Assembly (NCBI GenBank): GCA_026770705.1
Contig: JANJGN010000021.1
Location: 88,474,001 to 88,538,000, forward strand
Direction: 5' to 3'
From: Isurus oxyrinchus
Taxonomy: Eukaryota
DNA length: 64,000 bases
A model generated the notes under the pieces. It saw only the letters and a list, made by a program, of their open reading frames with translations, was not told the DNA's origin and searched no databases. This document shows positions 1 to 64,000 of this stretch, in pieces. The translations under genes and the position numbers were made by a program. Positions within the stretch are counted from its first letter, which is position 1; each line of letters begins with the position of its first letter.

Positions 1-99
1 TGCAGACAATCCTGTCATGATTTCCGTGGAGTCTGCGAGATGGTGAATTGTGTGGAACCAGACTCCTCCAGTCTGAGCAGTGGATCACCAGCATCCTCA

Positions 100-900
100 C
101 TCGCTGAGCCGTATGGGACGGAGATGTAAGGAAGATGCTTGAGGTTGGGTGGGAGGATTTTTCCTGCCGAATTGATTTGGAGTCTGGGCTTGAGCTCAGG
201 CTGCTCCTTTCAGGCATGGGCAAAGAGGGCACCCATATTCATTTTTATCACCGTCGTCTGGTCAGCCCTTTCAATTGAGGATGCTGCCTGCTAGGCTCCA
301 TGAATTGTGTGTCCTCAGGTGACCCACCAGGACCAATCCTGAAGCCACAGGTCTTTGGGCAGAGAGGATAAGAGTTGCTCTGGGGAATGGTGGTTTCTCA
401 AGCCAGGGTCTGCTGTCTCTCCTGCTTTCCTAGCTTCTGTGCCACAGGGTTTATGCAGCCAGCTTCCAGCCATGTGGCAGCTCGTTGGATGAGGCACTGC
501 CACATGACAGGGTTTAAGGCAAGTTCCTGCCACATACAGATGTCAATGGTCCCCTTTTTAATGAGGCATTCAGAGTATCCATAAAACATTCCCTCTGTGC
601 TCCAGGGGATTGAGATCAGGTGCTTTCCTTTAAGTGTGAAGAGAATCTGCTTCCAAAGATGATTATTTGCCATGAGGATGAGGTGCTCAGACCAGTGGAG
701 TTGATTTCACTTGACCATGGTTGCAATGCTGGAGGAGTTGGCTTCAGGGAGGATGCTGGGGTTTGCTTGCCTGTCCTGCCACTTGACTTTGAGCATCCTG
801 TGGAGACACTGCTGCTGGTGCCTGGGGGTGCCTTTGGTCAGTGGCCCAAGTTACACTGCCATGTAGAAGGGTGGTGACAACAACAGCATTGTAGAACAAA
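100..900 (-). mobile_element. RTE-clade LINE 3' fragment, decayed
   Basis: Remnants of the RTE ORF C-terminus (..QILF..IDICMWQELALN..WQCLI..). Confidence 0.6.
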
Positions 901-977
901 GCCTTTGACTTCTTAAGGAGGTCTCTGTTGTTGAAGCCCCACCTCCTTACACGTCAGCAAAGACATTTTTCCGCACG

Positions 978-1675
978 GGTCAGAATATTGCTGTCAGGGT
1001 GCAGGGGTGGGCCTGATACGCCGACGCGTAAAATGACGTGAGGTGATGTCAGGCGTGCGTGCTGATGTCATCAAGTGTCATTTCGATCTTTCGTTCGGCG
1101 GGTGCACACCGGAGTTGGTTGCGCACTCGCCGAACTGTCAGCGGCCTATTAAGGCCATTTAAAAAGTAATTAAGCTCATTAACAATGCTGCCCATCCAAC
1201 CTTAAGCTGGCGGACAGTGAAGAGCCCAGACGGCCTTTGCGTTTTTCAGGAAACGTCATCCACGGGAGGGATGAGATTTCCTGAAGGTTTTATAAAATCA
1301 TGAAATAAAATTTGCTGAAATCACAAACATGTCCCGGCTCATGTGACACTGTCACATAAGGGGATATGTTTAAATAATTTTTAACTTTATTTTCAAAAAG
1401 CTTGTATTATTAACTTGATCTCCCTGAGGCAGCTCTGTGCCTCAGGGAGATTTCTGTACTCTTTAAGCGCGCATGAATGAGAGAGCGCAGGCCCCTCCTC
1501 TCCCTCCTCTCCCCTGCCCTCATAGGTAGCGCTGAGCGCTACCGGCCGCACATTACACTGGGTTGGCCTTAATTGGCTCGCCTGTATAAAATGGTGGCAT
1601 GCAGCCACAGATAAGCTTCGTGCCCACCCTCGCCCACTCCTGAACAGCCCACCCGCTGCCTGAAAAATTCAGGCC
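978..1675 (+). mobile_element. Harbinger-type MITE, ~700 bp, inserted in an RTE LINE
   Basis: TIRs GGTCAGAATATT / AAAATTCAGGCC; 3-bp TSD ACG/ATG; its left subterminal region resembles 43846-43990. Confidence 0.8.
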
Positions 1676-2400
1676 ATGGTTTCTGGCCCTCCAGGGGAAC
1701 TACAGGCATGATTTTTGTCGCTTGATAAATCACAGACAAGTGCCTGGAAAATATAGAGGGTCCTCCATGTCTTTTATTGATCATTGAAAGGCTTTTGACT
1801 CCATTAACTCTGAAGCCCTTTGGAAACTCCTCCAGAGACTTGAATGTCCAGCAAATTTTGTTACTACTCTGCAACTCCTGCATGGCAATAAGACAACAAC
1901 CTTTACAGTGGACTGGAGGCTGAACCCTTTGTATCTGAATAAGCATCAAGCACGGCTGCGAGATTCTACCAACTCTCTTTGCTATCTATCTCAGCCTGGT
2001 CTTGGAGCTCATTTGCGACCAACTTCCATGAGGGGGTCATGATTGAGTTTCAACTCGATGGGAAACATTTCGATCTCAACAGGCTGAGAGCCAAGACTAA
2101 GGTATAGGTATATCCACAACTTACAATATGCCCGCACTGTGGCCCACATTGCAGGCGACAACCTGACCACCTTAAACCTCTTCAACTCCACATACAAAAG
2201 ATTTGGTGTCTCACACAATGTCATCAAGAACAAAATCCTTCACCAATCCTCCCCCGAACAGTAGCTGCATCTCCAGCTTCTGTCATTAAGGGGGAGACTT
2301 AAGTCGTTGAACACTTCTCATATCTCAGCAGCTGCCTTTTTAAAAAGGTCAAAAGGAGGAAATCCACCAAGAATCAACTGGGTGAGTGCAGCCTTCTTTT
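1676..2400 (+). mobile_element. RTE-clade LINE RT fragment, decayed
   Basis: GF(R)PSRGTTGMIF..KAFDSINSEALWKLL..KHGCEILPTLFAIYL. Confidence 0.7.
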
Positions 2401-3769
2401 TTACACAATGTGGCTAAGAATCACGATCATTACAGCTGAAAGGTAAGAGCTATTTAATTGGCATATGATTCATTATTAGATTTTTCAATCATATTAACAT
2501 TTTTATCCTGCCTCATACATCTGAGAAATTCTTCTGACTGTGACGCACTATCTAAAAAAAACCTGTTATTTAAATTTCTGATCAATGCTTGCAGACAGAT
2601 AATTTCTTAGCCTTTCCTGCCAGAGCATTAGGTGTTAATTCTAAAATGGTTATGTGACCACATATGTTCCAGTTGCTATCGAGTGGAGGTTGTGTCAGAT
2701 TTGAATCTTTATTTCTGTTTCTTGTTTATTCAACTGCTGAGCCTGATACGCAGTATACAGATACCAACTGGCTTTAAAACAAGAAAGTAGCTGAGAGATA
2801 GCTGAGTGACCACTGAAGTGACTGATTATGCCTCATTACAGAATATGAACATAAAAAAAAATGCATCCTGTTTAAACAGGCCTCCACCTTACAACACAAT
2901 TGTTGACAATGATCTCATCTTAAATCTCTCCCTTCCTCTTTCACTGCAATTTTCAATTCAGGAGAAAGGGACAAATCTTCAGGACAGTTCAAAGCTGGAA
3001 GTACAGATTAAACTCTGGAACAGCCTTCAATTAATGGCAGCTGGAATATCTGTGTTGACTTAAACATTGAAGAATTTTACATTCTGCACAGGAAGAAATG
3101 AGGCTGATGAGGTTTATTTAGGCCATTGCACAACATGAAATTGACACCTCCTTCATTCCTCCCCGCAGAAGAAAGCAATAACATATCAAGCTTGAATGGT
3201 TCACAAAGCTTAGTCCTGCTACGCATGTAAACACCTTGCGACATTGCCTACAGTCAGTTTCTGAATGCAAGTTAACCAGAGAATTACATGTGAACATATA
3301 AACATATGTACGAATGTATTAGGAATAGGAGTAGGCCACTTGGCCCCTTGAGCCTCCACCACCATTCAATAAGATCTTGGCTGATCTGAATGTAACCCTG
3401 ACATCACATTCCTGCCTGACCCCCGATAACTTTTCACCCCTTGTTAATCAAGAATCTATCTAGCTCTGCCTTAAAAATATTCAAAGTCTGCTTCCACCAC
3501 CTTTTGAGGAAGAGAGTTCTATAGACTCACAACCCACTGAGAGTTGGGACAGGGGTTTCAAAAACGTACTCAAGTGGACAAACCAGTATCCTGTGTTACA
3601 GGCAATGGTTTACAGACAAAATTTCCATGGTTGAATGTTTACATAGGCAGATTCAAGTTAGATGTTGAAATAAAAGTGTGACCAAGTATTGCGCCAATAG
3701 TAAGTGTGTGGCATATGAAATAACGTCAAGCAGACCCTTAGGACCAAGCTGATGGATTTAAAGGCCTGC

Positions 3770-4325
3770 GCTACAGCTATGAGGAAAAGAAGCTCAACAA
3801 ATTTTATTCTTAGCTGTTTGTGGCACATTATGGGCATATCATGGAGGACAAAGGCAGAGCTTCCAAGTTTGTTAGTATTCATCTAACAGAGGTGGCTGCA
3901 TTGGCTTGGGCACATTCGGATGGAAGACAATCGCATATCCAAGGACTTTCTGTGCAGTGAGGTTGGTGGAGCCAGACAACCGAAAGGATTCCCGAAGCTC
4001 TGCTCTAAGAACGCGTGCAAGCCTGAGATGAAGGCCCTGAATGCCAATTATCACACCTGGGAGTCATTCGCTGATAACACAGGAAAATGGCGACACCTCC
4101 TGAGGGCTGGCATGCACCACCACGGTGACTAATGGCTATAGCGGTTTGGCAACAGTTGCTAGTATTAAAATCAATAATCCACATTGATACTTGGCAGCTT
4201 TACGTGCGGAACCTGCCTCTCAAGGATTGGCCTCTTTAGCCCTCAACAAAGGTGCACCAAATGAAGACACCCCATGTTTGCTGCATGTCCTTCATTTTTT
4301 GTAGATGGAAGGATGCCAGCAAGAA
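3770..4325 (+). mobile_element. RTE-clade LINE 3' end
   Basis: HIMGISW..WLGHIRMEDNRISKDFL..MKALN...TWE. Confidence 0.75.
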
Positions 4326-4560
4326 AGAAAATATATGCATACATCTCAACGGTAACATCCACACAACAACAGTAAAGGTTTGTATTTCCTATTGACAATG
4401 ACGCAAAGCTAAATATCCTAATCAGCATCAAAGTCCCCTGCTCTAAAAGAAATGCATCTAAAGTCTTGCCCTATAATTGTTAAGTCAGTGAGCATTGAGG
4501 CGTTAGCTATGGCTTAGCAGGGAGCACTCTCACCTGTCAGTCAGGGATTATGCGTTCAAG

Positions 4561-4680
4561 GACATTCGACTCGAAACGTTTACTCTGTTTCTCTCTCCAC
4601 AGATGATGCTAGACCTGCTGAGTATTTCCAGCACTTTCTGTTTTTATTTCAGATTTCCAGCATCCCGTAGTATCTTGCTT
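4561..4680 (+). mobile_element. PLE-type tail fragment
   Basis: gactcgaaacgtttactctgtttctctctccacagat..gacctgctgagtatttccagc. Confidence 0.7.
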
Positions 4681-7147
4681 CTATTTAATGTTCTTCAATG
4701 TATTTTTGTTTGGTAGCAGAAGTTAACAACAAGCGATCCTGCTGTGTTATGCAGTGAGATGAAGTTGGCTGAATCGACAGGAGCTATGGGAAGGAAGATG
4801 TATGCTACTGATGAGAATATTGAACATGGTCGGATTCAGATATTGAGGGACTGATCGTAAAATAATGATTGCGCTGTTTATATTGGATCATTCTGCGAAA
4901 ACGTACCAACTGATAATTTACATTAAAAGTATGAAAATTACAATGTTGGCTACAAGCATTGAACTATAACTGGTCTTCTAGCCCTAAGTATAAAACCCAA
5001 TCCTTTCTAATTAGTTCCTCTATTTCGTAGACGTACATATTTAATAGCATACTTCAAATTTCTTGGCCTAAAAGGAAACTGTCATACAGCATAGCTAAAT
5101 AGGGGAAGTCAGGGCAGGAGTTTTTATAAGATTATGAAAGGTTTTGTTCGGACTGGTGAGAAAGATTGTGGGATTGATTTTCAATTTGCTGCCCAGGTGT
5201 AAAACTAGTGTGCAGATTGTTATATGACCACATGCATTATATTCTCATTGAAGCAATAGAAATGAAAGTCAAGTGGTTTCTATCAGGACAACATGTGTGT
5301 AATGGCACTTTAATGCCTGGGCATTGTTGAAAAGCTATCCTGACGTTATCTGGTTGCAGAGCCCTGATGTGAGGCTTTATCAACTTAGAGTAATCAATAA
5401 GTTTACTTACTGGTCGAGGCAGGAATCTTCACAACATTTAAGAAGTATTTAGCTGAGCACTTGAAACACCATAGCATATAGGGCTATGGGCCGAGTGCTG
5501 GAAAATGGGATTAGAATAGATAGGTGCTTGATGGCTGGCACGCACATGATGGGCCGAAGTGCCTGTTTCTGTGCTGTATAACTCTATGACTCTAAGTAGG
5601 GGTAAGGAGAGAGCTTAGGGTCAATTTGCATGTAGGGGCTTGTTGGGTCATGGAGTGCTTTCCCACAGAGAATGGTTGTTGCAGAGATCACAGTATTTTT
5701 TTATTTATTCTGTCATGGGATGTGGACATCACAGGCAAGGCAGCATTTGTTGTCTGTCCTTAAGTGGCCTTGAACTGAGAGGCTTGATAGGCCACTTCAG
5801 AGGGCAGTTAAGGGTCAGCCATATTGCTGTAGGCCACATCAGGTAAGGATGGCAGATTTCCTTCTCTAGAGGGTATTGGTGAACCAGATGGGTTTTTACT
5901 GCAGTTGACAATGGTTTCATGATCACTATCACTGAGACCAGTTTTTAATTCCGGGTTTTATTATTCGAATTTAAATTCCACCAATTGCCACAGTGGCATT
6001 TGAACCGAAGTTCCCAGAGCATTCATCTGGTTCCCTGGCTTACTAGTGTAGTGACATTGTCACTATGCCACCAAATTATCTTCTAATTAAACAAGCAGTT
6101 AAAGCAGAAGGAGCTATAGAGCTATGGGAATAGCATGGGGCAGTGGGATTATTTTTGGATCGCTCCAGCAAAAAGCTGGCATAGACAAGTTGGGCAAAAT
6201 GGGCTCCTTTGGTGCTGGACACTTATATGACTCCAAGATATGAAATTGGGCATCTCAACTGGCAAAGCTTCCTGGTGAGATTTTCGATATAGGGCTCCCC
6301 TAATTCCTGTCCCCTTTCAGAGCTGCATAAGTCCTGCCAAATGCTGTGTTGTGTTCAAACCCTTGGAACTCTCCCTTATAGGGATTTCCTTGTCCTGGCC
6401 AATAATTATGACTCAACTAACACCACTGAAACAAATGATCTGGTCATTATCACATTGCTAACAACATAAGAATATAAGAAATAGGATCAGGATAAGACCA
6501 TACAGTCCATCGAGCCTGCTCTGCCATTCAATACGATCATGGCTGATCTTTGGCTTTAACTCCACTTTCCCAACCACTCCTCATATCTCTTGATTCCCCG
6601 AGAAGCCAAAAATCTGTCTTTCCCAGACATAAACATATTTAATGATGGTGCATCCACAACCCTCTGTCATAGAGAACTCCAAAGATTCACAACCCCTTGA
6701 GTGAAGAAATTTCTCCTCACCTTAGCCCTAAGTGATTGGCCCCTTATCCTGAGACCTTTCCCCCATGTTCTAGATTCCCCAGCCAGAGCAAACAACCTCT
6801 CAGTATCTACCTTGTCAAGCTCTTTCATAACCCTGAATGTTTCAATGAGATCTCCTTTCATTCTTCTAAACTCCAGAGAATATAGACCCATTTACTCAGG
6901 CTTTTGTCAGAGGACAATATTCTCATCCCAGGGACCAATTTAGTGAACATATGCTGTAATGCCTCCAGTGGAAGTATATCCTTCCTTTAACATGGAGACC
7001 AGAAGGGTACACAGTACTTTATGTGCACCAAAGCCCTGTAAAATGGTCTCAAGATTTCTTCATTCCTGTACTCCAAATCCCCTGCAATAAAGGCCGACAT
7101 TCCACTTACTTTCCTAATTGTTTGCTGTACCTGCATGCTAACCTTTT

Positions 7148-7889
7148 GGCCTGAATTTTTCGGATGGTGGGGTCTTGCTTCCAGACATCTGAAGAGTCAG
7201 TGGGGTACATGTCCCTGCCGACTCCGAGTGTCCCGCAACAATTTCATACTCGAATACTTGGCTGCAGGCGGGACTTCCACCCCTCACTCAGGAGGAAGTC
7301 CCACCTTAGAGAGCTGCCGGCCAATCAGATTGGCCAGCAGCTCTCTAGTCCCTGCGGTGACAGTGCAGCAGTGGATGGAAGAAGAAATGCAGGAAGGCAC
7401 CTGAGATCAAGACTGGCCACCATTGACCCAGGTAAGTTCAAGAGGTCCCAGGGCAGGGAGGATAGTGAAGGCTTTGGAGGACATTGAGGGGGTGTTTGGG
7501 GTCCTGAGAGAGAGGCCAGGAGTGAGTGGTAGGGAGGGAGGTCTGGGGACCACCAGACTTTAATGGAGGGGTTGACTTCAGGAGGGGGCTTCTCATGGAG
7601 GCACCTCCCTCCCCCTTCCCAGCCAGGATCTAACTCCGTTTAATTTCAGCCTTCTCCCACGCGAGTTCAATCCTCCCGCCAGCCTAAAAATTGAGGCTGG
7701 AAGGCAAACGGCCCTCAAGTGTCCAAGAATTGGCCACTTAAGGGCCTCAGTTGGGGCGAGGATGATCCACTCCTCCAAAGCCTTGCTTGCGCTAGCCATA
7801 TGTGGGACCAGGGCAGGTGGGAACCTGGAGAGAATCCCATCTCTTCCCTGCCTAAAAACCTGCTGGTGGGGGAGTATAAAATTCTGGCC
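7148..7889. mobile_element. Harbinger-type MITE nested in CR1
   Basis: TIRs GGCCTGAATTTT / AAAATTCTGGCC, TSD TTT; CR1 sequence resumes on both sides. Confidence 0.85.
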
Positions 7890-9940
7890 TTTGTATTACT
7901 TGTACAAGTACACCCAAGTCTCTCTGTACAGCAACATTTACAATTTCACATCATCTAAAAACATATTTTGTTTTCTGGTCACACGATCAAAGTGAATAAG
8001 CTCACACTTCCCCGTATTTTACACCATTTGTCACCTTGTTGCCAACTCACTTAACCTATCCCTTTGCAGTCTCTTTGTATCCTCCTCACAGCTTGCATTC
8101 GCAGCTAGATTTGTATCATCAACAACTTTAGATACATTTCTTTCTATCTCTTTGTCTAAATCATTTATATAGATTGTAAATAGCTGAGGGCCCAGCACTG
8201 ATCCTTGCAGCACTCCACTAGCCATAGGCTGCCAATTTGAAAATGCCCCACTTATCCCTATTCTCTCCTCCCTGCCAGTTAAACAATCCTCTATTCAGGC
8301 CAATATATCACTCTCAACTCCAAGATCCCTCATCTTGTGTGTCAACATTTTGTGTGACAGCTTGCCAAATGCTTTTTGGAAGTCCAAATATACTACATCT
8401 ATTAGTCCCCCTTTTCTACCCTACTAGTTAAATCCTCAACAAACTCTAACAGATTTATCAAACAGGATCTTCCTTCTGTAAAACCATGGTGACTTGTTCT
8501 AATCATAACATGCATTTCTAAGTGCATTTTTAAGACTTGTTTAATAATAGATTCCAACACATTCCCTATGACAGATGTCGGGCTAACTGGCCTGTATGTT
8601 CCTGTTTTCTTTCTCCCTCCTTTCTCAAATAACAGTGTTACACTTGCTAACTTCCAACCTGCTAGGTCTGTTCCAGAATTTAGCGAATTTCAAAAAATTA
8701 TAGCTAGTGCATCTACTACCTCTGCAACTATCTCTTTTAGAACCCCAGGATATAGGCCATCAGGTCTTTGCTATTTGTGAGATTTTAGTCACTTCATTTT
8801 CTCCAGTGCTTTTCCTCTGCTGATTTGAATTGCCTTAATTTCCTTGCTCTTAGCAGCCCCTCGGTTACTTTGCATTTCTGGAAGGCAACTTGTGTCTTCT
8901 ACTGTGAAGACAGAGACAAAATATTTGTTCAATGTCTCTTATATTTCCACATTTCTCATGCTAATTTCTCCTGCCTCTGCTTCAAAGGGGCCAACATTTA
9001 TTTTAGTTTTATATACTTGTTAAAGCTCTTAATAATCTGTTTTATATTCCTGGCTAGTTTATCCTCATATTCTATTTTTTTCCCTTTTTTATTAACTTTA
9101 TGGTGGGCTTTTGTTAGTTTCCAAAACATACCCAATTGTCAGACTTATTACTGTTCTTTGCAACATTATAAGCCTCTTCCTTTTAGCTAATACAAACCTT
9201 AACCTCCTTGGTAAGGAATAGATGGGTCATTCTCACTGAGTCTGTGTTTTTCAATGGGATGTATTTTCATTGAACATTTTGAAATGTTCCTTTAAATGTT
9301 TCCCACTGTTTATTTATCATCATATCTTTAATTTTATTTTCTCAGTCCACCTTAGTCAGTTTTTTCCACATTCCTATGTAATTGGCTTTGCTTAATTTTA
9401 AGATTCTTGTTTGTGATTGGAACACAGTAAGTTGTTATCAAAGTTAATGTGAAATTTAGTGCTATTATGATCACTATTTTCCAGTGGATCTTTTACTCTG
9501 ACATTACTAATTAACCCTGCCACAATGCACAATATTAGAACTAAAATAGCTTTATCCCTTAATGGTTCCACAATGTATTGCTCCAAGAAACTGTCCTGAA
9601 AGAATTCTACAAATTAATTTTCCAGACCACCTTTTCCAATTTGATTGGTCCAGTTTAAATGAAGGTGAAACCTCCACCCCCATATCTATTGCATTGCCTT
9701 TGTTACAAGCTCCAATAATTTCTTATTTAATGTTCTGTCCAAAGATATAACGACAGTTAGGGGCCTATAAATTACTCGCACCAGCCTTTACTATTCTTGC
9801 TATTCCTAATCTCCACCCATAATGATTCAATGTCCTGATTTTCTGAGCCAAGATCCTTTCTCACTAGCATCCTCGTGCTATCCTTTGTTATTAGGATACA
9901 CCTCCTCCTTTTTCCATTCTGCCTGTCTTTTTGAAATGTT

Positions 9941-10658
9941 CGGCTGGATTTACATGCCTGTGCCAGTGTATTTGAAGGTGAGGGAGCTTGTAAGATCCAG
10001 TGGTTTGCCCTCCGACATTCTACTAGTCCATCCCCAACCTACCTGAGATTTTATGGGGGCTGGTGGAGTTGTCAGGTGGCCCATCCACCCTTGGCCTTCC
10101 TGTGGCCCTTAACTAGCCAATTAATTACCAATTAAGGGGCTCAGCTCACCCCCTCCTCCATTTTACCCTTGGCTGGTGGAGGCGAGGCCTAAGCCACATG
10201 GGAAGCCTGGCAGCTTCAGTTGCTTGGGCTGGTTGCAGGCTAGTGGGGCAGGGATCTTCCTTAGCAGGTCCCTTAGCCCCATAGGGACAACCACATGTCT
10301 TAGGCTCCCCTATCCTGACCCCACCAGCCTCCCTAATGCAGCCCTCTACCCACTTCATCCCAGTCCCGACAACACCTTAAACTTACCCGTCCTGGGTCTT
10401 TTTTGCCTGGCTTCCTGTAGTCCCAGCAGTGGCCACCGTGCCTCCCTGGCACTGCTGCAGCCAGAACTTCCAATTAGCCAGCATTTCTCTATGGTGGGGC
10501 TTCCACCTGAGGTAGGGGTGGAAGTCTTCCTTTCAGCAATGAACGCTGCTCCAAGTGTTAAATTGCTGCGATGCAGCCAGCAGTATCATGGACGGGCTTC
10601 CCTTCCCGACATTATAGCCAATGGGGACGGAAATCATGGTGCCCTTAAAATCCAGCCC
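9941..10658. mobile_element. Harbinger-type MITE nested in CR1
   Basis: TIRs CGGCTGGATTT / AAAATCCAGCCC, TSD GTT/ATT; the empty site is visible in the paralogous CR1 at ~19760-19780. Confidence 0.82.
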
Positions 10659-11195
10659 ATTGTGTATCTTGGAATATTTATTTCCCAATTTTGGTCACCT
10701 AGTAACCAAGTCCCTGTAATGACGACTAGCTCTAAACCGTTTATCACAATTAATGCCACTAGTTCATCTATGTTTTTTCTGGTACTCCATACATTCAGAT
10801 AAAGTGACTTCAATATGAATTTTTTACTATTACTCATTGCATGGTCCTCTCTGTAGTACTATTACTGTTAGAATCTCTTTCCCTTCCTGGCCCACTTGTC
10901 TTTACCCACAGTAATATACTTTTCTATTGCCTCTTTTTTATATTTTTGATTTCTAAATCGCCCTTCACCTGAACCTACCTACCTACCTCTTTGTTAGTTT
11001 ATAGCCATTTTCCCCTACTCTGACCATACTTGCTGGTGCACTCTTACATTTGTATACTCTGGCCCTTCCTGTCACATCCTGTTTACCATTTCCCGTATCG
11101 TGACTCTGCATCATTGCCTCGTCCCTTCTCTTTATCAATTCCCCCTTCAAATGATCTGAAGATTGGTGAAGGTGTTCAGCAGGGTCAACTGCATG

Positions 11196-11576
11196 ATGCC
11201 CAGCCATGATAAAACTGGAGGGAAAGGGCATGCTTCGGGTGAGGGTCCCTCCCATGGAGCCGGCCTCCAGTTCCCTGTCAGCTATATTCACCAGCTGCAG
11301 CACAAGGGTCACTATGCCAAGCATGTTGGGGCCGGAGCACCCTGACTACCTGACCGCTGAGGTTCTCGAGCTGGCCAGCAACACGGCCCGGGACAACAAG
11401 ACCACCCACCTCATCCTCTGCCACCTGCAGCTCCACCATCTGCAATGACGAGGAGCTCAACAAGTGACTGGGAGGTGGGGGGGGGGGGGTGGTCACTGTA
11501 GCCCAGGGCAGGGTCCTGCCCAACATCCAGGCTGTGCTGCTGCCCAAGAAAAGTGGGCACACCCAGCAAGGTTTAA
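11196..11576 (+). pseudogene. H2A: Histone H2A pseudogene
   Basis: [25 protein letters not shown] / YLTAEVLELASNTARDNK / VLPNIQAVLLPKK spread over shifted frames; deletion, poly-G expansion and heavy CpG decay. Confidence 0.93.
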
Positions 11577-13762
11577 GCCTGAAGGGGCGAGATCAGAAAA
11601 AGATCAAAACCCTCTCCACAGCCCTCATTATACCACTCACCAGGACACTGGTCCCAGCATAATTCAGGTGAAGACCATTCCAAGCTATTTGTGGGATCTT
11701 GCTGTGTGCAAATTGATAGTCATTGTTGTAATATAGGAAACGTGGCAACAATTCAAAAGTAATCTATTGGCAATGAGGTGCTTTGGGATATCCTGGGAAC
11801 ATGAAAAGTGCTATATAAATGCAGCTCCTTTTTTTATTTATTCCACCTCCATCCAGCTGTCTATAGTACCCCTTAATTCACAGAGGGAAATTGGTTCAAG
11901 CTAATAGTGTAAAACTGACTGATAATGACTTGGCTGCTAGTTTTGCAACGTGCCCAATGTTCTTTATCACTGATTTCAGTTGAATAGGAAATCTGCAAAG
12001 CAGTGAAATATGCTAGGGTACAAAACACGCTGAAGTCCAGTTCACTCAGTTTCACCCGACTGCCATGGACCAATTTTGTCTGAAAGTTGCATTGCATCAA
12101 TTGAAATCAACAAGATAAATTGTATCTTCTGTAGCTTTGCCCACTAAAGGCAGGTCAAAGTTAATTTCCCCCAGGAGTGCAATATTCACATACAAGGCAA
12201 CTTTTTATGACCTCCATCCAGTGGTATAAGTGTGAAACTGCAGGTGTGACCAGGGGCAGGGGCAAGTAAAATCTGTAAAGCTGGTACCCGCAGGCAGGAC
12301 CACTGGCCCGAGTGGGGATTGTGCGGAATTGCACACATAGGTCACAATATGTGAGGTGGTGCCTTGCAACAAGTAAGGGAATATTTTTGAGGGGCTTGGG
12401 GCAGAGGAACATGGGTCAGGGGGTTTGTGGAGGAATTCATAGGTGAGCTCCGGTCTGTTTTTATCTCTCTCTTCATCCTCAACCTCCTCATCCTGATTGT
12501 AGCTAACTCAGAGGTGTTTAAATCTGGTTTCCCCCTTTTTTCTAATCATCTTCCTCCTCCTCTGACTCTATTTGTGTGGTGGTCCTGGAGGAAAGGAGCA
12601 TAAAGTTGGGGAATTATCTCTTGGTGTTAGGAAGACGGGAGGAGGGGTGGGAAGTTTGTGTTCTGCCTGCGTCACTTTGGGTGCAGGGTAATCGTGCATT
12701 GCGATCCAGATTTCAGGGACTATCTATTCTTAAATGCAATCTGTCCCTCATAAAGGGAAGTGTTCTGAATCACAAGTACACTTCTGATGAATACAATTAC
12801 TGCAATTGCAAATGAGGGAAGTGGACATCAGGACAAAGAGTAAGGGTCCCTCTAAGCTGTGTGGTCATTTGGTCGCACTGCGACCTGGAAGTTACCGTGC
12901 AGAAGTCATCCAGATGTGCGCAAAATATTTAAAAATACCACACACTTAAATGAAGCGTCTATCTCTGTACTTCTCTTTTCTCCTTTAAGACGCTCCATCA
13001 AACCTACCTCTTTAGCCGAGTTTCTTACCTGGCCTAGTGTCCTTTTTTGATAACGCCTCTTTAAAGTACCTTGGGAAAATTTTACAACATTAACGGCGCT
13101 ATAGGCATCCATGCTGTTGTCTAGAATTCAATGTAGAGGCACGTGTAGGTGCAGCACAGTGGTTAAAGCTGACCAAATGCTCATGCAGCCGAATTAAGCA
13201 GGTGGTGGACTGTCCAGTCCGTTGTGCCAGACACCATTCCATAGAGAACTGCATGGTACCAGTATGTGGCACCCTTATAGCGCCATGTGAGACTCCAGAT
13301 TTCAGGGGGAATAAATGGGCCTGCAAGAGCTATCAAAAAAAAAACCCAGGCTACTGTGGGAACAAGGCCCCCGCAGTGAGCGGACTCTCACCTTGCTTTG
13401 ACTCTGAAAGCCCTCCAGTTCAGACCAGCACAACAATTCATGAGTGGTCACCTTCAGAAATACTAACCCACCAACAGGCACTGCTGGCTCCTGTGGGCTG
13501 CGACAACTGTTGAGGCTGGATCTGACAAATCGAAAACACTTGCTCCCATTCTGTGAGCCGCAAGTTGCTTCCTGTAGCGGGAACGGGGTAATTTTAATTT
13601 CACTCTCTGGACTGGAAATCCATCGGTTGAGTGTGATGCTGCTTTGACACGGGGACGCATGAGTCAGCTAAAAATTGTCTCTCAAGACCCAGGATAGCCT
13701 CAGAATGAGTTCAGGTTTTAGTGCTGCAAAGTTTGTGTACAAGCGAGCAGAGGCTGAGCCAG

Positions 13763-14186
13763 CCCCTGTTTACAGATGAAGAGATTGATTCAGTCTTGCC
13801 CCCACCCTCTGTTTATAGGTGAACACTCACTCAAGCCCCTGTTTACAGGTGAACAGAGACTCAGCTCCATCCCCCCTGTTTACAGGTGAACAGAGACTCA
13901 GCTCCATCCCCCCTGTTTACAGGTGAACAGAGACTCAGCTCCATCCCCCCTGTTTACAGGTGAACAGAGACTCAGCTCCATCCCCCCTGTTTACAGGTGA
14001 ACAGAGACTCAGCTCCATCCCCCCTGTTTACAGGTGAACAGAGACTCAGCTCCATCCCCCCTGTTTACAGGTGAACAGCGACTCAGCTCCATCCCCCCTG
14101 TTTACAGGTGAACAGAGACTCAGCTCCATCCCCCCTGTTTACAGGTGAACAGAGACTCAGTTCCACGTACCCCCTCCCCCCTGTTT
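13763..14186. repeat. 37-bp minisatellite (CTGTTTACAGGTGAACAGAGACTCAGCTCCATCCCCC)n, about 9 near-perfect units plus 3 degenerate ones
   Basis: TGTTTAC recurs at 13840, 13877, 13914, 13951, 13988, 14025, 14062, 14099 and 14136. Confidence 0.97.
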
Positions 14187-14479
14187 AGATTGGGCACAGA
14201 CTTCAGGTTTTGGGCAAGGGATAGGGGGATTAGGAAAGGCGTTGGGAGGGGGTGGTGGGTGGTGCTGTGTGGAAGAATTTTTTTGAATGCAGCCAGAGGG
14301 AATGAGGCTGCCCACCAGGATGGTGGAAGCAGAGGCGAAAGAAAATTGGATGGACACTTGAGGGAAATAAACTTGCAGAGTTACAGGAATAGAGGGGGTA
14401 TGGGTGTGGGTGGGCAATGGGAGTGGATTGCTGCCCAGAGAGATGGGCTGACTGGTCTCCTTGGCTACTGAGTTCTGAG

Positions 14480-14774
14480 TCTGAACTGAAACGCTAATTC
14501 TCTCCGCGAGATGTTGTGAAAGAGGCTGAGTCTGATCAGAGTTTTTCCGGGTTTGATGCAGATTCGCTCATTCCGCCCCTCACCCCATCCCCGTGTTCAC
14601 AGAGCAGGAAGTGTCAGGCTGTTCCTGGGGTGCATTGAGAGCGGGTGTTTTTGTTTTGTTTGTGGTAGAGTCGCTGCTGGACGGATTGAACCTGAACCAG
14701 ACTCCCGGGTCTGAAGAGTCTGACAGGCGGATCCAGGCGGATCCCTGGCCGGGGGCTGAAAGTTTGAATTGTGG
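14480..14774 (+). promoter_or_regulatory. Putative promoter/5' UTR of the Ig-5TM gene
   Basis: Local CpG enrichment, GC box CCGCCCC at 14573-14579 and ETS site CAGGAAGTG at 14605-14613, upstream of the ATG. Confidence 0.5.
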
Positions 14775-14841
14775 ATGGGTCGCCTGTTGCCTCCCCTGTT
14801 GCTGCTCGGCCTCTTCCTGCTGCGGCCGCTCTATGCGGAAG
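14775..14841 (+). CDS. Exon 1: signal peptide MGRLLPPLLLLGLFLLRPLYAE
   Basis: ATG followed by a Leu-rich hydrophobic core; phase-1 donor G|gtgagg; lies in a CpG-rich patch. Confidence 0.85.
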
Positions 14842-17800
14842 GTGAGGGACTGAGTGGGAAAACAGAGGGATTCCCGCAGAGTCTGGGAAAGGGGACGGGG
14901 AATGGGAGCGGAGGTTGGTCACATTCCACGCCCCCCCCCCCCCCCCCCACCCCCTGCAGAGGGATATCAGAGTAACTGAGAAGCGGGATCTCTCGGGCAA
15001 GTTCAGGGTTGGAAGTTATTGTTGCAAAGATTTCATTCCTTCACCACTGCAAAGGATGGCCGGGATTTTTAGGATGGTTGGTTTTCCACTCCTGCTATCC
15101 GAGGAGTTGGACCAGAATATATCCTGCTGATTCTGCCTGCCTGCCCCACAGTCACTTCAAGCTCCAACTTAACTATTATCACATTCTGCCTTCTTACCTT
15201 TGCAGTTATCAGCACCTTCTTTAGCGGTTGCCACTACCTTTAACACTCCCTTTGCCATTTTGTCAATGGCACCTTGGTCAATCTCTTCTTTGCCCCCACC
15301 TATCGCTGGCCTTCTATCCAGCTTCACCTGCTCCTCTCCCCCCTCCTAAACAGTATAAATTTCATCATATTACTACTTCTCTTTAGCTCTGAAGAAGGGT
15401 CATATGGACTCCAAACTTACACTCTGTTTCTCTCTCCACAGATGCTGTCAGGTCTCCTGAGTTTTTCCAGCATTTTCTGTTTTTCCCCCAACACGCCTTA
15501 ATTGGCTGGAGGTGGGGTTGCTGCCCCCTCACTGGCTGAGGAAGTCACACCTCAGAGACCTGCTGGCCAATCCAATTGGCTCATATCTCCCTAGACCCTG
15601 CTAGGGGTTGCAATGGACAAGACCCCAGGGTCAAGCATACATCGGAAATCGGAGCAGGAATAGGACAATTGGCCCCTCGAGCCTGCTCCACCATTCAGCA
15701 TGATCATGGCTGATCTGTTTGTGTTTTGAATCCCACAGATAACCTCAGGTAACCTTTGATTCCCTTGCCTAACAGGAATCTATCCACCTCCACCTTAAAA
15801 ATATTATGACCTCACCTCTGAGAGAAAAACTTTCTCCTCATCTGTCTTAAAAGGGCGACCCCTAATTTTAAAGCAGTGTCCCCAGCTCTTGACTCATCCG
15901 CAAGAGGAAACATCCTTTTCTACATCCACCTTGTTGAGACCATTCAGGATCTTGTATACTTCAACCAAATCACCCCTCACTCTTCTAAACTCCATTGGAA
16001 ACAAACCCAGCCTGTCCAACCTTTCCTCATAAGACAACCCATTCATTCCAGGTATCAGTCTAGTAAACCTCCTCTGAACCGCCTCCAAAGCATTTACATC
16101 CTTCCTTAAATAAGGAAACCAAAACTGCTCACAGTATTTGAGATGTGGCCTCACCAATGTCCTGTATAACTGAAGTATAACATCTTTAATTTCATGTTCA
16201 ATTCCTTTTGCAATAAAGGAAAGCGTTCCATTACCCTTCTTCACTACTTGCTGCATGTGAACAGCTCGCTGCATCTATTGACACCGCCCCGGCACACTGG
16301 GGCCATAAAATTCCATCCTACGTCCCAGGAGCCAGCACCCAGGTAGACAGGTAGATTTTCAGGCTCTTGGGCGGCTTGGGGAGGTGAGGTCCGGGATGGG
16401 GTGGTAGTGGCCAGAGAGGGGATGGAGGTGTTGGTGGAGAAAGCAGGGGGCACCTGCGGGGGCCAGACCTTTTGAGGTGGGGGGGTGGGGGAGTGGTTGG
16501 TGGGTGGAGCCAGCCAATGTTAAAAGGAGGGTGCTGATTGAAGTGCCCCCAATAATTAGCCACTTAAGGCCCTCAATTGGGGCAAGGGCAGGCAGGGCTG
16601 GCCTATGCCTCGACCATCCAAGTGTAAAATTATGGTGAGGTTGGGATTCCAGTGGGAAGGCTACACGGGAAATTTTATGTTTAAGTCCCCCCTTCCCCCC
16701 GCTGTTTACAAATCCATCAGTGGGGCAACAAGTAAATTTCTGCCTGACGTTACCTTCATCATGAAAAAAAAATCATGTCCCAGTCTCCATACGGCTCAGT
16801 GTCGGCTCCCGTCTGCTCATTCTCACCCCTCTCCACCACTCCCTCTGTGTTCTTTCTCCCTCCCCTCCAATCCCTTACCTGACTCCACTCCACTGTGGCC
16901 AACCTCTCCTCCTACACCCCTCCACGCCCAACCCCAGATCTCCTCCCCTGTAGGGCATTAATGAACCTAATGAGTTTTTACGAAAATCCAGCAGTTTCAT
17001 GATCATCATTGTTGAGACTAGTATTTAATTCCAGGTTTACTTATTAATTGAATTTAAATTCCGCCAGCTGCTGGAATGAGACTTGAACTCATGGTGCCAA
17101 AGCATTAGTAGCCCGTGGATTATTAATCCTTTCTGCCCCCCACCCCCTGCCCCCAGCCATTCTGCACCCCTGTCCTTTCTACCCCTTCTGTGCCCCCTGC
17201 CCTTTCTGCCACCCCTCACTTTCCACTCCCAGATCCTTCCTATCCTGTAGCCCCTTCTCCTCTCCCCCTTCATCACTCCCACACTCCCGTGCTACTTCCA
17301 TTCTCCCGTTCCTCCTTCCCTACAACCAGCACCCCCGCCCTGGATAAGAGCTGGATGAAATAAGAGCAGGCGTAGAACCTACTGTCCTTTGAGTCTTCTC
17401 TGTGACCCAGCATGTTCATGGTTGATCTTCTGCCCAAGCTCCAATTTCTCGTCTGCTCTCCATTCCTTTATTGCGTTGAAAATCTGTCTAACCCAACCTT
17501 AAATGTACGTAACAATGGTTCATCCACAACCCTCTGGGTTATCAAATTTTAAAGATTCGCTTTGAGTGAAGAAAATTCTCTTCATCTCAGCCCTAAATGA
17601 TCGGCCCCTTATCCCAAGGCTGTGCCCCCACTTTCCAGATTCCCCGGCCAGAGAATAGATCTTCTATAAAGACAAAACAAAACTGCGGATGCTGGAAATC
17701 CAAAACAAAAACAGAATTACCTGGAAAAACTCAGCAGGTCTGGCAGCATCGGCGGAGAACTATCAAGCCCCTTCAGAATCTTATATATTTCAATGAGATC

Positions 17801-20800
17801 ACCTCCCATTCTTCTGAATTCCTGAGAATATAGGCTCGATTTACTCAGCCTCTAACTTTTTTTAAGAAATAGGAACAGGAGTAGGACATTTGGCCCCCAA
17901 TCATAGGAAAACCCTTTCATCCCGGGAATCAATCCTGAGAACCTTCATTGTACTGTCTCCAAAGCGAGTGTATCCTTCCTTAGGTATGGACACCAAAACT
18001 GCACATGGTAGTCCAAATGTGCTCTCAATAAAAATAATAATAATACTTCCTTATTCTTGTATCCCAACTCCCTTGCAGCATGTGGTTTGCTTCCCCAGTT
18101 GCATGCAGCACCAGCATACTAGCTTTCTGTGACTGATATCAGGCTAATTGGCCTGTCATTCCCTGCTTTCTCTCTCTCTCTCCTTTCTTGAGTTACAGCA
18201 TTACTCTTGCAAACTTGAGTGTGGCTGTAAAAAGAGACATGCTGTTAAAGCTTATTAACTTGCACTTATCAGGACAAATGCAAGAATACCAAATTTCAAG
18301 TGGTTGTTTTCCAGTTCAGAGCTTTTCCAGGGGCAGAGTTTTATGGCTACGTCATGGCATGGGTGGGGCTGTAAGATGTGGCAAGCCATTCAAAAGTCTG
18401 TTGGCTTCAGCGGCACCAGAAATTCCCACTGGTGGAAGGGGCCATAAAATACCACCCTTGTGAATTACTGAAAAAATGGATATTTTTTTGTTGAAGCTTT
18501 TTGTTTTGCACTCATCAAGACAATTCGCAAGATTACCAATGTCAGGGAAACCAACAAATTTACACTGAGTGAGAAGAGAGTGCTGATTGGTTGGCAAGTG
18601 GACTCTGGTAGAGTCATTGCCATGGTGGATGCACCAGTTGATGGTGACTGATAGTTAACTGCCAAGCATTGTTTGAAATTTAAACCAGGCAGCGTGACTC
18701 TGATTGGTCAAGGCATTGCCCTGCGGGATGAACTAGCTGTCACTTATTATGCTTAGCTGAAACAGGCACAATGTGTGTAGCTGTTCTTTCTGTCTGCAAA
18801 GAACAGGGCCCTGTGTATTAACATATGTAGCTTCCAGTACATGCAAATGTGCCACACAGCGAGCCTGATGGACAATCTTAAATTGGTTGTCAGTGCATTG
18901 CTTAGCACACTGAGGATTATTTAGCGAATATGGTCCAATCACAGAATCACATCTAATGTTGGACATTGTGTTTTGAGTTTTGCAAGCAGGGGCTGCACCT
19001 TGCCCATTGCAAAAAGCAGAAGGAACGTGCTGTTTGATATGATCCGCCAGTCTTTGGGACATACGGCCTACATACCTGGCATCAGACTGTCACTGAAATT
19101 CATATACCGCATTACACGTTCGTGTAATAGGCATAGCGTCTTTTTGGCTTGACAGCAGCATCCTGTTAGTGATGATTGTCACTTGTGTTGTTTCGACAAA
19201 GAAGTCTATTTTTTCAGCAATACTCAAATTTCAAATGGAACAAAAGTTTATACTCAATGGAAAAAAAGGGTGCTGATTGGTTGCCAAGTGGGCTCTGACT
19301 GTCAGGGTGTTGCCATGGAGAAAGCAATAGGGAATGTTTATCCTCCAAGTTTTTGTTTAAATTTAAACAAGGCAGATTGACCCTGATTGGTCGAGGCATT
19401 GCCATGGAGAATGCACCAGGGAATAATTATCCCCCAAGCTTTTGTTTAATTGAAAAAGGCTCAATGCCTGGACAAATTCCTTTTGCCTGCAGAGGACCGG
19501 GCTCTGTGTGTGAATATATATAGCTTCCAGCAAGTCTAAGTGAGTCACATTGTGTGCCCAGATTACAACTACTGTTAAAGGGCCTATAAACCACTCCCAC
19601 AAGTATTTTCTGAACCTTTAATATTCCTAATTTCTGCTCATAATGATTCTACTTCATGGCCCCTTAAACCACAATACTTTCTTACTGTTGTCCTTATACC
19701 ATTATTTACCATTATTATCATTATTATCAAGGCCACTCCTCCTTTTCCATTCTGTCTGTCTTTTGAAATGTTGTGTACCTTGGAATATTTATTTCTCTCC
19801 CTTGCTCACTTTATAATAATGTCTCTGTAATGGAGATTAGGTCAAATCCATTTATCTCTATTTGTGCTGCTGGTTTATTGTGCTGTTATTTTATTACTCA
19901 TGCTTCGTATATTCAGTTAAGGAAGCTTGAATTTTTTTTTGCCAATATTCTTTGCATGGACCTTATTCGCTGATGCGCCATTCTGTTAAACTTTCCGTCC
20001 TTTTCTGTCCCAGGTCAGCTTGTCTTTACTCAGATTGCTACACTGTTTTATTGCCTTGACTTTTCTCTTTAGATTTCTACATTTCCAGTCACCCTACCCC
20101 TCCTGCACCTTTTAATTTAAAGTCCTATCTGCAGCCTCAGTTATACAGTTCTCCAGGATGCTGGCCCCAGCCCAGTTTAAGTGGAGCTCATCCCAACGGA
20201 AGAACTCCCTCTCTGCCCAGCACAGGTGCCAGTGTCTCTGAATCCTGCCTGATGTGCAGTCACACCCTCCTGCCCCTGACCACTGACCAAAGTCCTATTT
20301 AATCATATGGGTGTGACTGCTTGACACTGTGTCCAAGTAACTCTCCCTCTCTATGATGCCTGACAATTTATGCAGCAACTTTGGGCTGCAGACACTTATC
20401 ACAGATGTGGTTGTTCTGGATCCCACATGCTGCAGGTACAGAATGTTCCCATTATCACCCCAGCTCCTGCATCCCCTCTCCACCAGTTCCCCCTACCCCC
20501 TTCCATGCCTCTAATCCCTGTCCTCCCCTTTGATCTTCCCCCCATTTCCCACTCCCCTCTCCCTGGGCTCTTTCTCTCCCCCCCCCCTTCTCTCTGGGGT
20601 ATTTTTCTCCTTTCTTCCTTCTGGGCACTTCCCCCCCCCCCCCCCCCCCCCCACCTTTCAGCCTGAGCTCTTTCTGACTCACTACCTTGCTTTGGGATTC
20701 TTCTCTCTCTCCCCGCTGCCGCCCCCCCCCCCCCCACCACCACCTTTACTTCAGTCTCTTTCTCCGCCGCCCCATCTCCCCTTTCCTCTGGGCTCTTTCT

Positions 20801-23800
20801 CTCCCGTCCCTACCTAGCTTCCCCCACCATCCCTCCGGCCCCTCAGCAAACCCTCCCCCAACTTCACCTCGTCTCTTCTTTCTCCCGATGGAGTGCTGCA
20901 CTGCCAAAGATGCTTTCAGATCAGATGTTAAGCCCTCTTAGGTGATGTAAAAGATCTCATGGCAGTAGAAGTGTGGGGGGCGGTGGGTAGTCAATTGTGT
21001 CATGACTAATATTTATCCCACTTATTCATCACAAAAACAGATCATCTGGTCATTGTCACATTGCTGTTTATGGAAGCTTGCTGTGCACAAATACAATAAT
21101 AACCGCATTTCAAAAAAAGGGTTTCATTGGCTCTGAAAGGGAGTTGGGTGCTCTGAGGTGGTGAAAGACACTTACATAAATGAGAATCTGCCTCTCATTC
21201 CCTCTAGATATCTGTTGGCATAATGTGTACAATTTTCCTTTGTAATCGCTGCTGAATTTCACTGCTTCACTATCACACTTTAAAGGAATAAATTGATTGT
21301 TTTATGTTAACCAGTTGGAAGACGAGAAGTGTTTGCTGCCATTGGTTCATCGGTTTTACTGGATCCTGAACATGAAGCTAATCTCAGCATCAATGAAATT
21401 ATTTGGAATTTCACTGGCAGCAATGGGAACCTTGTGACAATCTTGGATTATGTACCAAACCACCCAATGGAGGAGCCAAATAACCATTTCAAATCTCGCT
21501 TACATTTCAATTCATCGACTGGGTCACTGATATTAAATCATTTAAATCCTAGTGACCAAGGAGTTTATACCATCATTGTAGATGACAAATTGATAAGGAT
21601 TACAGATTTGATTCTTATTGGTAAGTGATTTCAATACTTTATTACTTTGAAATACATTTGATGTACATTTCAGCTCATGTACTGTTTACTACTTGCGAAC
21701 ACTGTCGTAGAATAAGAATAGGCTATTCAGCCCGTCAAACCTATTCTGCCATTCTATCAAGGGAGTGATTCCAGAGCGTGGGGCATTGGTGACTGAAATC
21801 TCAGCCGCCAATGATGAAATGTGTAAGAGACCAGAGCGGGAGGAATGATTTTAGTGGGAGGAGCTGGGGTGGAGGAAGAGTTTTGAAGAATTGGGGGAGT
21901 TTACAGAGATACAGAGAGTCAAAAAAATGATGAGATTTCCACATGTGGCAAGAATTTTAAATTGAAGGCATTGATGGACAGGAGCCAATGCAGGCCAGCG
22001 AGGACAGGGGTGTTGGGACTGGGACATGGTACAGGACAGGATGCAGGCAGCAGAGGTATAGATGAGCTGAAGGATGGAGGATGGGAGGCAGCCAGGAGAG
22101 TATTGGAATAGTGGAGTCTGGGGGTGAGACGGGTGATGGGTGAGATTCTCAGCAGCAGCTGGATTGAAGTAGAGGCAGAGTCAGGTGCTGTTGAAGGTAG
22201 ACAGCCTTTGTGATCGGATTAAGGTGTCAGGAAATTCAGTTTAGGATTGAAGTATTATGATGTACCTGATGCAGCTCCAACAACACTCAAGAAGCTTGAC
22301 ACCGTCCAGGACAAAGCAGCCCCGCTTGATTGGCACCCCATCTGCAAACATTCACTCCCTCTGCCACCAACGCAGAGTGACAGCAGTGTGTACCATCTAC
22401 AAGATGCACTGCAGGAACTCCCCAAGCCTCCTGAGACAGCACCTTCCAAACCCATGCCCTCTATCAACTAGAAGGACAAGGGCAGAGAACACATGGGAAC
22501 ACCACCACGTGGAAGTTCCCCTCCAAGCCACTCACCATCCTGACTTGGAACCATATTGCTGTTTCTTCACTGTCGCTGGGCCAAAATCCTGGAACTCCCT
22601 CCCTAACAGCACTGTGGGTGTACCTACAGCACATGGAAAGCAGAGGTTCAAGGAGGCAGCTCACCACCGCCTTCTTAAGGGCAGCTGGGGATGGGCAATA
22701 AATGCTGGCCTAGCCAGCGATGCCCACATCTCAGGAATGAATATAAGAAAAAAACCCTGTGAAGGACAGAGCTCTCGTTAATTAACTACACCAACATAAT
22801 GTGTAGCAATGACATCCTCACATTCAGACCTGCTTATCTGACCATTTTTTCTCTTCCACAGAGCCACTGGCAGAACCTTTGATCAATGTTACCTTTGTGG
22901 ATACCACCATTGAACTAACCTGTAAAGTGTCTGTGGGGAAAGCGAGTTCCATTCTGTGGAGGAAAGATGCTGAAGTGATAATGAATGGTCAACATTATCA
23001 GTTGGTGCGAAACAACAGCAAGTTGATTATTTCTGAAGCCAGCAAATCAGACTGTGGAATCTATACTTGCACCATGGAGAACCCTGTTAGCAAGAAAAAC
23101 TATTCATATTCTCTTACTATTTACGGTGAGTCATGCCTGTCAGTCAATTCAATTGATTAGTTAAAATCTATATTCCACTGCTGTGCCTCACACTTAGTCT
23201 ATCCAAAGATGTTAACATAGGAATAACATTATATATTTTTCATGGCAGGAAGGAGGAGTAGAGTAGAAAACTGTAGACTGGTAGTGTACAATTTCCTGAT
23301 GTACTTGACAGGGTAGATGTTGAGATGATGTTTCCACTAGGGGAGGAATCTCAAACTAGGGGACACAGTTACAGAATAAAGGGGCACTCATTTAAAACTG
23401 AGATGTGAAGGAATTTCTTCCCTCAGTGGGTAGTGAATATCTGGAATTCTCTCCCTCAGAGAGTTGTGGAGGCTAGATCACTGAACGTATTTATTGAGGA
23501 CGGAGATGGATTTTTGAAATATCAGCGAGTTGATGTCTATGAGGAACTGGCATAAAAGAGGAGTTGAGGCCTGGGGCAGATTAGCTGTGATCTTATTGAA
23601 TGGCGGGGCAGGCTTGAGGGGCTGAATGGCCGACTGGTGCTCCTTTTTCTCATGTTCTTATGTACCTTCCCAGCATTTACTGAGAGGGTCAAAGTGGAAA
23701 ATCACAGTTTAAGTCTGCATTCTCCTGAAGAGTGCAGCCAGTTTACCCAATGTGGGAAACGAAATACTGCATTCTCATTCACTCATAGAGTCGAGGTTGG

Positions 23801-26800
23801 GGCAGAACAGAGAGTACTTTTCACTGGCATCTAAGCACACGGTATTTCACCTTGAAGAGGTGAGGGTGTCTGGTAGGAAGTTCCTATTTCCAACTTGCAA
23901 GATCCTTGATAACAACACTTTCAGGCAAAGACGAACCTGTTTGCAATTTGTTTACTGCTTTCAAAGTAGCATAAGTTTGAAATAAATTTTCTATTTCAGG
24001 TGCTGCCCTGCTGCATTGCTACACAAAGATATTATCCATCACTGCGCTGATCACTGCTGCTGCTGCCTTGGCTTGTAAAATAATTTCATCCTGGTATCTG
24101 GCCAAAATAATAAGTAAGAAAAACATATTATTCGTGCAACTTTAGTGTTGAAAATTTTAAGCTGTTGTGGTTTAATATTAGAGACTCTGTGAAACATTTA
24201 AATGTGACACCGATGTCATTTTAAATTCTGGTTCTTTGTATGGTGTGATTAATTTGAATGTGAGAATATTAGTTGCTGGGGTAATGTTGATATGAAACAA
24301 AAGCAGAAAATGCTGGAAAAACTCAGCAGGTCTAGCAGCATCTGGGGAGAGGGAAACAGATTTAACGTTTTGAGTCCGTATGACCCTCCTTCGTGAATTT
24401 GTTTATTGTTCCAGGTCTTCAGTTTCTTCAACTTGAGCTACGAGCCTTGCAGTTTATCTTTCTTATCGGTGCGTTTGTGTGTTGGATATGGGGTGAAGGT
24501 ACTGCATGTGTTCCTGTTTCTTTACTCCCAGTTGGTAATTGTATTTCTACAATGTAGTACCTCTGACAAATTAAATTCCAGTTTAATCCATTATTGGGTG
24601 GAGAACTCGGATGAGTTCTGATTTGGGACCCTCAAATTGTGAATTTAAGTTCGATAAATTTGCCAATCTGAGTGGCGGACATCAAAAAATTTACACTTCA
24701 TTGTAAAACCGAACCAGCTCACTAAGGTTGGGAATTTACTTGGAGCTGCAGCCACTGATTCCCATAACTTCACCACAGCTCCGAAGATGTTGGAATCAGC
24801 TGTAATGAGTATTGCCCATCTGCCCTCAGTCTTCTGACAACAGCAATCCCTGCAAAACGTATGTGTAACTGATTGGTCTGGCCGCATCAGCTCTCTCTGG
24901 CCTATCATCCCCAAGCATCACACCATCCTGATCTTTGTAAGCTAAGGTAATGTTTCTGCACACTTTGCCAGCCTGCCCACGTGCTTCTTGCTAGCCCTTC
25001 ATTAAATTGTGTCAGCAGCTTCTTGTAACCCCTCTGCATTTATGTTCAAACTCAGGCTGAGTAACTTGGATTTCTCAGACATTACACCTGTTAAGTGTGA
25101 CGAAGCCATGGTAGCCCCATGTCATCGGCTCCTCATGACCTTCAGAGTTTGCAAACTCAGCCCATGTTAATGTGCATCATACAGTTGTCCATTAACTTTG
25201 ACAACTTGTCCATTTCTCTCAGCGGCATGCTGAGATCCTCACTATTGGTCCCATGCTCAGTAATTCTTGTGACTGTACTCCTTGCTCCCTCCACCTGGGA
25301 GACACATTAGCCTCATTCCACAGGGAATCGGTACAAACTTCAATCTTCACGATTCCCTTTATCTGGCCAGTCGCACATCAGTAAACCACCGACAGGTTGA
25401 GGATACGTTCCCTTTAACAAGGCCAAATTGGCTTCGTGTCCAGTGATTTGAGGGAGTAGTTGGCCAGGCGAGGTGCAATTCATTGTGAACCCTGAGAAGG
25501 AGAGATCAGGCAAGGCGCTTGTTACTGGATACATAATCCAGAGGCCTGGATCAATTACCTGAGGACATGAGTTCAAATCCCAATATGACAATTGAATTTT
25601 AATTCAATAAAGTAGGAATGAAAAGCTTGTTTCAGTAATGGTGACCATGAAACTATTAAATTGTTATAAAAAGCTATCTGGCTCACTAATGTCCTAAAGG
25701 GAATGAAACCTGCTACCTTTGAACAGACTGCTCTATATGTGACTGCAGACCCAAACAATGTGGTCGGCTCCCCTCTGAAACTACCTAGCAAGCCGTTCAG
25801 TTGTCAGGAAGGTGGCCCCACCACCACCTCCTCAAGGTCAATTAAGGATCGGCAATAAATACTGGCCTCGCCAACATCCCAAGAACGAGTAACAAAAAAT
25901 GTTGGTCATTCTACCTGATCGACAGCACATTGTGCACTGTTTGAAATTTCCTGATTTAAACCATGAACAAAGGGGTTGGTGACCGAGCTCCCTCCTGTTC
26001 CTCACTGATGTAACTTGCCAGTTATGTGGTATGAATGTTGCCCATTACTTGTCAACCCCAGACTCAATGTTATCTAGGCTCAGTAACAACTGCTTGTATT
26101 TATATGGCACCTTCAACAGAGTAAGATGTCCCAAGGCACTTCATAGGGTTACCAAACAAAATATGACACCAAAGAGAGAGATTCTAAGGAGTATCCAGGA
26201 GGAGGTAGGGAAGAGGAGAAATCAGGGAGGAATTCCAGAGCTTAGAGCCTAGGCAGTGGAAGGCATGGCTACTAGTGGTGGAGGGATTAAATCAGAGATG
26301 CCTAGAAGACCAGAATCAGAGAAGCGCAGAGATCTTGGAGGAATATAGGGCCGGGGTAGGTAACAGACATAGGCAAGGGCGAGACTACAATATCATTGCA
26401 TTCTCCAAGCTCACAAAAGATGGATTGGCCAACAAAGGCAGCCAGTAAAACACTTCAGCATTAATAAGATGAAAAATCGTTGCATAGCTGGACACTACCT
26501 AGCTTTCTCTGGTGAAAGGTCGTTGACCTGAAATATTAACACCAATGCTCTCAGTAAGTCAGGCCACATATGTGGAGAGAGAAAAACAAATATTTTCTAT
26601 TTTTATTAGTCTAGACTAACCTCTATTAACCTAAATATTTGTTTTTTTTTAATTAAAAACCTCCATAAGTGGGCAGAAAATGAAAAATAGCACTGGCTTA
26701 CCAAGATAAAAACAAAAAAACTGCGGATGCTGGAAATCCAAAACAAAAACAGAATTACCTGGAAAAACTCAGCAGGTCCGGCAGCATCGGCGGAGAAGAA

Positions 26801-29800
26801 AAGAGTTGACGTTTCGAGTCCTCATGACCCTTCGACAGAACTTGAGTTCGAGTCCAAGAAAGAGTTGAAATATAAGCTGGTTTAAGGTGTGGGGGTTGGG
26901 GGGGGTGCGGTGGAGAGAGAGAGAGAGAGAGAGAAGTGGAGGGAGTGGTGTGGTTGTAGGCAAAAGCCGTGATAAAAGCAGATCATCAAAAGATGTCACA
27001 AACAACAGGACAAAAGAACACATAGGTGTTAAAGTTGGTGATATTATCTAAACGAATGTACTAATTAAGAATGGATGGTAGGGCACTCAAGATATAGCTC
27101 TGGTGGGGGTGGGGGAGAGCATAAAAGATTTAAAAATATTTGAAAATAATGGAAATAATACATCAAGCCATTGTTTCCAGGACTGTCACTGACCTCATCT
27201 CCTCTGGGGATCTTCCTCCCACAGCTTCCAACGTGATAGTCGCCCAACCTCAGACGGCCCGCTTCTATCTCCTACCCAAAATCCACAAACAGAACTGCCC
27301 CGGTAAACCGATCGTCTCAGCTTGCTCCTGCCCCACAGAACTCATTTCTCATTATCTTGACTCCCTTCTCTCTCCCCTTGTCCAGTCCCTTCTCACCTAC
27401 ATCCGTGATTCCTCTGACACCTTACGTCACATCAACAATTTCCAGTTCCCTGGCCCCAACCGCCTCCTCTTCACCATGGATGTCCAATCCCTCTACACCT
27501 CCATCCCCCACCAGGATGGTCTGAGGGCCCTTAGCTTCTTCCTCGAACAGAGGCCCGAACAATCCCCATCCACCACTACTCTCCTCCGTCTGGCTGAACT
27601 TGTTCTCACGCCAAACAATTTCTCCTTCAACTCCTCTCACTTCCTCCAAATAAAAGGTATAGCTATGGGTATCCGCATGGGCCCCAGCTATGCCTGTCTC
27701 TTTATGGGGTATGTGGAACATTCCTTGTTCCAGTCCTACTCCGGCCCCCTTCCACAACTCTTTCTCCGGTACATCGATGATTACTTCGGTGCTGCTTCAT
27801 GCTCTCGTCGGGACTTGGAAAAATTTATTAATTCTGCTTCCAATCTCCACCCCTCCATCATTTTCACGTGGTCCATCTCTGACACTTCCCTTCCCTTCCT
27901 TGACCTCTCTGTCTCAATCTCTGGTGATAGACTGTCCACCAATATCCATTACAAACCCACCGACTCCCACAGCTACCTCGACTACAGCTCCTCACACCCC
28001 GCTTCCTGTAAGGACTCCATCCCATTCTCTCAGTTCCTTTACCTCTGTCGCATCTGTTCCGATGATGCTACCTTCAAAAACAGTTCCTCTGACACGTCCT
28101 CCTTCTTCCTTAACCGAGGTTTTGCACCCACGGTCATTGACAGGGCCCTCAACCGTGTCCGGCCCATCTCCCGCGCATCCGCCCTCACACCTTCTCCTCC
28201 CTCCCAGAAACATGATAGGGTTCCCCTTGTCCTCACTTATCACCCCACCAGCCCCCGCATTCAAAGGATCATCCTTCGCCATTTCCGCCAACTCCAGCAT
28301 GATGCCACCACCAAACACATTTTCCCTTCACCCCCCCTATCGGCATTCCGTAGGGATCGCTCCCTCCGGGACACCCTGGTCCACTCTTCCTTCACCCCCT
28401 ACTCCTCAACCCCCTCCTATGGCTCCACCCCATGCCCACGCAAAAGATGCAACCCCTGCACCTTCACTTCCTCTCTCCTCACTGTCCAAGGGCCCAAACA
28501 CTCTTTTCAAATGAAGCAGCATTTCACTTGCATTTCCCCCAACTTAGTCTACTGCATTCGTTGCTCCCAATGTGGTCTCCTCTACATTGGAGAGACCAAA
28601 CGTAAACTGGGCGACCGCTTTGCAGAACACCTGCGGTCTGTCCGCAAGAATGATCCAAACCTCCCTGTCGCTTGCCATTTTAACACTCCACCCTGCTCTC
28701 ATGCCCACATGTCTGTCCTTGGCTTGCTGCGTTGTTCCAGTGAAGCCCAACGCAAACTGGAGGAACAACACCTCATCTTCCAACTAGGCACTTTACAGCC
28801 TTCCGGACTGAATATTGAATTCAACAACTTTAGGTCTTGAGCTCCCTCCTCCATCCCCACCCCCTTTCTGTTTCCCCTTTCCTTTTGTTTTCCAATAAAT
28901 TATATAGATTTTTATTTTCCCACCTATTTCCATTATTTTTAAATATTTTAAATCTTTTATGCTCCCTCCACCCCCACTAGAGCTGTACCTTGAGTGCCCT
29001 ACCATCCATTCTTAATTAGCACATTCGTTTAGATAATATCACCAACTTTAACACCTATGTGTTCTTTTGTCCTGTTGTCTGTCACATCTTTTGATGATCT
29101 GCTTCTATCACTGCTTTTGCCTACAATCACACCACCCCCTCCACTTCTCTCTCTCTCTCTCTCTCTCTCTCCCTCTGCTCCCCCCCCCCCCCCCCCCCCA
29201 CACCTTAAACCAGCTTATATTTCAACTCTTTCTTGGACTCGAACTCAAGTTCTGTCGAAGGGTCATGAGGACGCGAAACGTCAACTCTTTTCTTCTCCGC
29301 CAATGCTGCCAGACCAGTTTTTTCAGGTAATTCTGTTTTTGTTTTAGCTTACCAAGACCTGTTTTGTAAAGTAAATTATCAATGAAGTGGTTAAAAGATT
29401 TCCTTTAGACATTTTTGAGGAAAAATAACAGATTTCTTAACTCTTAATCTGTGCACTATTTTTATGTAAGGGTTTTCAGAGTTGTTGTGAGATTATCCAG
29501 TGCTGTTCTGTACTACAGCAGTAAATCAGTCACTTATAATCCCTCGAGCTTTGTGATTGAGTTTGCCTGACCTTTGTTTAAAATTATATGGGGCATAACT
29601 TCAATGGGGTAAACACTGGGCTGAATTTTCCGTTCGTCAGGTGGGCGGGCCTGACCTAATCATGGCAAGTGATTGGGGCCGCGCCGCCATTTTACATGAG
29701 TGGGCCAAGTAAGGCCCGCCCAGCATGACGTCCGCCAGAAAGCGCTATGCACTCCCTGTGCGGGTTGGGGGGGGTGGGGGGTGGAATCCCTAAAACCGTG

Positions 29801-32800
29801 AGTGCGCTCTTTTGCGCATGCGCACGAAAAAGCGCACTCATCTCCCTGAGGCTAAGTGCAGCCTCAGGGAGATTGCCTCGAGTTTTAAAAATATTAAAAA
29901 TAGAGAAGAGAAAGATCCCTTACATGTCCCCTCATGTGACAATGTCACATGGGTTGGGACATGTTCATAATTTCAATAACAACTTTATTACAATTTTTAA
30001 AACCTTACGTGAAACTTCATCCGGCTGCTGGACGAGGTTTCATGTTTTTTCTAGATGCCGCCGGGGCTCCTGGCCGACCTGCCAACCTTAAGGTTGGAAG
30101 GGCAGGTCCTTTAATTGGTTAATCGATGTTGTCAATGGCCTCAATTGGCCATTGACAGGCCGGCGGGCCCGCAGCTGATTTTGCTGCGCCGCGGCCTTCC
30201 TGAAAATTTAAATGGGGCGCGGTGACGTCGGGGGTTCTGCCCGACATAATCTCGCGTCATTTTATGTGTCGGCGAGCGGGCCCCGCTCCCCTGCTCGCGG
30301 ACAGTAAAACCCTATCCATTAAGCTTTGTTTCAAAAAGTACATAATTTATTAAAAACTGGGAAGTAGAAGGCAATGTTACCATCTATTGGCCCCATGCCT
30401 GTATGATGTTATCAGCTACTGAGACTCTTCTGGAGTTCACAAGATGGCTGGTCAATGTTCTGTCCTCCATAGTACAAATTTCAGGTCTGTCTGAGATATT
30501 CTGCCAACGCAGCAGCGTGCTGATACTGACTAATAACAGTTGGAGAAAGATTAACGGAGTTCAGCATAACCTCATTCAGCTTCCTCCTCGATAAAGAAAG
30601 AAAAGAACAGACCATCCTAACCAGTCAACAGGATAGAAATGTGTTTTCTGTGCCCCATTGGTGTTAGCATTAGCAGAGTTATAGTACTTGTACTATAAAT
30701 TACCGCCTGTTGGGGACTGCATGGTCTGAATCGGGAATGCTGACATGGAGTGTAGTCCAATTCTACTTCTCTACATGTCTGTACACTAGGAACATTGCCC
30801 ATTGGCTCCTCTGAGGAAATAATTTACTGTGATTAAAGTGAGGACCAACCTAGAAACAGACCATTTGGCCCAAATGGTCTATGCTAGCACTTATGCTTCA
30901 CATGAACCTCTTCTCAACCCTCTTCAACTTATCCAATTTCCACCCCCTTCTATTCCTTTCTCCCTCATATGCTTTGCTGGAGTTGAATCTACACTATTCC
31001 CCTCAAGCACTCCATGTGGTAGAGAATCCACATTCTCATCACTCCCGGGGTAAAAAACAAAGTTTCACCTGAATCCTTATTGGATTTATTCATGATTATC
31101 TTATATTTATGATCCCAGTTTTTGTCTACCCACAAGTGGAAATATTGTCGTTGTGTCTGCCTTATCAAAGATCCCAGCCTGTCCTGACAGTTATCACCTT
31201 TCAGTTCCGGTATAATTCTTATGAATCTCTTTTGCTCCTTCACAAGTGTTTCTATCAAATGCGGTCTACCTGAAATTCAGTACAAATTTAGTGTAACTTC
31301 TCAGAGTTTCCATTCCTCTGGAAATGGACCCAGTGCACTTTTTAAAGGTCTTTATTTGTCATGAGTTTTAATAACTTGTGTATCTGTACCCCTGGCTCCC
31401 CTTGCTCCTCCATCCCATTTAAGTTTTTATTTTCCAAGCAGTATGTAACCTCCTTATTCTTCCTGCCAAAACTAAGCAGCTTTCCAAACATTCTGTTACT
31501 TGTTCCGTGACTCCACATGCTTTGACCCTAATCAGGAGCCTTATCAAAGGCTTTTTAGAAATGGGAATATACCTTCTGCATTATCCTTGATAGTACCTTA
31601 AACGTTACCATGAACAGTCGTTTGCTGCTGCGCATTCTTGTGGTCTCATTATGAAAGGCACAGTGGCGAATTAAATAGCAATGGCATTTACTTTCTAATC
31701 TATGAATGTTTATAATGGTGTTCACTGTTTTTGTTCTTTCAACAGGAGCTTCTGAAATGACAGTGTGCACGTTGGTGTTTTTGTGTCTCCTGCTGATAGT
31801 TCTCTTATTTTCGTCTTGTCGTATGAAGGCCTGTGACACAAGCTTAAATAAGATTTGGTTTGTCAAACGTAAGTTCAGACACAAGTTTTATACGCACATG
31901 ACACTATCAAAACCCTCATGGTTAATGTGGGGGGTGGGGGGTGGGAGGGGGTGTGTGGAGGTTAGTGAGATTCAGATTCTGTAGTGGGGAGCGAGTTGAG
32001 AGGGTGACGAGGCAGCCTGCACATGCACTGCCTCGGATTTGGATCTGCTGAGTCCCAGTAAGTCTTGGAAGGTGGGCAGAGGAAAGTCCAGGAGGACCCC
32101 GAGTGTGGGCTGGCTGACCATCTGGTCTTTTATTAAAAGAAGCTGGAAGGAAATTTGCATAGCACCTACTCCATCCCATTATTTTGCGTATTTCACGGAA
32201 GGGTCCCAAAACAGGTGCTGGATCCTTCACTTCATATTTAAGTTGATCCACCGCTGATTGCAGGCATTTGCCAGGAAAGCCTAAAAGCAGAGAGGACCAA
32301 TAGGAAAGTGGCCAAGCAACCAGAAGTGGATTAGGAGCAGAACCAGGTGCCCAGAAATTGGCATACACTGCAATGTTTTCATGACCAAGAAGCAGACAAC
32401 GCGCACACATTTCTACCCCAGTGTTTCCAAATACCTTATGCTGAATGTGGCCCACATCATGTGTTAGAATATCCAATTTGATTTGAATCATTAGTCAGGA
32501 CAACCTGTGGTTCTCCGACTGGAGCATCAGTCTGCTGCTGTCAAATTTCATTTCTGGGTGAAAATCACTGCTTCCAGTCCTCAATAAAGCCATGACCCAT
32601 CACTTGCCCTGGATTGGAGGCACAGGTCAAGAATGAGTGATGGGTAGAGTTTCTCCATTGCTTGCTCTAGATGATGAGGTCATCACCAGCAGAGGCATGA
32701 TGGGTTGAATGGCCTCTGTCTATGTTGTAGTTATTGTGAAATAAATAATGACTGAAGTATACAGAAATGAAAGAACCCAAAATGGTGACATAAATCACTT

Positions 32801-35800
32801 TTTTATTTCACCACCTGAGTGACCAGGAACAAACTAAGAGCAAGGGCTGACAAAAATAACATGAGGTTTCTCGAGTTCTTCCCTGCTTTTGCAATTTTAA
32901 ATGGAGTTACCTGGAAAGGACCGAGAACCATCATTGTAGGAGATTCCGACTCTCTGGAACACGCTTTGTGAATCTCATGGGGCGTATTTGTGATCCCAGC
33001 AGAACTAGGCTGAAAATGTTGTGCACTCTAAATTGTATAAAAAGACTTGCATTTTCATAGCACCTCCCACAACCTCAAGCAGTTCACAGCCAACAAATTA
33101 CCCCCTGAAACCTCGTTACTGTTGTAGTATAGGAAGCAGCAGCTAGATTGAGCACAGCAAGCTCCCACAAGCACCAATGAAATAAATGACCAGGTAATTG
33201 TGTTTGATGTTTGAAGGATTAATGATGACCAGGACACCAGGAGACCTCCTGGTCCTTCTTTTAGCATAGTGCCATGGGACTTTTTATATCTAGCTGATGG
33301 AGAGTAAGGGACCTCAGTTTAACGTCTCATTCAAAACACAGCGCCACTGACATTGACACACTAGCCTAGATTATGTGCTCATGTCTCTGTAGCGGGTTTG
33401 ATCCCACAACCTTCTGATTCCGAGGCAAGAGTGGTCCCAGCTGAGCCATGGTTGACACCTGCACATGCTCAAGAACCCAGGAGCAGGAGAAATAGGAGCT
33501 GGAGAAGACCATTTGGCCTCTCAATCCTGCTCCGCCTTTCAAGTCTGATTGTGGCTGCTCCTCATATCCCCTGATTCCCTGAGAGAAATTTGTCCAGCAT
33601 ACAGGAACACAGCCACAGTGGAGGAAGATAATGGGGCAAATGTTTCTGCCCCTGGGGCTATTGGATCGCCTGGTCACAGCAAATACAGGGCATTCAGACA
33701 GAGAGGCGCACATGTCCATAATAGTGGCCGCTTGATTTTCTATTTGTTGACTGCAAATGGATGGGCTATCTGGCAGACTGCTAGGGAGGTGCGGTTCTCC
33801 CCTCCCGATTGTCCTGCGTTCGCTGGATCCAGGTGATCCAATAATCCCAAGCTCAGGACCAGGAAAATTATCCCTGTACTTTTCTCAACCAGTTGCATTT
33901 CCTAAGGTACAGCAGGAGGCAGNNNNNNNNNNNNNNNNNNNNNNNNNNNNNNNNNNNNNNNNNNNNNNNNNNNNNNNNNNNNNNNNNNNNNNNNNNNNNN
34001 NNNNNNNNNNNNNNNNNNNNNNNNNNNNNNNNNNNNNNNNNNNNNNNNNNNNNNNNNNNNNNNNNNNNNNNNNNNNNNNNNNNNNNNNNNNNNNNNNNNN
34101 NNNNNNNCTGTTTTGTTTGTTTTCAGCTTGTCATCTGATCTTAATGGTTGCAGTAAGTCCATTGGTTGGAATCATTGTGATGGGTCTGTCAGTGAGCCTG
34201 ATTGCAGAAACAGTGAAACGAGCTGGTGAATGTTCAATGATAAAATTGTCGCCAACAAACTAATTCTAGAAGCAACATCCCGTCAGGAATAGTTTGATCA
34301 GGAGAGCTAACTATGCAGTCATTTTTGCCAAGGTTTTCATTGGAAACTGTTGAATTATTGAAGTTTACATTGCAGAAGACCATTTGGCCCATTGTGTCTG
34401 TGCCAGCTTTGGCAAGACCAATCCAATTTTAATCCCACTGCTTGGCCCTCGACTCAATGCCATTTGCTTCAAATATTTATTCACTTTTCCTCGAATGATG
34501 TAATGGTTCTCAGCTCAATAATTCCCTGTAGTAAAGTATTTTATGCTTCAAAAACTCTTGTGTAAAAAAATCACTCCTAAACAATCTTTTTACCCAAGAT
34601 AGTCTGGAAGTGATGACACAATTTACAGAGCAGAAACAGACCATATGGGCCAGCAGTTCATGCTGGTGTTTATCCTCGACTCAAGTCTCCTCCCCATCCA
34701 TCCTCATCTAAATCTTATTGACAATACCCTCTGTTTCCTTCTCCACTAGCTTCCTCTGAAATGCATCTATATGATTCACTTCAACGGCTGCTCATGGTAG
34801 CACATTCTACATTCTGCCTGTGGGTAAAGAAGGTTCTTTTGAAGTCCTTATTTGATTTCTTGGTGGCTATCTCATATTGATGGCCTCTAGTCCCTTTTCC
34901 ACAAAAGGAAGCACTTCTTATGTGTTTCGTATCAAAATCTAGCACCACTTTTAATACCTCTATTAGGTAACCTGTTCAATAATTCCTTTCTGAGGGAAAA
35001 AGAGATCAACAATACTGACTTCCCAAATGAAATTTGGATGGATCTGGAGCTTGAGATTTGAACTCCTGCATTTCAGACTATTGGATTATTTGCGTTCAGT
35101 GAATATAGGAAATTGAGAGCAGCAAGGTCAGAGAATGGATGCATCAGTCTGAGAGCTAGAGTCCACCACAGGAAGTGGGGGAAGTTCTGTTGATTCTGGG
35201 CCACTATTGGTGGTCAGGCCAATGGTTGGACACCCAGGATCGAGTTGGCACTTCACCATTTTAGGCCATGGCTGATGTATGGTGTGGAGGACATTGAGTA
35301 GGGGAAATATTTGAATGTAGTTCGATTCTTCAAATAAAAAGAGGAAGAATTTGTTTAAAACGCTTGGAGCTTGTGTTGTTTTCCCAGACTAGGAAGCAAT
35401 CTTATGGGATTGGCTGGTATGATGTGGTGGGCATTACGGATACAGGGCTGCAAGGGGATCAGGACGGGGAGCTAAATATCCAAGGATATGCATCCTAATG
35501 AAAAGATAGGCAGGTTGGCAGAGGGGGTGGGGTTGCTTTGTTAGTAAGAAATGAAATTAAATCGTTGGCAAGAAATGATGTAGAGTCAGATGATGTAGGA
35601 TCTGTGTGGGTAGAGTTGAGGAACTGCAAAGGTTAAAAAAACCATAATGGGAGTTATGTACAGCCTCCGAACAGTAGTCAGGATGTGGGGCACAAGATAC
35701 ACCAGGAGATAGAAAAGGTGTGTAAGAAAGGCAAGGTTACTGTGATCATGGGGGATTTCAATATGCAGGTACACTGGGAAAATCAGGTTGGTAGTGGATC

Positions 35801-38800
35801 CCAAGAAAAGGAATTTGTGGAATGTCTATGAGATGGCTTTTTAGAGCAGTTTGTGGTGGAACCCACTAGGGTACAGGCAATTCTAGATTTAGTGATGTGT
35901 AATGAGGCAGAATTGATAAGGGAGCTTAAGGTGAAGGAACCCTTATGAGGAAGTGACCATAATATGATAGAATTTACCCTGCAATTTGAGAGGAAAAAGC
36001 TGGAATCAGATGTAACGGTATTACAGTTGAATAAAGGCAACTACAGAGGCATGAGGGAGGAGTTGGCCAGAATTGACTGGGAGATGAGCCTAGCAGGAAA
36101 GACAGTGGAACAGCAATGACAGGAGTTTCCGGGAATAATTTGGAAGATACAGCAAAAATTCATCCCTAGGAAGAAGAAGCATACTAAAGGGAGGATAAGG
36201 CAACCATGGCTGACAAGGGAAGTCAGGGACAGCATAAAAGCTAAAGAGAAAGCATACAATGCAGCGAAGAGCAGTGGGAAACCAGGGGATTGGGAAGCCT
36301 ACAAAGACCAACAGAGGACAACTAAAAAAGAAATGAGGAGGGAGAAGATTAAATATGAGGGTAAACTAGCCAGTAATATAAAAGAAGATTGCAAGAGGTT
36401 TTTTTAGATATATAAAGGGTAAGAGAGAGGCAAAAGTGGACATTGGGCCGCTGGAAAATGACGCTGGAGAAGTAGTAGTGGGGAACAAAGAAATGGCGGA
36501 GGAACTGAATAGGTACTTTGCGTCAGTCTTCACGGTGGAAGACACGAGTTACATCCCCAAAGTTCAAGAGAGTCGGGGGGCAGAGGTTAGTATGGTGGCC
36601 ATTACCAAGGAGAAGGTGCTAGGAAAACTGAAAGGTCTGAAGGTGGCTAAATCACCTGGACCAGATGGATTTTAACTCAGCGTTCTGAAGGAGATAGCTG
36701 AAGAGATAGTGGAGGCGTTAATGGTGATCTTTCAGGAATCACTGGAGTCAGGGAGGGTCCCAGAGGACTGGAAAATCGCTAATGTAACCCCCCTGTTTAA
36801 GAAGGGAGTGAGGCAAAAGACGGGAAATTACAGGCCGATTAGCCTGACCTCGGTTGTTGGTAAGATTTTAGAGTCCATTATTAAGGATGAAATTTCAGAA
36901 TACTTGGAAGTGCATGGTAAAATCAAGCAAAGTCAGCTTGGTTTTATCAAGGAGATGTCATGCCTGACAAATCTGTTAGAATTCTTTGAGGAAGTAACGA
37001 GTAGGTTAGACAAAGGAGAGCCAATGGATATTATCTACTTGGACTTCCAGAAGGCCTTTGACAAGGTGCCGCACAAGAGGCTGCTCAGTAAGATAAGAGC
37101 CCATGGTGTTAGAGGCAAGGTACTACCATGGGTAGGAGATTGTCTGTCTAGCAGGAGGCAGAGAGTGGGGATAAGGGGCTCCTTCTCAGGATGGCAGCCG
37201 GTGACTAGTGGAGTTCCGCAGGGGTCAGTGTTGGGATCACAAATTTTCACTTTATAATTTATTAATGAGGGCATCCTGGCTAAATTTGCAGATGATACAA
37301 AGATAGGTGGAGGGACAGGTAGTTTTGAGGAGGTGGGAAGGCTGCAGAAGGATTTGGACAGGTTAGGGGAAATGGGCAAAGAAGTGGCAGATGGAATACA
37401 ACATGGGCGAGTGTGAGGTCATGCACTTTGGTAGGAAGAATAGAGGCATAGACTATTTTCTAAGTGGAGAGAGAATTCAGAAATCTGGAGTGCAAAGGGA
37501 CTTGGGAGTTCTAGTCCAGGATTCTCTTAAGGTTAACTTGCAGGTTGAGTCTGTATTTAGGAAGGCAAATACAATGTTGGCATTTATTTCGAGAGGACTA
37601 GAATATAAAAGCAGGGATGTGCTGCTGTGGCTTTATAAGGCTATGGTCCAGACCACATTTAGAATGTTGCGAGCAATTTTGGGCCCCGTATCTCAGGAAG
37701 GAAGTGCTGGCCCTGGGGAGGGTCCAGAGGAGGTTCACAAGAATGATCCCAGGAATGAAAGGCTTAACATATGAGGAACGTTTGAGGACTCTGGGTCTAC
37801 ACTCGATGGAGTTTAGAAGGATCAGGGGGGATCTGAATGAAACTTACAGAATACTGAAAGGCTTGGATAGAGTGGACGTGGGGAAGATGTTTCCATTAGT
37901 AGGAGAGACTAGGAACCGCGGGCACAGCCTCAGAGTAAAGGGAAGACCTTTTAGAAAAGAGATGAGGAGAAATTTCTTTAGCCAGAGAGTGGTGAATCTA
38001 TGGAATTCATTTCCACAGAAGGTTGTGGAGGCCGGGTCATTAAGTGTATTTAAGATGGAGATAGATAGGTTCTTGATTGGTAAGGGGATCAAAGGTTACG
38101 GGGAGAAGGCGGGAGAATGGGGTTGAGAAACTTATCAGCCATGATTGAATGGTGGAGCAGACTCGATGGGCCAAATGGCCTAATTTCTGCTCCTATGTCT
38201 TATGGTCTTATGGTCTAATCTATCAGAATTACTCTGTCATAGACTCACAGACATTTACAGCACAGAAGGAGGCTATTCGGCCCATCGTGTCCACACCAGT
38301 CAACAAAGATCTGACTACACTAATCCCTTTTTCCAGCGCTTGGCCCATAGCCCTGGAGGCTATGGCAATGCAAGTGAATATCTAAATACTTCTTAAATGT
38401 TATGAGAGTTTCTGACTCAACCATCCTTTCAGGCAGTGAGTTCCAGACTCCCACCACCCTCTGGGTGAAAATATTTCTCCTCAACTCCCCTCTTAGCCTT
38501 CTACCTCTTCCCTTAAGTCTATGACCCCTGGTTATTGACCCCTCTACTAATGGAAAAAGTGCCTTCTTGTATCTTCCTATCCACCCTATCTATGTCCCAC
38601 ATAATCTTATACACCTCTATCAGGTCCCCTCTCAACCTTCGTTGCTCGAAGGAAAACAACCCCAACTTATCCAATCTTTCCTCGTAGCTCAGAACCTCCA
38701 GTCCAGCCAGCATCCTGGTAAATCTCCTCTTCACGCTCTCCAGTGCAATCATATCCTATCTATAATGCGGATTCCAGAAATGCATGCAGTACCAGTTGTG

Positions 38801-41800
38801 ACCTAACCATGTTTTATACAGTTCCAGCATAACCTCCCTGCTCTTGTATTCTATGCCTCGGCTAATAAAGGCAAGTATCCCATATGCCTTCCTAGCCACC
38901 TTATCTACCTCCCTGCCAACTTCATGGATCTGTGGATATGCACACCAAGTTCCCTCTGATCTTCAGTACTTTCCATGGTCCTATCATTCATAGTGTACCC
39001 TTGCCTTGTTAACCCTCACCAATTGCATTACCTCACACTCCTTTAAAAATTCATTCATGGGATGTGCGCTTCACTGGCCGGGCCAGGATTTATTGTCCAT
39101 TCCTAGCTGCTGTTGAGATGGTGCTGGTGAGCTGCCTTCTTGAACCACTGCAGACCCCATGGTGGTTATTCCTACTGATACTGTCATGGACAGATGCATC
39201 TGCGGCAGGCAGGGTGGTGAGGATGAGGTCAAGTATATTTTTCCCTCTTGTTGCTTCCCTCACCGGGTTAAATTTCTATTTTGAATTTCTATTTTTGATG
39301 CTGTGAGTTTTGGATGATGCATTCTATTCAAATATAGGGTAAGAGTTATCAAACTTTTAATTGTGGTTGCTTCAATTAATTAAATGTAGTATGTAAATTC
39401 CTACAATGATGTAAATTGAGCACCTTAGCTTGTCTGATCAGGAGTGCCTGGATTGTAGGTGCTTCAGGGAATCCAGTGTAAAGATAATTATTTTATTCAC
39501 TCCACAATCCCCCACCACCACACGCTTAAAATAGCAGAAGATGGAATGCTCTACAAACACAACACAGATTTTTTGTTTCAGTCCAGAGTATTGAAACTTG
39601 GTTCACAAAGTCTCAATGGAAATTTCAAGAATGCGCTGTCCATCAATTAAAATGAATGGGCAGAAAATTTGGCAGCATCTGCCTGGATTTACAAAGGGCG
39701 TTCCCAGTGAGCGACTCTTTTGCGCTTGGACATTCTGAATGGTTAAGTGTATCAGCAGCTATCATTTCCAAAGTTATATCACAGTCGCTGGGAGTCAAAG
39801 ACATATTAATTAAAGCAGATGTTCCTTCCATGCTGCTGCTCACAGTACACAGTCAGATGATGTGTTTTTTTCTTACAAGGACGGTGGATACAATTACACT
39901 GTGGAGCTGAAGTTTTTAGATCATGACATCTTCATTGCTGTCAAATAAAGGCCTGGTGTGTTCATACAAAAGCCAAACAAGAAAGTCCAGATAATCTGAC
40001 TCTGGCAGATTTGCTCCCTGGACAATCTCCTCCCTACAACAACAGCCTATATTTATATAGCACTTTAGCGTAGTAAACATCTCAAGGCACTTCACAGAGA
40101 CACTGCTCCTGCTGCTGCTTGTGGCTGCTCCTACCAGGAGATCTGGTGTCATGATATGTCACACTCATCTGGCTTGTGCCACCCTTACACGCCAACTTTA
40201 GTTCACCTGCAACAGGTCCATGATGTCCAGCGTCCGACTACACCTAGATCAACCTTTTCCTGCTGCGTTCCACTTTGCTGTCTAGAAGAGACGTTGTGAA
40301 ACAAAATAGGACATGGAGCCACGTAAGGAGTTATTGGATGATCCAAAGCTTGGTCAAAGAGGCAGGCTTTAAGGAGTGTCATAAAAGAGGAAAGAGAGGC
40401 AAAGAGATTTAGGGAATAAATTCCAGAGATTAGGGCCTTGGCAGCTGAAGGAACCATCAACTAAAATGGGGGATAAGTGCCTTTATATTGTGTTTTTTTT
40501 GGAAGGGTGAAAGAAACATGTGAAGCATGATGAGCAAGAAATGCCTCCTGGCGGCTGGAGTTTTCAGTGTTTCTTGTCGTCTTGGAAGTGAACGTTGGGA
40601 AATTCTGCCCATTATTTTCAGATAATTAAAATTGACGATCGGAAACCAGGAGCAGGAAATGCATGACTTCATGATGCATGCTTCCAGCTAAGACTAGAGC
40701 GCTAAAGGACAATGTCCTGGCCAGTCATTTTATTAAAATAAAGGAGATGCCTATCATACCAACTGTGCTGGAAATAATAATCCAAGCAGCAGAATTTGGG
40801 ACCCAAGGATTTCTAATGCTGGTGATAAAACCAGGAGGCCTCTAATAATATTTCAGTTACTCTGTATAATTTTAATAACCATGTATTTACATGAAAACAT
40901 CTATTGCAGCTGAAGGATGTGAGCCAGCAGCCAATCTACAAAGAAATATAATTCCTGCAGTGGGGATACTGTTGGTGTCCTTTGTTATACTCTTTGCACT
41001 TCACATCATATGTAAGTAATGTTAATACAGTTAGAGGTTGTTTACAAATGATTGTAATGGATACAAGATGCTTGGTTTTCATGGAGTTGGGAAGACTCAT
41101 TGGACCTTTAAAAATGGCAGGTGGGACCTGGTTGTGGAAGCTCCACCCCATTTCCAACATGTCCAATTTTAGTGGTTGGGGAAATGGGGCAGGGCATGAT
41201 TTACACAGCAGCGAAACCTAAACTGAGCAAAGCCATTTGAACTCAGTGCGAATTCACTTTTGGCTGTTGTAAGGGCCTTAATCCGCAATGTGAGAGTCAC
41301 AAATTGCTATAAGTATAAACGCTCTTCAAGACAGATAATGTTTGTATAACTATCATGATCTGAAGTATTTTTTTAAATCTTCCACTCTTTAAACTGTAAA
41401 CAACAACTGGCTGCAGCTGTTAGTGGCTGTTAAAAATTACCTTTGTTGAATTAATTTGATTAACAGGCCAGTCGGTGTAGCATCTCATCATGCAGTATCT
41501 TTCACATTCCTTAAGGGCTATTATTATGCCATTATGACTTTAGAAAGTTACAATTATCTCAGTAGGGGGTCGGGGGGTGGGGGGGGGGTTCTGAGTTCAT
41601 GGTTTGATTAACAGCTTAAAGAGTCTATTAATATATTAGCTATGTTTGATACGGGGTATGAATAGAAGTTTGATGTGGGGTATGAATAGAAGTGTATTTG
41701 ATTTTGTAAGAGATTAATGACTTGATATTTAGAAGATCTGAATGGCTTCATGAATGGGAGTTTTTTTCACTATCAACTGTGTAGAGTGAAAGCTCTCTTG

Positions 41801-43217
41801 GATTTCTAGAAATGTATTTTATTTCATCTCCACATAGTTCCTAAGGTCTGCCCATGGTGCATACTAGGTGTTGGCACAGAGTTGGCATGGTGGGTATGAG
41901 GGGCCATGGGGGCGAATGGAAGAATGAGTTGACATTGAGTTGGCATGATGTGAGGAGCCAGTAGCGTGGGTGGGGGCATGAGTTAGCATTGAGTTGGCAC
42001 TGAGGCCTGTGCAGGGGGCATAGGAGTGTGTGGAAAGGGTGAGAGGATGTGTGAGGTGAGAGCAAATGGGCCTACTGCTTTTATTACAACTGAGATGAAG
42101 TCCCACAGAACTGGGACAGGCCTAACCAGCCCACCTTGGCACTCACCCATGGTCACTAGGATGTGCTCTTTGAGTGTAATACTCCCGTGAAATGGATTTA
42201 GCAGAGTCATTAAAATAAGCTGGCCAATAATATAATGGGCAAGGGAATTTCATATGAGCTGCTAAAGCTTAGTAGGTTGCATGGTAAAAATTGATGGAGA
42301 AAGTACTTTGGGAAAGATACACTGACTAATATTCTAATCATATATTTAGTGAAACCCTTGCTCAGTTCACCTTTCATTCAATATAATACGTTGTATGTTT
42401 ACATCAACAGATAGAAAATTGAATAAACAAACAGCTGGAACGCCACTTATAGCCCCCAGTGTAAAAGATCCTGATGGACTTTATCATTCTGTAAGTACTT
42501 GGACAAAATACAAGTGACAGATTAGCCTTTGCTCTCAAGTTTTCTGTAAATGGACAATCCTGTAGTTGTCACACATTTTTGTCATCAGAAATGGAGGATT
42601 TTGTTTCATTCTCTGTTCAAGAATAATTACTGTGGAGAATGAGGGATTCCTGTGTCTACTGAGCAAAATGCTTGTATGCCACTATTCTTACTGCAAGTGG
42701 AGGTGTTTAATTGCAGTGATACACAGAAAAAGAGGATTATTTCTCCTAAATTATGTTCTGCTGAACATTTAATAGGGAAATGAAACATTAATTAATATTT
42801 AGTGTTTAACACCAGAAAGTTGAAATTTATGGTCTGAAAATTGCAGTAAATGACCTATTGGAAAGAACCTAAACTTTAGAAAGTAGAGAAAGATATGTGT
42901 TTAGTAATGATCTAATTTGATGTATAAAATACTAAATATTGCTGCATGGCCCATTGTAAGCATATTTATTAGACCTTGACAGGATGTTTCTGTTTAAAAG
43001 GCAAGAACTCAACTGAAAGCATAATTTTAAAAAGAGGCAAATCAAATTCAGGCTACTGATTGTTACTGATTTGTTTATTCATTTTTGTACATTTAATGAA
43101 AATAAACTTTTCTTCAGCTATTTGAAGACATTTCAATTCACATTTTTATCTTTCTTTCTGTAGGAGCTGAAGGAACACTTCTTAAAAACCACAGTTACTG
43201 ATGAAGAACAACTTTAA
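14775..43217 (+). CDS. Spliced gene model, 10 coding exons, 430 aa: signal peptide-IgV-IgC2-5xTM-cytoplasmic tail (CD2/CEACAM-like ectodomain, CD47-like five-span membrane domain). Exons: 14775-14841, 21315-21620, 22862-23125, 24000-24113, 24415-24498, 31746-31868, 34127-34225, 40910-41011, 42411-42490, 43164-43217
   Basis: All nine introns are GT-AG, with phases 1,1,1,1,1,1,1,1,0. Exon lengths sum to 1293 nt (431 codons) with no internal stop, ending in TAA at 43215-43217. The domain order is coherent. Confidence 0.8.
15140..15485 (+). mobile_element. Older PLE terminal-repeat fragment with a decayed hammerhead
   Basis: CTGAAGA-A-GGGTC-atatg-GACTC-CAAA at 15388-15415, followed by the ctctccacagatgctg..gagtttttccagc tail shared with other copies. 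Confidence 0.7.
15640..16260 (-). mobile_element. CR1 3' fragment
   Basis: LYRTLVRPHLKYCEQFWFPYLRKD..EFRRVRGDLVEVYKI. Confidence 0.9.
16290..16744. mobile_element. MITE fragment(s) related to the 7148 and 9941 elements
   Basis: Shared ttaaggccctcaattgggg core and aaatttctgcc terminus. Confidence 0.55.
17360..18190 (-). mobile_element. Decayed CR1 fragments
   Basis: Similar to 6480-7140. Confidence 0.75.
17667..17759 (-). mobile_element. PLE 3' tail fragment nested in a CR1 element
   Basis: Near-identical to 26707-26798. Confidence 0.85.
18200..19560 (-). mobile_element. Second, decayed Penelope-like family: GIY-YIG C-terminus in tandem partial repeats
   Basis: YVGRMSQRLADHIKQH..LEATYVNTQGPVLCRQKE (18733-19110) and a second LEAIYIHTQSPVLCRQKE (19363-19560); repeated ctgattggttg 3' blocks; minimal hammerhead relics. 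Confidence 0.8.
18331..18457. mobile_element. Short MITE (~127 bp) with Harbinger-like TIRs
   Basis: GGGCAGAGTTTTATGGC / GCCATAAAATACCACCC. Confidence 0.65.
19580..20470 (-). mobile_element. CR1 5'/EN region fragment
   Basis: Similar to 9750-9940 and 10660-11000. Confidence 0.7.
20470..20885. repeat. C/T-rich low-complexity tract
   Basis: Direct inspection. Confidence 0.85.
20890..21190 (+). mobile_element. Deu-domain SINE (SacSINE1/AmnSINE-like)
   Basis: gatgtaaaagatctcatggca..ctggtcattgtcacattgctgtttatggaagcttgctgtgcacaaat; related fragments at ~6385-6460 and ~11680-11830. Confidence 0.7.
21315..21620 (+). CDS. Exon 2: IgV domain without the canonical B-F cysteines (CD2/SLAM/CEACAM N-domain type)
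   Basis: VFAAIGSSVLLDP..IIWNF..FKSRLHFNSSTGSLILNHLNPSDQGVYT; acceptor ccag, donor G|gtaagt; 306 nt. Confidence 0.92.
22260..22745 (+). mobile_element. 3' end of the tRNA-headed LINE family (see 53520-58065)
   Basis: High similarity to 57605-58065; further copies on - at 43380-43712, 51940-52454 and 53115-53292. Confidence 0.85.
22862..23125 (+). CDS. Exon 3: IgC2/I-set domain
   Basis: ELTCKV..ILWRKD..LIISEASKSDCGIYTCTMENPVS; the NPVS motif is typical of CD2/CEACAM C2 domains; pyrimidine tract+cag acceptor, donor G|gtgagt. Confidence 0.92.
23300..23662 (+). mobile_element. CR1 3' end
   Basis: Similar to 37860-38215 and 56610-56960. Confidence 0.85.
24000..24113 (+). CDS. Exon 4: TM1 (GAALLHCYTKILSITALITAAAALACKIISSWYLAKII)
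   Basis: Acceptor ttttctatttcag, donor A|gtaaga, 114 nt, phase 1-1, hydrophobic. Confidence 0.8.
24295..24393 (-). mobile_element. PLE-type tail with a partial hammerhead in intron 4
   Basis: Reverse complement contains gggtcatacggactcaaaacgttaa..cagatgctgctagacctgctgagtttttccagc. Confidence 0.75.
24415..24498 (+). CDS. Exon 5: TM2 (SLQFLQLELRALQFIFLIGAFVCWIWGE)
   Basis: Acceptor tttattgttccag, donor AAG|gtactg, 84 nt, phase 1-1. Confidence 0.72.
25520..25895 (+). mobile_element. tRNA-derived SINE sharing head and tail with the 53520 LINE
   Basis: B-box gagttcaaatccc, core ctcactaatgtcc..tgtgactgcagaccc, tail ggcaataaatactggcc; other copies on - at 5700-6070, 47780-48090, 50905-51160 and 51540-51880. 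Confidence 0.75.
26804..26842 (-). ncRNA. Minimal type I hammerhead-ribozyme-like motif in the PLE left arm
   Basis: Reverse complement reads AGTT-CTGTCGA-A-GGGTC-atgag-GACTC-GAAA-CGTC-AACT. Confidence 0.55.
27140..28840 (+). CDS. Penelope-like reverse transcriptase plus GIY-YIG endonuclease, N-terminally truncated, stop-free, 566 codons
   Basis: RFYLLPKIHK, FTMDVQSLYTSIP, GIAMG, RYIDD, Cys linker PCPRKRCNPC, and VYCIRCSQCGLLYIGETKRKLGDRFAEH. Confidence 0.92.
   Translation: MKIMEIIHQAIVSRTVTDLISSGDLPPTASNVIVAQPQTARFYLLPKIHKQNCPGKPIVSACSCPTELISHYLDSLLSPLVQSLLTYIRDSSDTLRHINNFQFPGPNRLLFTMDVQSLYTSIPHQDGLRALSFFLEQRPEQSPSTTTLLRLAELVLTPNNFSFNSSHFLQIKGIAMGIRMGPSYACLFMGYVEHSLFQSYSGPLPQLFLRYIDDYFGAASCSRRDLEKFINSASNLHPSIIFTWSISDTSLPFLDLSVSISGDRLSTNIHYKPTDSHSYLDYSSSHPASCKDSIPFSQFLYLCRICSDDATFKNSSSDTSSFFLNRGFAPTVIDRALNRVRPISRASALTPSPPSQKHDRVPLVLTYHPTSPRIQRIILRHFRQLQHDATTKHIFPSPPLSAFRRDRSLRDTLVHSSFTPYSSTPSYGSTPCPRKRCNPCTFTSSLLTVQGPKHSFQMKQHFTCISPNLVYCIRCSQCGLLYIGETKRKLGDRFAEHLRSVRKNDPNLPVACHFNTPPCSHAHMSVLGLLRCSSEAQRKLEEQHLIFQLGTLQPSGLNIEFNNFRS
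29248..29286 (+). ncRNA. Minimal type I hammerhead-ribozyme-like motif in the PLE right arm (variant core CUGUCGA)
   Basis: AGTT-CTGTCGA-A-GGGTC-atgag-GACGC-GAAA-CGTC-AACT: stem I, stem II, palindromic ACGT at stem III, GUC site. Confidence 0.55.
29618..30317 (-). mobile_element. Harbinger-type MITE, same family as 978-1675, opposite orientation
   Basis: TIR GGGCTGAATTTT; the same internal palindromes in reverse order. Confidence 0.8.
30840..31610 (-). mobile_element. Old CR1 fragment
   Basis: IETLVKEQKRFIRIIPELKG. Confidence 0.65.
31746..31868 (+). CDS. Exon 6: TM3 (GASEMTVCTLVFLCLLLIVLLFSSCRMKACDTSLNKIWFVK)
   Basis: Strong pyrimidine tract+caacag acceptor, donor C|gtaagt, 123 nt, phase 1-1. 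Confidence 0.8.
33045..33460 (-). mobile_element. Deu-domain SINE with a tRNA-like head
   Basis: Reverse complement has A/B-box-like ggctcagctgg..gggatcaaaccc, followed by the Deu core. Confidence 0.72.
33923..34107. other. Assembly gap (185 N)
   Basis: Run of N. Confidence 1.
34127..34225 (+). CDS. Exon 7: TM4 (PCHLILMVAVSPLVGIIVMGLSVSLIAETVKRA)
   Basis: Acceptor ttttgtttgttttcag just after the N gap; donor CTG|gtgaat; 99 nt, phase 1-1. Confidence 0.75.
35375..38215 (+). mobile_element. Near-complete CR1 ORF2 (EN plus RT) with stops and frameshifts, plus 3' tail
   Basis: IMGDFN, KSPGPDG, WKIANVTPLFKKG, YLDFQKAFDKVPH, GVPQGSVLG, KFADDTK; ends in tcttatgg repeats. Confidence 0.95.
38240..39040 (-). 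mobile_element. CR1 3' fragment, tail-to-tail with the preceding CR1
   Basis: ALESVKRRFTRML..RRLRGDLIEVYKIM. Confidence 0.9.
40910..41011 (+). CDS. Exon 8: predicted extracellular loop with Cys plus TM5 (AEGCEPAANLQRNIIPAVGILLVSFVILFALHII)
   Basis: Acceptor ctattgcag, donor T|gtaagt, 102 nt, phase 1-1. Confidence 0.78.
42411..42490 (+). CDS. Exon 9: cytoplasmic tail (YRKLNKQTAGTPLIAPSVKDPDGLYHS)
   Basis: Acceptor catcaacag, donor TCT|gtaagt; phase 1 to 0; basic residues follow TM5 (positive-inside rule). Confidence 0.75.
43164..43217 (+). CDS. Exon 10: terminal coding exon (ELKEHFLKTTVTDEEQL*)
   Basis: Long pyrimidine tract+tag acceptor; phase 0 matches exon 9. Confidence 0.72.
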   Translation, partial: ELKEHFLKTTVTDEEQL

Positions 43218-44307
43218 ATTCAGGAGCACGGCTATTATGGAAGAATTGGCTTAAATTGAGGGAACTCTGCTACCAGTGAAGAACTATCTCAAGTTCAGAG
43301 TTTGAATACCTAGAAACTATGAGCACCCAGCTTATTATTTTTAGCCCTCTAATTTTAAAGGGTGAAATTGTTTTTAAAAATTCAATCATGGGATGAAGGC
43401 TTCGTTGGCGGGGCCAGCATTTATTGCCCAACCAGAGTTGCTTGTGAGAAGGTGGTGGTGAGCTGCCTTCTTGAACCGTTACAGTCCATATGGGGTATGT
43501 AGATCCACAGTGCTCTTAGGAAGGGAGTTCCAGGATTTTGACCCAGCGACAGTGAAGAAACAGCCTATACGTTTCCAAGTCAGGATGGTGAGTGACTTGG
43601 AGGGGAACGTCCAGGTGGTGGTGTTCCCATGTATCTGCTGCCCCTGTCCTTCTAGATGGCAGTAGTCATGGGCTTGGAAGGTGCTGTCTAAGGAGCCTTG
43701 GTGAATTCCTGCAATAACAGGATTGTGCAGTTTCCCTTGTGTGTTTTTGTCAAGTACACAAACACAAGCTCACACCCTCACTCTAACAGTGTTCTGCTGA
43801 ATATAACAGTCTCAGGTTTATGATGATTGCCTTTTGGAAACAATGGCCAGAATTTTCTGGCTGATGTGCAGATGGCGTAGCTCGAACATCGGCGTGTAAA
43901 ATGACGCACGCTGACGTTAGCGCACCCCATCGCGATACTTCGGTGGCTCAGTTCTTCGGTGGCTCAGTTCGCCCGCCATGAATTGAAGGGCTTGTTAAGG
44001 CACGTAACTTGCCAATTGTGTATGATTTTGAGGGGCCAGTGTGAACTTCAGGTCGGCGCACGGACCCAATGGGAAGGCAGGTTGGAGATTATTTAAGAAA
44101 ACTTTTGCAATGTCGGGATATGTGGACTCAGAGGGGTTGTTCCTGTTTTACACCAAGTTTTAATTGCTGAAAGTGTTTAAAAGTTGCCTGTGTGATTGTT
44201 AGCAGTTCTCATCGATTTCCAAGAGCTTTTGTGTACTTTGAAACCAGCTGCAGATAGTAATCTTTCTCGGGCCTGCGGCTTTCTGGAGGCCTCCATTTAG
44301 CCTGGGT

Positions 44308-45530
44308 ACGGGTTCTGACCTCTCCACTGGAGACAGCTCCCCTGAGGAGGAAGGGAGGGATAGAATAAGGAGGAGGCCAGGACTGGACAATCAGCCTCCA
44401 GGGGAGCCACCTTTGGGAGGCCAGGCGCAGGCACAAGGGGTGCAGGGCCAAGACGTTGTCCTAGGTGGAAGGGGCTGCAGAAGATGCCACTACCCTGCTG
44501 CCAGGGTATACAGGCGACGAAGCAGCTACCTCAATATGTCTGAGGTGCAGTGTCGAAGGAGGCTCCGACTCTCAAGGGGGACAGTGAACAATATCAGTCA
44601 GATGATAGGCCCTGAGATCGCTCCTAACTGTGCGGGTGTACACCCCATGCCAGTGGCTCTGAAGCTCAGAGTTGCCCTCCACTTCTATGCCTCTGGCTCG
44701 TTCCAGGGCTCAGTGGGTGATCTTTGCGGTGTCTCCCAATCAGCTGTCCACACTTGTATCAAGCAGGTTACAGACACTCTGTTCAGACGGCTTTCCACCT
44801 TCATCCATTTCCCGCTGGGACCAGGCAAGTCAGACACTTCGCGGCCATTGCTGGCTTCCCCCGCGTCCAGGGTGCTATAGGCCGCACACATGTGGCCATC
44901 AAGGCACCAGCAGGTGAGCCCAGTGCCTTTGTCAACAGGAAGAGCTTCCACTCCATGTATGTGCAGATAGTGTGTGATCACAGGATACTGATTCTACAAG
45001 TCTGTGCAAGGTATCCAGGCAGTTCCCATGACACCTGCATCCTCAGACACTCCCAGGTGCCGGGGCTGTTCAGTGCTTCGGCTCGGCTGGATGTTTGGCT
45101 GCTGGGTGACAAGGGCTATCCCCTCAGAAGGTGGTTCATGACGCCAGTATGCAGTCCAAGAACAGAAGCTGAGCAGCGGTATAATAGGAGCCAGGGCACC
45201 ACAAGGGCTGTGGTGGAGAGAACCATCGGTCTTCTCAAGATGCGCTTCCATTGCCTGGACTGCTCAGGGGGCGCACTCCAGTACCCTCCAGATCGCGTCT
45301 CTGTGACATTGGTAGCATGCTGCACTCTGCACAATCTTTCGCAGGAAAGGGGGGATGCAGATGACGATGAAGACCTTGACGCAGTGGATAAGGCTGCACG
45401 TGCTGAATCCAGCAGTGGCTCAGAGGATGAGGAGGCACAGGGCAATGATGAGGGGCAGCACATCGACGCGCTACTACACCAAGGAGGCAGGGACACCCGG
45501 GACACTTTAATCCAACGAACCTTCAGATAG
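44308..45530 (+). pseudogene. Harbinger (HARBI1-like) DDE transposase, frameshifted near 44810-44840, first catalytic Asp lost
   Basis: ALHFYASGSFQGSVGDLCGVSQS (HTH), GFPRVQGAIGRTH (normally GAIDxTH), YPGSSHD, LLGDKGYP, VVERTIGLLKMRF; ACG at the expected ATG position. Confidence 0.9.
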
Positions 45531-45830
45531 CTCCATACATGTGGTTCTGCAGGAGCAGCATTGCCTGGCACTTTCACACGGGGCACATCTTCCACCTTTT
45601 CAGCTGTAAATAAGGGCTTAAGACAGAAACATCAGTGTCCACGCAAACACTAATGATCAATATGTGAAAAAGAAAAATGCACCACAAACAAAAGATCCTC
45701 AGCCATGGTTACAAAGATGGACTTTATTTTGTCCAAAACAAAAACACACACCACTTGTTAGCGATCACAAAAATATGGGTCCCTATTCTAAGGCCAACAC
45801 AAAATCACCAGTGACATACCTGTGGAGTGC

Positions 45831-46799
45831 CTAAGGTGCCTTATGCTTACATTTTTGGGTGGTACGTCTAGATGCCACCCCATCGCTTGGAGTGGCTTGA
45901 GAGACAGCCTGCTGACTCTGCTGTCCTATTGATCTCGATGACCTTGGTGGGCATCCTCTGGCCCGTGGAGCCTGTGCTGGCCCCGCCTGGGAGGGAGTGG
46001 CCAGTTCCTGAACTGGCACCTCCCCAGTTGTCGCAGCCTCAACGGAAGAAACATTGACTGGCAGAGGGGTGGAGGAGCTGCTGCCCTCATCCGGACCGCC
46101 CTGAGAGGAGCTCACAGCGACGACAGGCAGCTGCTGCGCCGACGTGAGGTCCCTTTCGACCTCCCTGCTCACCGCAGATGCATGGACACCGAGTGCCAAT
46201 GCTTGGTGTCCACAACATCTCCCACATTGGGAATGACCACCTGTGGCCAGTACCGCTACGAGGGCTTGCAGGTCAGAGCATATCCCAATCATTAAATGTT
46301 CCATTCGATTGAAGCCCCTCTCTATATGAGTCACCAATCTCCCATTGGAGGAAGGCTGAAGCTCTGCCCTGAGGGACAAACCTTCACGTGCACTCTGCCT
46401 GGACTCCTCCATCACAGAGAGCAACTGAAGCATTCCCTCGTGCAACTCTGCCAGATGCAAACGCATTTCCTGCCGCTTGTCCTGCAGCTGCTGCATTGGG
46501 GACAGCTCCAGAGGCACGTCATCAGTGCTGGACTCAGCATGTGCCTCGTCCCCTGCAGCCCTCCGGCTGCTGGCACTATCGGCACTCTCTGCCCCTCCTC
46601 CAGCGATCGTGATGTGCCCTATCCGCTATGACCCAGGACACTAGCTGACGGTAAAGTCCCCACCGAGGTGTGTGTGGCTGCGCTGGTGCCTGGCTGGCTG
46701 AAATGATGTGCTGCAACTTGTACTTGTTGGCCCTCAGGTGTGGAGGGGGGTGGGGGGGGTGGTCACGGGGTCGAGGTGCGGCTCACTCTGGTGGTGATG
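45831..46799 (-). pseudogene. Probable last exon of the Harbinger second gene (Myb/SANT-type partner)
   Basis: Convergent 228-aa ORF with a coiled-coil-like segment and a basic C-terminus (RRTTQKCKHKAP); acceptor ttaatttcag at ~46800. The Myb domain itself is not seen. Confidence 0.55.
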
Positions 46800-48769
46800 C
46801 TGAAATTAACAACAAGGACAGTGCATCAGTTAGCGTATATTCAGTTCAACCTGTCATCCCTTTCCCCCTCCCCAGCCTCATAAGTCACTCACCCTTCAAG
46901 ACCCTAAGGAGAAGAACATTGGTGGGGTGGAAACAAGTCAAGATGAGCCCCCAACCATTAAACCCACATGTAGACAGGCTGGTCAGATGGTCTCGGGAAT
47001 GCCATATGGCATGTTATGAACCATAGGAGTGGGGAGAGTGCAGAGGTACCTGACCTGGATGCATTGTGGCCTGGAGAGTTGCGGGGCTGAGGAAACATTG
47101 CAAACAGTAGCGACATTTGTCGTCGATCACAGAAGTTTGAGAGGTCACATTATTGGCCTTCATTCTGTAAGGAGGGGTCTAGACCGGGTGGGCAGAAGGC
47201 AACATTTCCCCTTGGCACAGGGATGAGTAACGTGGTGGCATTCATCTAAGTTGAGTGCCATGAGGTTCACAGCTGAGGTGCTGAGGACCTTTTGGACAGA
47301 GTAATGTGGGGCGCACTGGCTGAAAGGGTGATGGAGGTCCCAAACTCCCTAAGGTGCAATAACTCTTTGGCTGTGCAGCAGCGAACCAATGGCATGTTAG
47401 ACCATGGTGATAGTGGTCCCAAATGGGATAAGGTGACTTTGGAAGATGTTGGAGATGCGATTCCTCAAAGGGACGAGTGTCCCTTCTGTATGACCCACAC
47501 GTCAGAATGTCTCAGTCTGTGAATGAGCAGTGCTTCAGTATTAACGATTGCAGCAACCATCAGTGCTTTGGATGGTGGGCAGACAGAGTGGATGGGACTG
47601 TGGACCTCAAATACCTGCCCGCTGAGCCCCAGCTGTGCCAACCCCGGCCGCTCTGGCCTCTTGCCTCCTGCCCAGCTCCATGGCCTGTGCTTCAATAGTT
47701 GTGAGGCGCTAGAGGATGGCACACAAAGTTACCACAATGCCCGGGAGCACCAGAGGACTGGTATCTGCAGCAGTTTGGTAAACTGAGTGGTTTGCTAGGC
47801 AATTTCGGAGGGCAGTTAAGAGTCAATCACATTTCTGTGGGTTTGGAGTCACATGTAGGCCAGACCAGGTAAGGATTTTCTTCTATAAAGGGCGAACCAC
47901 ATGGGTTTTTATGATGATAAATGATAGTTTCATGGCACCATTACTGAGATTAACTTTCAACTCCAGAATAATTAATTAATTAAATTTAAATAACCATCAT
48001 CTGCCACATTGGGATGCGCTCTCATCTTCCCAAAGCATTAACCTGGATCTCTGGATTACTAGTCCAGCGGCATTACCACTCCGGCACTGTCTTCCTGATC
48101 CATTGTAACATTCAAAGGAGAATGGAATAAATACTCAAATGGAATGAAATGCAGTGCTATGTGGAAGAGCAAGGGAGTGGGACGAATTGGATAGTTCTGT
48201 AAAGAGCCAGCACAGGCACAGGAAAAAAATAGATGGCCTCCTTCTCTGCGCTATATATTTGATCTGCCTGAAACATATTGAGCTTTACTCTGTGGAATCT
48301 GAGCACAATGTAAAGATCATCCTGGTGGATAAAGGTATCCACAGATTCCATTTTCCTACTGCCAACTGCCAGCTTAAATGCTTTTCCCTTCTGACCCCTC
48401 GCCCTCCACCCCAATTTCCAACAGCAAGTACAAGCGACTCATGCATTTTTTACTATCCAGTTTGAGACCATTTAGAAACAGAAATTCACAGCACAACCAT
48501 CCACCCATTGTGCTCATGTTGGCCAAAAAAACTGGTATTGTTAATGGTTCTACTACCTTTACCACCAGGCAAGGTAAGTCTATTCCCTCAAACTTATTGT
48601 TAGCTTAGGACCTCAGCTGAAAGAAATTCCCAATCATTCAAGGTCTGCTTGGTCAGGTATAGACTGAGTCCTGAAATAAGGTGCCTCTCTCCCAGGAGTC
48701 TCCAACGCAATGAAGTTATCTTTGGATAGAATTTAATAGAGGTATGTTATAGTAGAATAAACTATTGTG

Positions 48770-48856
48770 AAGGGTCATGAGGACTCGAAACGTCAACTCT
48801 TCTCTGCCGATGCTGCCAGACCTGCTGAGTTTTTCCAGGTAATTCTGTTTTTGTTT
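48770..48856 (+). mobile_element. 87-bp 3' tail of the same PLE family, with a 12-bp TSD TAAACTATTGTG (48758-48769 / 48857-48868)
   Basis: Near-identical to the PLE arms; perfect TSD. Confidence 0.9.
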
Positions 48857-49619
48857 TAAACTATTGTGGAGTTTCCCAATATCACCTCTTAGAATTCTAC
48901 CTTAGAATTCTAGGATATTGTTATTATATGTGTGAGCTCATGAGGATATAGATGTGAGACTACAACTCTTTTATACTTATTTAATAAATGTTTATTATTA
49001 AAACCAATTATAAATTACAGTTTATAAATGATTAGATAATAGCACAGGTGGTAACTAAAGCTGCTAATAACACATTTAAGAAGGTTTTATATAACATACA
49101 ACATTTGAATTCACTGTAATAAACAGTTTGGATAAACAAACAAATATTGATTAAAGATAATTATACTTACAACTCCAGTATAATTTCTTGTGGTTTTGAA
49201 GTGTCTTTGTCTCAAAAAGATAAGGAATCGTAAAAATGCCAGGATTCTAGCTGGGTTTGTAGAGATAGCTAACTAGAGTGTCCCTAGCCATGGGCCTGTT
49301 TTAATAGACATTTTAGCAGAGATCAAAAAGGCTCTCACTGTTCTTTGTCTCTTAGGAAAACAAGTTCCTTCTCAAACTGAAGGATCTTGTGGACCATTTG
49401 GGTATTTAGAAAACAGCAACTGGATGGCACACTTCCAACAGCAAGGTACCTGAAAGACTCCTGTATTAGCTGCCTTACTGGCTATGATCCAAATACCATG
49501 CATGGCAACTAGTGTAAACACAATGACAGTGTTTTTCTTATACTGAGCCAAATTCTTAATTATTTGCTTCTTAGTGCTAATTAACATCTTATATTCCCCA
49601 TCAAATGTGTCAATTCTGT

Positions 49620-50440
49620 CACTGTCTCTAATCTAATGCCACTTTCCAACTTATTCCATAGCCTTCAACTGCATATCCAAGTACATTTTAATTGTGATGA
49701 AAGCTTTCTTTTACCACCTTTTAGATTGCAAATTTCGGACCATCATACCCTCAAGGGGTAAAAAGTTTCTTCTCAATTCCCCTGTAATCCCTCTACCAAA
49801 TACTTTAAATCTATTCCCCTTGGTTATTGACCTCTCTACTAAGGGAAATAGTAGGTCTTTTCCTAGTCACTCTATTTAGGCCCCTCATAATTTTATACAC
49901 CTCAATTAATATTCTCTCAGCCTCCTCTGTTCCAAAGAAAACAATCACAGCCTATTCAAACTTAACTCATAGCTTAAATTATGATCACTACTACTAAAAT
50001 ACTCTTACACTGATACCCTTTCCACGTGCTCAGATTCATTCGCTAAAGCTAAGTCCAGAACTGCCCTCTTCTTGTTTGCTATGCACTGGCTAAAAATATT
50101 CCCCTGAATCCATTTTAAGAATTCTCACCATGAATTTATCCCAGTTAACATTAGGGCAGTTGTTACCTTCTACTATTACTGCCCTCAGTGTTTTTGCATT
50201 TCTCTTTAATTTGACTGCATATTTGATCTACCAGCTTCCTCTAAATAGGGATCTGTAGTGTTCTCAAAATGATGCAATTGCCTTTTTTTTGTTCTTCAGC
50301 CCAATCCATGTGACCTCAAACATTTCATCTGTCCTCACAGCTGCGATCGTCTCTTTAACCAATATTGTGAACATTCTCTTTTTTTTTTACCCCCCCAAGC
50401 CATTTGAAAATCCTGCAATCAAGAATGCTGAACTGCCCTT
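49620..50440 (-). mobile_element. Decayed CR1 fragments
   Basis: Similar to 38400-38700 and to CR1 EN regions. Confidence 0.65.
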
Positions 50441-52554
50441 TTACTAAACTTAATGCAGACTCATGCCACTCCTCTTCCCTGTATATTAATGAAATCATGA
50501 AGAAAATTAAAGCTGATATAGCTGCTTTGAACTTATCCTTCCCATAGAAGCCTCCAGCTTGTAAATACACAATACGTCCTCTAAGTGGTCCTATGAGCCA
50601 AGTCTGAACAACTTGCACTCAACTTCTCTCTCCAGTTCAATGTGGGCAAAATTTTTAAACTTAGTTTCACTCCGTATATTTTTAATTTTCTATGTTCATA
50701 TTTGAGGTACTTTAAAAATGTTTTGAAAGTTTATTCTTCCTTCTAGGCCTTCACCCCACTTCTGGGCTGCTAAAAAAAATGTACACCCTGTTTTGCCTCC
50801 TCTCTGTATTTTTTATATCCATGTATATAATTTGCTTTTGTGGGACCTCTGTCTGTATTTGGTATCCCATAAGCAATACCATTTTTGCTTCTATTGTTTT
50901 TTTTCCCCATGGGATGTAGGTGTCACTGGCAGCATTTGTTGCCCATCCCTAATTGCCCTTGCTAGATCATTTAAGAGACAACCAGCCAGGCCAGGTAAGG
51001 ATAGCAGATAAATGGGTTTTTGTGACAATCAAAGATAGTTTCATGTTCACTATCACAACTTTATTAACTGAATTCAAATTCAGCTGCTGTGGTGAGATTT
51101 GAACCCATGTGCCCCAGAGGATCTCTAGATTACTAGTCCAGCAACCACTGTCTCCCCCTCCCAGCTACTCATTCTTCTCAAATCCTAATGCTTGCCAGCA
51201 TTGGGCTTTCAAGTGCTCTTTGCAGCACCAGCCCAACTGTAATATTTCTTGGGAGAACTGTGCTGTTCATTCTCACTAGCATCCTGCAAAATGAAATACT
51301 GTCGGTACCAAATAAAGTTTGTTTTCTATTCCTTCCATTTTCACTGGTACTTGTTGCATTATTCAACTCCCACAGTCAACAGCTCTAGGGCCTATGAAGC
51401 AACTTGGGGCATTTTATTATGTTAAAGGTGTCATTTTAAAGTTGTTGTTATAAAATGACATATGGAGCCGACGCTTTCAGATTTGATTTGCTCTCCATCG
51501 TGAGCAGCTAACCTGCCTTTGGACAGTAATTTTTAAAAATTCTTTCATGGGAGGTGGGTGTCAGTGGCAAGGCCAGCATTTTATGCCCATCCCTAATTTC
51601 TCCTAAAATGAGTATCATACTCAGACCATTTCAGAGGGCAGTTAAGAGTCAACCACATTACTAGGCAAAGGGGTACATATCCAGAAGTTCAGACTTTGTA
51701 AAGGCTGCCGATCTTCTCCCAAGGATATTAGTGAACCAGATGGGTTTATACGACAATTGATAATAACTTGATAATCACCACTGAGCTGCCATGGTGGGAT
51801 TTAAACTCATGCCCCCAGAGCATTAGTTTGGGCCTCCAGATTATGAGTCTATTCACGTTACCACTGCACCACTGTCTCCCCCCATTAATCAATCAACTTT
51901 TGCTATACTAGGAATATATAATTTGCACGTTTAACAAAAAAATTATTCATGTGATGTAGACATTTCTGGCAAAGTCAGCATTTATTGCCCATCCTAATTC
52001 CCCTTGAGAAGGCAATGGTGAGCTGCCTTCTTGAACCGCTGGAGTCCATGAGTGTACCGGAGTAGGTACACCCACAGTGCTGTTAAGGAGGGAGTTCCCG
52101 GATTTTGACCCAGCGACAGTGAAGGAACAGTGATATATTTCCAAGTCAGGATGGCGAGTGACTTGGAGGTGAACTTCCAGGTGGTGGTGCTCTCATCTAT
52201 CTGCTGCTCTCGTCCTTCTAGATGGTAGAGGTCGTGGGTTTGGAAGGTGCTGATTAAGGTGAGTTCCTGCAGCGCATCGCGTTGATGGTATACACTGCTG
52301 CTACTGTGCGTCAGTGGTGGAGGGAGTGTTTGTGGATGTGGTACCAATCAAGCGGCTGCTTTCTTCTGGACGTGTCGAGCTTCTTGAGTGTTGTGGGAGC
52401 TGCACTCATCCAGGCAAGCGGGGAGTATGCCATCACACTTCTGAATTGTGCCTTCACCTGACTCTCTCACTGTGACAGAGGCAGCCATTCTTGAACAATC
52501 TAGTTCATGTAAGGCGTAATTTCCAAGCCAAGTGTAAAACACTGACAAAATGAA

Positions 52555-52739
52555 AATGCGAGGCTATATATAGATTGGTGACTCACTCTGTTCGTTCATT
52601 GGCTGGCTAAAAAGGGAGGTTTGTGAAAAGCGCGTCCTAGGCTGCTACAATGCGCAGGCGGCTCAGACAGCAGCGGCAGAGCTGAGCTGCTGAGTTCGAA
52701 CTTCATCAACTCCGGCTTTATTCAGGCTGTTGGGTGAGT
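52555..52739. promoter_or_regulatory. Putative, possibly bidirectional, promoter with a + strand first-exon donor
   Basis: TATATATA 52565-52572, two ATTGG (reverse CCAAT) at 52574 and 52598, AP-1 TGACTCA 52579-52585, NRF1-like TGCGCAGGCG at 52651, CpG cluster, donor GG|GTGAGT at 52733/52734. Confidence 0.5.
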
Positions 52740-53519
52740 AGTTTTACATTTCCCAAATTCTAATTATAATTGGCAAAAAGTAACCGAATTGAGAAATAGA
52801 TGGATCAAGTGGGGTCCAAACAAAATGGGAAAGATTCCAAGGGCGTGATTTTAAAAATCACAACAAAAAAAAAAATCAGTCTGAGGGACAAGGTGTTTGT
52901 CACAAAGTGTATTGTAGAACTAACCGATGCAATTTTAAAAGATATGCAGGAACAGGCTTCAGGATGTATGTTTAAACTCGGCCGTGGACAAATGCTTTTT
53001 TCCCCCCCGTCCATGTGTGGAATGAATTTTTTGTGCAACAATATCGATTAGCGAAGGATGTGCACCACCTGTAGTTAAAAAAAAACTCAACATTTCTTTT
53101 ATATGTATATATATGTTATTAAATTATGGGATATGGGTGTCGCTGGCTGGGCCAGCATTTATTGCCCATCTCTATTGCCCTTGAGAAGGTGGTGTGAGCT
53201 GCCTTCTTGAACCGCTGCAGTCCATGTCATATAGATGCACCCACAGTGCTGTTAGGGAAGGAGTTCCAGGATTTTGACCCTGCCACAGTGACAGGTATAT
53301 TATTTTAATATATATTTTTAAATAGTTACTATTGGCATGGAAGAAAAAAATATTAAAACAAGGTATAATTAAGAAGGTACACTGCTTAATATTTAATATG
53401 AAATCAAATAAAAAGAAAATTAACATTGCGAATTTTTCAGCAACCTTTTAGAATCTTATATGTATCTATTTCTTTGAGGCCCAAAAGAAAATGATCCATT
53501 TTTGTGACCTGGGATTGAT

Positions 53520-56500
53520 GGGGAAGTGGTGGGGTAGTGGTATCGTCACTGGATGAGTAATCCAGAGAGCCAGAGTAATGCTCTGGCGACCACTATGGCA
53601 GATGCTGAAATTTGAATCCAATAAACACCTGGAGTTAAAAGTCTGATGATGACCATGAATCCATTGTCGATAAAAAACCCATCTGGTTCACTAATGCCCT
53701 TTAGGGAAGGAAATCTGCCGTCCTTACCTGGTCTGGCTTACATGTGACTCCAGACCCACAGCAATGTGGTTGACTTGTAACTGCCCTCTGAAATGGCCGA
53801 CCAAGCCACTCAGTTGTAGCAAACTAAAGAGTCTTAAAGGAATGAAACCAGACAGACCATCAGAAATGGCAATGGCAAATTCAGCCCTCTCAACCATACA
53901 AAATCCTTACTAACATCTGGGGGCTTGTGCGAAAATTGGGAGAGCTGTCTCACAGACTAGTCAAGCAACAGCCTTACAGTCATACTCACGGAATCATACC
54001 TTACAGAGAATGTCCCAGACACCACCATCACCATCCCTGGGTATGCCCTATCCCACTGGCAGAGATGGCAGCACAGTGGGATACAGTAGGGCATGAATTG
54101 CCCTGCGAGTCCTCAACATTGACTCTGGACCCCATGAAGTCTCATAGCATCAGGTCAAACATGGGCAAGGAAACTTCCTGCTGATTATCACATACCGCCC
54201 TCCCTCAGCTGATGAATCAGTGCTCCTCTGTGTTGAACACCATTTGGAGGAAGCACTGAAGGTGTCAAGGGTACACTGGAGGGTGTACTCAAGGTGGGGG
54301 ACTTCAATGTCCATCACCAAGAGTGGCTTGGTAGCACCACTACTGACCGAGCTGGCAGAGTCCTAAATGACATTGCTGCTAGAATGGGTCTGCGGCAGGT
54401 GGTGAGGGAACCAACGAGAAGGAAAAACATTCCCATTCTCATTCTCACTAACCTGCCTGCTGCAGATGCATCTGTCCATGACAGTATTGGTAGGAGAGAC
54501 CACCACACAGTCCTTATGGAGACAAAGTCCCGTCTTCACATTGTGAATACTGTCCATTGTGTTGTGTGATGCTACCACTGTGCTAAATGGGATAAATTTC
54601 GAACAGATCTAGCAACTCAAGACTGGGCAACCATGAGGTGCTGTGGGCCACCAGCAGCAGCAGAATTGTACTCAACCATAATCTGTAACCTCATGGCCCA
54701 GCATATCCCCCACTCTACCATTACCATCAAGCCAGGGGATCAACCCTGGTTCAATGAGGAGTGCAGGAGGGCATGGCAGGAGCAGCACCAGGCATACCTA
54801 AAATGAGGTGTCAACCTGGTAAAGCTATAACACAGGACTACTTGCGTGCCAAACAGCATAAGCAGCAAGTGATAAACAGAGCTAAGTGATTCCACAACCA
54901 ATGGATCAGATCTAAGCTCTGCAGTCCTGCCACATCCAGTTGTGAATGGTGGCGGACAATTAAACAACTCACTGGAGGAGGCAGCTCCACAAATATCCCC
55001 ATACTCAATGATGGGGGAGCTCAACGCGTCAGTGAAAAAATAAGGCTGAAATATTTGCAACAATCTTCAGCCAGAGTAGATGTTCCATCTTGGCCTCCTC
55101 CAGAGCTCCCTAGCATCACAGATACCAGTCTTCAGCCAATTTGATTCACTCCACATGGTATCAAGGGATGGCTAAAGGCATAAAGTAAGCATTGGCTCTA
55201 TAGAAAGTGAATCTGGAGAATTGATAATGGAAAACAAAAAAATGGCAGGTGAACTGAACAGGTATTTTGCATCAGTCTTCACTGTAGAGGATATAAGTAA
55301 CACCCCTGTAGCAGCTATAAATGAGCAAATGGAAGGGAGGGAGGAATTCAGGAAAATTACAATAATCAGAGAAGTGGTACTGAGTAAACTGTTGGAGCTG
55401 CAGCTGGGTAGTTCTCGGGTCCTGATGGACTTCATTCTAGGGTCTTAAAAGAAGCATTTGGTGAGACAGCTGATGCATTGGTTTTATTTTTACAAAATTC
55501 CTTAGATTCAGGGAACGTCCCATTACATTGGAAGATAGCAAATGTAACTCCATTATTCAAGAAAGGAGGGAGACAGAAATGGGAAATTACAGGCCAGTTA
55601 GCTTAGCATCTGTCGTGGGGAAAATATTAGAAGCTATTATTAGAGAAGCTATAGTAGGTCACTTGGATAAGCTCAAGGTAATCAGGCAGAGTCAACATGG
55701 TTTTGTGAAAGGGAAATCATTTTCAACCAACTTAATAGAGTTCTTTGAAGAAGTAACATGTGATGCGGATAAAGGGGAACAGGTGGATATATTGTACTTA
55801 GATTTCCAGAAGGCATTTGATAAAGTGCCACAGCAAAAGTTATTGTGGAAAATAAAAGCTCATGCTATAAGGGGGTAACATATTGGAATGGATAGAAGAT
55901 TGGCTGGCTAACAGGAAGTGGAGACTAGGCATAAATAGGTCTTTTTCAGGTTGACAAGGTGTAAGAGTGCTGTGCCACAGGAATCAGTGCTGGGACCTCA
56001 ATGGTTTTACAATTTATGTAAATGACCTGGATGAAGGTATGGATGGGAAGGTTGCCAAATTTGCTGATGACACAAAGATAGGTAGGAAGAGGACATAAGG
56101 AGGCTACAAAAGATATAGATAGGTTAAGTGAGTGGGCAAAAATCTGGCAAAAGGAGTATAATATGAGAAAATGTGAAGTTGTCCATTTTAGCAGGAAAAA
56201 TAAAAGAGAAGCATATTAAATGGTGAGAGATTGCAGAGCTCTGAGATGCAGAGGGATCTGGGCGTCTTAGTGCATGAATCACAAAAGGCAAGTCTGCAGG
56301 TACAGCAAGTAATTAGGAAAGCTAATAAAACATTATCATTTATTATGAGGGGAATTGAAAGTAAAAGTAGGAAGGTTATGCTTCAGTTGTGCAGAGCAGT
56401 AGTGAGATCACATCTGGAGTACTGTGTATAGTATTGGTCACCTTATTTAGGGAATGATGTAAATATATTTTATACAGTTCAAAGAAGTTTTATCAGACTA

Positions 56501-58065
56501 ATACCTGGAAAGGGCAGGTTGTCTTATGGGGAAAGGTTGGATAGACTAGGCTTGTATCTGCTTGAGTTTAGAAGAGTAAGAGGCGATTGAAACATATAAG
56601 ATCCTGAGAGGTCTTGACAGGTTGGATTTGGAGAGGATGTTTCCTCTTGTGGGAGAATCCGGAACTAGGGTTCGCTGTTTAAACATAAGGTGTCGCTCAG
56701 TTAAAACGGAGATGAGGTGAAATTTATTTTCTCAGAGGGTAATGAATCTTTGGAGCTCTCTTCCTGAAAAGTAGTTGGAGGCAGAGTCTTTGAATATTTT
56801 TAAGGCAAACGTGGATAGATTCTTGGCAAGCAAGGGGGTGATAGTTTATTGGGGGTAGGCAGGATGCAGATTTGAGGTTACTATCAGATCAGCCATGATC
56901 TTATTAACTGGCGGAGCAAGCTTGAGGGGCCGAATGGCCTACTCCTGATCCTTGTTTATATGTAATATTCTGGCAATAGTACTGAAGACTTGGGTTTCAG
57001 AACTTGCCACGCCCCTAGCCGAGCTGTTCTAGTACAGCTACAACACTGACATCTACCCGGCTTTGTGGAAAATTGCTCAGCTATGTCCTGTACACAAAAA
57101 GCAGGACAAATTCACCCCATCCAATTATTGCCCCATCAGTCTACTCTCGATCATCAGTAAAGTGATAGAAGGTGTCATCGAGTGCTATCAAGCGGCACTT
57201 GCTTAGCAATAACCTGCTGTGTTTGAGTCCCGCCAGGCCCACTCAGCTCCTGACCTCATTTCAGCCTTGACTCAAACATGGGCGAAAGGGCTGAACTCCC
57301 GAGGTGAGAGTGGCTGCCTTTGACATCAAGACAGCTTTTGACTGAGTGTGGCATCAAGGAGCCCAGCAAAACTGGAGTCATCGCCCCTTTACATTCAATG
57401 GCATTACCGTCACTGAATCCCCCACTATCAACATCCTGGAGTTACCACTTACCAGAAACTGAGCCATATAAATACTGTAGCTACAAGAACAGGTCAGAGG
57501 CTAGGGACCCTGCAGCGAGTAACTCACCTCCTGACTCTCCGAAGCCTGTCCAACATCTACAAGGCACAAGTCAAGAATGCGATGGAATACTCCTCACTTG
57601 CCTGGATGAGTGCAGCTCCCACAACACTCAAGAAGCTTGACACCATGCAGGACAAAGTAGCCCACTTGATTGGCACCATATCTCCAAACTTTCACTCCCT
57701 CCACCACTGATGCACAGTAGCAGCAGTGTGTACCATCTACAGAATGCACTGCAACAACTCAGAAAACCTCTTTAGACAGCACCGTTCAAAGCCACGGCCA
57801 CTACCATCTAGAAGGATAAGGGCAGCCTTGGACCACCACCACCTGGAAATTGCCCTCCAACCACTCACCATCCTGACTTGGAAATATATCGTCATTGCTT
57901 CCCAGTCGCTGGGTCAAAATCCTGGAACTCCCTCCCTAACAGCACTGTAGGTGCACCTACACCACATGGACTGCAGCAGTTTAAGAAGGCAGCTCACCAC
58001 CACCGTCTCAAGGGCAATAAATGCTGGCCCAGCCAGCGATACCCACATCCCATGAATGAATAAAA
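53520..58065 (+). mobile_element. CR1/L2-group LINE with a tRNA-like SINE head and no visible ORF1; decayed; interrupted by a CR1
   Basis: A-box-like tggggtagtgg and SINE core, then EN from ~53908 (TNIWGL..GDFNVHHQEWLG..DHHTVL), RT (WKIAQLCPVHKK..PISLLSIISKV) and an atgaatgaataaaa tail. Confidence 0.85.
55174..56963 (+). mobile_element. CR1 RT/3' fragment nested in the 53520 LINE
   Basis: NYRPVSLASVVGKILE, YLDFQKAFDKVP, KFADDTK; host LINE sequence resumes at ~56964. Confidence 0.9.
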
Positions 58066-58559
58066 CACCCTCCATGCTAGGTCACACTGAAATGTCTAAT
58101 TATATCTCCTCTCAAACTAAGGAATTAGTTGTCCCCAGTTACAGCAAAAGCAGTTTAAGCTGCTTTCTTTAATTAGCTAACTTTTGCTGCACTTGCAGTA
58201 GAGCCCAGAAAACCCTGCTTAAGGCTGGGAAATGTAGAATTTAGACAGTAACTTTCAGCTCAATGTTAACTGCAAACCAAAATTCGATCTTCACAAAGAA
58301 ATTGACATTCCCTTACTCACCGAAGCTGCCAGCAAACAATTTAGTTTTGACATCATTCATAAAGTTAACGCCAACCACACAAGCTGCACTAGAACCTCAA
58401 AGGTTTGTACATTTCCTCAGCGTTGAAAGTTTGCTGTATGGTTTTGTTTTTCTAGAATGAAAGTGACAATTTCTTGGAAATTTGTCATCATCTTTGCTTC
58501 ATGTTTTCTTCTGCAATATTATGTATTTGTGATCATTGTCCTGGGTCACAATGAACTCT

Positions 58560-59165
58560 AAAGGGAAGGGAAGGGAAGGAGGAGGGGAAGGGAAGGAGGG
58601 GGGAAGGGAAGGAGGGGGGAAAGGAGGGGGGAAGTGGGGAGGGTGGAAGGGGGGAAGGGGAAGGAGGGGGGAGGGGGTAAGGGGGAATGGGGGGAAGGGG
58701 GTGGGGTTGGGGGAAGGGAAGGAGGTGGGGAAGGGAAGGAGGCGGGAAAGGATGGAGTGCGCGGGAGGGAGGGAGTGCGCGGGAGGGAGGGAGTGCAGAG
58801 TGCAATGGGGGAGGAGTGCGGAGTGCGTTGGGGAACAGGAGTGCAGGGGCAGGGGTGAAGTGCAGCGGTGAGATGCGAGGGGTGGAAGTATGGGGTGGGG
58901 GAGTGTTGGGGGCTGGGGGGAGTGCGGGTGCGGGGGGGGGTTGCAGGGGTGGGGGGAGCGGAGGAGGAGTGTGGGGGATGGGGGCGGGACTAGTGCAGGG
59001 GGCGGGAGGAGTGCAGGGAGGTGGGGGGGAGAAGTGCGGGAAGGCGTGGAGGGAGGCGTGGGGGAGTGCAGAGGGGAGGGAGAGTGGGATTGCGGGGGGA
59101 AAGTGAGTGGGGGTGCGTGGGGGGTGAGCGGGGGCAGTTGGGGGCTGCGGGCGGTGGTATGGGGT
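58560..59165. repeat. G-rich low-complexity tract (GGA/GGG/GGAGTGC units)
   Basis: Direct inspection. Confidence 0.9.
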
Positions 59166-60329
59166 AGCTGTCAGCAGGCAGCCTCCTTCCCAATGTCCAA
59201 TTCCTCCCTCAAGCACTGAGTGTCTTTGATGTAAGGATCCCTCCACCCCTGAGTCGACAAAGTGCCCACACAGTTGAAGTTGCCATGCACACCGTATGTA
59301 GCTGCAGGCCCACTGGCAGCTGGGTCAGTCCTAGTTGTGGTGGGTTGAGACCCTTGAGTGTTCATTAATTGGCCGCTTGAGAGCCTCAACTGGCGGCGGG
59401 ACAGGAAGGTTAACAATGGACCTTCCTGCCCAGAAATTAATTCTGCTGGAAGCAGGAAGCTGGCAGGACTCAAGTTCACCATCCTAACTAACTGATTGCC
59501 CTTCCCTCCTCCAAACTTGCCACCAGAGAGAGCAGAAGATTCGCCTGGTGAGTGAGGTGTCCAGAACAGACTGTTAACCACTCGTTCAATAATGCTTAAA
59601 AATGATAACCGACAGTCAATAAATACTCAGTTCTATAAAAAGCATCTCCCATTCACAAATTTGGGGAGTAGTAATATTGCATTGGCCCTATGACTTTTCT
59701 CTAATATCTGTAAAGAGCAGGCAAGATATGAGCTGGGTTAGGGTCTGGATAACGGGCTTCCACACCCCTACTTTGGAGGTCATTTCCCTGGGTGGCTGGG
59801 ATGGAGGCACCAGTCACAGTTTTGGTTGGGGGGGGGATGGGCAATGGTATTGCAGCAGGAGAGCAGACCATGAAGTCACTGAGTTAACACGCCACTGTCT
59901 TCAGTATGACTCAGCACAGCCGATTCTGTAAATGCTCATGTTCCTGATCCACAATGCACCTTAGAAACAAATATTTGCACTCACAGAGTCACGGTCCCTG
60001 AGAAACTGCTTACCGGTTGGTAGCAAGTCAGACAAACCCTCAAGTGGTGGTTCCCTTTCTCCACATTCTCCTGCTTCCAGAGCTCTCTTTCTCTTTCTCT
60101 TCCTGCATTGTAGACGCCAGACAACTAGCTATCACTACGTAGCTTGGCCGGCCGCACCGAGTGGGATCAGGCACCAATGGAAATCCAACCATGTGTGGCA
60201 TCACAGCTTTCTGAAGCAGCAACTGGGGAGCAGCAGAATATGTTCCACGTGCCATGTGCTAGTGGACTGGTGTGTAGTAGCACAGTGTTGCAGCTTACCG
60301 GGAACTTAGGTGGTGGGTAAGGTTTTAGA

Positions 60330-61555
60330 AACAATAATCAAGGAAAGTATTATGGTTTGAGTTAATTAAGGAGAGCCAGCACAGATTTGTAAAAGCTAGA
60401 TCACACTTGCGAATCTGACTGAGTTTTTTGATGAAGCAGCAAAGAAGATTGATGAAAGGAATGCAATAAATATTATCGATGTGGACTCTAAGAAAGTATT
60501 CGACAATGTTTCTCATAACAGTCTGTCTAACCAGGTTGAATCTCAAGGGATAGGAGGGTCATTGTCAGTTTGGATTAAATAAATGGTGTAAGGACAGTTA
60601 AGAAAAACAAGTGGTGGTAAATGGTCATTTTTCAGACTGGAGGGTATTAGGCAAGTGATGGTCCTGAAGGGTCAGTGCTGGGACCAGTGTGTTTTTTTCT
60701 GGGATATATAAACAACTTTGACATTAGAAGTAAATTTTCAGTATTTGTGGATGATATCAAACTTGGAGTTGTGGCAAATTGTGAAGATAATGCCAATTGA
60801 CTGCAGCAAGACATAGATAGGCCAGAAGAATAGGCAGATAAGTGGCTGATGGAATTTAATAGAGAGATTTGAGATGATGCATTTTAGCGCATTTCTAAAG
60901 AGGGTGCAGGGAGAGAGGGACCTTGGAGGGTTCATGTGCATATATCTTTGAAGGTGCTAAGAAATATTGAGAGAGTAGTCAGCAAAGCATATGCAACCTG
61001 CGGCTTCATAAATAGAGGTATTGAGCACAAAAACAGGGAAGTTATGTTGATTGTTTATAAACCTCTGGTTAGGCCTTAAGTAAAGCATTGCATCCAGTTC
61101 TGGTCACCACATTTAGGAAGGATGTGAGGGTCCTTGCTAGAGACAGAGGATATTTAGCTATGGATGGGGATTTTAGCTACACGGTTAGATTGGAGAAGCT
61201 GGGGTTGTTCTTCTTGGAGACTGAGGGAAAATTTGATGGAGGTGTTCAAGACTATGATAGATTTTGATAAGGTCAGGGACACTGATTTAAGGTTTTGGGC
61301 AAGAGATGCAGTGGGAATTTGAGAAAAAACATTTTTTATGCAAAGAGTAGTTTACCCTGGAATTCATTGACGATGAGGGTGCTGGAAGCAAAGATGATCA
61401 ATTATTTCAAAAGCAAATTGAATGGGCGCTTGAGGAAAATAAACTTGCAGGACTACAGCATTGAGGGAGAATTGGATTGGTTGGATTGCACGACAGGGAG
61501 CCAGCATATATTCTATAGGCCGAATGGCCCACTTCTCTGCCATAATGACTCTATG
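60330..61555 (+). mobile_element. Old decayed CR1 RT/3' fragment
   Basis: ESQHRFVK..GSVLGP..PWNSL remnants and a CR1 tail. Confidence 0.8.
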
Positions 61556-63199
61556 TACATAAGTATTTGAAATTGACAGAATAAACTGATGGGGGAATAC
61601 TGGTAATGTTACTGTATGTGTGATCCAGAGGCTTGGACTAATACTCTGGGGCATGGTTGACACTTCTGGGTTAGCTTCAATGTGGTCAAATCCTTTCAGT
61701 ATTTTGCCTTCCATCGCATGTCAGGATGTTAGATAGGACTGGATCCATTGTGCAGGTGTTAATTCAGTGTCCCACATTGAGGACGCTTTCCAATCATTTT
61801 CTGTGGCTCCTCTCTGCTCACACAGATCCTAAGATGATCAGAAATAGGAGCAGGACTAGGCCATTTGGCCCATTGGGTCTGCCTTGCCATTCAATAAGAT
61901 CATGGCTGACCTGATCATGGCCTTAGTTCCAATTCCCTCTCTGCCCCCATAAGCCTTAACTGCCTTGTCAGTCATAAATCTGTCTGATCATAAAGGAACA
62001 GTATCTGTTGAAAAGTACACAAGAGCAAGGCTGGCAGTGCAAAGATGCTGTAAATGTGATTAAATATGTTATATTTAAGTTCCTTGATCCTTCATTGATG
62101 CTCTGTCACTCTCACAGTGTCTGGGCTGTTTCTTGGGTCTCCAGTTATCCTCTCTGTTCAGCATTGTTGAACTAATTTCTGCACCCTGAGTCAGAAAAAA
62201 AAGTTATAAAGAAAGAGAGATGGAGAGAGAGGAAGAAAATCAGGGGATGTGAGAGAGAATCAGAGAGGTGGTATGGAGAAAAAGGCAAAGTGAGACAGAG
62301 GGAGGGAGTGACTGAGAGGGAGCGAGTCCGAGTGAGAAGGTAAGTTAGAGAGTCGGGGAAAAGAGCTTGAGAGGGGGCTGAAGAAGAGTCAGAGAAAGTC
62401 AGCAAGACAAAATACCAGAGCTCCACAGCATCCTGAAAAAATGAAGGAAGAAATGTCTGAGGTTTTGGAAATTATGGTATTAATTTTAACCTAAGCTACA
62501 CAGCTTGATAGGGCAGAAAGCCACTTGTTTTACACTTTGCTCGAATTCACTTTTCATTGTCTTTAAGCAAAGTAAAATCAGGCAGATATAAAATGGGTAA
62601 CTGATCCTTTAAGTTTCTCAGAGGTCATGCGTTAGGTAAGAATGTTTCAGGGCACTATTGATTGACGTTATGTGGCTGAGCACTGGAGAGTGAACTAAAA
62701 TGGGACCTGTATTAAAATGTGGGAAAGAGCCAGTTAGATTAACATTCAGTGATAAGGAACATTTTAGAGCCTTTAATTAAACATGAAATGACAACATGTC
62801 TAAATTAAGAGATAATAGGCGGAAGTAGGAAACAGAGGTTTTAAACGGTATAACTGTGCTTGGAAAATCTCACAGAATTATTTGAGATGATACAGAGACG
62901 ATTACTGAGGAAATGATAGAGTGAACATGGAATTTAGGAAAACCTTTGCCAATTTGGGATGGGCAATAAATGCTAACCTAGACAACAGGGCCCTGATCCT
63001 GTGAATGAATAATAAAAAAAGAAAGCCTGCATATATATATTTATGTCTATTTAACAATTTTCACATCAGGACATCTTAAATGACTCATGTCCTTTGTCTG
63101 CCCTTGTCTTTCGAGATGGTAGAAAGCATGGGTTTGATAGGTGCTGCTGAAGGAGCCTTGGTGAATTGCTGCAGTGTGTTTTGAATATAGGACAAGGCT

Positions 63200-63540
63200 G
63201 TGCACTGGCACCAAAATTTATTCAATTTGTACACAAAACAAATATTTAGAGAATTAGATGCACTTCCAAGGGTAAAAATTCAAGGCAAGAACATAATGAA
63301 CATATGGTACGCTGATGATGTAGTGTTATTTGCAGAATCGGAAGAGGTCCCACAAAATATTGTAAACCAAGTTAAATCTCAAAGCTTAGAGTAAGGATTG
63401 AGTACAGACACCAAAACCCAACCATGGTAGAAGAAATACATTAGAAGAAACTAGAGAAAAAATTGAAGTGGATATTGGAACAAGTAGATAACTTTGTCTA
63501 TTTAGGACAAATGCTAACAGAAGATGGCAGATGTTTTATG
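63200..63540 (+). mobile_element. RTE-like RT fragment
   Basis: LFNLYTKQIF..NIWYADDVVLFAESEE..LEQVDNFVYLG. Confidence 0.75.
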
Positions 63541-64000
63541 ATACATCATTTTATGATCCTTCAAGCTTACCATGCCTCCTCACAGCTGTGATTGTCTCTT
63601 AAACCAATATCACCAACACTCCCCTCTTATTCCTCCTTTCAATTCTATCTGGCAATCCTGCAACCAGGAATCCTGAGCTGCAATTTTTGCTCTTTAAGTC
63701 ATACTTAATTCATAGTCATGGCATTCTTCGCCCTGTATTTTAATGGAATAACGAGGATAAATCAAGGAGAGGTTGCTGTTTGAGTTTATCATTGATGGAA
63801 GCTAAAACACCCCCATTCCATAATCTAACTTCCCTTCTAACACCTGCACCTCAAGATAATTCCAGTTCAATTACTCTCTGTGTGTAGAAACATTTTCCTG
63901 AAACCAGATCTGAACTCACCTTATACCAATTTGTAACCATGCCTTTTTGTCCTGCAGTTAAAGTTAACGAGTCAATTACTAGGTTAAAGTGCTGGACAAA

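What the first reader, a model, noticed from the sequence alone, without database searches (positions are those of the whole stretch)
14775..43217. Two-Ig, five-pass membrane protein: CD2/CEACAM-like ectodomain on a CD47-like membrane domain
Seen: ten phase-consistent exons give 430 aa arranged as SP-IgV-IgC2-TM1..TM5-tail, with each TM on its own phase-1 exon and basic residues (YRKLNK) after TM5, implying N-out/C-in. Established: CD2/SLAM/CEACAM/HEPACAM proteins are single-pass or GPI-anchored. The well-known Ig plus five-span protein is CD47, which has one disulfide-bonded IgV, TM segments spread over several exons and small tail exons. Inference: this is either a divergent CD47-related family with a swapped or extended ectodomain, or an independent exon-shuffled Ig-5TM receptor. 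Automated annotation would probably call it single-pass or uncharacterized. It may be an undescribed immune or adhesion receptor family of cartilaginous fish.
Basis: partly seen in the sequence, partly recalled or inferred. Interest (0 to 1): 0.9.

Follow-up and report, generated by a model that had tools for sequence, protein, structure and literature searches.

The report
Shark two-Ig, five-pass membrane receptor gene
This is a real, expressed shark gene for a cell-surface protein with two immunoglobulin domains on a five-helix membrane base, a layout known so far only from CD47; it belongs to a large unnamed family found in sharks, rays and at least storks.

Summary
Ten AG/GT-bounded, phase-consistent exons (14775-43217, + strand) give an open 430-codon frame: signal peptide, a cysteine-free IgV, an IgC2, five hydrophobic exons (one helix each, all phase 1) and two tail exons. 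Contigs from probable RNA runs join IgV>IgC2>TM1>TM2 exactly as predicted. The model aligns without gaps to 430-aa NCBI models in Carcharodon (95.8% identity) and Cetorhinus (90.9%). The N gap lies in intron 6, 19 nt before an intact acceptor.

The gene belongs to a large family annotated only as 'uncharacterized', 'HEPACAM-like' or 'CD48-like'. The family occurs in many sharks, rays and skates, and also in storks, so it is not confined to cartilaginous fish.

The ectodomain is CD2/CD58/CD48/SLAM/CEACAM-like by fold and profile. The five-helix module matches no Pfam family, including the CD47 TM model, and no PDB sequence. Homology to CD47 is therefore unsupported but not excluded. The layout is CD47-like: a cysteine in the membrane-proximal Ig domain co-occurs with one in the TM4-TM5 loop, and the tails are short and lack tyrosine motifs. 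Single-pass paralogues share the TM5 exon, which suggests that four TM exons sit in front of a conventional stalk/TM exon.

The sibling note s1-871793 covers the same DNA.

The parts
14775..14841 (+). Exon 1: start codon and most of the signal peptide (MGRLLPPLLLLGLFLLRPLYAE), phase-1 donor GTGAGG
   Evidence: N-terminus matches orthologue P0161
21315..21620 (+). Exon 2: IgV domain without any cysteine (CD2/CD58/CD48/SLAM/CEACAM N-domain type)
22862..23125 (+). Exon 3: IgC2/I-set domain with the canonical Cys145-Cys194 pair and an extra Cys189 (codon 23053-23055) in the E-F turn motif SDCGIYTC
   Evidence: Pfam I-set 7e-14; joined to exon 4 in an RNA-derived contig (X4 record 28); Cys189 conservation
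24000..24113 (+). Exon 4: helix TM1 and the start of cytoplasmic loop 1, phase 1-1
   Evidence: junction 24113|24415 seen in an RNA-derived contig (X1 record 7); helix 215-245 in the model
24415..24498 (+). Exon 5: helix TM2, ending in the conserved WIxxEG outer loop. Donor GTACTG at 24498, not the GTGAAG at 24492. This exon is skipped in isoforms of relatives
   Evidence: RNA-derived contig reads to 24499 without mismatch; a gap-free 430-aa alignment needs this donor; isoform P0164 lacks it
31746..31868 (+). Exon 6: helix TM3 and cytoplasmic loop 2, donor GTAAGT, phase 1-1
   Evidence: tblastn with P0161; helix 282-307
33923..34107 (.). Assembly gap (N) inside intron 6, 19 nt upstream of exon 7; not filled
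   Evidence: no indel at the exon 6/7 junction against two orthologues
34127..34225 (+). Exon 7: helix TM4, phase 1-1
   Evidence: 94% identical to P0161; helix 319-352
40910..41011 (+). Exon 8: outer loop 2 with the conserved GCEPA motif (Cys356, codon 40918-40920) and helix TM5. Homologous to the stalk+TM exon of single-pass paralogues. Skipped in X3 isoforms of relatives
   Evidence: Cys356 conservation; single-pass paralogues; isoforms P0222 and P0223
42411..42490 (+). Exon 9: completes Tyr of YRKLNK (basic stop-transfer) and the first part of the cytoplasmic tail; phase-0 donor GTAAGT
43164..43217 (+). Exon 10: last 17 codons (ELKEHFLKTTVTDEEQL) and the TAA stop
   Evidence: a conserved ELxEPFLK-like motif is seen in relatives

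Best explanation
An intact, transcribed gene of a lamniform shark encodes a 430-aa type-I-start, five-pass (N-out, C-in) immunoglobulin-superfamily receptor. It is the orthologue of Carcharodon XP_041069454 and Cetorhinus XP_078422380.

It belongs to a large, unnamed and undescribed family. The family has many members in each elasmobranch genome sampled, and it is also present in storks, so it probably dates back to early jawed vertebrates.

Shown:
- The exon structure, and splicing of exons 2-5.
- The orthology.
- The family and its spread across species.
- An ectodomain of the CD2/CD58/CD48/SLAM/CEACAM kind (a cysteine-free IgV plus an IgC2).
- A conserved five-helix module with no detectable relative.
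- Short tails without ITIM, ITSM or ITAM motifs.
- Single-pass paralogues that share the TM5 exon.

Inferred, origin: four extra phase-1 TM exons lie between the IgC2 exon and a conventional stalk+TM exon. This arose either by insertion of those exons or, in the single-pass paralogues, by their loss.

Inferred, mode of action:
- The distal IgV makes homophilic or heterophilic trans contacts, as its structural relatives do.
- The proximal IgC2 is pinned to the TM4-TM5 loop by a Cys189-Cys356 disulfide, the design principle of CD47's C15-C245 bond. This fixes the ectodomain on the helix bundle.
- Signalling runs through lateral partners of the bundle rather than tyrosine motifs.
- In-frame skipping of single TM exons tunes topology.
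For: - Gene model and open frame.
- Spliced contigs joining 21619|22861, 23124|23999 and 24113|24415 in four runs from two studies.
- Gap-free identity of 95.8% and 90.9% to 430-aa NCBI models in two other lamniforms.
- The IgV exon alone finds 333 proteins at E<=0.001, and many of those 390-480 aa long have 4-6 C-terminal hydrophobic segments.
- A TM-only HMM built here hits 90 of the 203 proteins fetched by then and the stork proteins at 4e-14.
- Source names and organisms.
- The family profile's best two-domain PDB sequence matches are CEA and CEACAM1 (1e-49, 4e-33).
- AlphaFold2 model with five helices, mean pLDDT 73.8.
- Cys189 and Cys356 in 49 non-redundant members: both present in 39, neither in 8, only Cys356 in 2, only Cys189 in 0. 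Both are present in the stork proteins.
- Tails have a median length of 46 aa. ITIM-like motifs occur in 2 of 49; ITSM and ITAM in none.
- Single-pass paralogues align to the TM5 exon (ECEPAA..Q..IP + TM + basic residues).
Against: - No read evidence in this genome for junctions 1-2 and 5-6 through 9-10, because the reads tool is capped at one call. These junctions rest on the orthologue models and on splice consensus.
- TM5 and outer loop 2 are modelled with low confidence (pLDDT 40-60).
- Model coordinates are not returned, so the distance between Cys189 and Cys356 could not be measured.
- After phylogenetic correction the cysteine co-variation is only suggestive: 5 independent pairs, 3-4 concordant, 0 discordant, p about 0.125.
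- Single-pass paralogues keep the stalk cysteine mostly without Cys189, so that cysteine may serve an inter-chain bond instead.
- No ligand, tissue or function is known.
- DeepTMHMM was not available.
- The TM module alone could not be searched by fold, because the Ig domains filled every result list.
Confidence: 0.62

Rival explanations
1. The family is a divergent sister of CD47. Its five-helix module, the Ig-to-outer-loop-2 disulfide and the one-exon-per-helix layout would be inherited from a common Ig-5TM ancestor. An extra distal IgV would have been added, and the sequence would have diverged beyond recognition.
For: - Same order of parts: Ig, five helices, short tail on small exons.
- CD47's constant exons encode the ectodomain and the multi-spanning domain, and its tail exons 8-13 are small and alternatively spliced (PMC10902115).
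- In both proteins the cysteine sits in the TM4-TM5 loop (CD47 C15-C245, PMC8410850; here Cys356).
- Foldseek against viral models aligns the natural IgV+5TM isoform colinearly over 289-383 columns with poxvirus CD47-like proteins at E 5e-7 to 6e-5.
- The Pfam CD47 Ig model weakly touches the membrane-proximal Ig domain in 15 of 52 members, best E 4e-4, below the curated cut-off.
- Tails lack tyrosine motifs, as in CD47.
Against: - The Pfam CD47 TM model (PF04549) was not reported for any of the 17 proteins whose own hit tables were read at E<=1-10, and it is not among the 25 families that most of the 52 members match.
- phmmer of the IgV+5TM isoform against all PDB sequences at E<=10 finds no CD47.
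- No CD47 chain appears in the top 50 of Foldseek or VIA-align.
- The poxvirus matches have TM-scores of only 0.18-0.27 and rmsd of 16-26 A, and part of their score comes from the IgV.
- The distal IgV is CD2/CEACAM-type without a disulfide, unlike CD47's.
- The TM5 exon is shared with ordinary single-pass paralogues.
Confidence: 0.25
2. The five-pass product is a minor or non-functional splice form. The working proteins of this locus would be shorter isoforms, either single-pass or with four spans, or a secreted ectodomain.
For: - All TM exons are phase 1-1, so any subset can be skipped in frame.
- NCBI models in relatives include isoforms lacking the TM2 exon (P0164, P0170, P0171), the TM5 exon (P0222, P0223) or the IgC2 exon (P0174).
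- Single-pass paralogues exist.
Against: - The X1 isoform with all exons is modelled in three lamniforms.
- RNA-derived contigs here include TM1 and TM2.
- All five TM exons are conserved in order across sharks, rays and birds. The TM region is 97% and 90% identical to the two orthologues, as conserved as the Ig domains.
Confidence: 0.08
3. The gene is a pseudogene or an assembly or annotation artefact.
For: There is an assembly gap in intron 6. The introns are large and full of transposons.
Against: - The frame is open for 430 codons and all nine splice-site pairs are intact.
- The locus is transcribed and spliced.
- The alignment to two orthologues is gap-free.
Confidence: 0.02

Closest known systems
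CD47 (integrin-associated protein), the one described Ig + five-TM receptor
   Same: - Signal peptide, Ig ectodomain, five membrane helices, N-out/C-in.
- A short tail on small 3' exons without tyrosine motifs.
- A cysteine in the TM4-TM5 outer loop that can tie the membrane-proximal Ig domain to the bundle.
- The helices are encoded by a run of small exons.
   Different: - Two Ig domains instead of one.
- The distal IgV has no disulfide and is CD2/CEACAM-like.
- No sequence similarity to the CD47 TM Pfam model or to CD47 in the PDB, and no fold match obtained.
- Outer loop 2 is about twice as long as in CD47.
- A multigene family rather than a single gene.
- The partner cysteine lies in the E-F turn of an IgC2, not near the N-terminus of an IgV.
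CD2/SLAM family (CD2, CD58, CD48, 2B4, NTB-A/SLAMF6, SLAM)
   Same: - An IgV without the canonical disulfide followed by an IgC2.
- Weak Pfam Receptor_2B4 hits in 29 of 52 members and SLAM hits in 10 of 52.
   Different: Those proteins are single-pass or GPI-anchored, and SLAM receptors signal by ITSM motifs. This protein has five spans and no ITSM.
CEACAM family (CEA, CEACAM1)
   Same: - The best PDB sequence matches spanning both Ig domains, for the family profile, are CEA at 1e-49 and CEACAM1 at 4e-33.
- A disulfide-free N domain plus IgC2.
- A fast-expanding multigene family.
   Different: CEACAMs are single-pass or GPI-anchored and carry ITIM, ITSM or ITAM motifs in the tail. None of this applies here.
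HEPACAM / HEPACAM2 (the name given by automated annotation)
   Same: An IgV plus IgC2 ectodomain.
   Different: From general knowledge, HEPACAM is single-pass with a long cytoplasmic tail. The name comes from a best hit on the Ig domains and ignores the five-helix module.

Membership tests
CD47 | Five-helix multi-spanning domain recognised by the Pfam CD47 TM model (PF04549) | tested here: not met
   PF04549 did not appear in the hit tables of the 17 proteins read at E<=1-10 (14 family members, 3 stork proteins), nor among the 25 families that most of the 52 members match. HMMER filters drop most matches above about E 0.1. phmmer against the PDB found no CD47.
CD47 | The same three-dimensional arrangement of the five helices as in 7MYZ | tested here: inconclusive
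   Ig domains filled all result lists. Poxvirus CD47-like models align colinearly, but with TM-scores of 0.18-0.27. A TM-only model could not be made, because no reference exists for that part alone.
CD47 | A single IgV with its own disulfide as the whole ectodomain | tested here: not met
   There are two Ig domains, and the IgV has no cysteine.
CD47 | An inter-domain disulfide from the Ig domain to the TM4-TM5 loop | tested here: inconclusive
   Cys189 and Cys356 are conserved and co-occur (39 both, 8 neither, 2 and 0 single). The phylogenetic sign test gives p about 0.125. No coordinates or chemistry were available.
CD2/SLAM family | A disulfide-free IgV plus IgC2 ectodomain with the CD2-type fold | tested here: met
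CD2/SLAM family | A single TM helix or GPI anchor; ITSM in SLAM receptors | tested here: not met
   Five helices. No ITSM in 49 tails.
CEACAM | N-domain IgV plus A/B-type IgC2 similarity | tested here: met
   The family profile matches CEA at 1e-49, CEACAM1 at 4e-33 and CEACAM6 at 1.7e-20 across both domains. Foldseek gives 25-26% identity to CEACAM1.
CEACAM | Single-pass or GPI anchorage with ITIM, ITSM or ITAM tails | tested here: not met
HEPACAM | A single TM helix and a long cytoplasmic tail | tested here: not met
   Five helices and a 45-aa tail.
Unnamed IgV-IgC2-5TM family defined here | Match to the TM-only HMM built from 52 members, the WIxxEG outer loop 1 and the GCEPA outer loop 2 | tested here: met
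   The window's TM region finds 43 of the 186 proteins fetched by then at E<=1e-3. The motifs are present in the window model.

The most novel reading that the evidence does not exclude
Vertebrates have a second, ancient family of Ig-superfamily receptors mounted on a five-helix membrane module. The family is conserved from sharks to birds, expanded to many genes per genome in elasmobranchs, and invisible in the literature because annotation names it after its Ig domains. It would be either the long-missing sister of CD47 or an independent invention of the same design: an Ig domain disulfide-pinned to the TM4-TM5 loop. Its CD2/CEACAM-type variable tips would make it a multigene cell-cell recognition system.
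Probability: 0.5. Interest if true: 0.8.

Novelty: new variant of a known kind. Interest (0 to 1): 0.68.

Why it matters
[quoted passage not shown] A whole family with the same overall design but a CD2/CEACAM-type ectodomain would bear on several questions.

- It gives a natural comparison for what a five-helix base, and an Ig-to-loop disulfide, contribute to an adhesion or recognition receptor.
- It opens the question of CD47's origin to test by profile, fold and intron comparison.
- It adds an unstudied, expanded receptor family to shark and ray immunogenetics. That family has paired five-pass and single-pass forms sharing similar ectodomains, and in-frame exon skipping that changes topology.
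- It shows that automated names ('HEPACAM-like', 'CD48-like', 'VEGFR2-like', 'contactin-6-like') hide the membrane module.

Tried and rejected
- **Donor at 24492.** The stronger-looking donor for exon 5 was rejected: an RNA-derived contig and the orthologues require 24498.
- **Other family genes in the window.** tblastn with seven family proteins found none.
- **Pfam on single TM exons.** Nothing found.
- **Word-indexed search with the TM region.** Only close relatives came back, because the candidate list was saturated.
- **Fold searches of the whole model and of the natural IgV+5TM isoform** (Foldseek PDB, VIA-align wide, VIA-align second look). Every list was filled by Ig domains, so the TM module stayed untested.
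- **ESM Atlas on residues 213-400.** No feature hit. Structure hits were unrelated bacterial helical proteins at TM 0.36-0.53. The tool was unreachable three times before that.
- **Weak Pfam hits on the TM part.** MARVEL, SUR7, Claudin_2, Cation_efflux, DUF2070 and others are inconsistent between members and were treated as noise.
- **Internal duplication of TM exons.** hhalign probabilities are all under 5%.
- **Tyrosine signalling motifs.** Absent.
- **Joined 430-aa model.** It was built and compared only inside scripts. It was not sent to any search or folding tool.
- **CD47 sequence.** None could be obtained by any tool, so no profile-profile comparison with CD47 was run.

Full report

I rebuilt the gene from the sequence alone. 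The start codon at 14775 opens a hydrophobic leader that ends at a GTGAGG donor (14841). It is followed by exons at 21315-21620, 22862-23125, 24000-24113, 24415-24498, 31746-31868, 34127-34225, 40910-41011, 42411-42490 and 43164-43217. Every acceptor has a pyrimidine tract and AG, and every donor starts GT[AG]. Introns 1-8 are phase 1 and intron 9 is phase 0. The joined frame is open for 430 codons and ends at TAA 43215-43217.

Pfam calls exon 2 a V-set domain (1.2e-8) and exon 3 an I-set domain (7e-14). The short hydrophobic exons hit nothing on their own.

The N run 33923-34107 lies in intron 6. Exon 7 begins 19 nt after it, behind an intact acceptor. Its true length and the continuity across it are unknown. 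No coding sequence is expected in it, because two orthologues align across the exon 6/7 junction without an indel.

**2. Transcription and splicing**

The runs are labelled as probable RNA and are kept as contigs. Several contigs skip the introns exactly:
- X2 record 9 joins 21619 to 22861.
- X4 record 28 joins 23124 to 23999 and runs on past 24113.
- X1 record 7 joins 24113 to 24415 and continues without mismatch to 24499, with 19 further letters beyond.

The last contig shows that the weaker GTACTG donor at 24498 is used, not GTGAAG at 24492. Only that choice gives 430 aa. So IgV, IgC2, TM1 and TM2 are spliced as predicted, and TM2 is spliced onward.

Junctions 1-2 and 5-6 to 9-10 were not seen in reads. 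They rest on splice consensus and on the orthologues.

A separate, deeper contig (depth 174) is about 96% identical to the first two thirds of the IgV exon. It points to an expressed close paralogue located elsewhere.

**3. Orthologues and family**

The IgV exon alone, scored against 1.84 billion cluster representatives, found 333 proteins at E<=0.001. Many of those 390-480 aa long have four to six hydrophobic segments in their C-terminal half.

The window model aligns gap-free over all 430 residues to two NCBI models:
- XP_041069454, 'hepatocyte cell adhesion molecule-like isoform X1' of Carcharodon carcharias: 412 of 430 residues identical.
- XP_078422380 of Cetorhinus maximus: 391 of 430 identical.

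The window therefore comes from a lamniform closer to the white shark than to the basking shark. The full exon structure is reproduced independently by NCBI's pipeline in two species.

An HMM of the TM region alone, built in a script from 52 members, hits 90 of the 203 proteins fetched by then. The named sources are:
- Sharks: Carcharodon, Cetorhinus, Mustelus, Scyliorhinus (2 species), Heterodontus, Heptranchias, Pristiophorus, Chiloscyllium (2 species), Hemiscyllium, Stegostoma, Rhincodon.
- Rays and skates: Pristis, Hypanus, Hemitrygon, Mobula (2 species), Amblyraja, Rhinoraja.

There are several to many loci per genome, often on one scaffold. The names are 'uncharacterized', or borrowed from the Ig domains: HEPACAM-like, CD48-like, CD276 homolog, VEGFR2-like, contactin-6-like.

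The profile search also returned a stork cluster (Mycteria americana, Ciconia boyciana, C. maguari). These proteins have IgV-IgC2-5TM and match the TM-only HMM at 4e-14 over nearly its whole length. They keep the family motifs, including both extra cysteines. So the family is not restricted to cartilaginous fish.

**4. The ectodomain**

The IgV has no cysteine at all, which is the hallmark of CD2, CD58, CD48, SLAM and CEACAM N domains.

The AlphaFold2 model of the Carcharodon orthologue has mean pLDDT 73.8, with the Ig domains mostly 80-94. Its best structural matches are:
- 2B4 and NTB-A.

Foldseek adds CD2 and CEACAM1 at 25-26% identity. By sequence, the family profile's best two-domain PDB matches are CEA (1e-49) and CEACAM1 (4e-33).

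**5. The membrane module**

The model has helices at 215-245, 250-278, 282-307, 319-352 and 359-396, one per exon. Confidence is good for helices 1-4 and poor for outer loop 2 and helix 5.

Charge distribution fits N-out/C-in. There are three or four Lys/Arg in each inner loop and after TM5, none in outer loop 1, and three in outer loop 2 (read).

The conserved features are a WIxxEG outer loop 1 and a GCEPAxNLQ outer loop 2. Across orthologues the TM region is as conserved as the Ig domains, at 97% and 90% identity.

Nothing known matches the module:
- No Pfam family, and in particular not PF04549. This holds for the 14 family members and 3 stork proteins scanned one by one at E<=1-10, and PF04549 is not among the families shared by the 52 aligned members.
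- No PDB sequence at E<=10.
- No usable ESM Atlas neighbour.
- hhalign gives no sign that the five TM exons are duplicates of each other.

Fold searches could not isolate the module, because the Ig domains filled every list. This was true even for the natural IgV+5TM isoform P0174, which I folded for that purpose. Against viral models that isoform aligns colinearly with poxvirus CD47-like proteins over 289-383 columns (E 5e-7 to 6e-5). The TM-scores are only 0.18-0.27 and the rmsd is 16-26 A. That shows the same order of parts, not the same fold.

**6. A CD47-like tether?**

In CD47 the ectodomain is tied to the TM4-TM5 loop by the C15-C245 disulfide, which is needed for function (PMC8410850).

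Here the IgC2 carries an extra cysteine (Cys189) besides its canonical pair, in the E-F turn motif SDCGxYxC. From general Ig-fold knowledge, that turn lies at the membrane-facing end of the domain. Outer loop 2 carries Cys356.

In 49 non-redundant members both are present in 39, both absent in 8, only Cys356 in 2 and only Cys189 in none. The stork proteins have both.

On a tree there are five independent contrasts in Cys189. Cys356 changes the same way in three or four and never the opposite way. That is too few contrasts for significance (p about 0.125). The disulfide is therefore a well-motivated prediction, not a result. The sibling first-stage note s1-871793 proposes the same idea on this same DNA.

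**7. Origin**

Shark paralogues of 269-282 aa (P0218, P0219, P0184, P0185, P0041) have the same IgV-IgC2. P0218 and P0219 are 59% identical to P0161 over the matched part. After the IgC2 they continue directly with a stalk 'ECEPAA..Q..IP', one TM helix and basic residues. That stretch is homologous to exon 8 here.

Exon 8 is therefore an ordinary IgSF stalk+TM exon, and exons 4-7 are four additional helices placed in front of it. Either they were inserted once, before the shark-bird split, or the single-pass genes lost them. The single-pass forms are much closer to the shark five-pass genes than the stork five-pass proteins are, so loss within elasmobranchs is at least as likely.

This picture fits exon shuffling better than inheritance of a CD47 cassette, but it does not exclude the latter.

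Because all TM exons are phase 1-1, any of them can be skipped in frame. NCBI models of relatives include isoforms without the TM2 exon, the TM5 exon or the IgC2 exon.

**8. How it most likely works**

This section is inference. The protein is a cell-surface recognition or adhesion molecule.
- The disulfide-free distal IgV makes trans contacts, as in CD2-CD58, 2B4-CD48, SLAM-SLAM and CEACAM1-CEACAM1.
- The IgC2 is held on the helix bundle.
- The 45-aa tail has no ITIM, ITSM or ITAM. Across the family these occur in 2, 0 and 0 of 49 tails. Output probably depends on lateral partners of the bundle, as is held for CD47 and integrins.
- Gene number, rapid divergence of the IgV and the coexistence of five-pass and single-pass forms with similar ectodomains recall paired immune-receptor families.

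**9. Novelty**

The protein models exist in public databases, but only under borrowed or empty names. Seven full-text searches found no description of an Ig-5TM family other than CD47. Two CEACAM evolution papers that I read for the relevant terms mention no multi-pass forms.

I rate it a new variant of a known kind: an IgSF receptor with a CD47-like layout. It remains open whether it is CD47's sister or a convergent design.

**10. Limits**

- DeepTMHMM was not available.
- Model coordinates are not returned.
- No CD47 sequence could be obtained.
- The joined 430-aa model was handled only in scripts and was not sent to any search or folding tool. Searches were done exon by exon by reference, or with the orthologue P0161.

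Noticed in passing
window 21316-21513 (reads only): Contigs from the probable RNA runs (X2 record 8, depth 174; X1 record 1; X4 record 23) match the IgV exon at about 96% identity, with shared differences at 21390, 21393, 21408, 21439 and 21451. This indicates a more highly expressed close paralogue or allele located outside this window.
   Followed up: no
window 27140-28840 (+), intron 5: A 566-aa open frame with reverse transcriptase (RVT_1, 5e-7) followed by a GIY-YIG nuclease (4e-4). This domain pair is typical of Penelope-like retroelements.
   Followed up: partly
window 36436-38126 (+), intron 7; also 55528-55878 (+): Fragments of non-LTR retrotransposon reverse transcriptase (RVT_1 at 9e-21 and 1e-12), broken into several frames.
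   Followed up: partly
window 44413-46517: A Harbinger/PIF-type transposon just downstream of the gene. It has a DDE_Tnp_4 transposase frame on + (3.7e-34) and an adjacent 228-aa frame on the - strand that matches no Pfam family.
   Followed up: partly
relatives P0164, P0170, P0171, P0222, P0223, P0174: Predicted isoforms in Carcharodon, Cetorhinus, Heterodontus and Scyliorhinus skip the TM2 exon, the TM5 exon or the IgC2 exon in frame. Four-span forms would put the tail, or later loops, on the other side of the membrane.
   Followed up: partly
relatives P0218, P0219, P0184, P0185, P0041: Single-pass shark paralogues have a similar IgV-IgC2 and a stalk+TM homologous to exon 8 of this gene. They keep the stalk cysteine but mostly lack Cys189.
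   Followed up: partly
relative P0175 (Carcharodon LOC121291109): This paralogue's signal peptide is 91% identical and its Ig domains 75-78% identical to the window gene, but its TM region is only 40% and its tail 25% identical. This mosaic similarity suggests exchange of 5' exons between family members.
   Followed up: no
window 20370-20940 and 58533-59250: Long proline/glycine-rich low-complexity stretches (PPPPP or GGGG runs, depending on the strand read) give spurious long ORFs on both strands.
   Followed up: no
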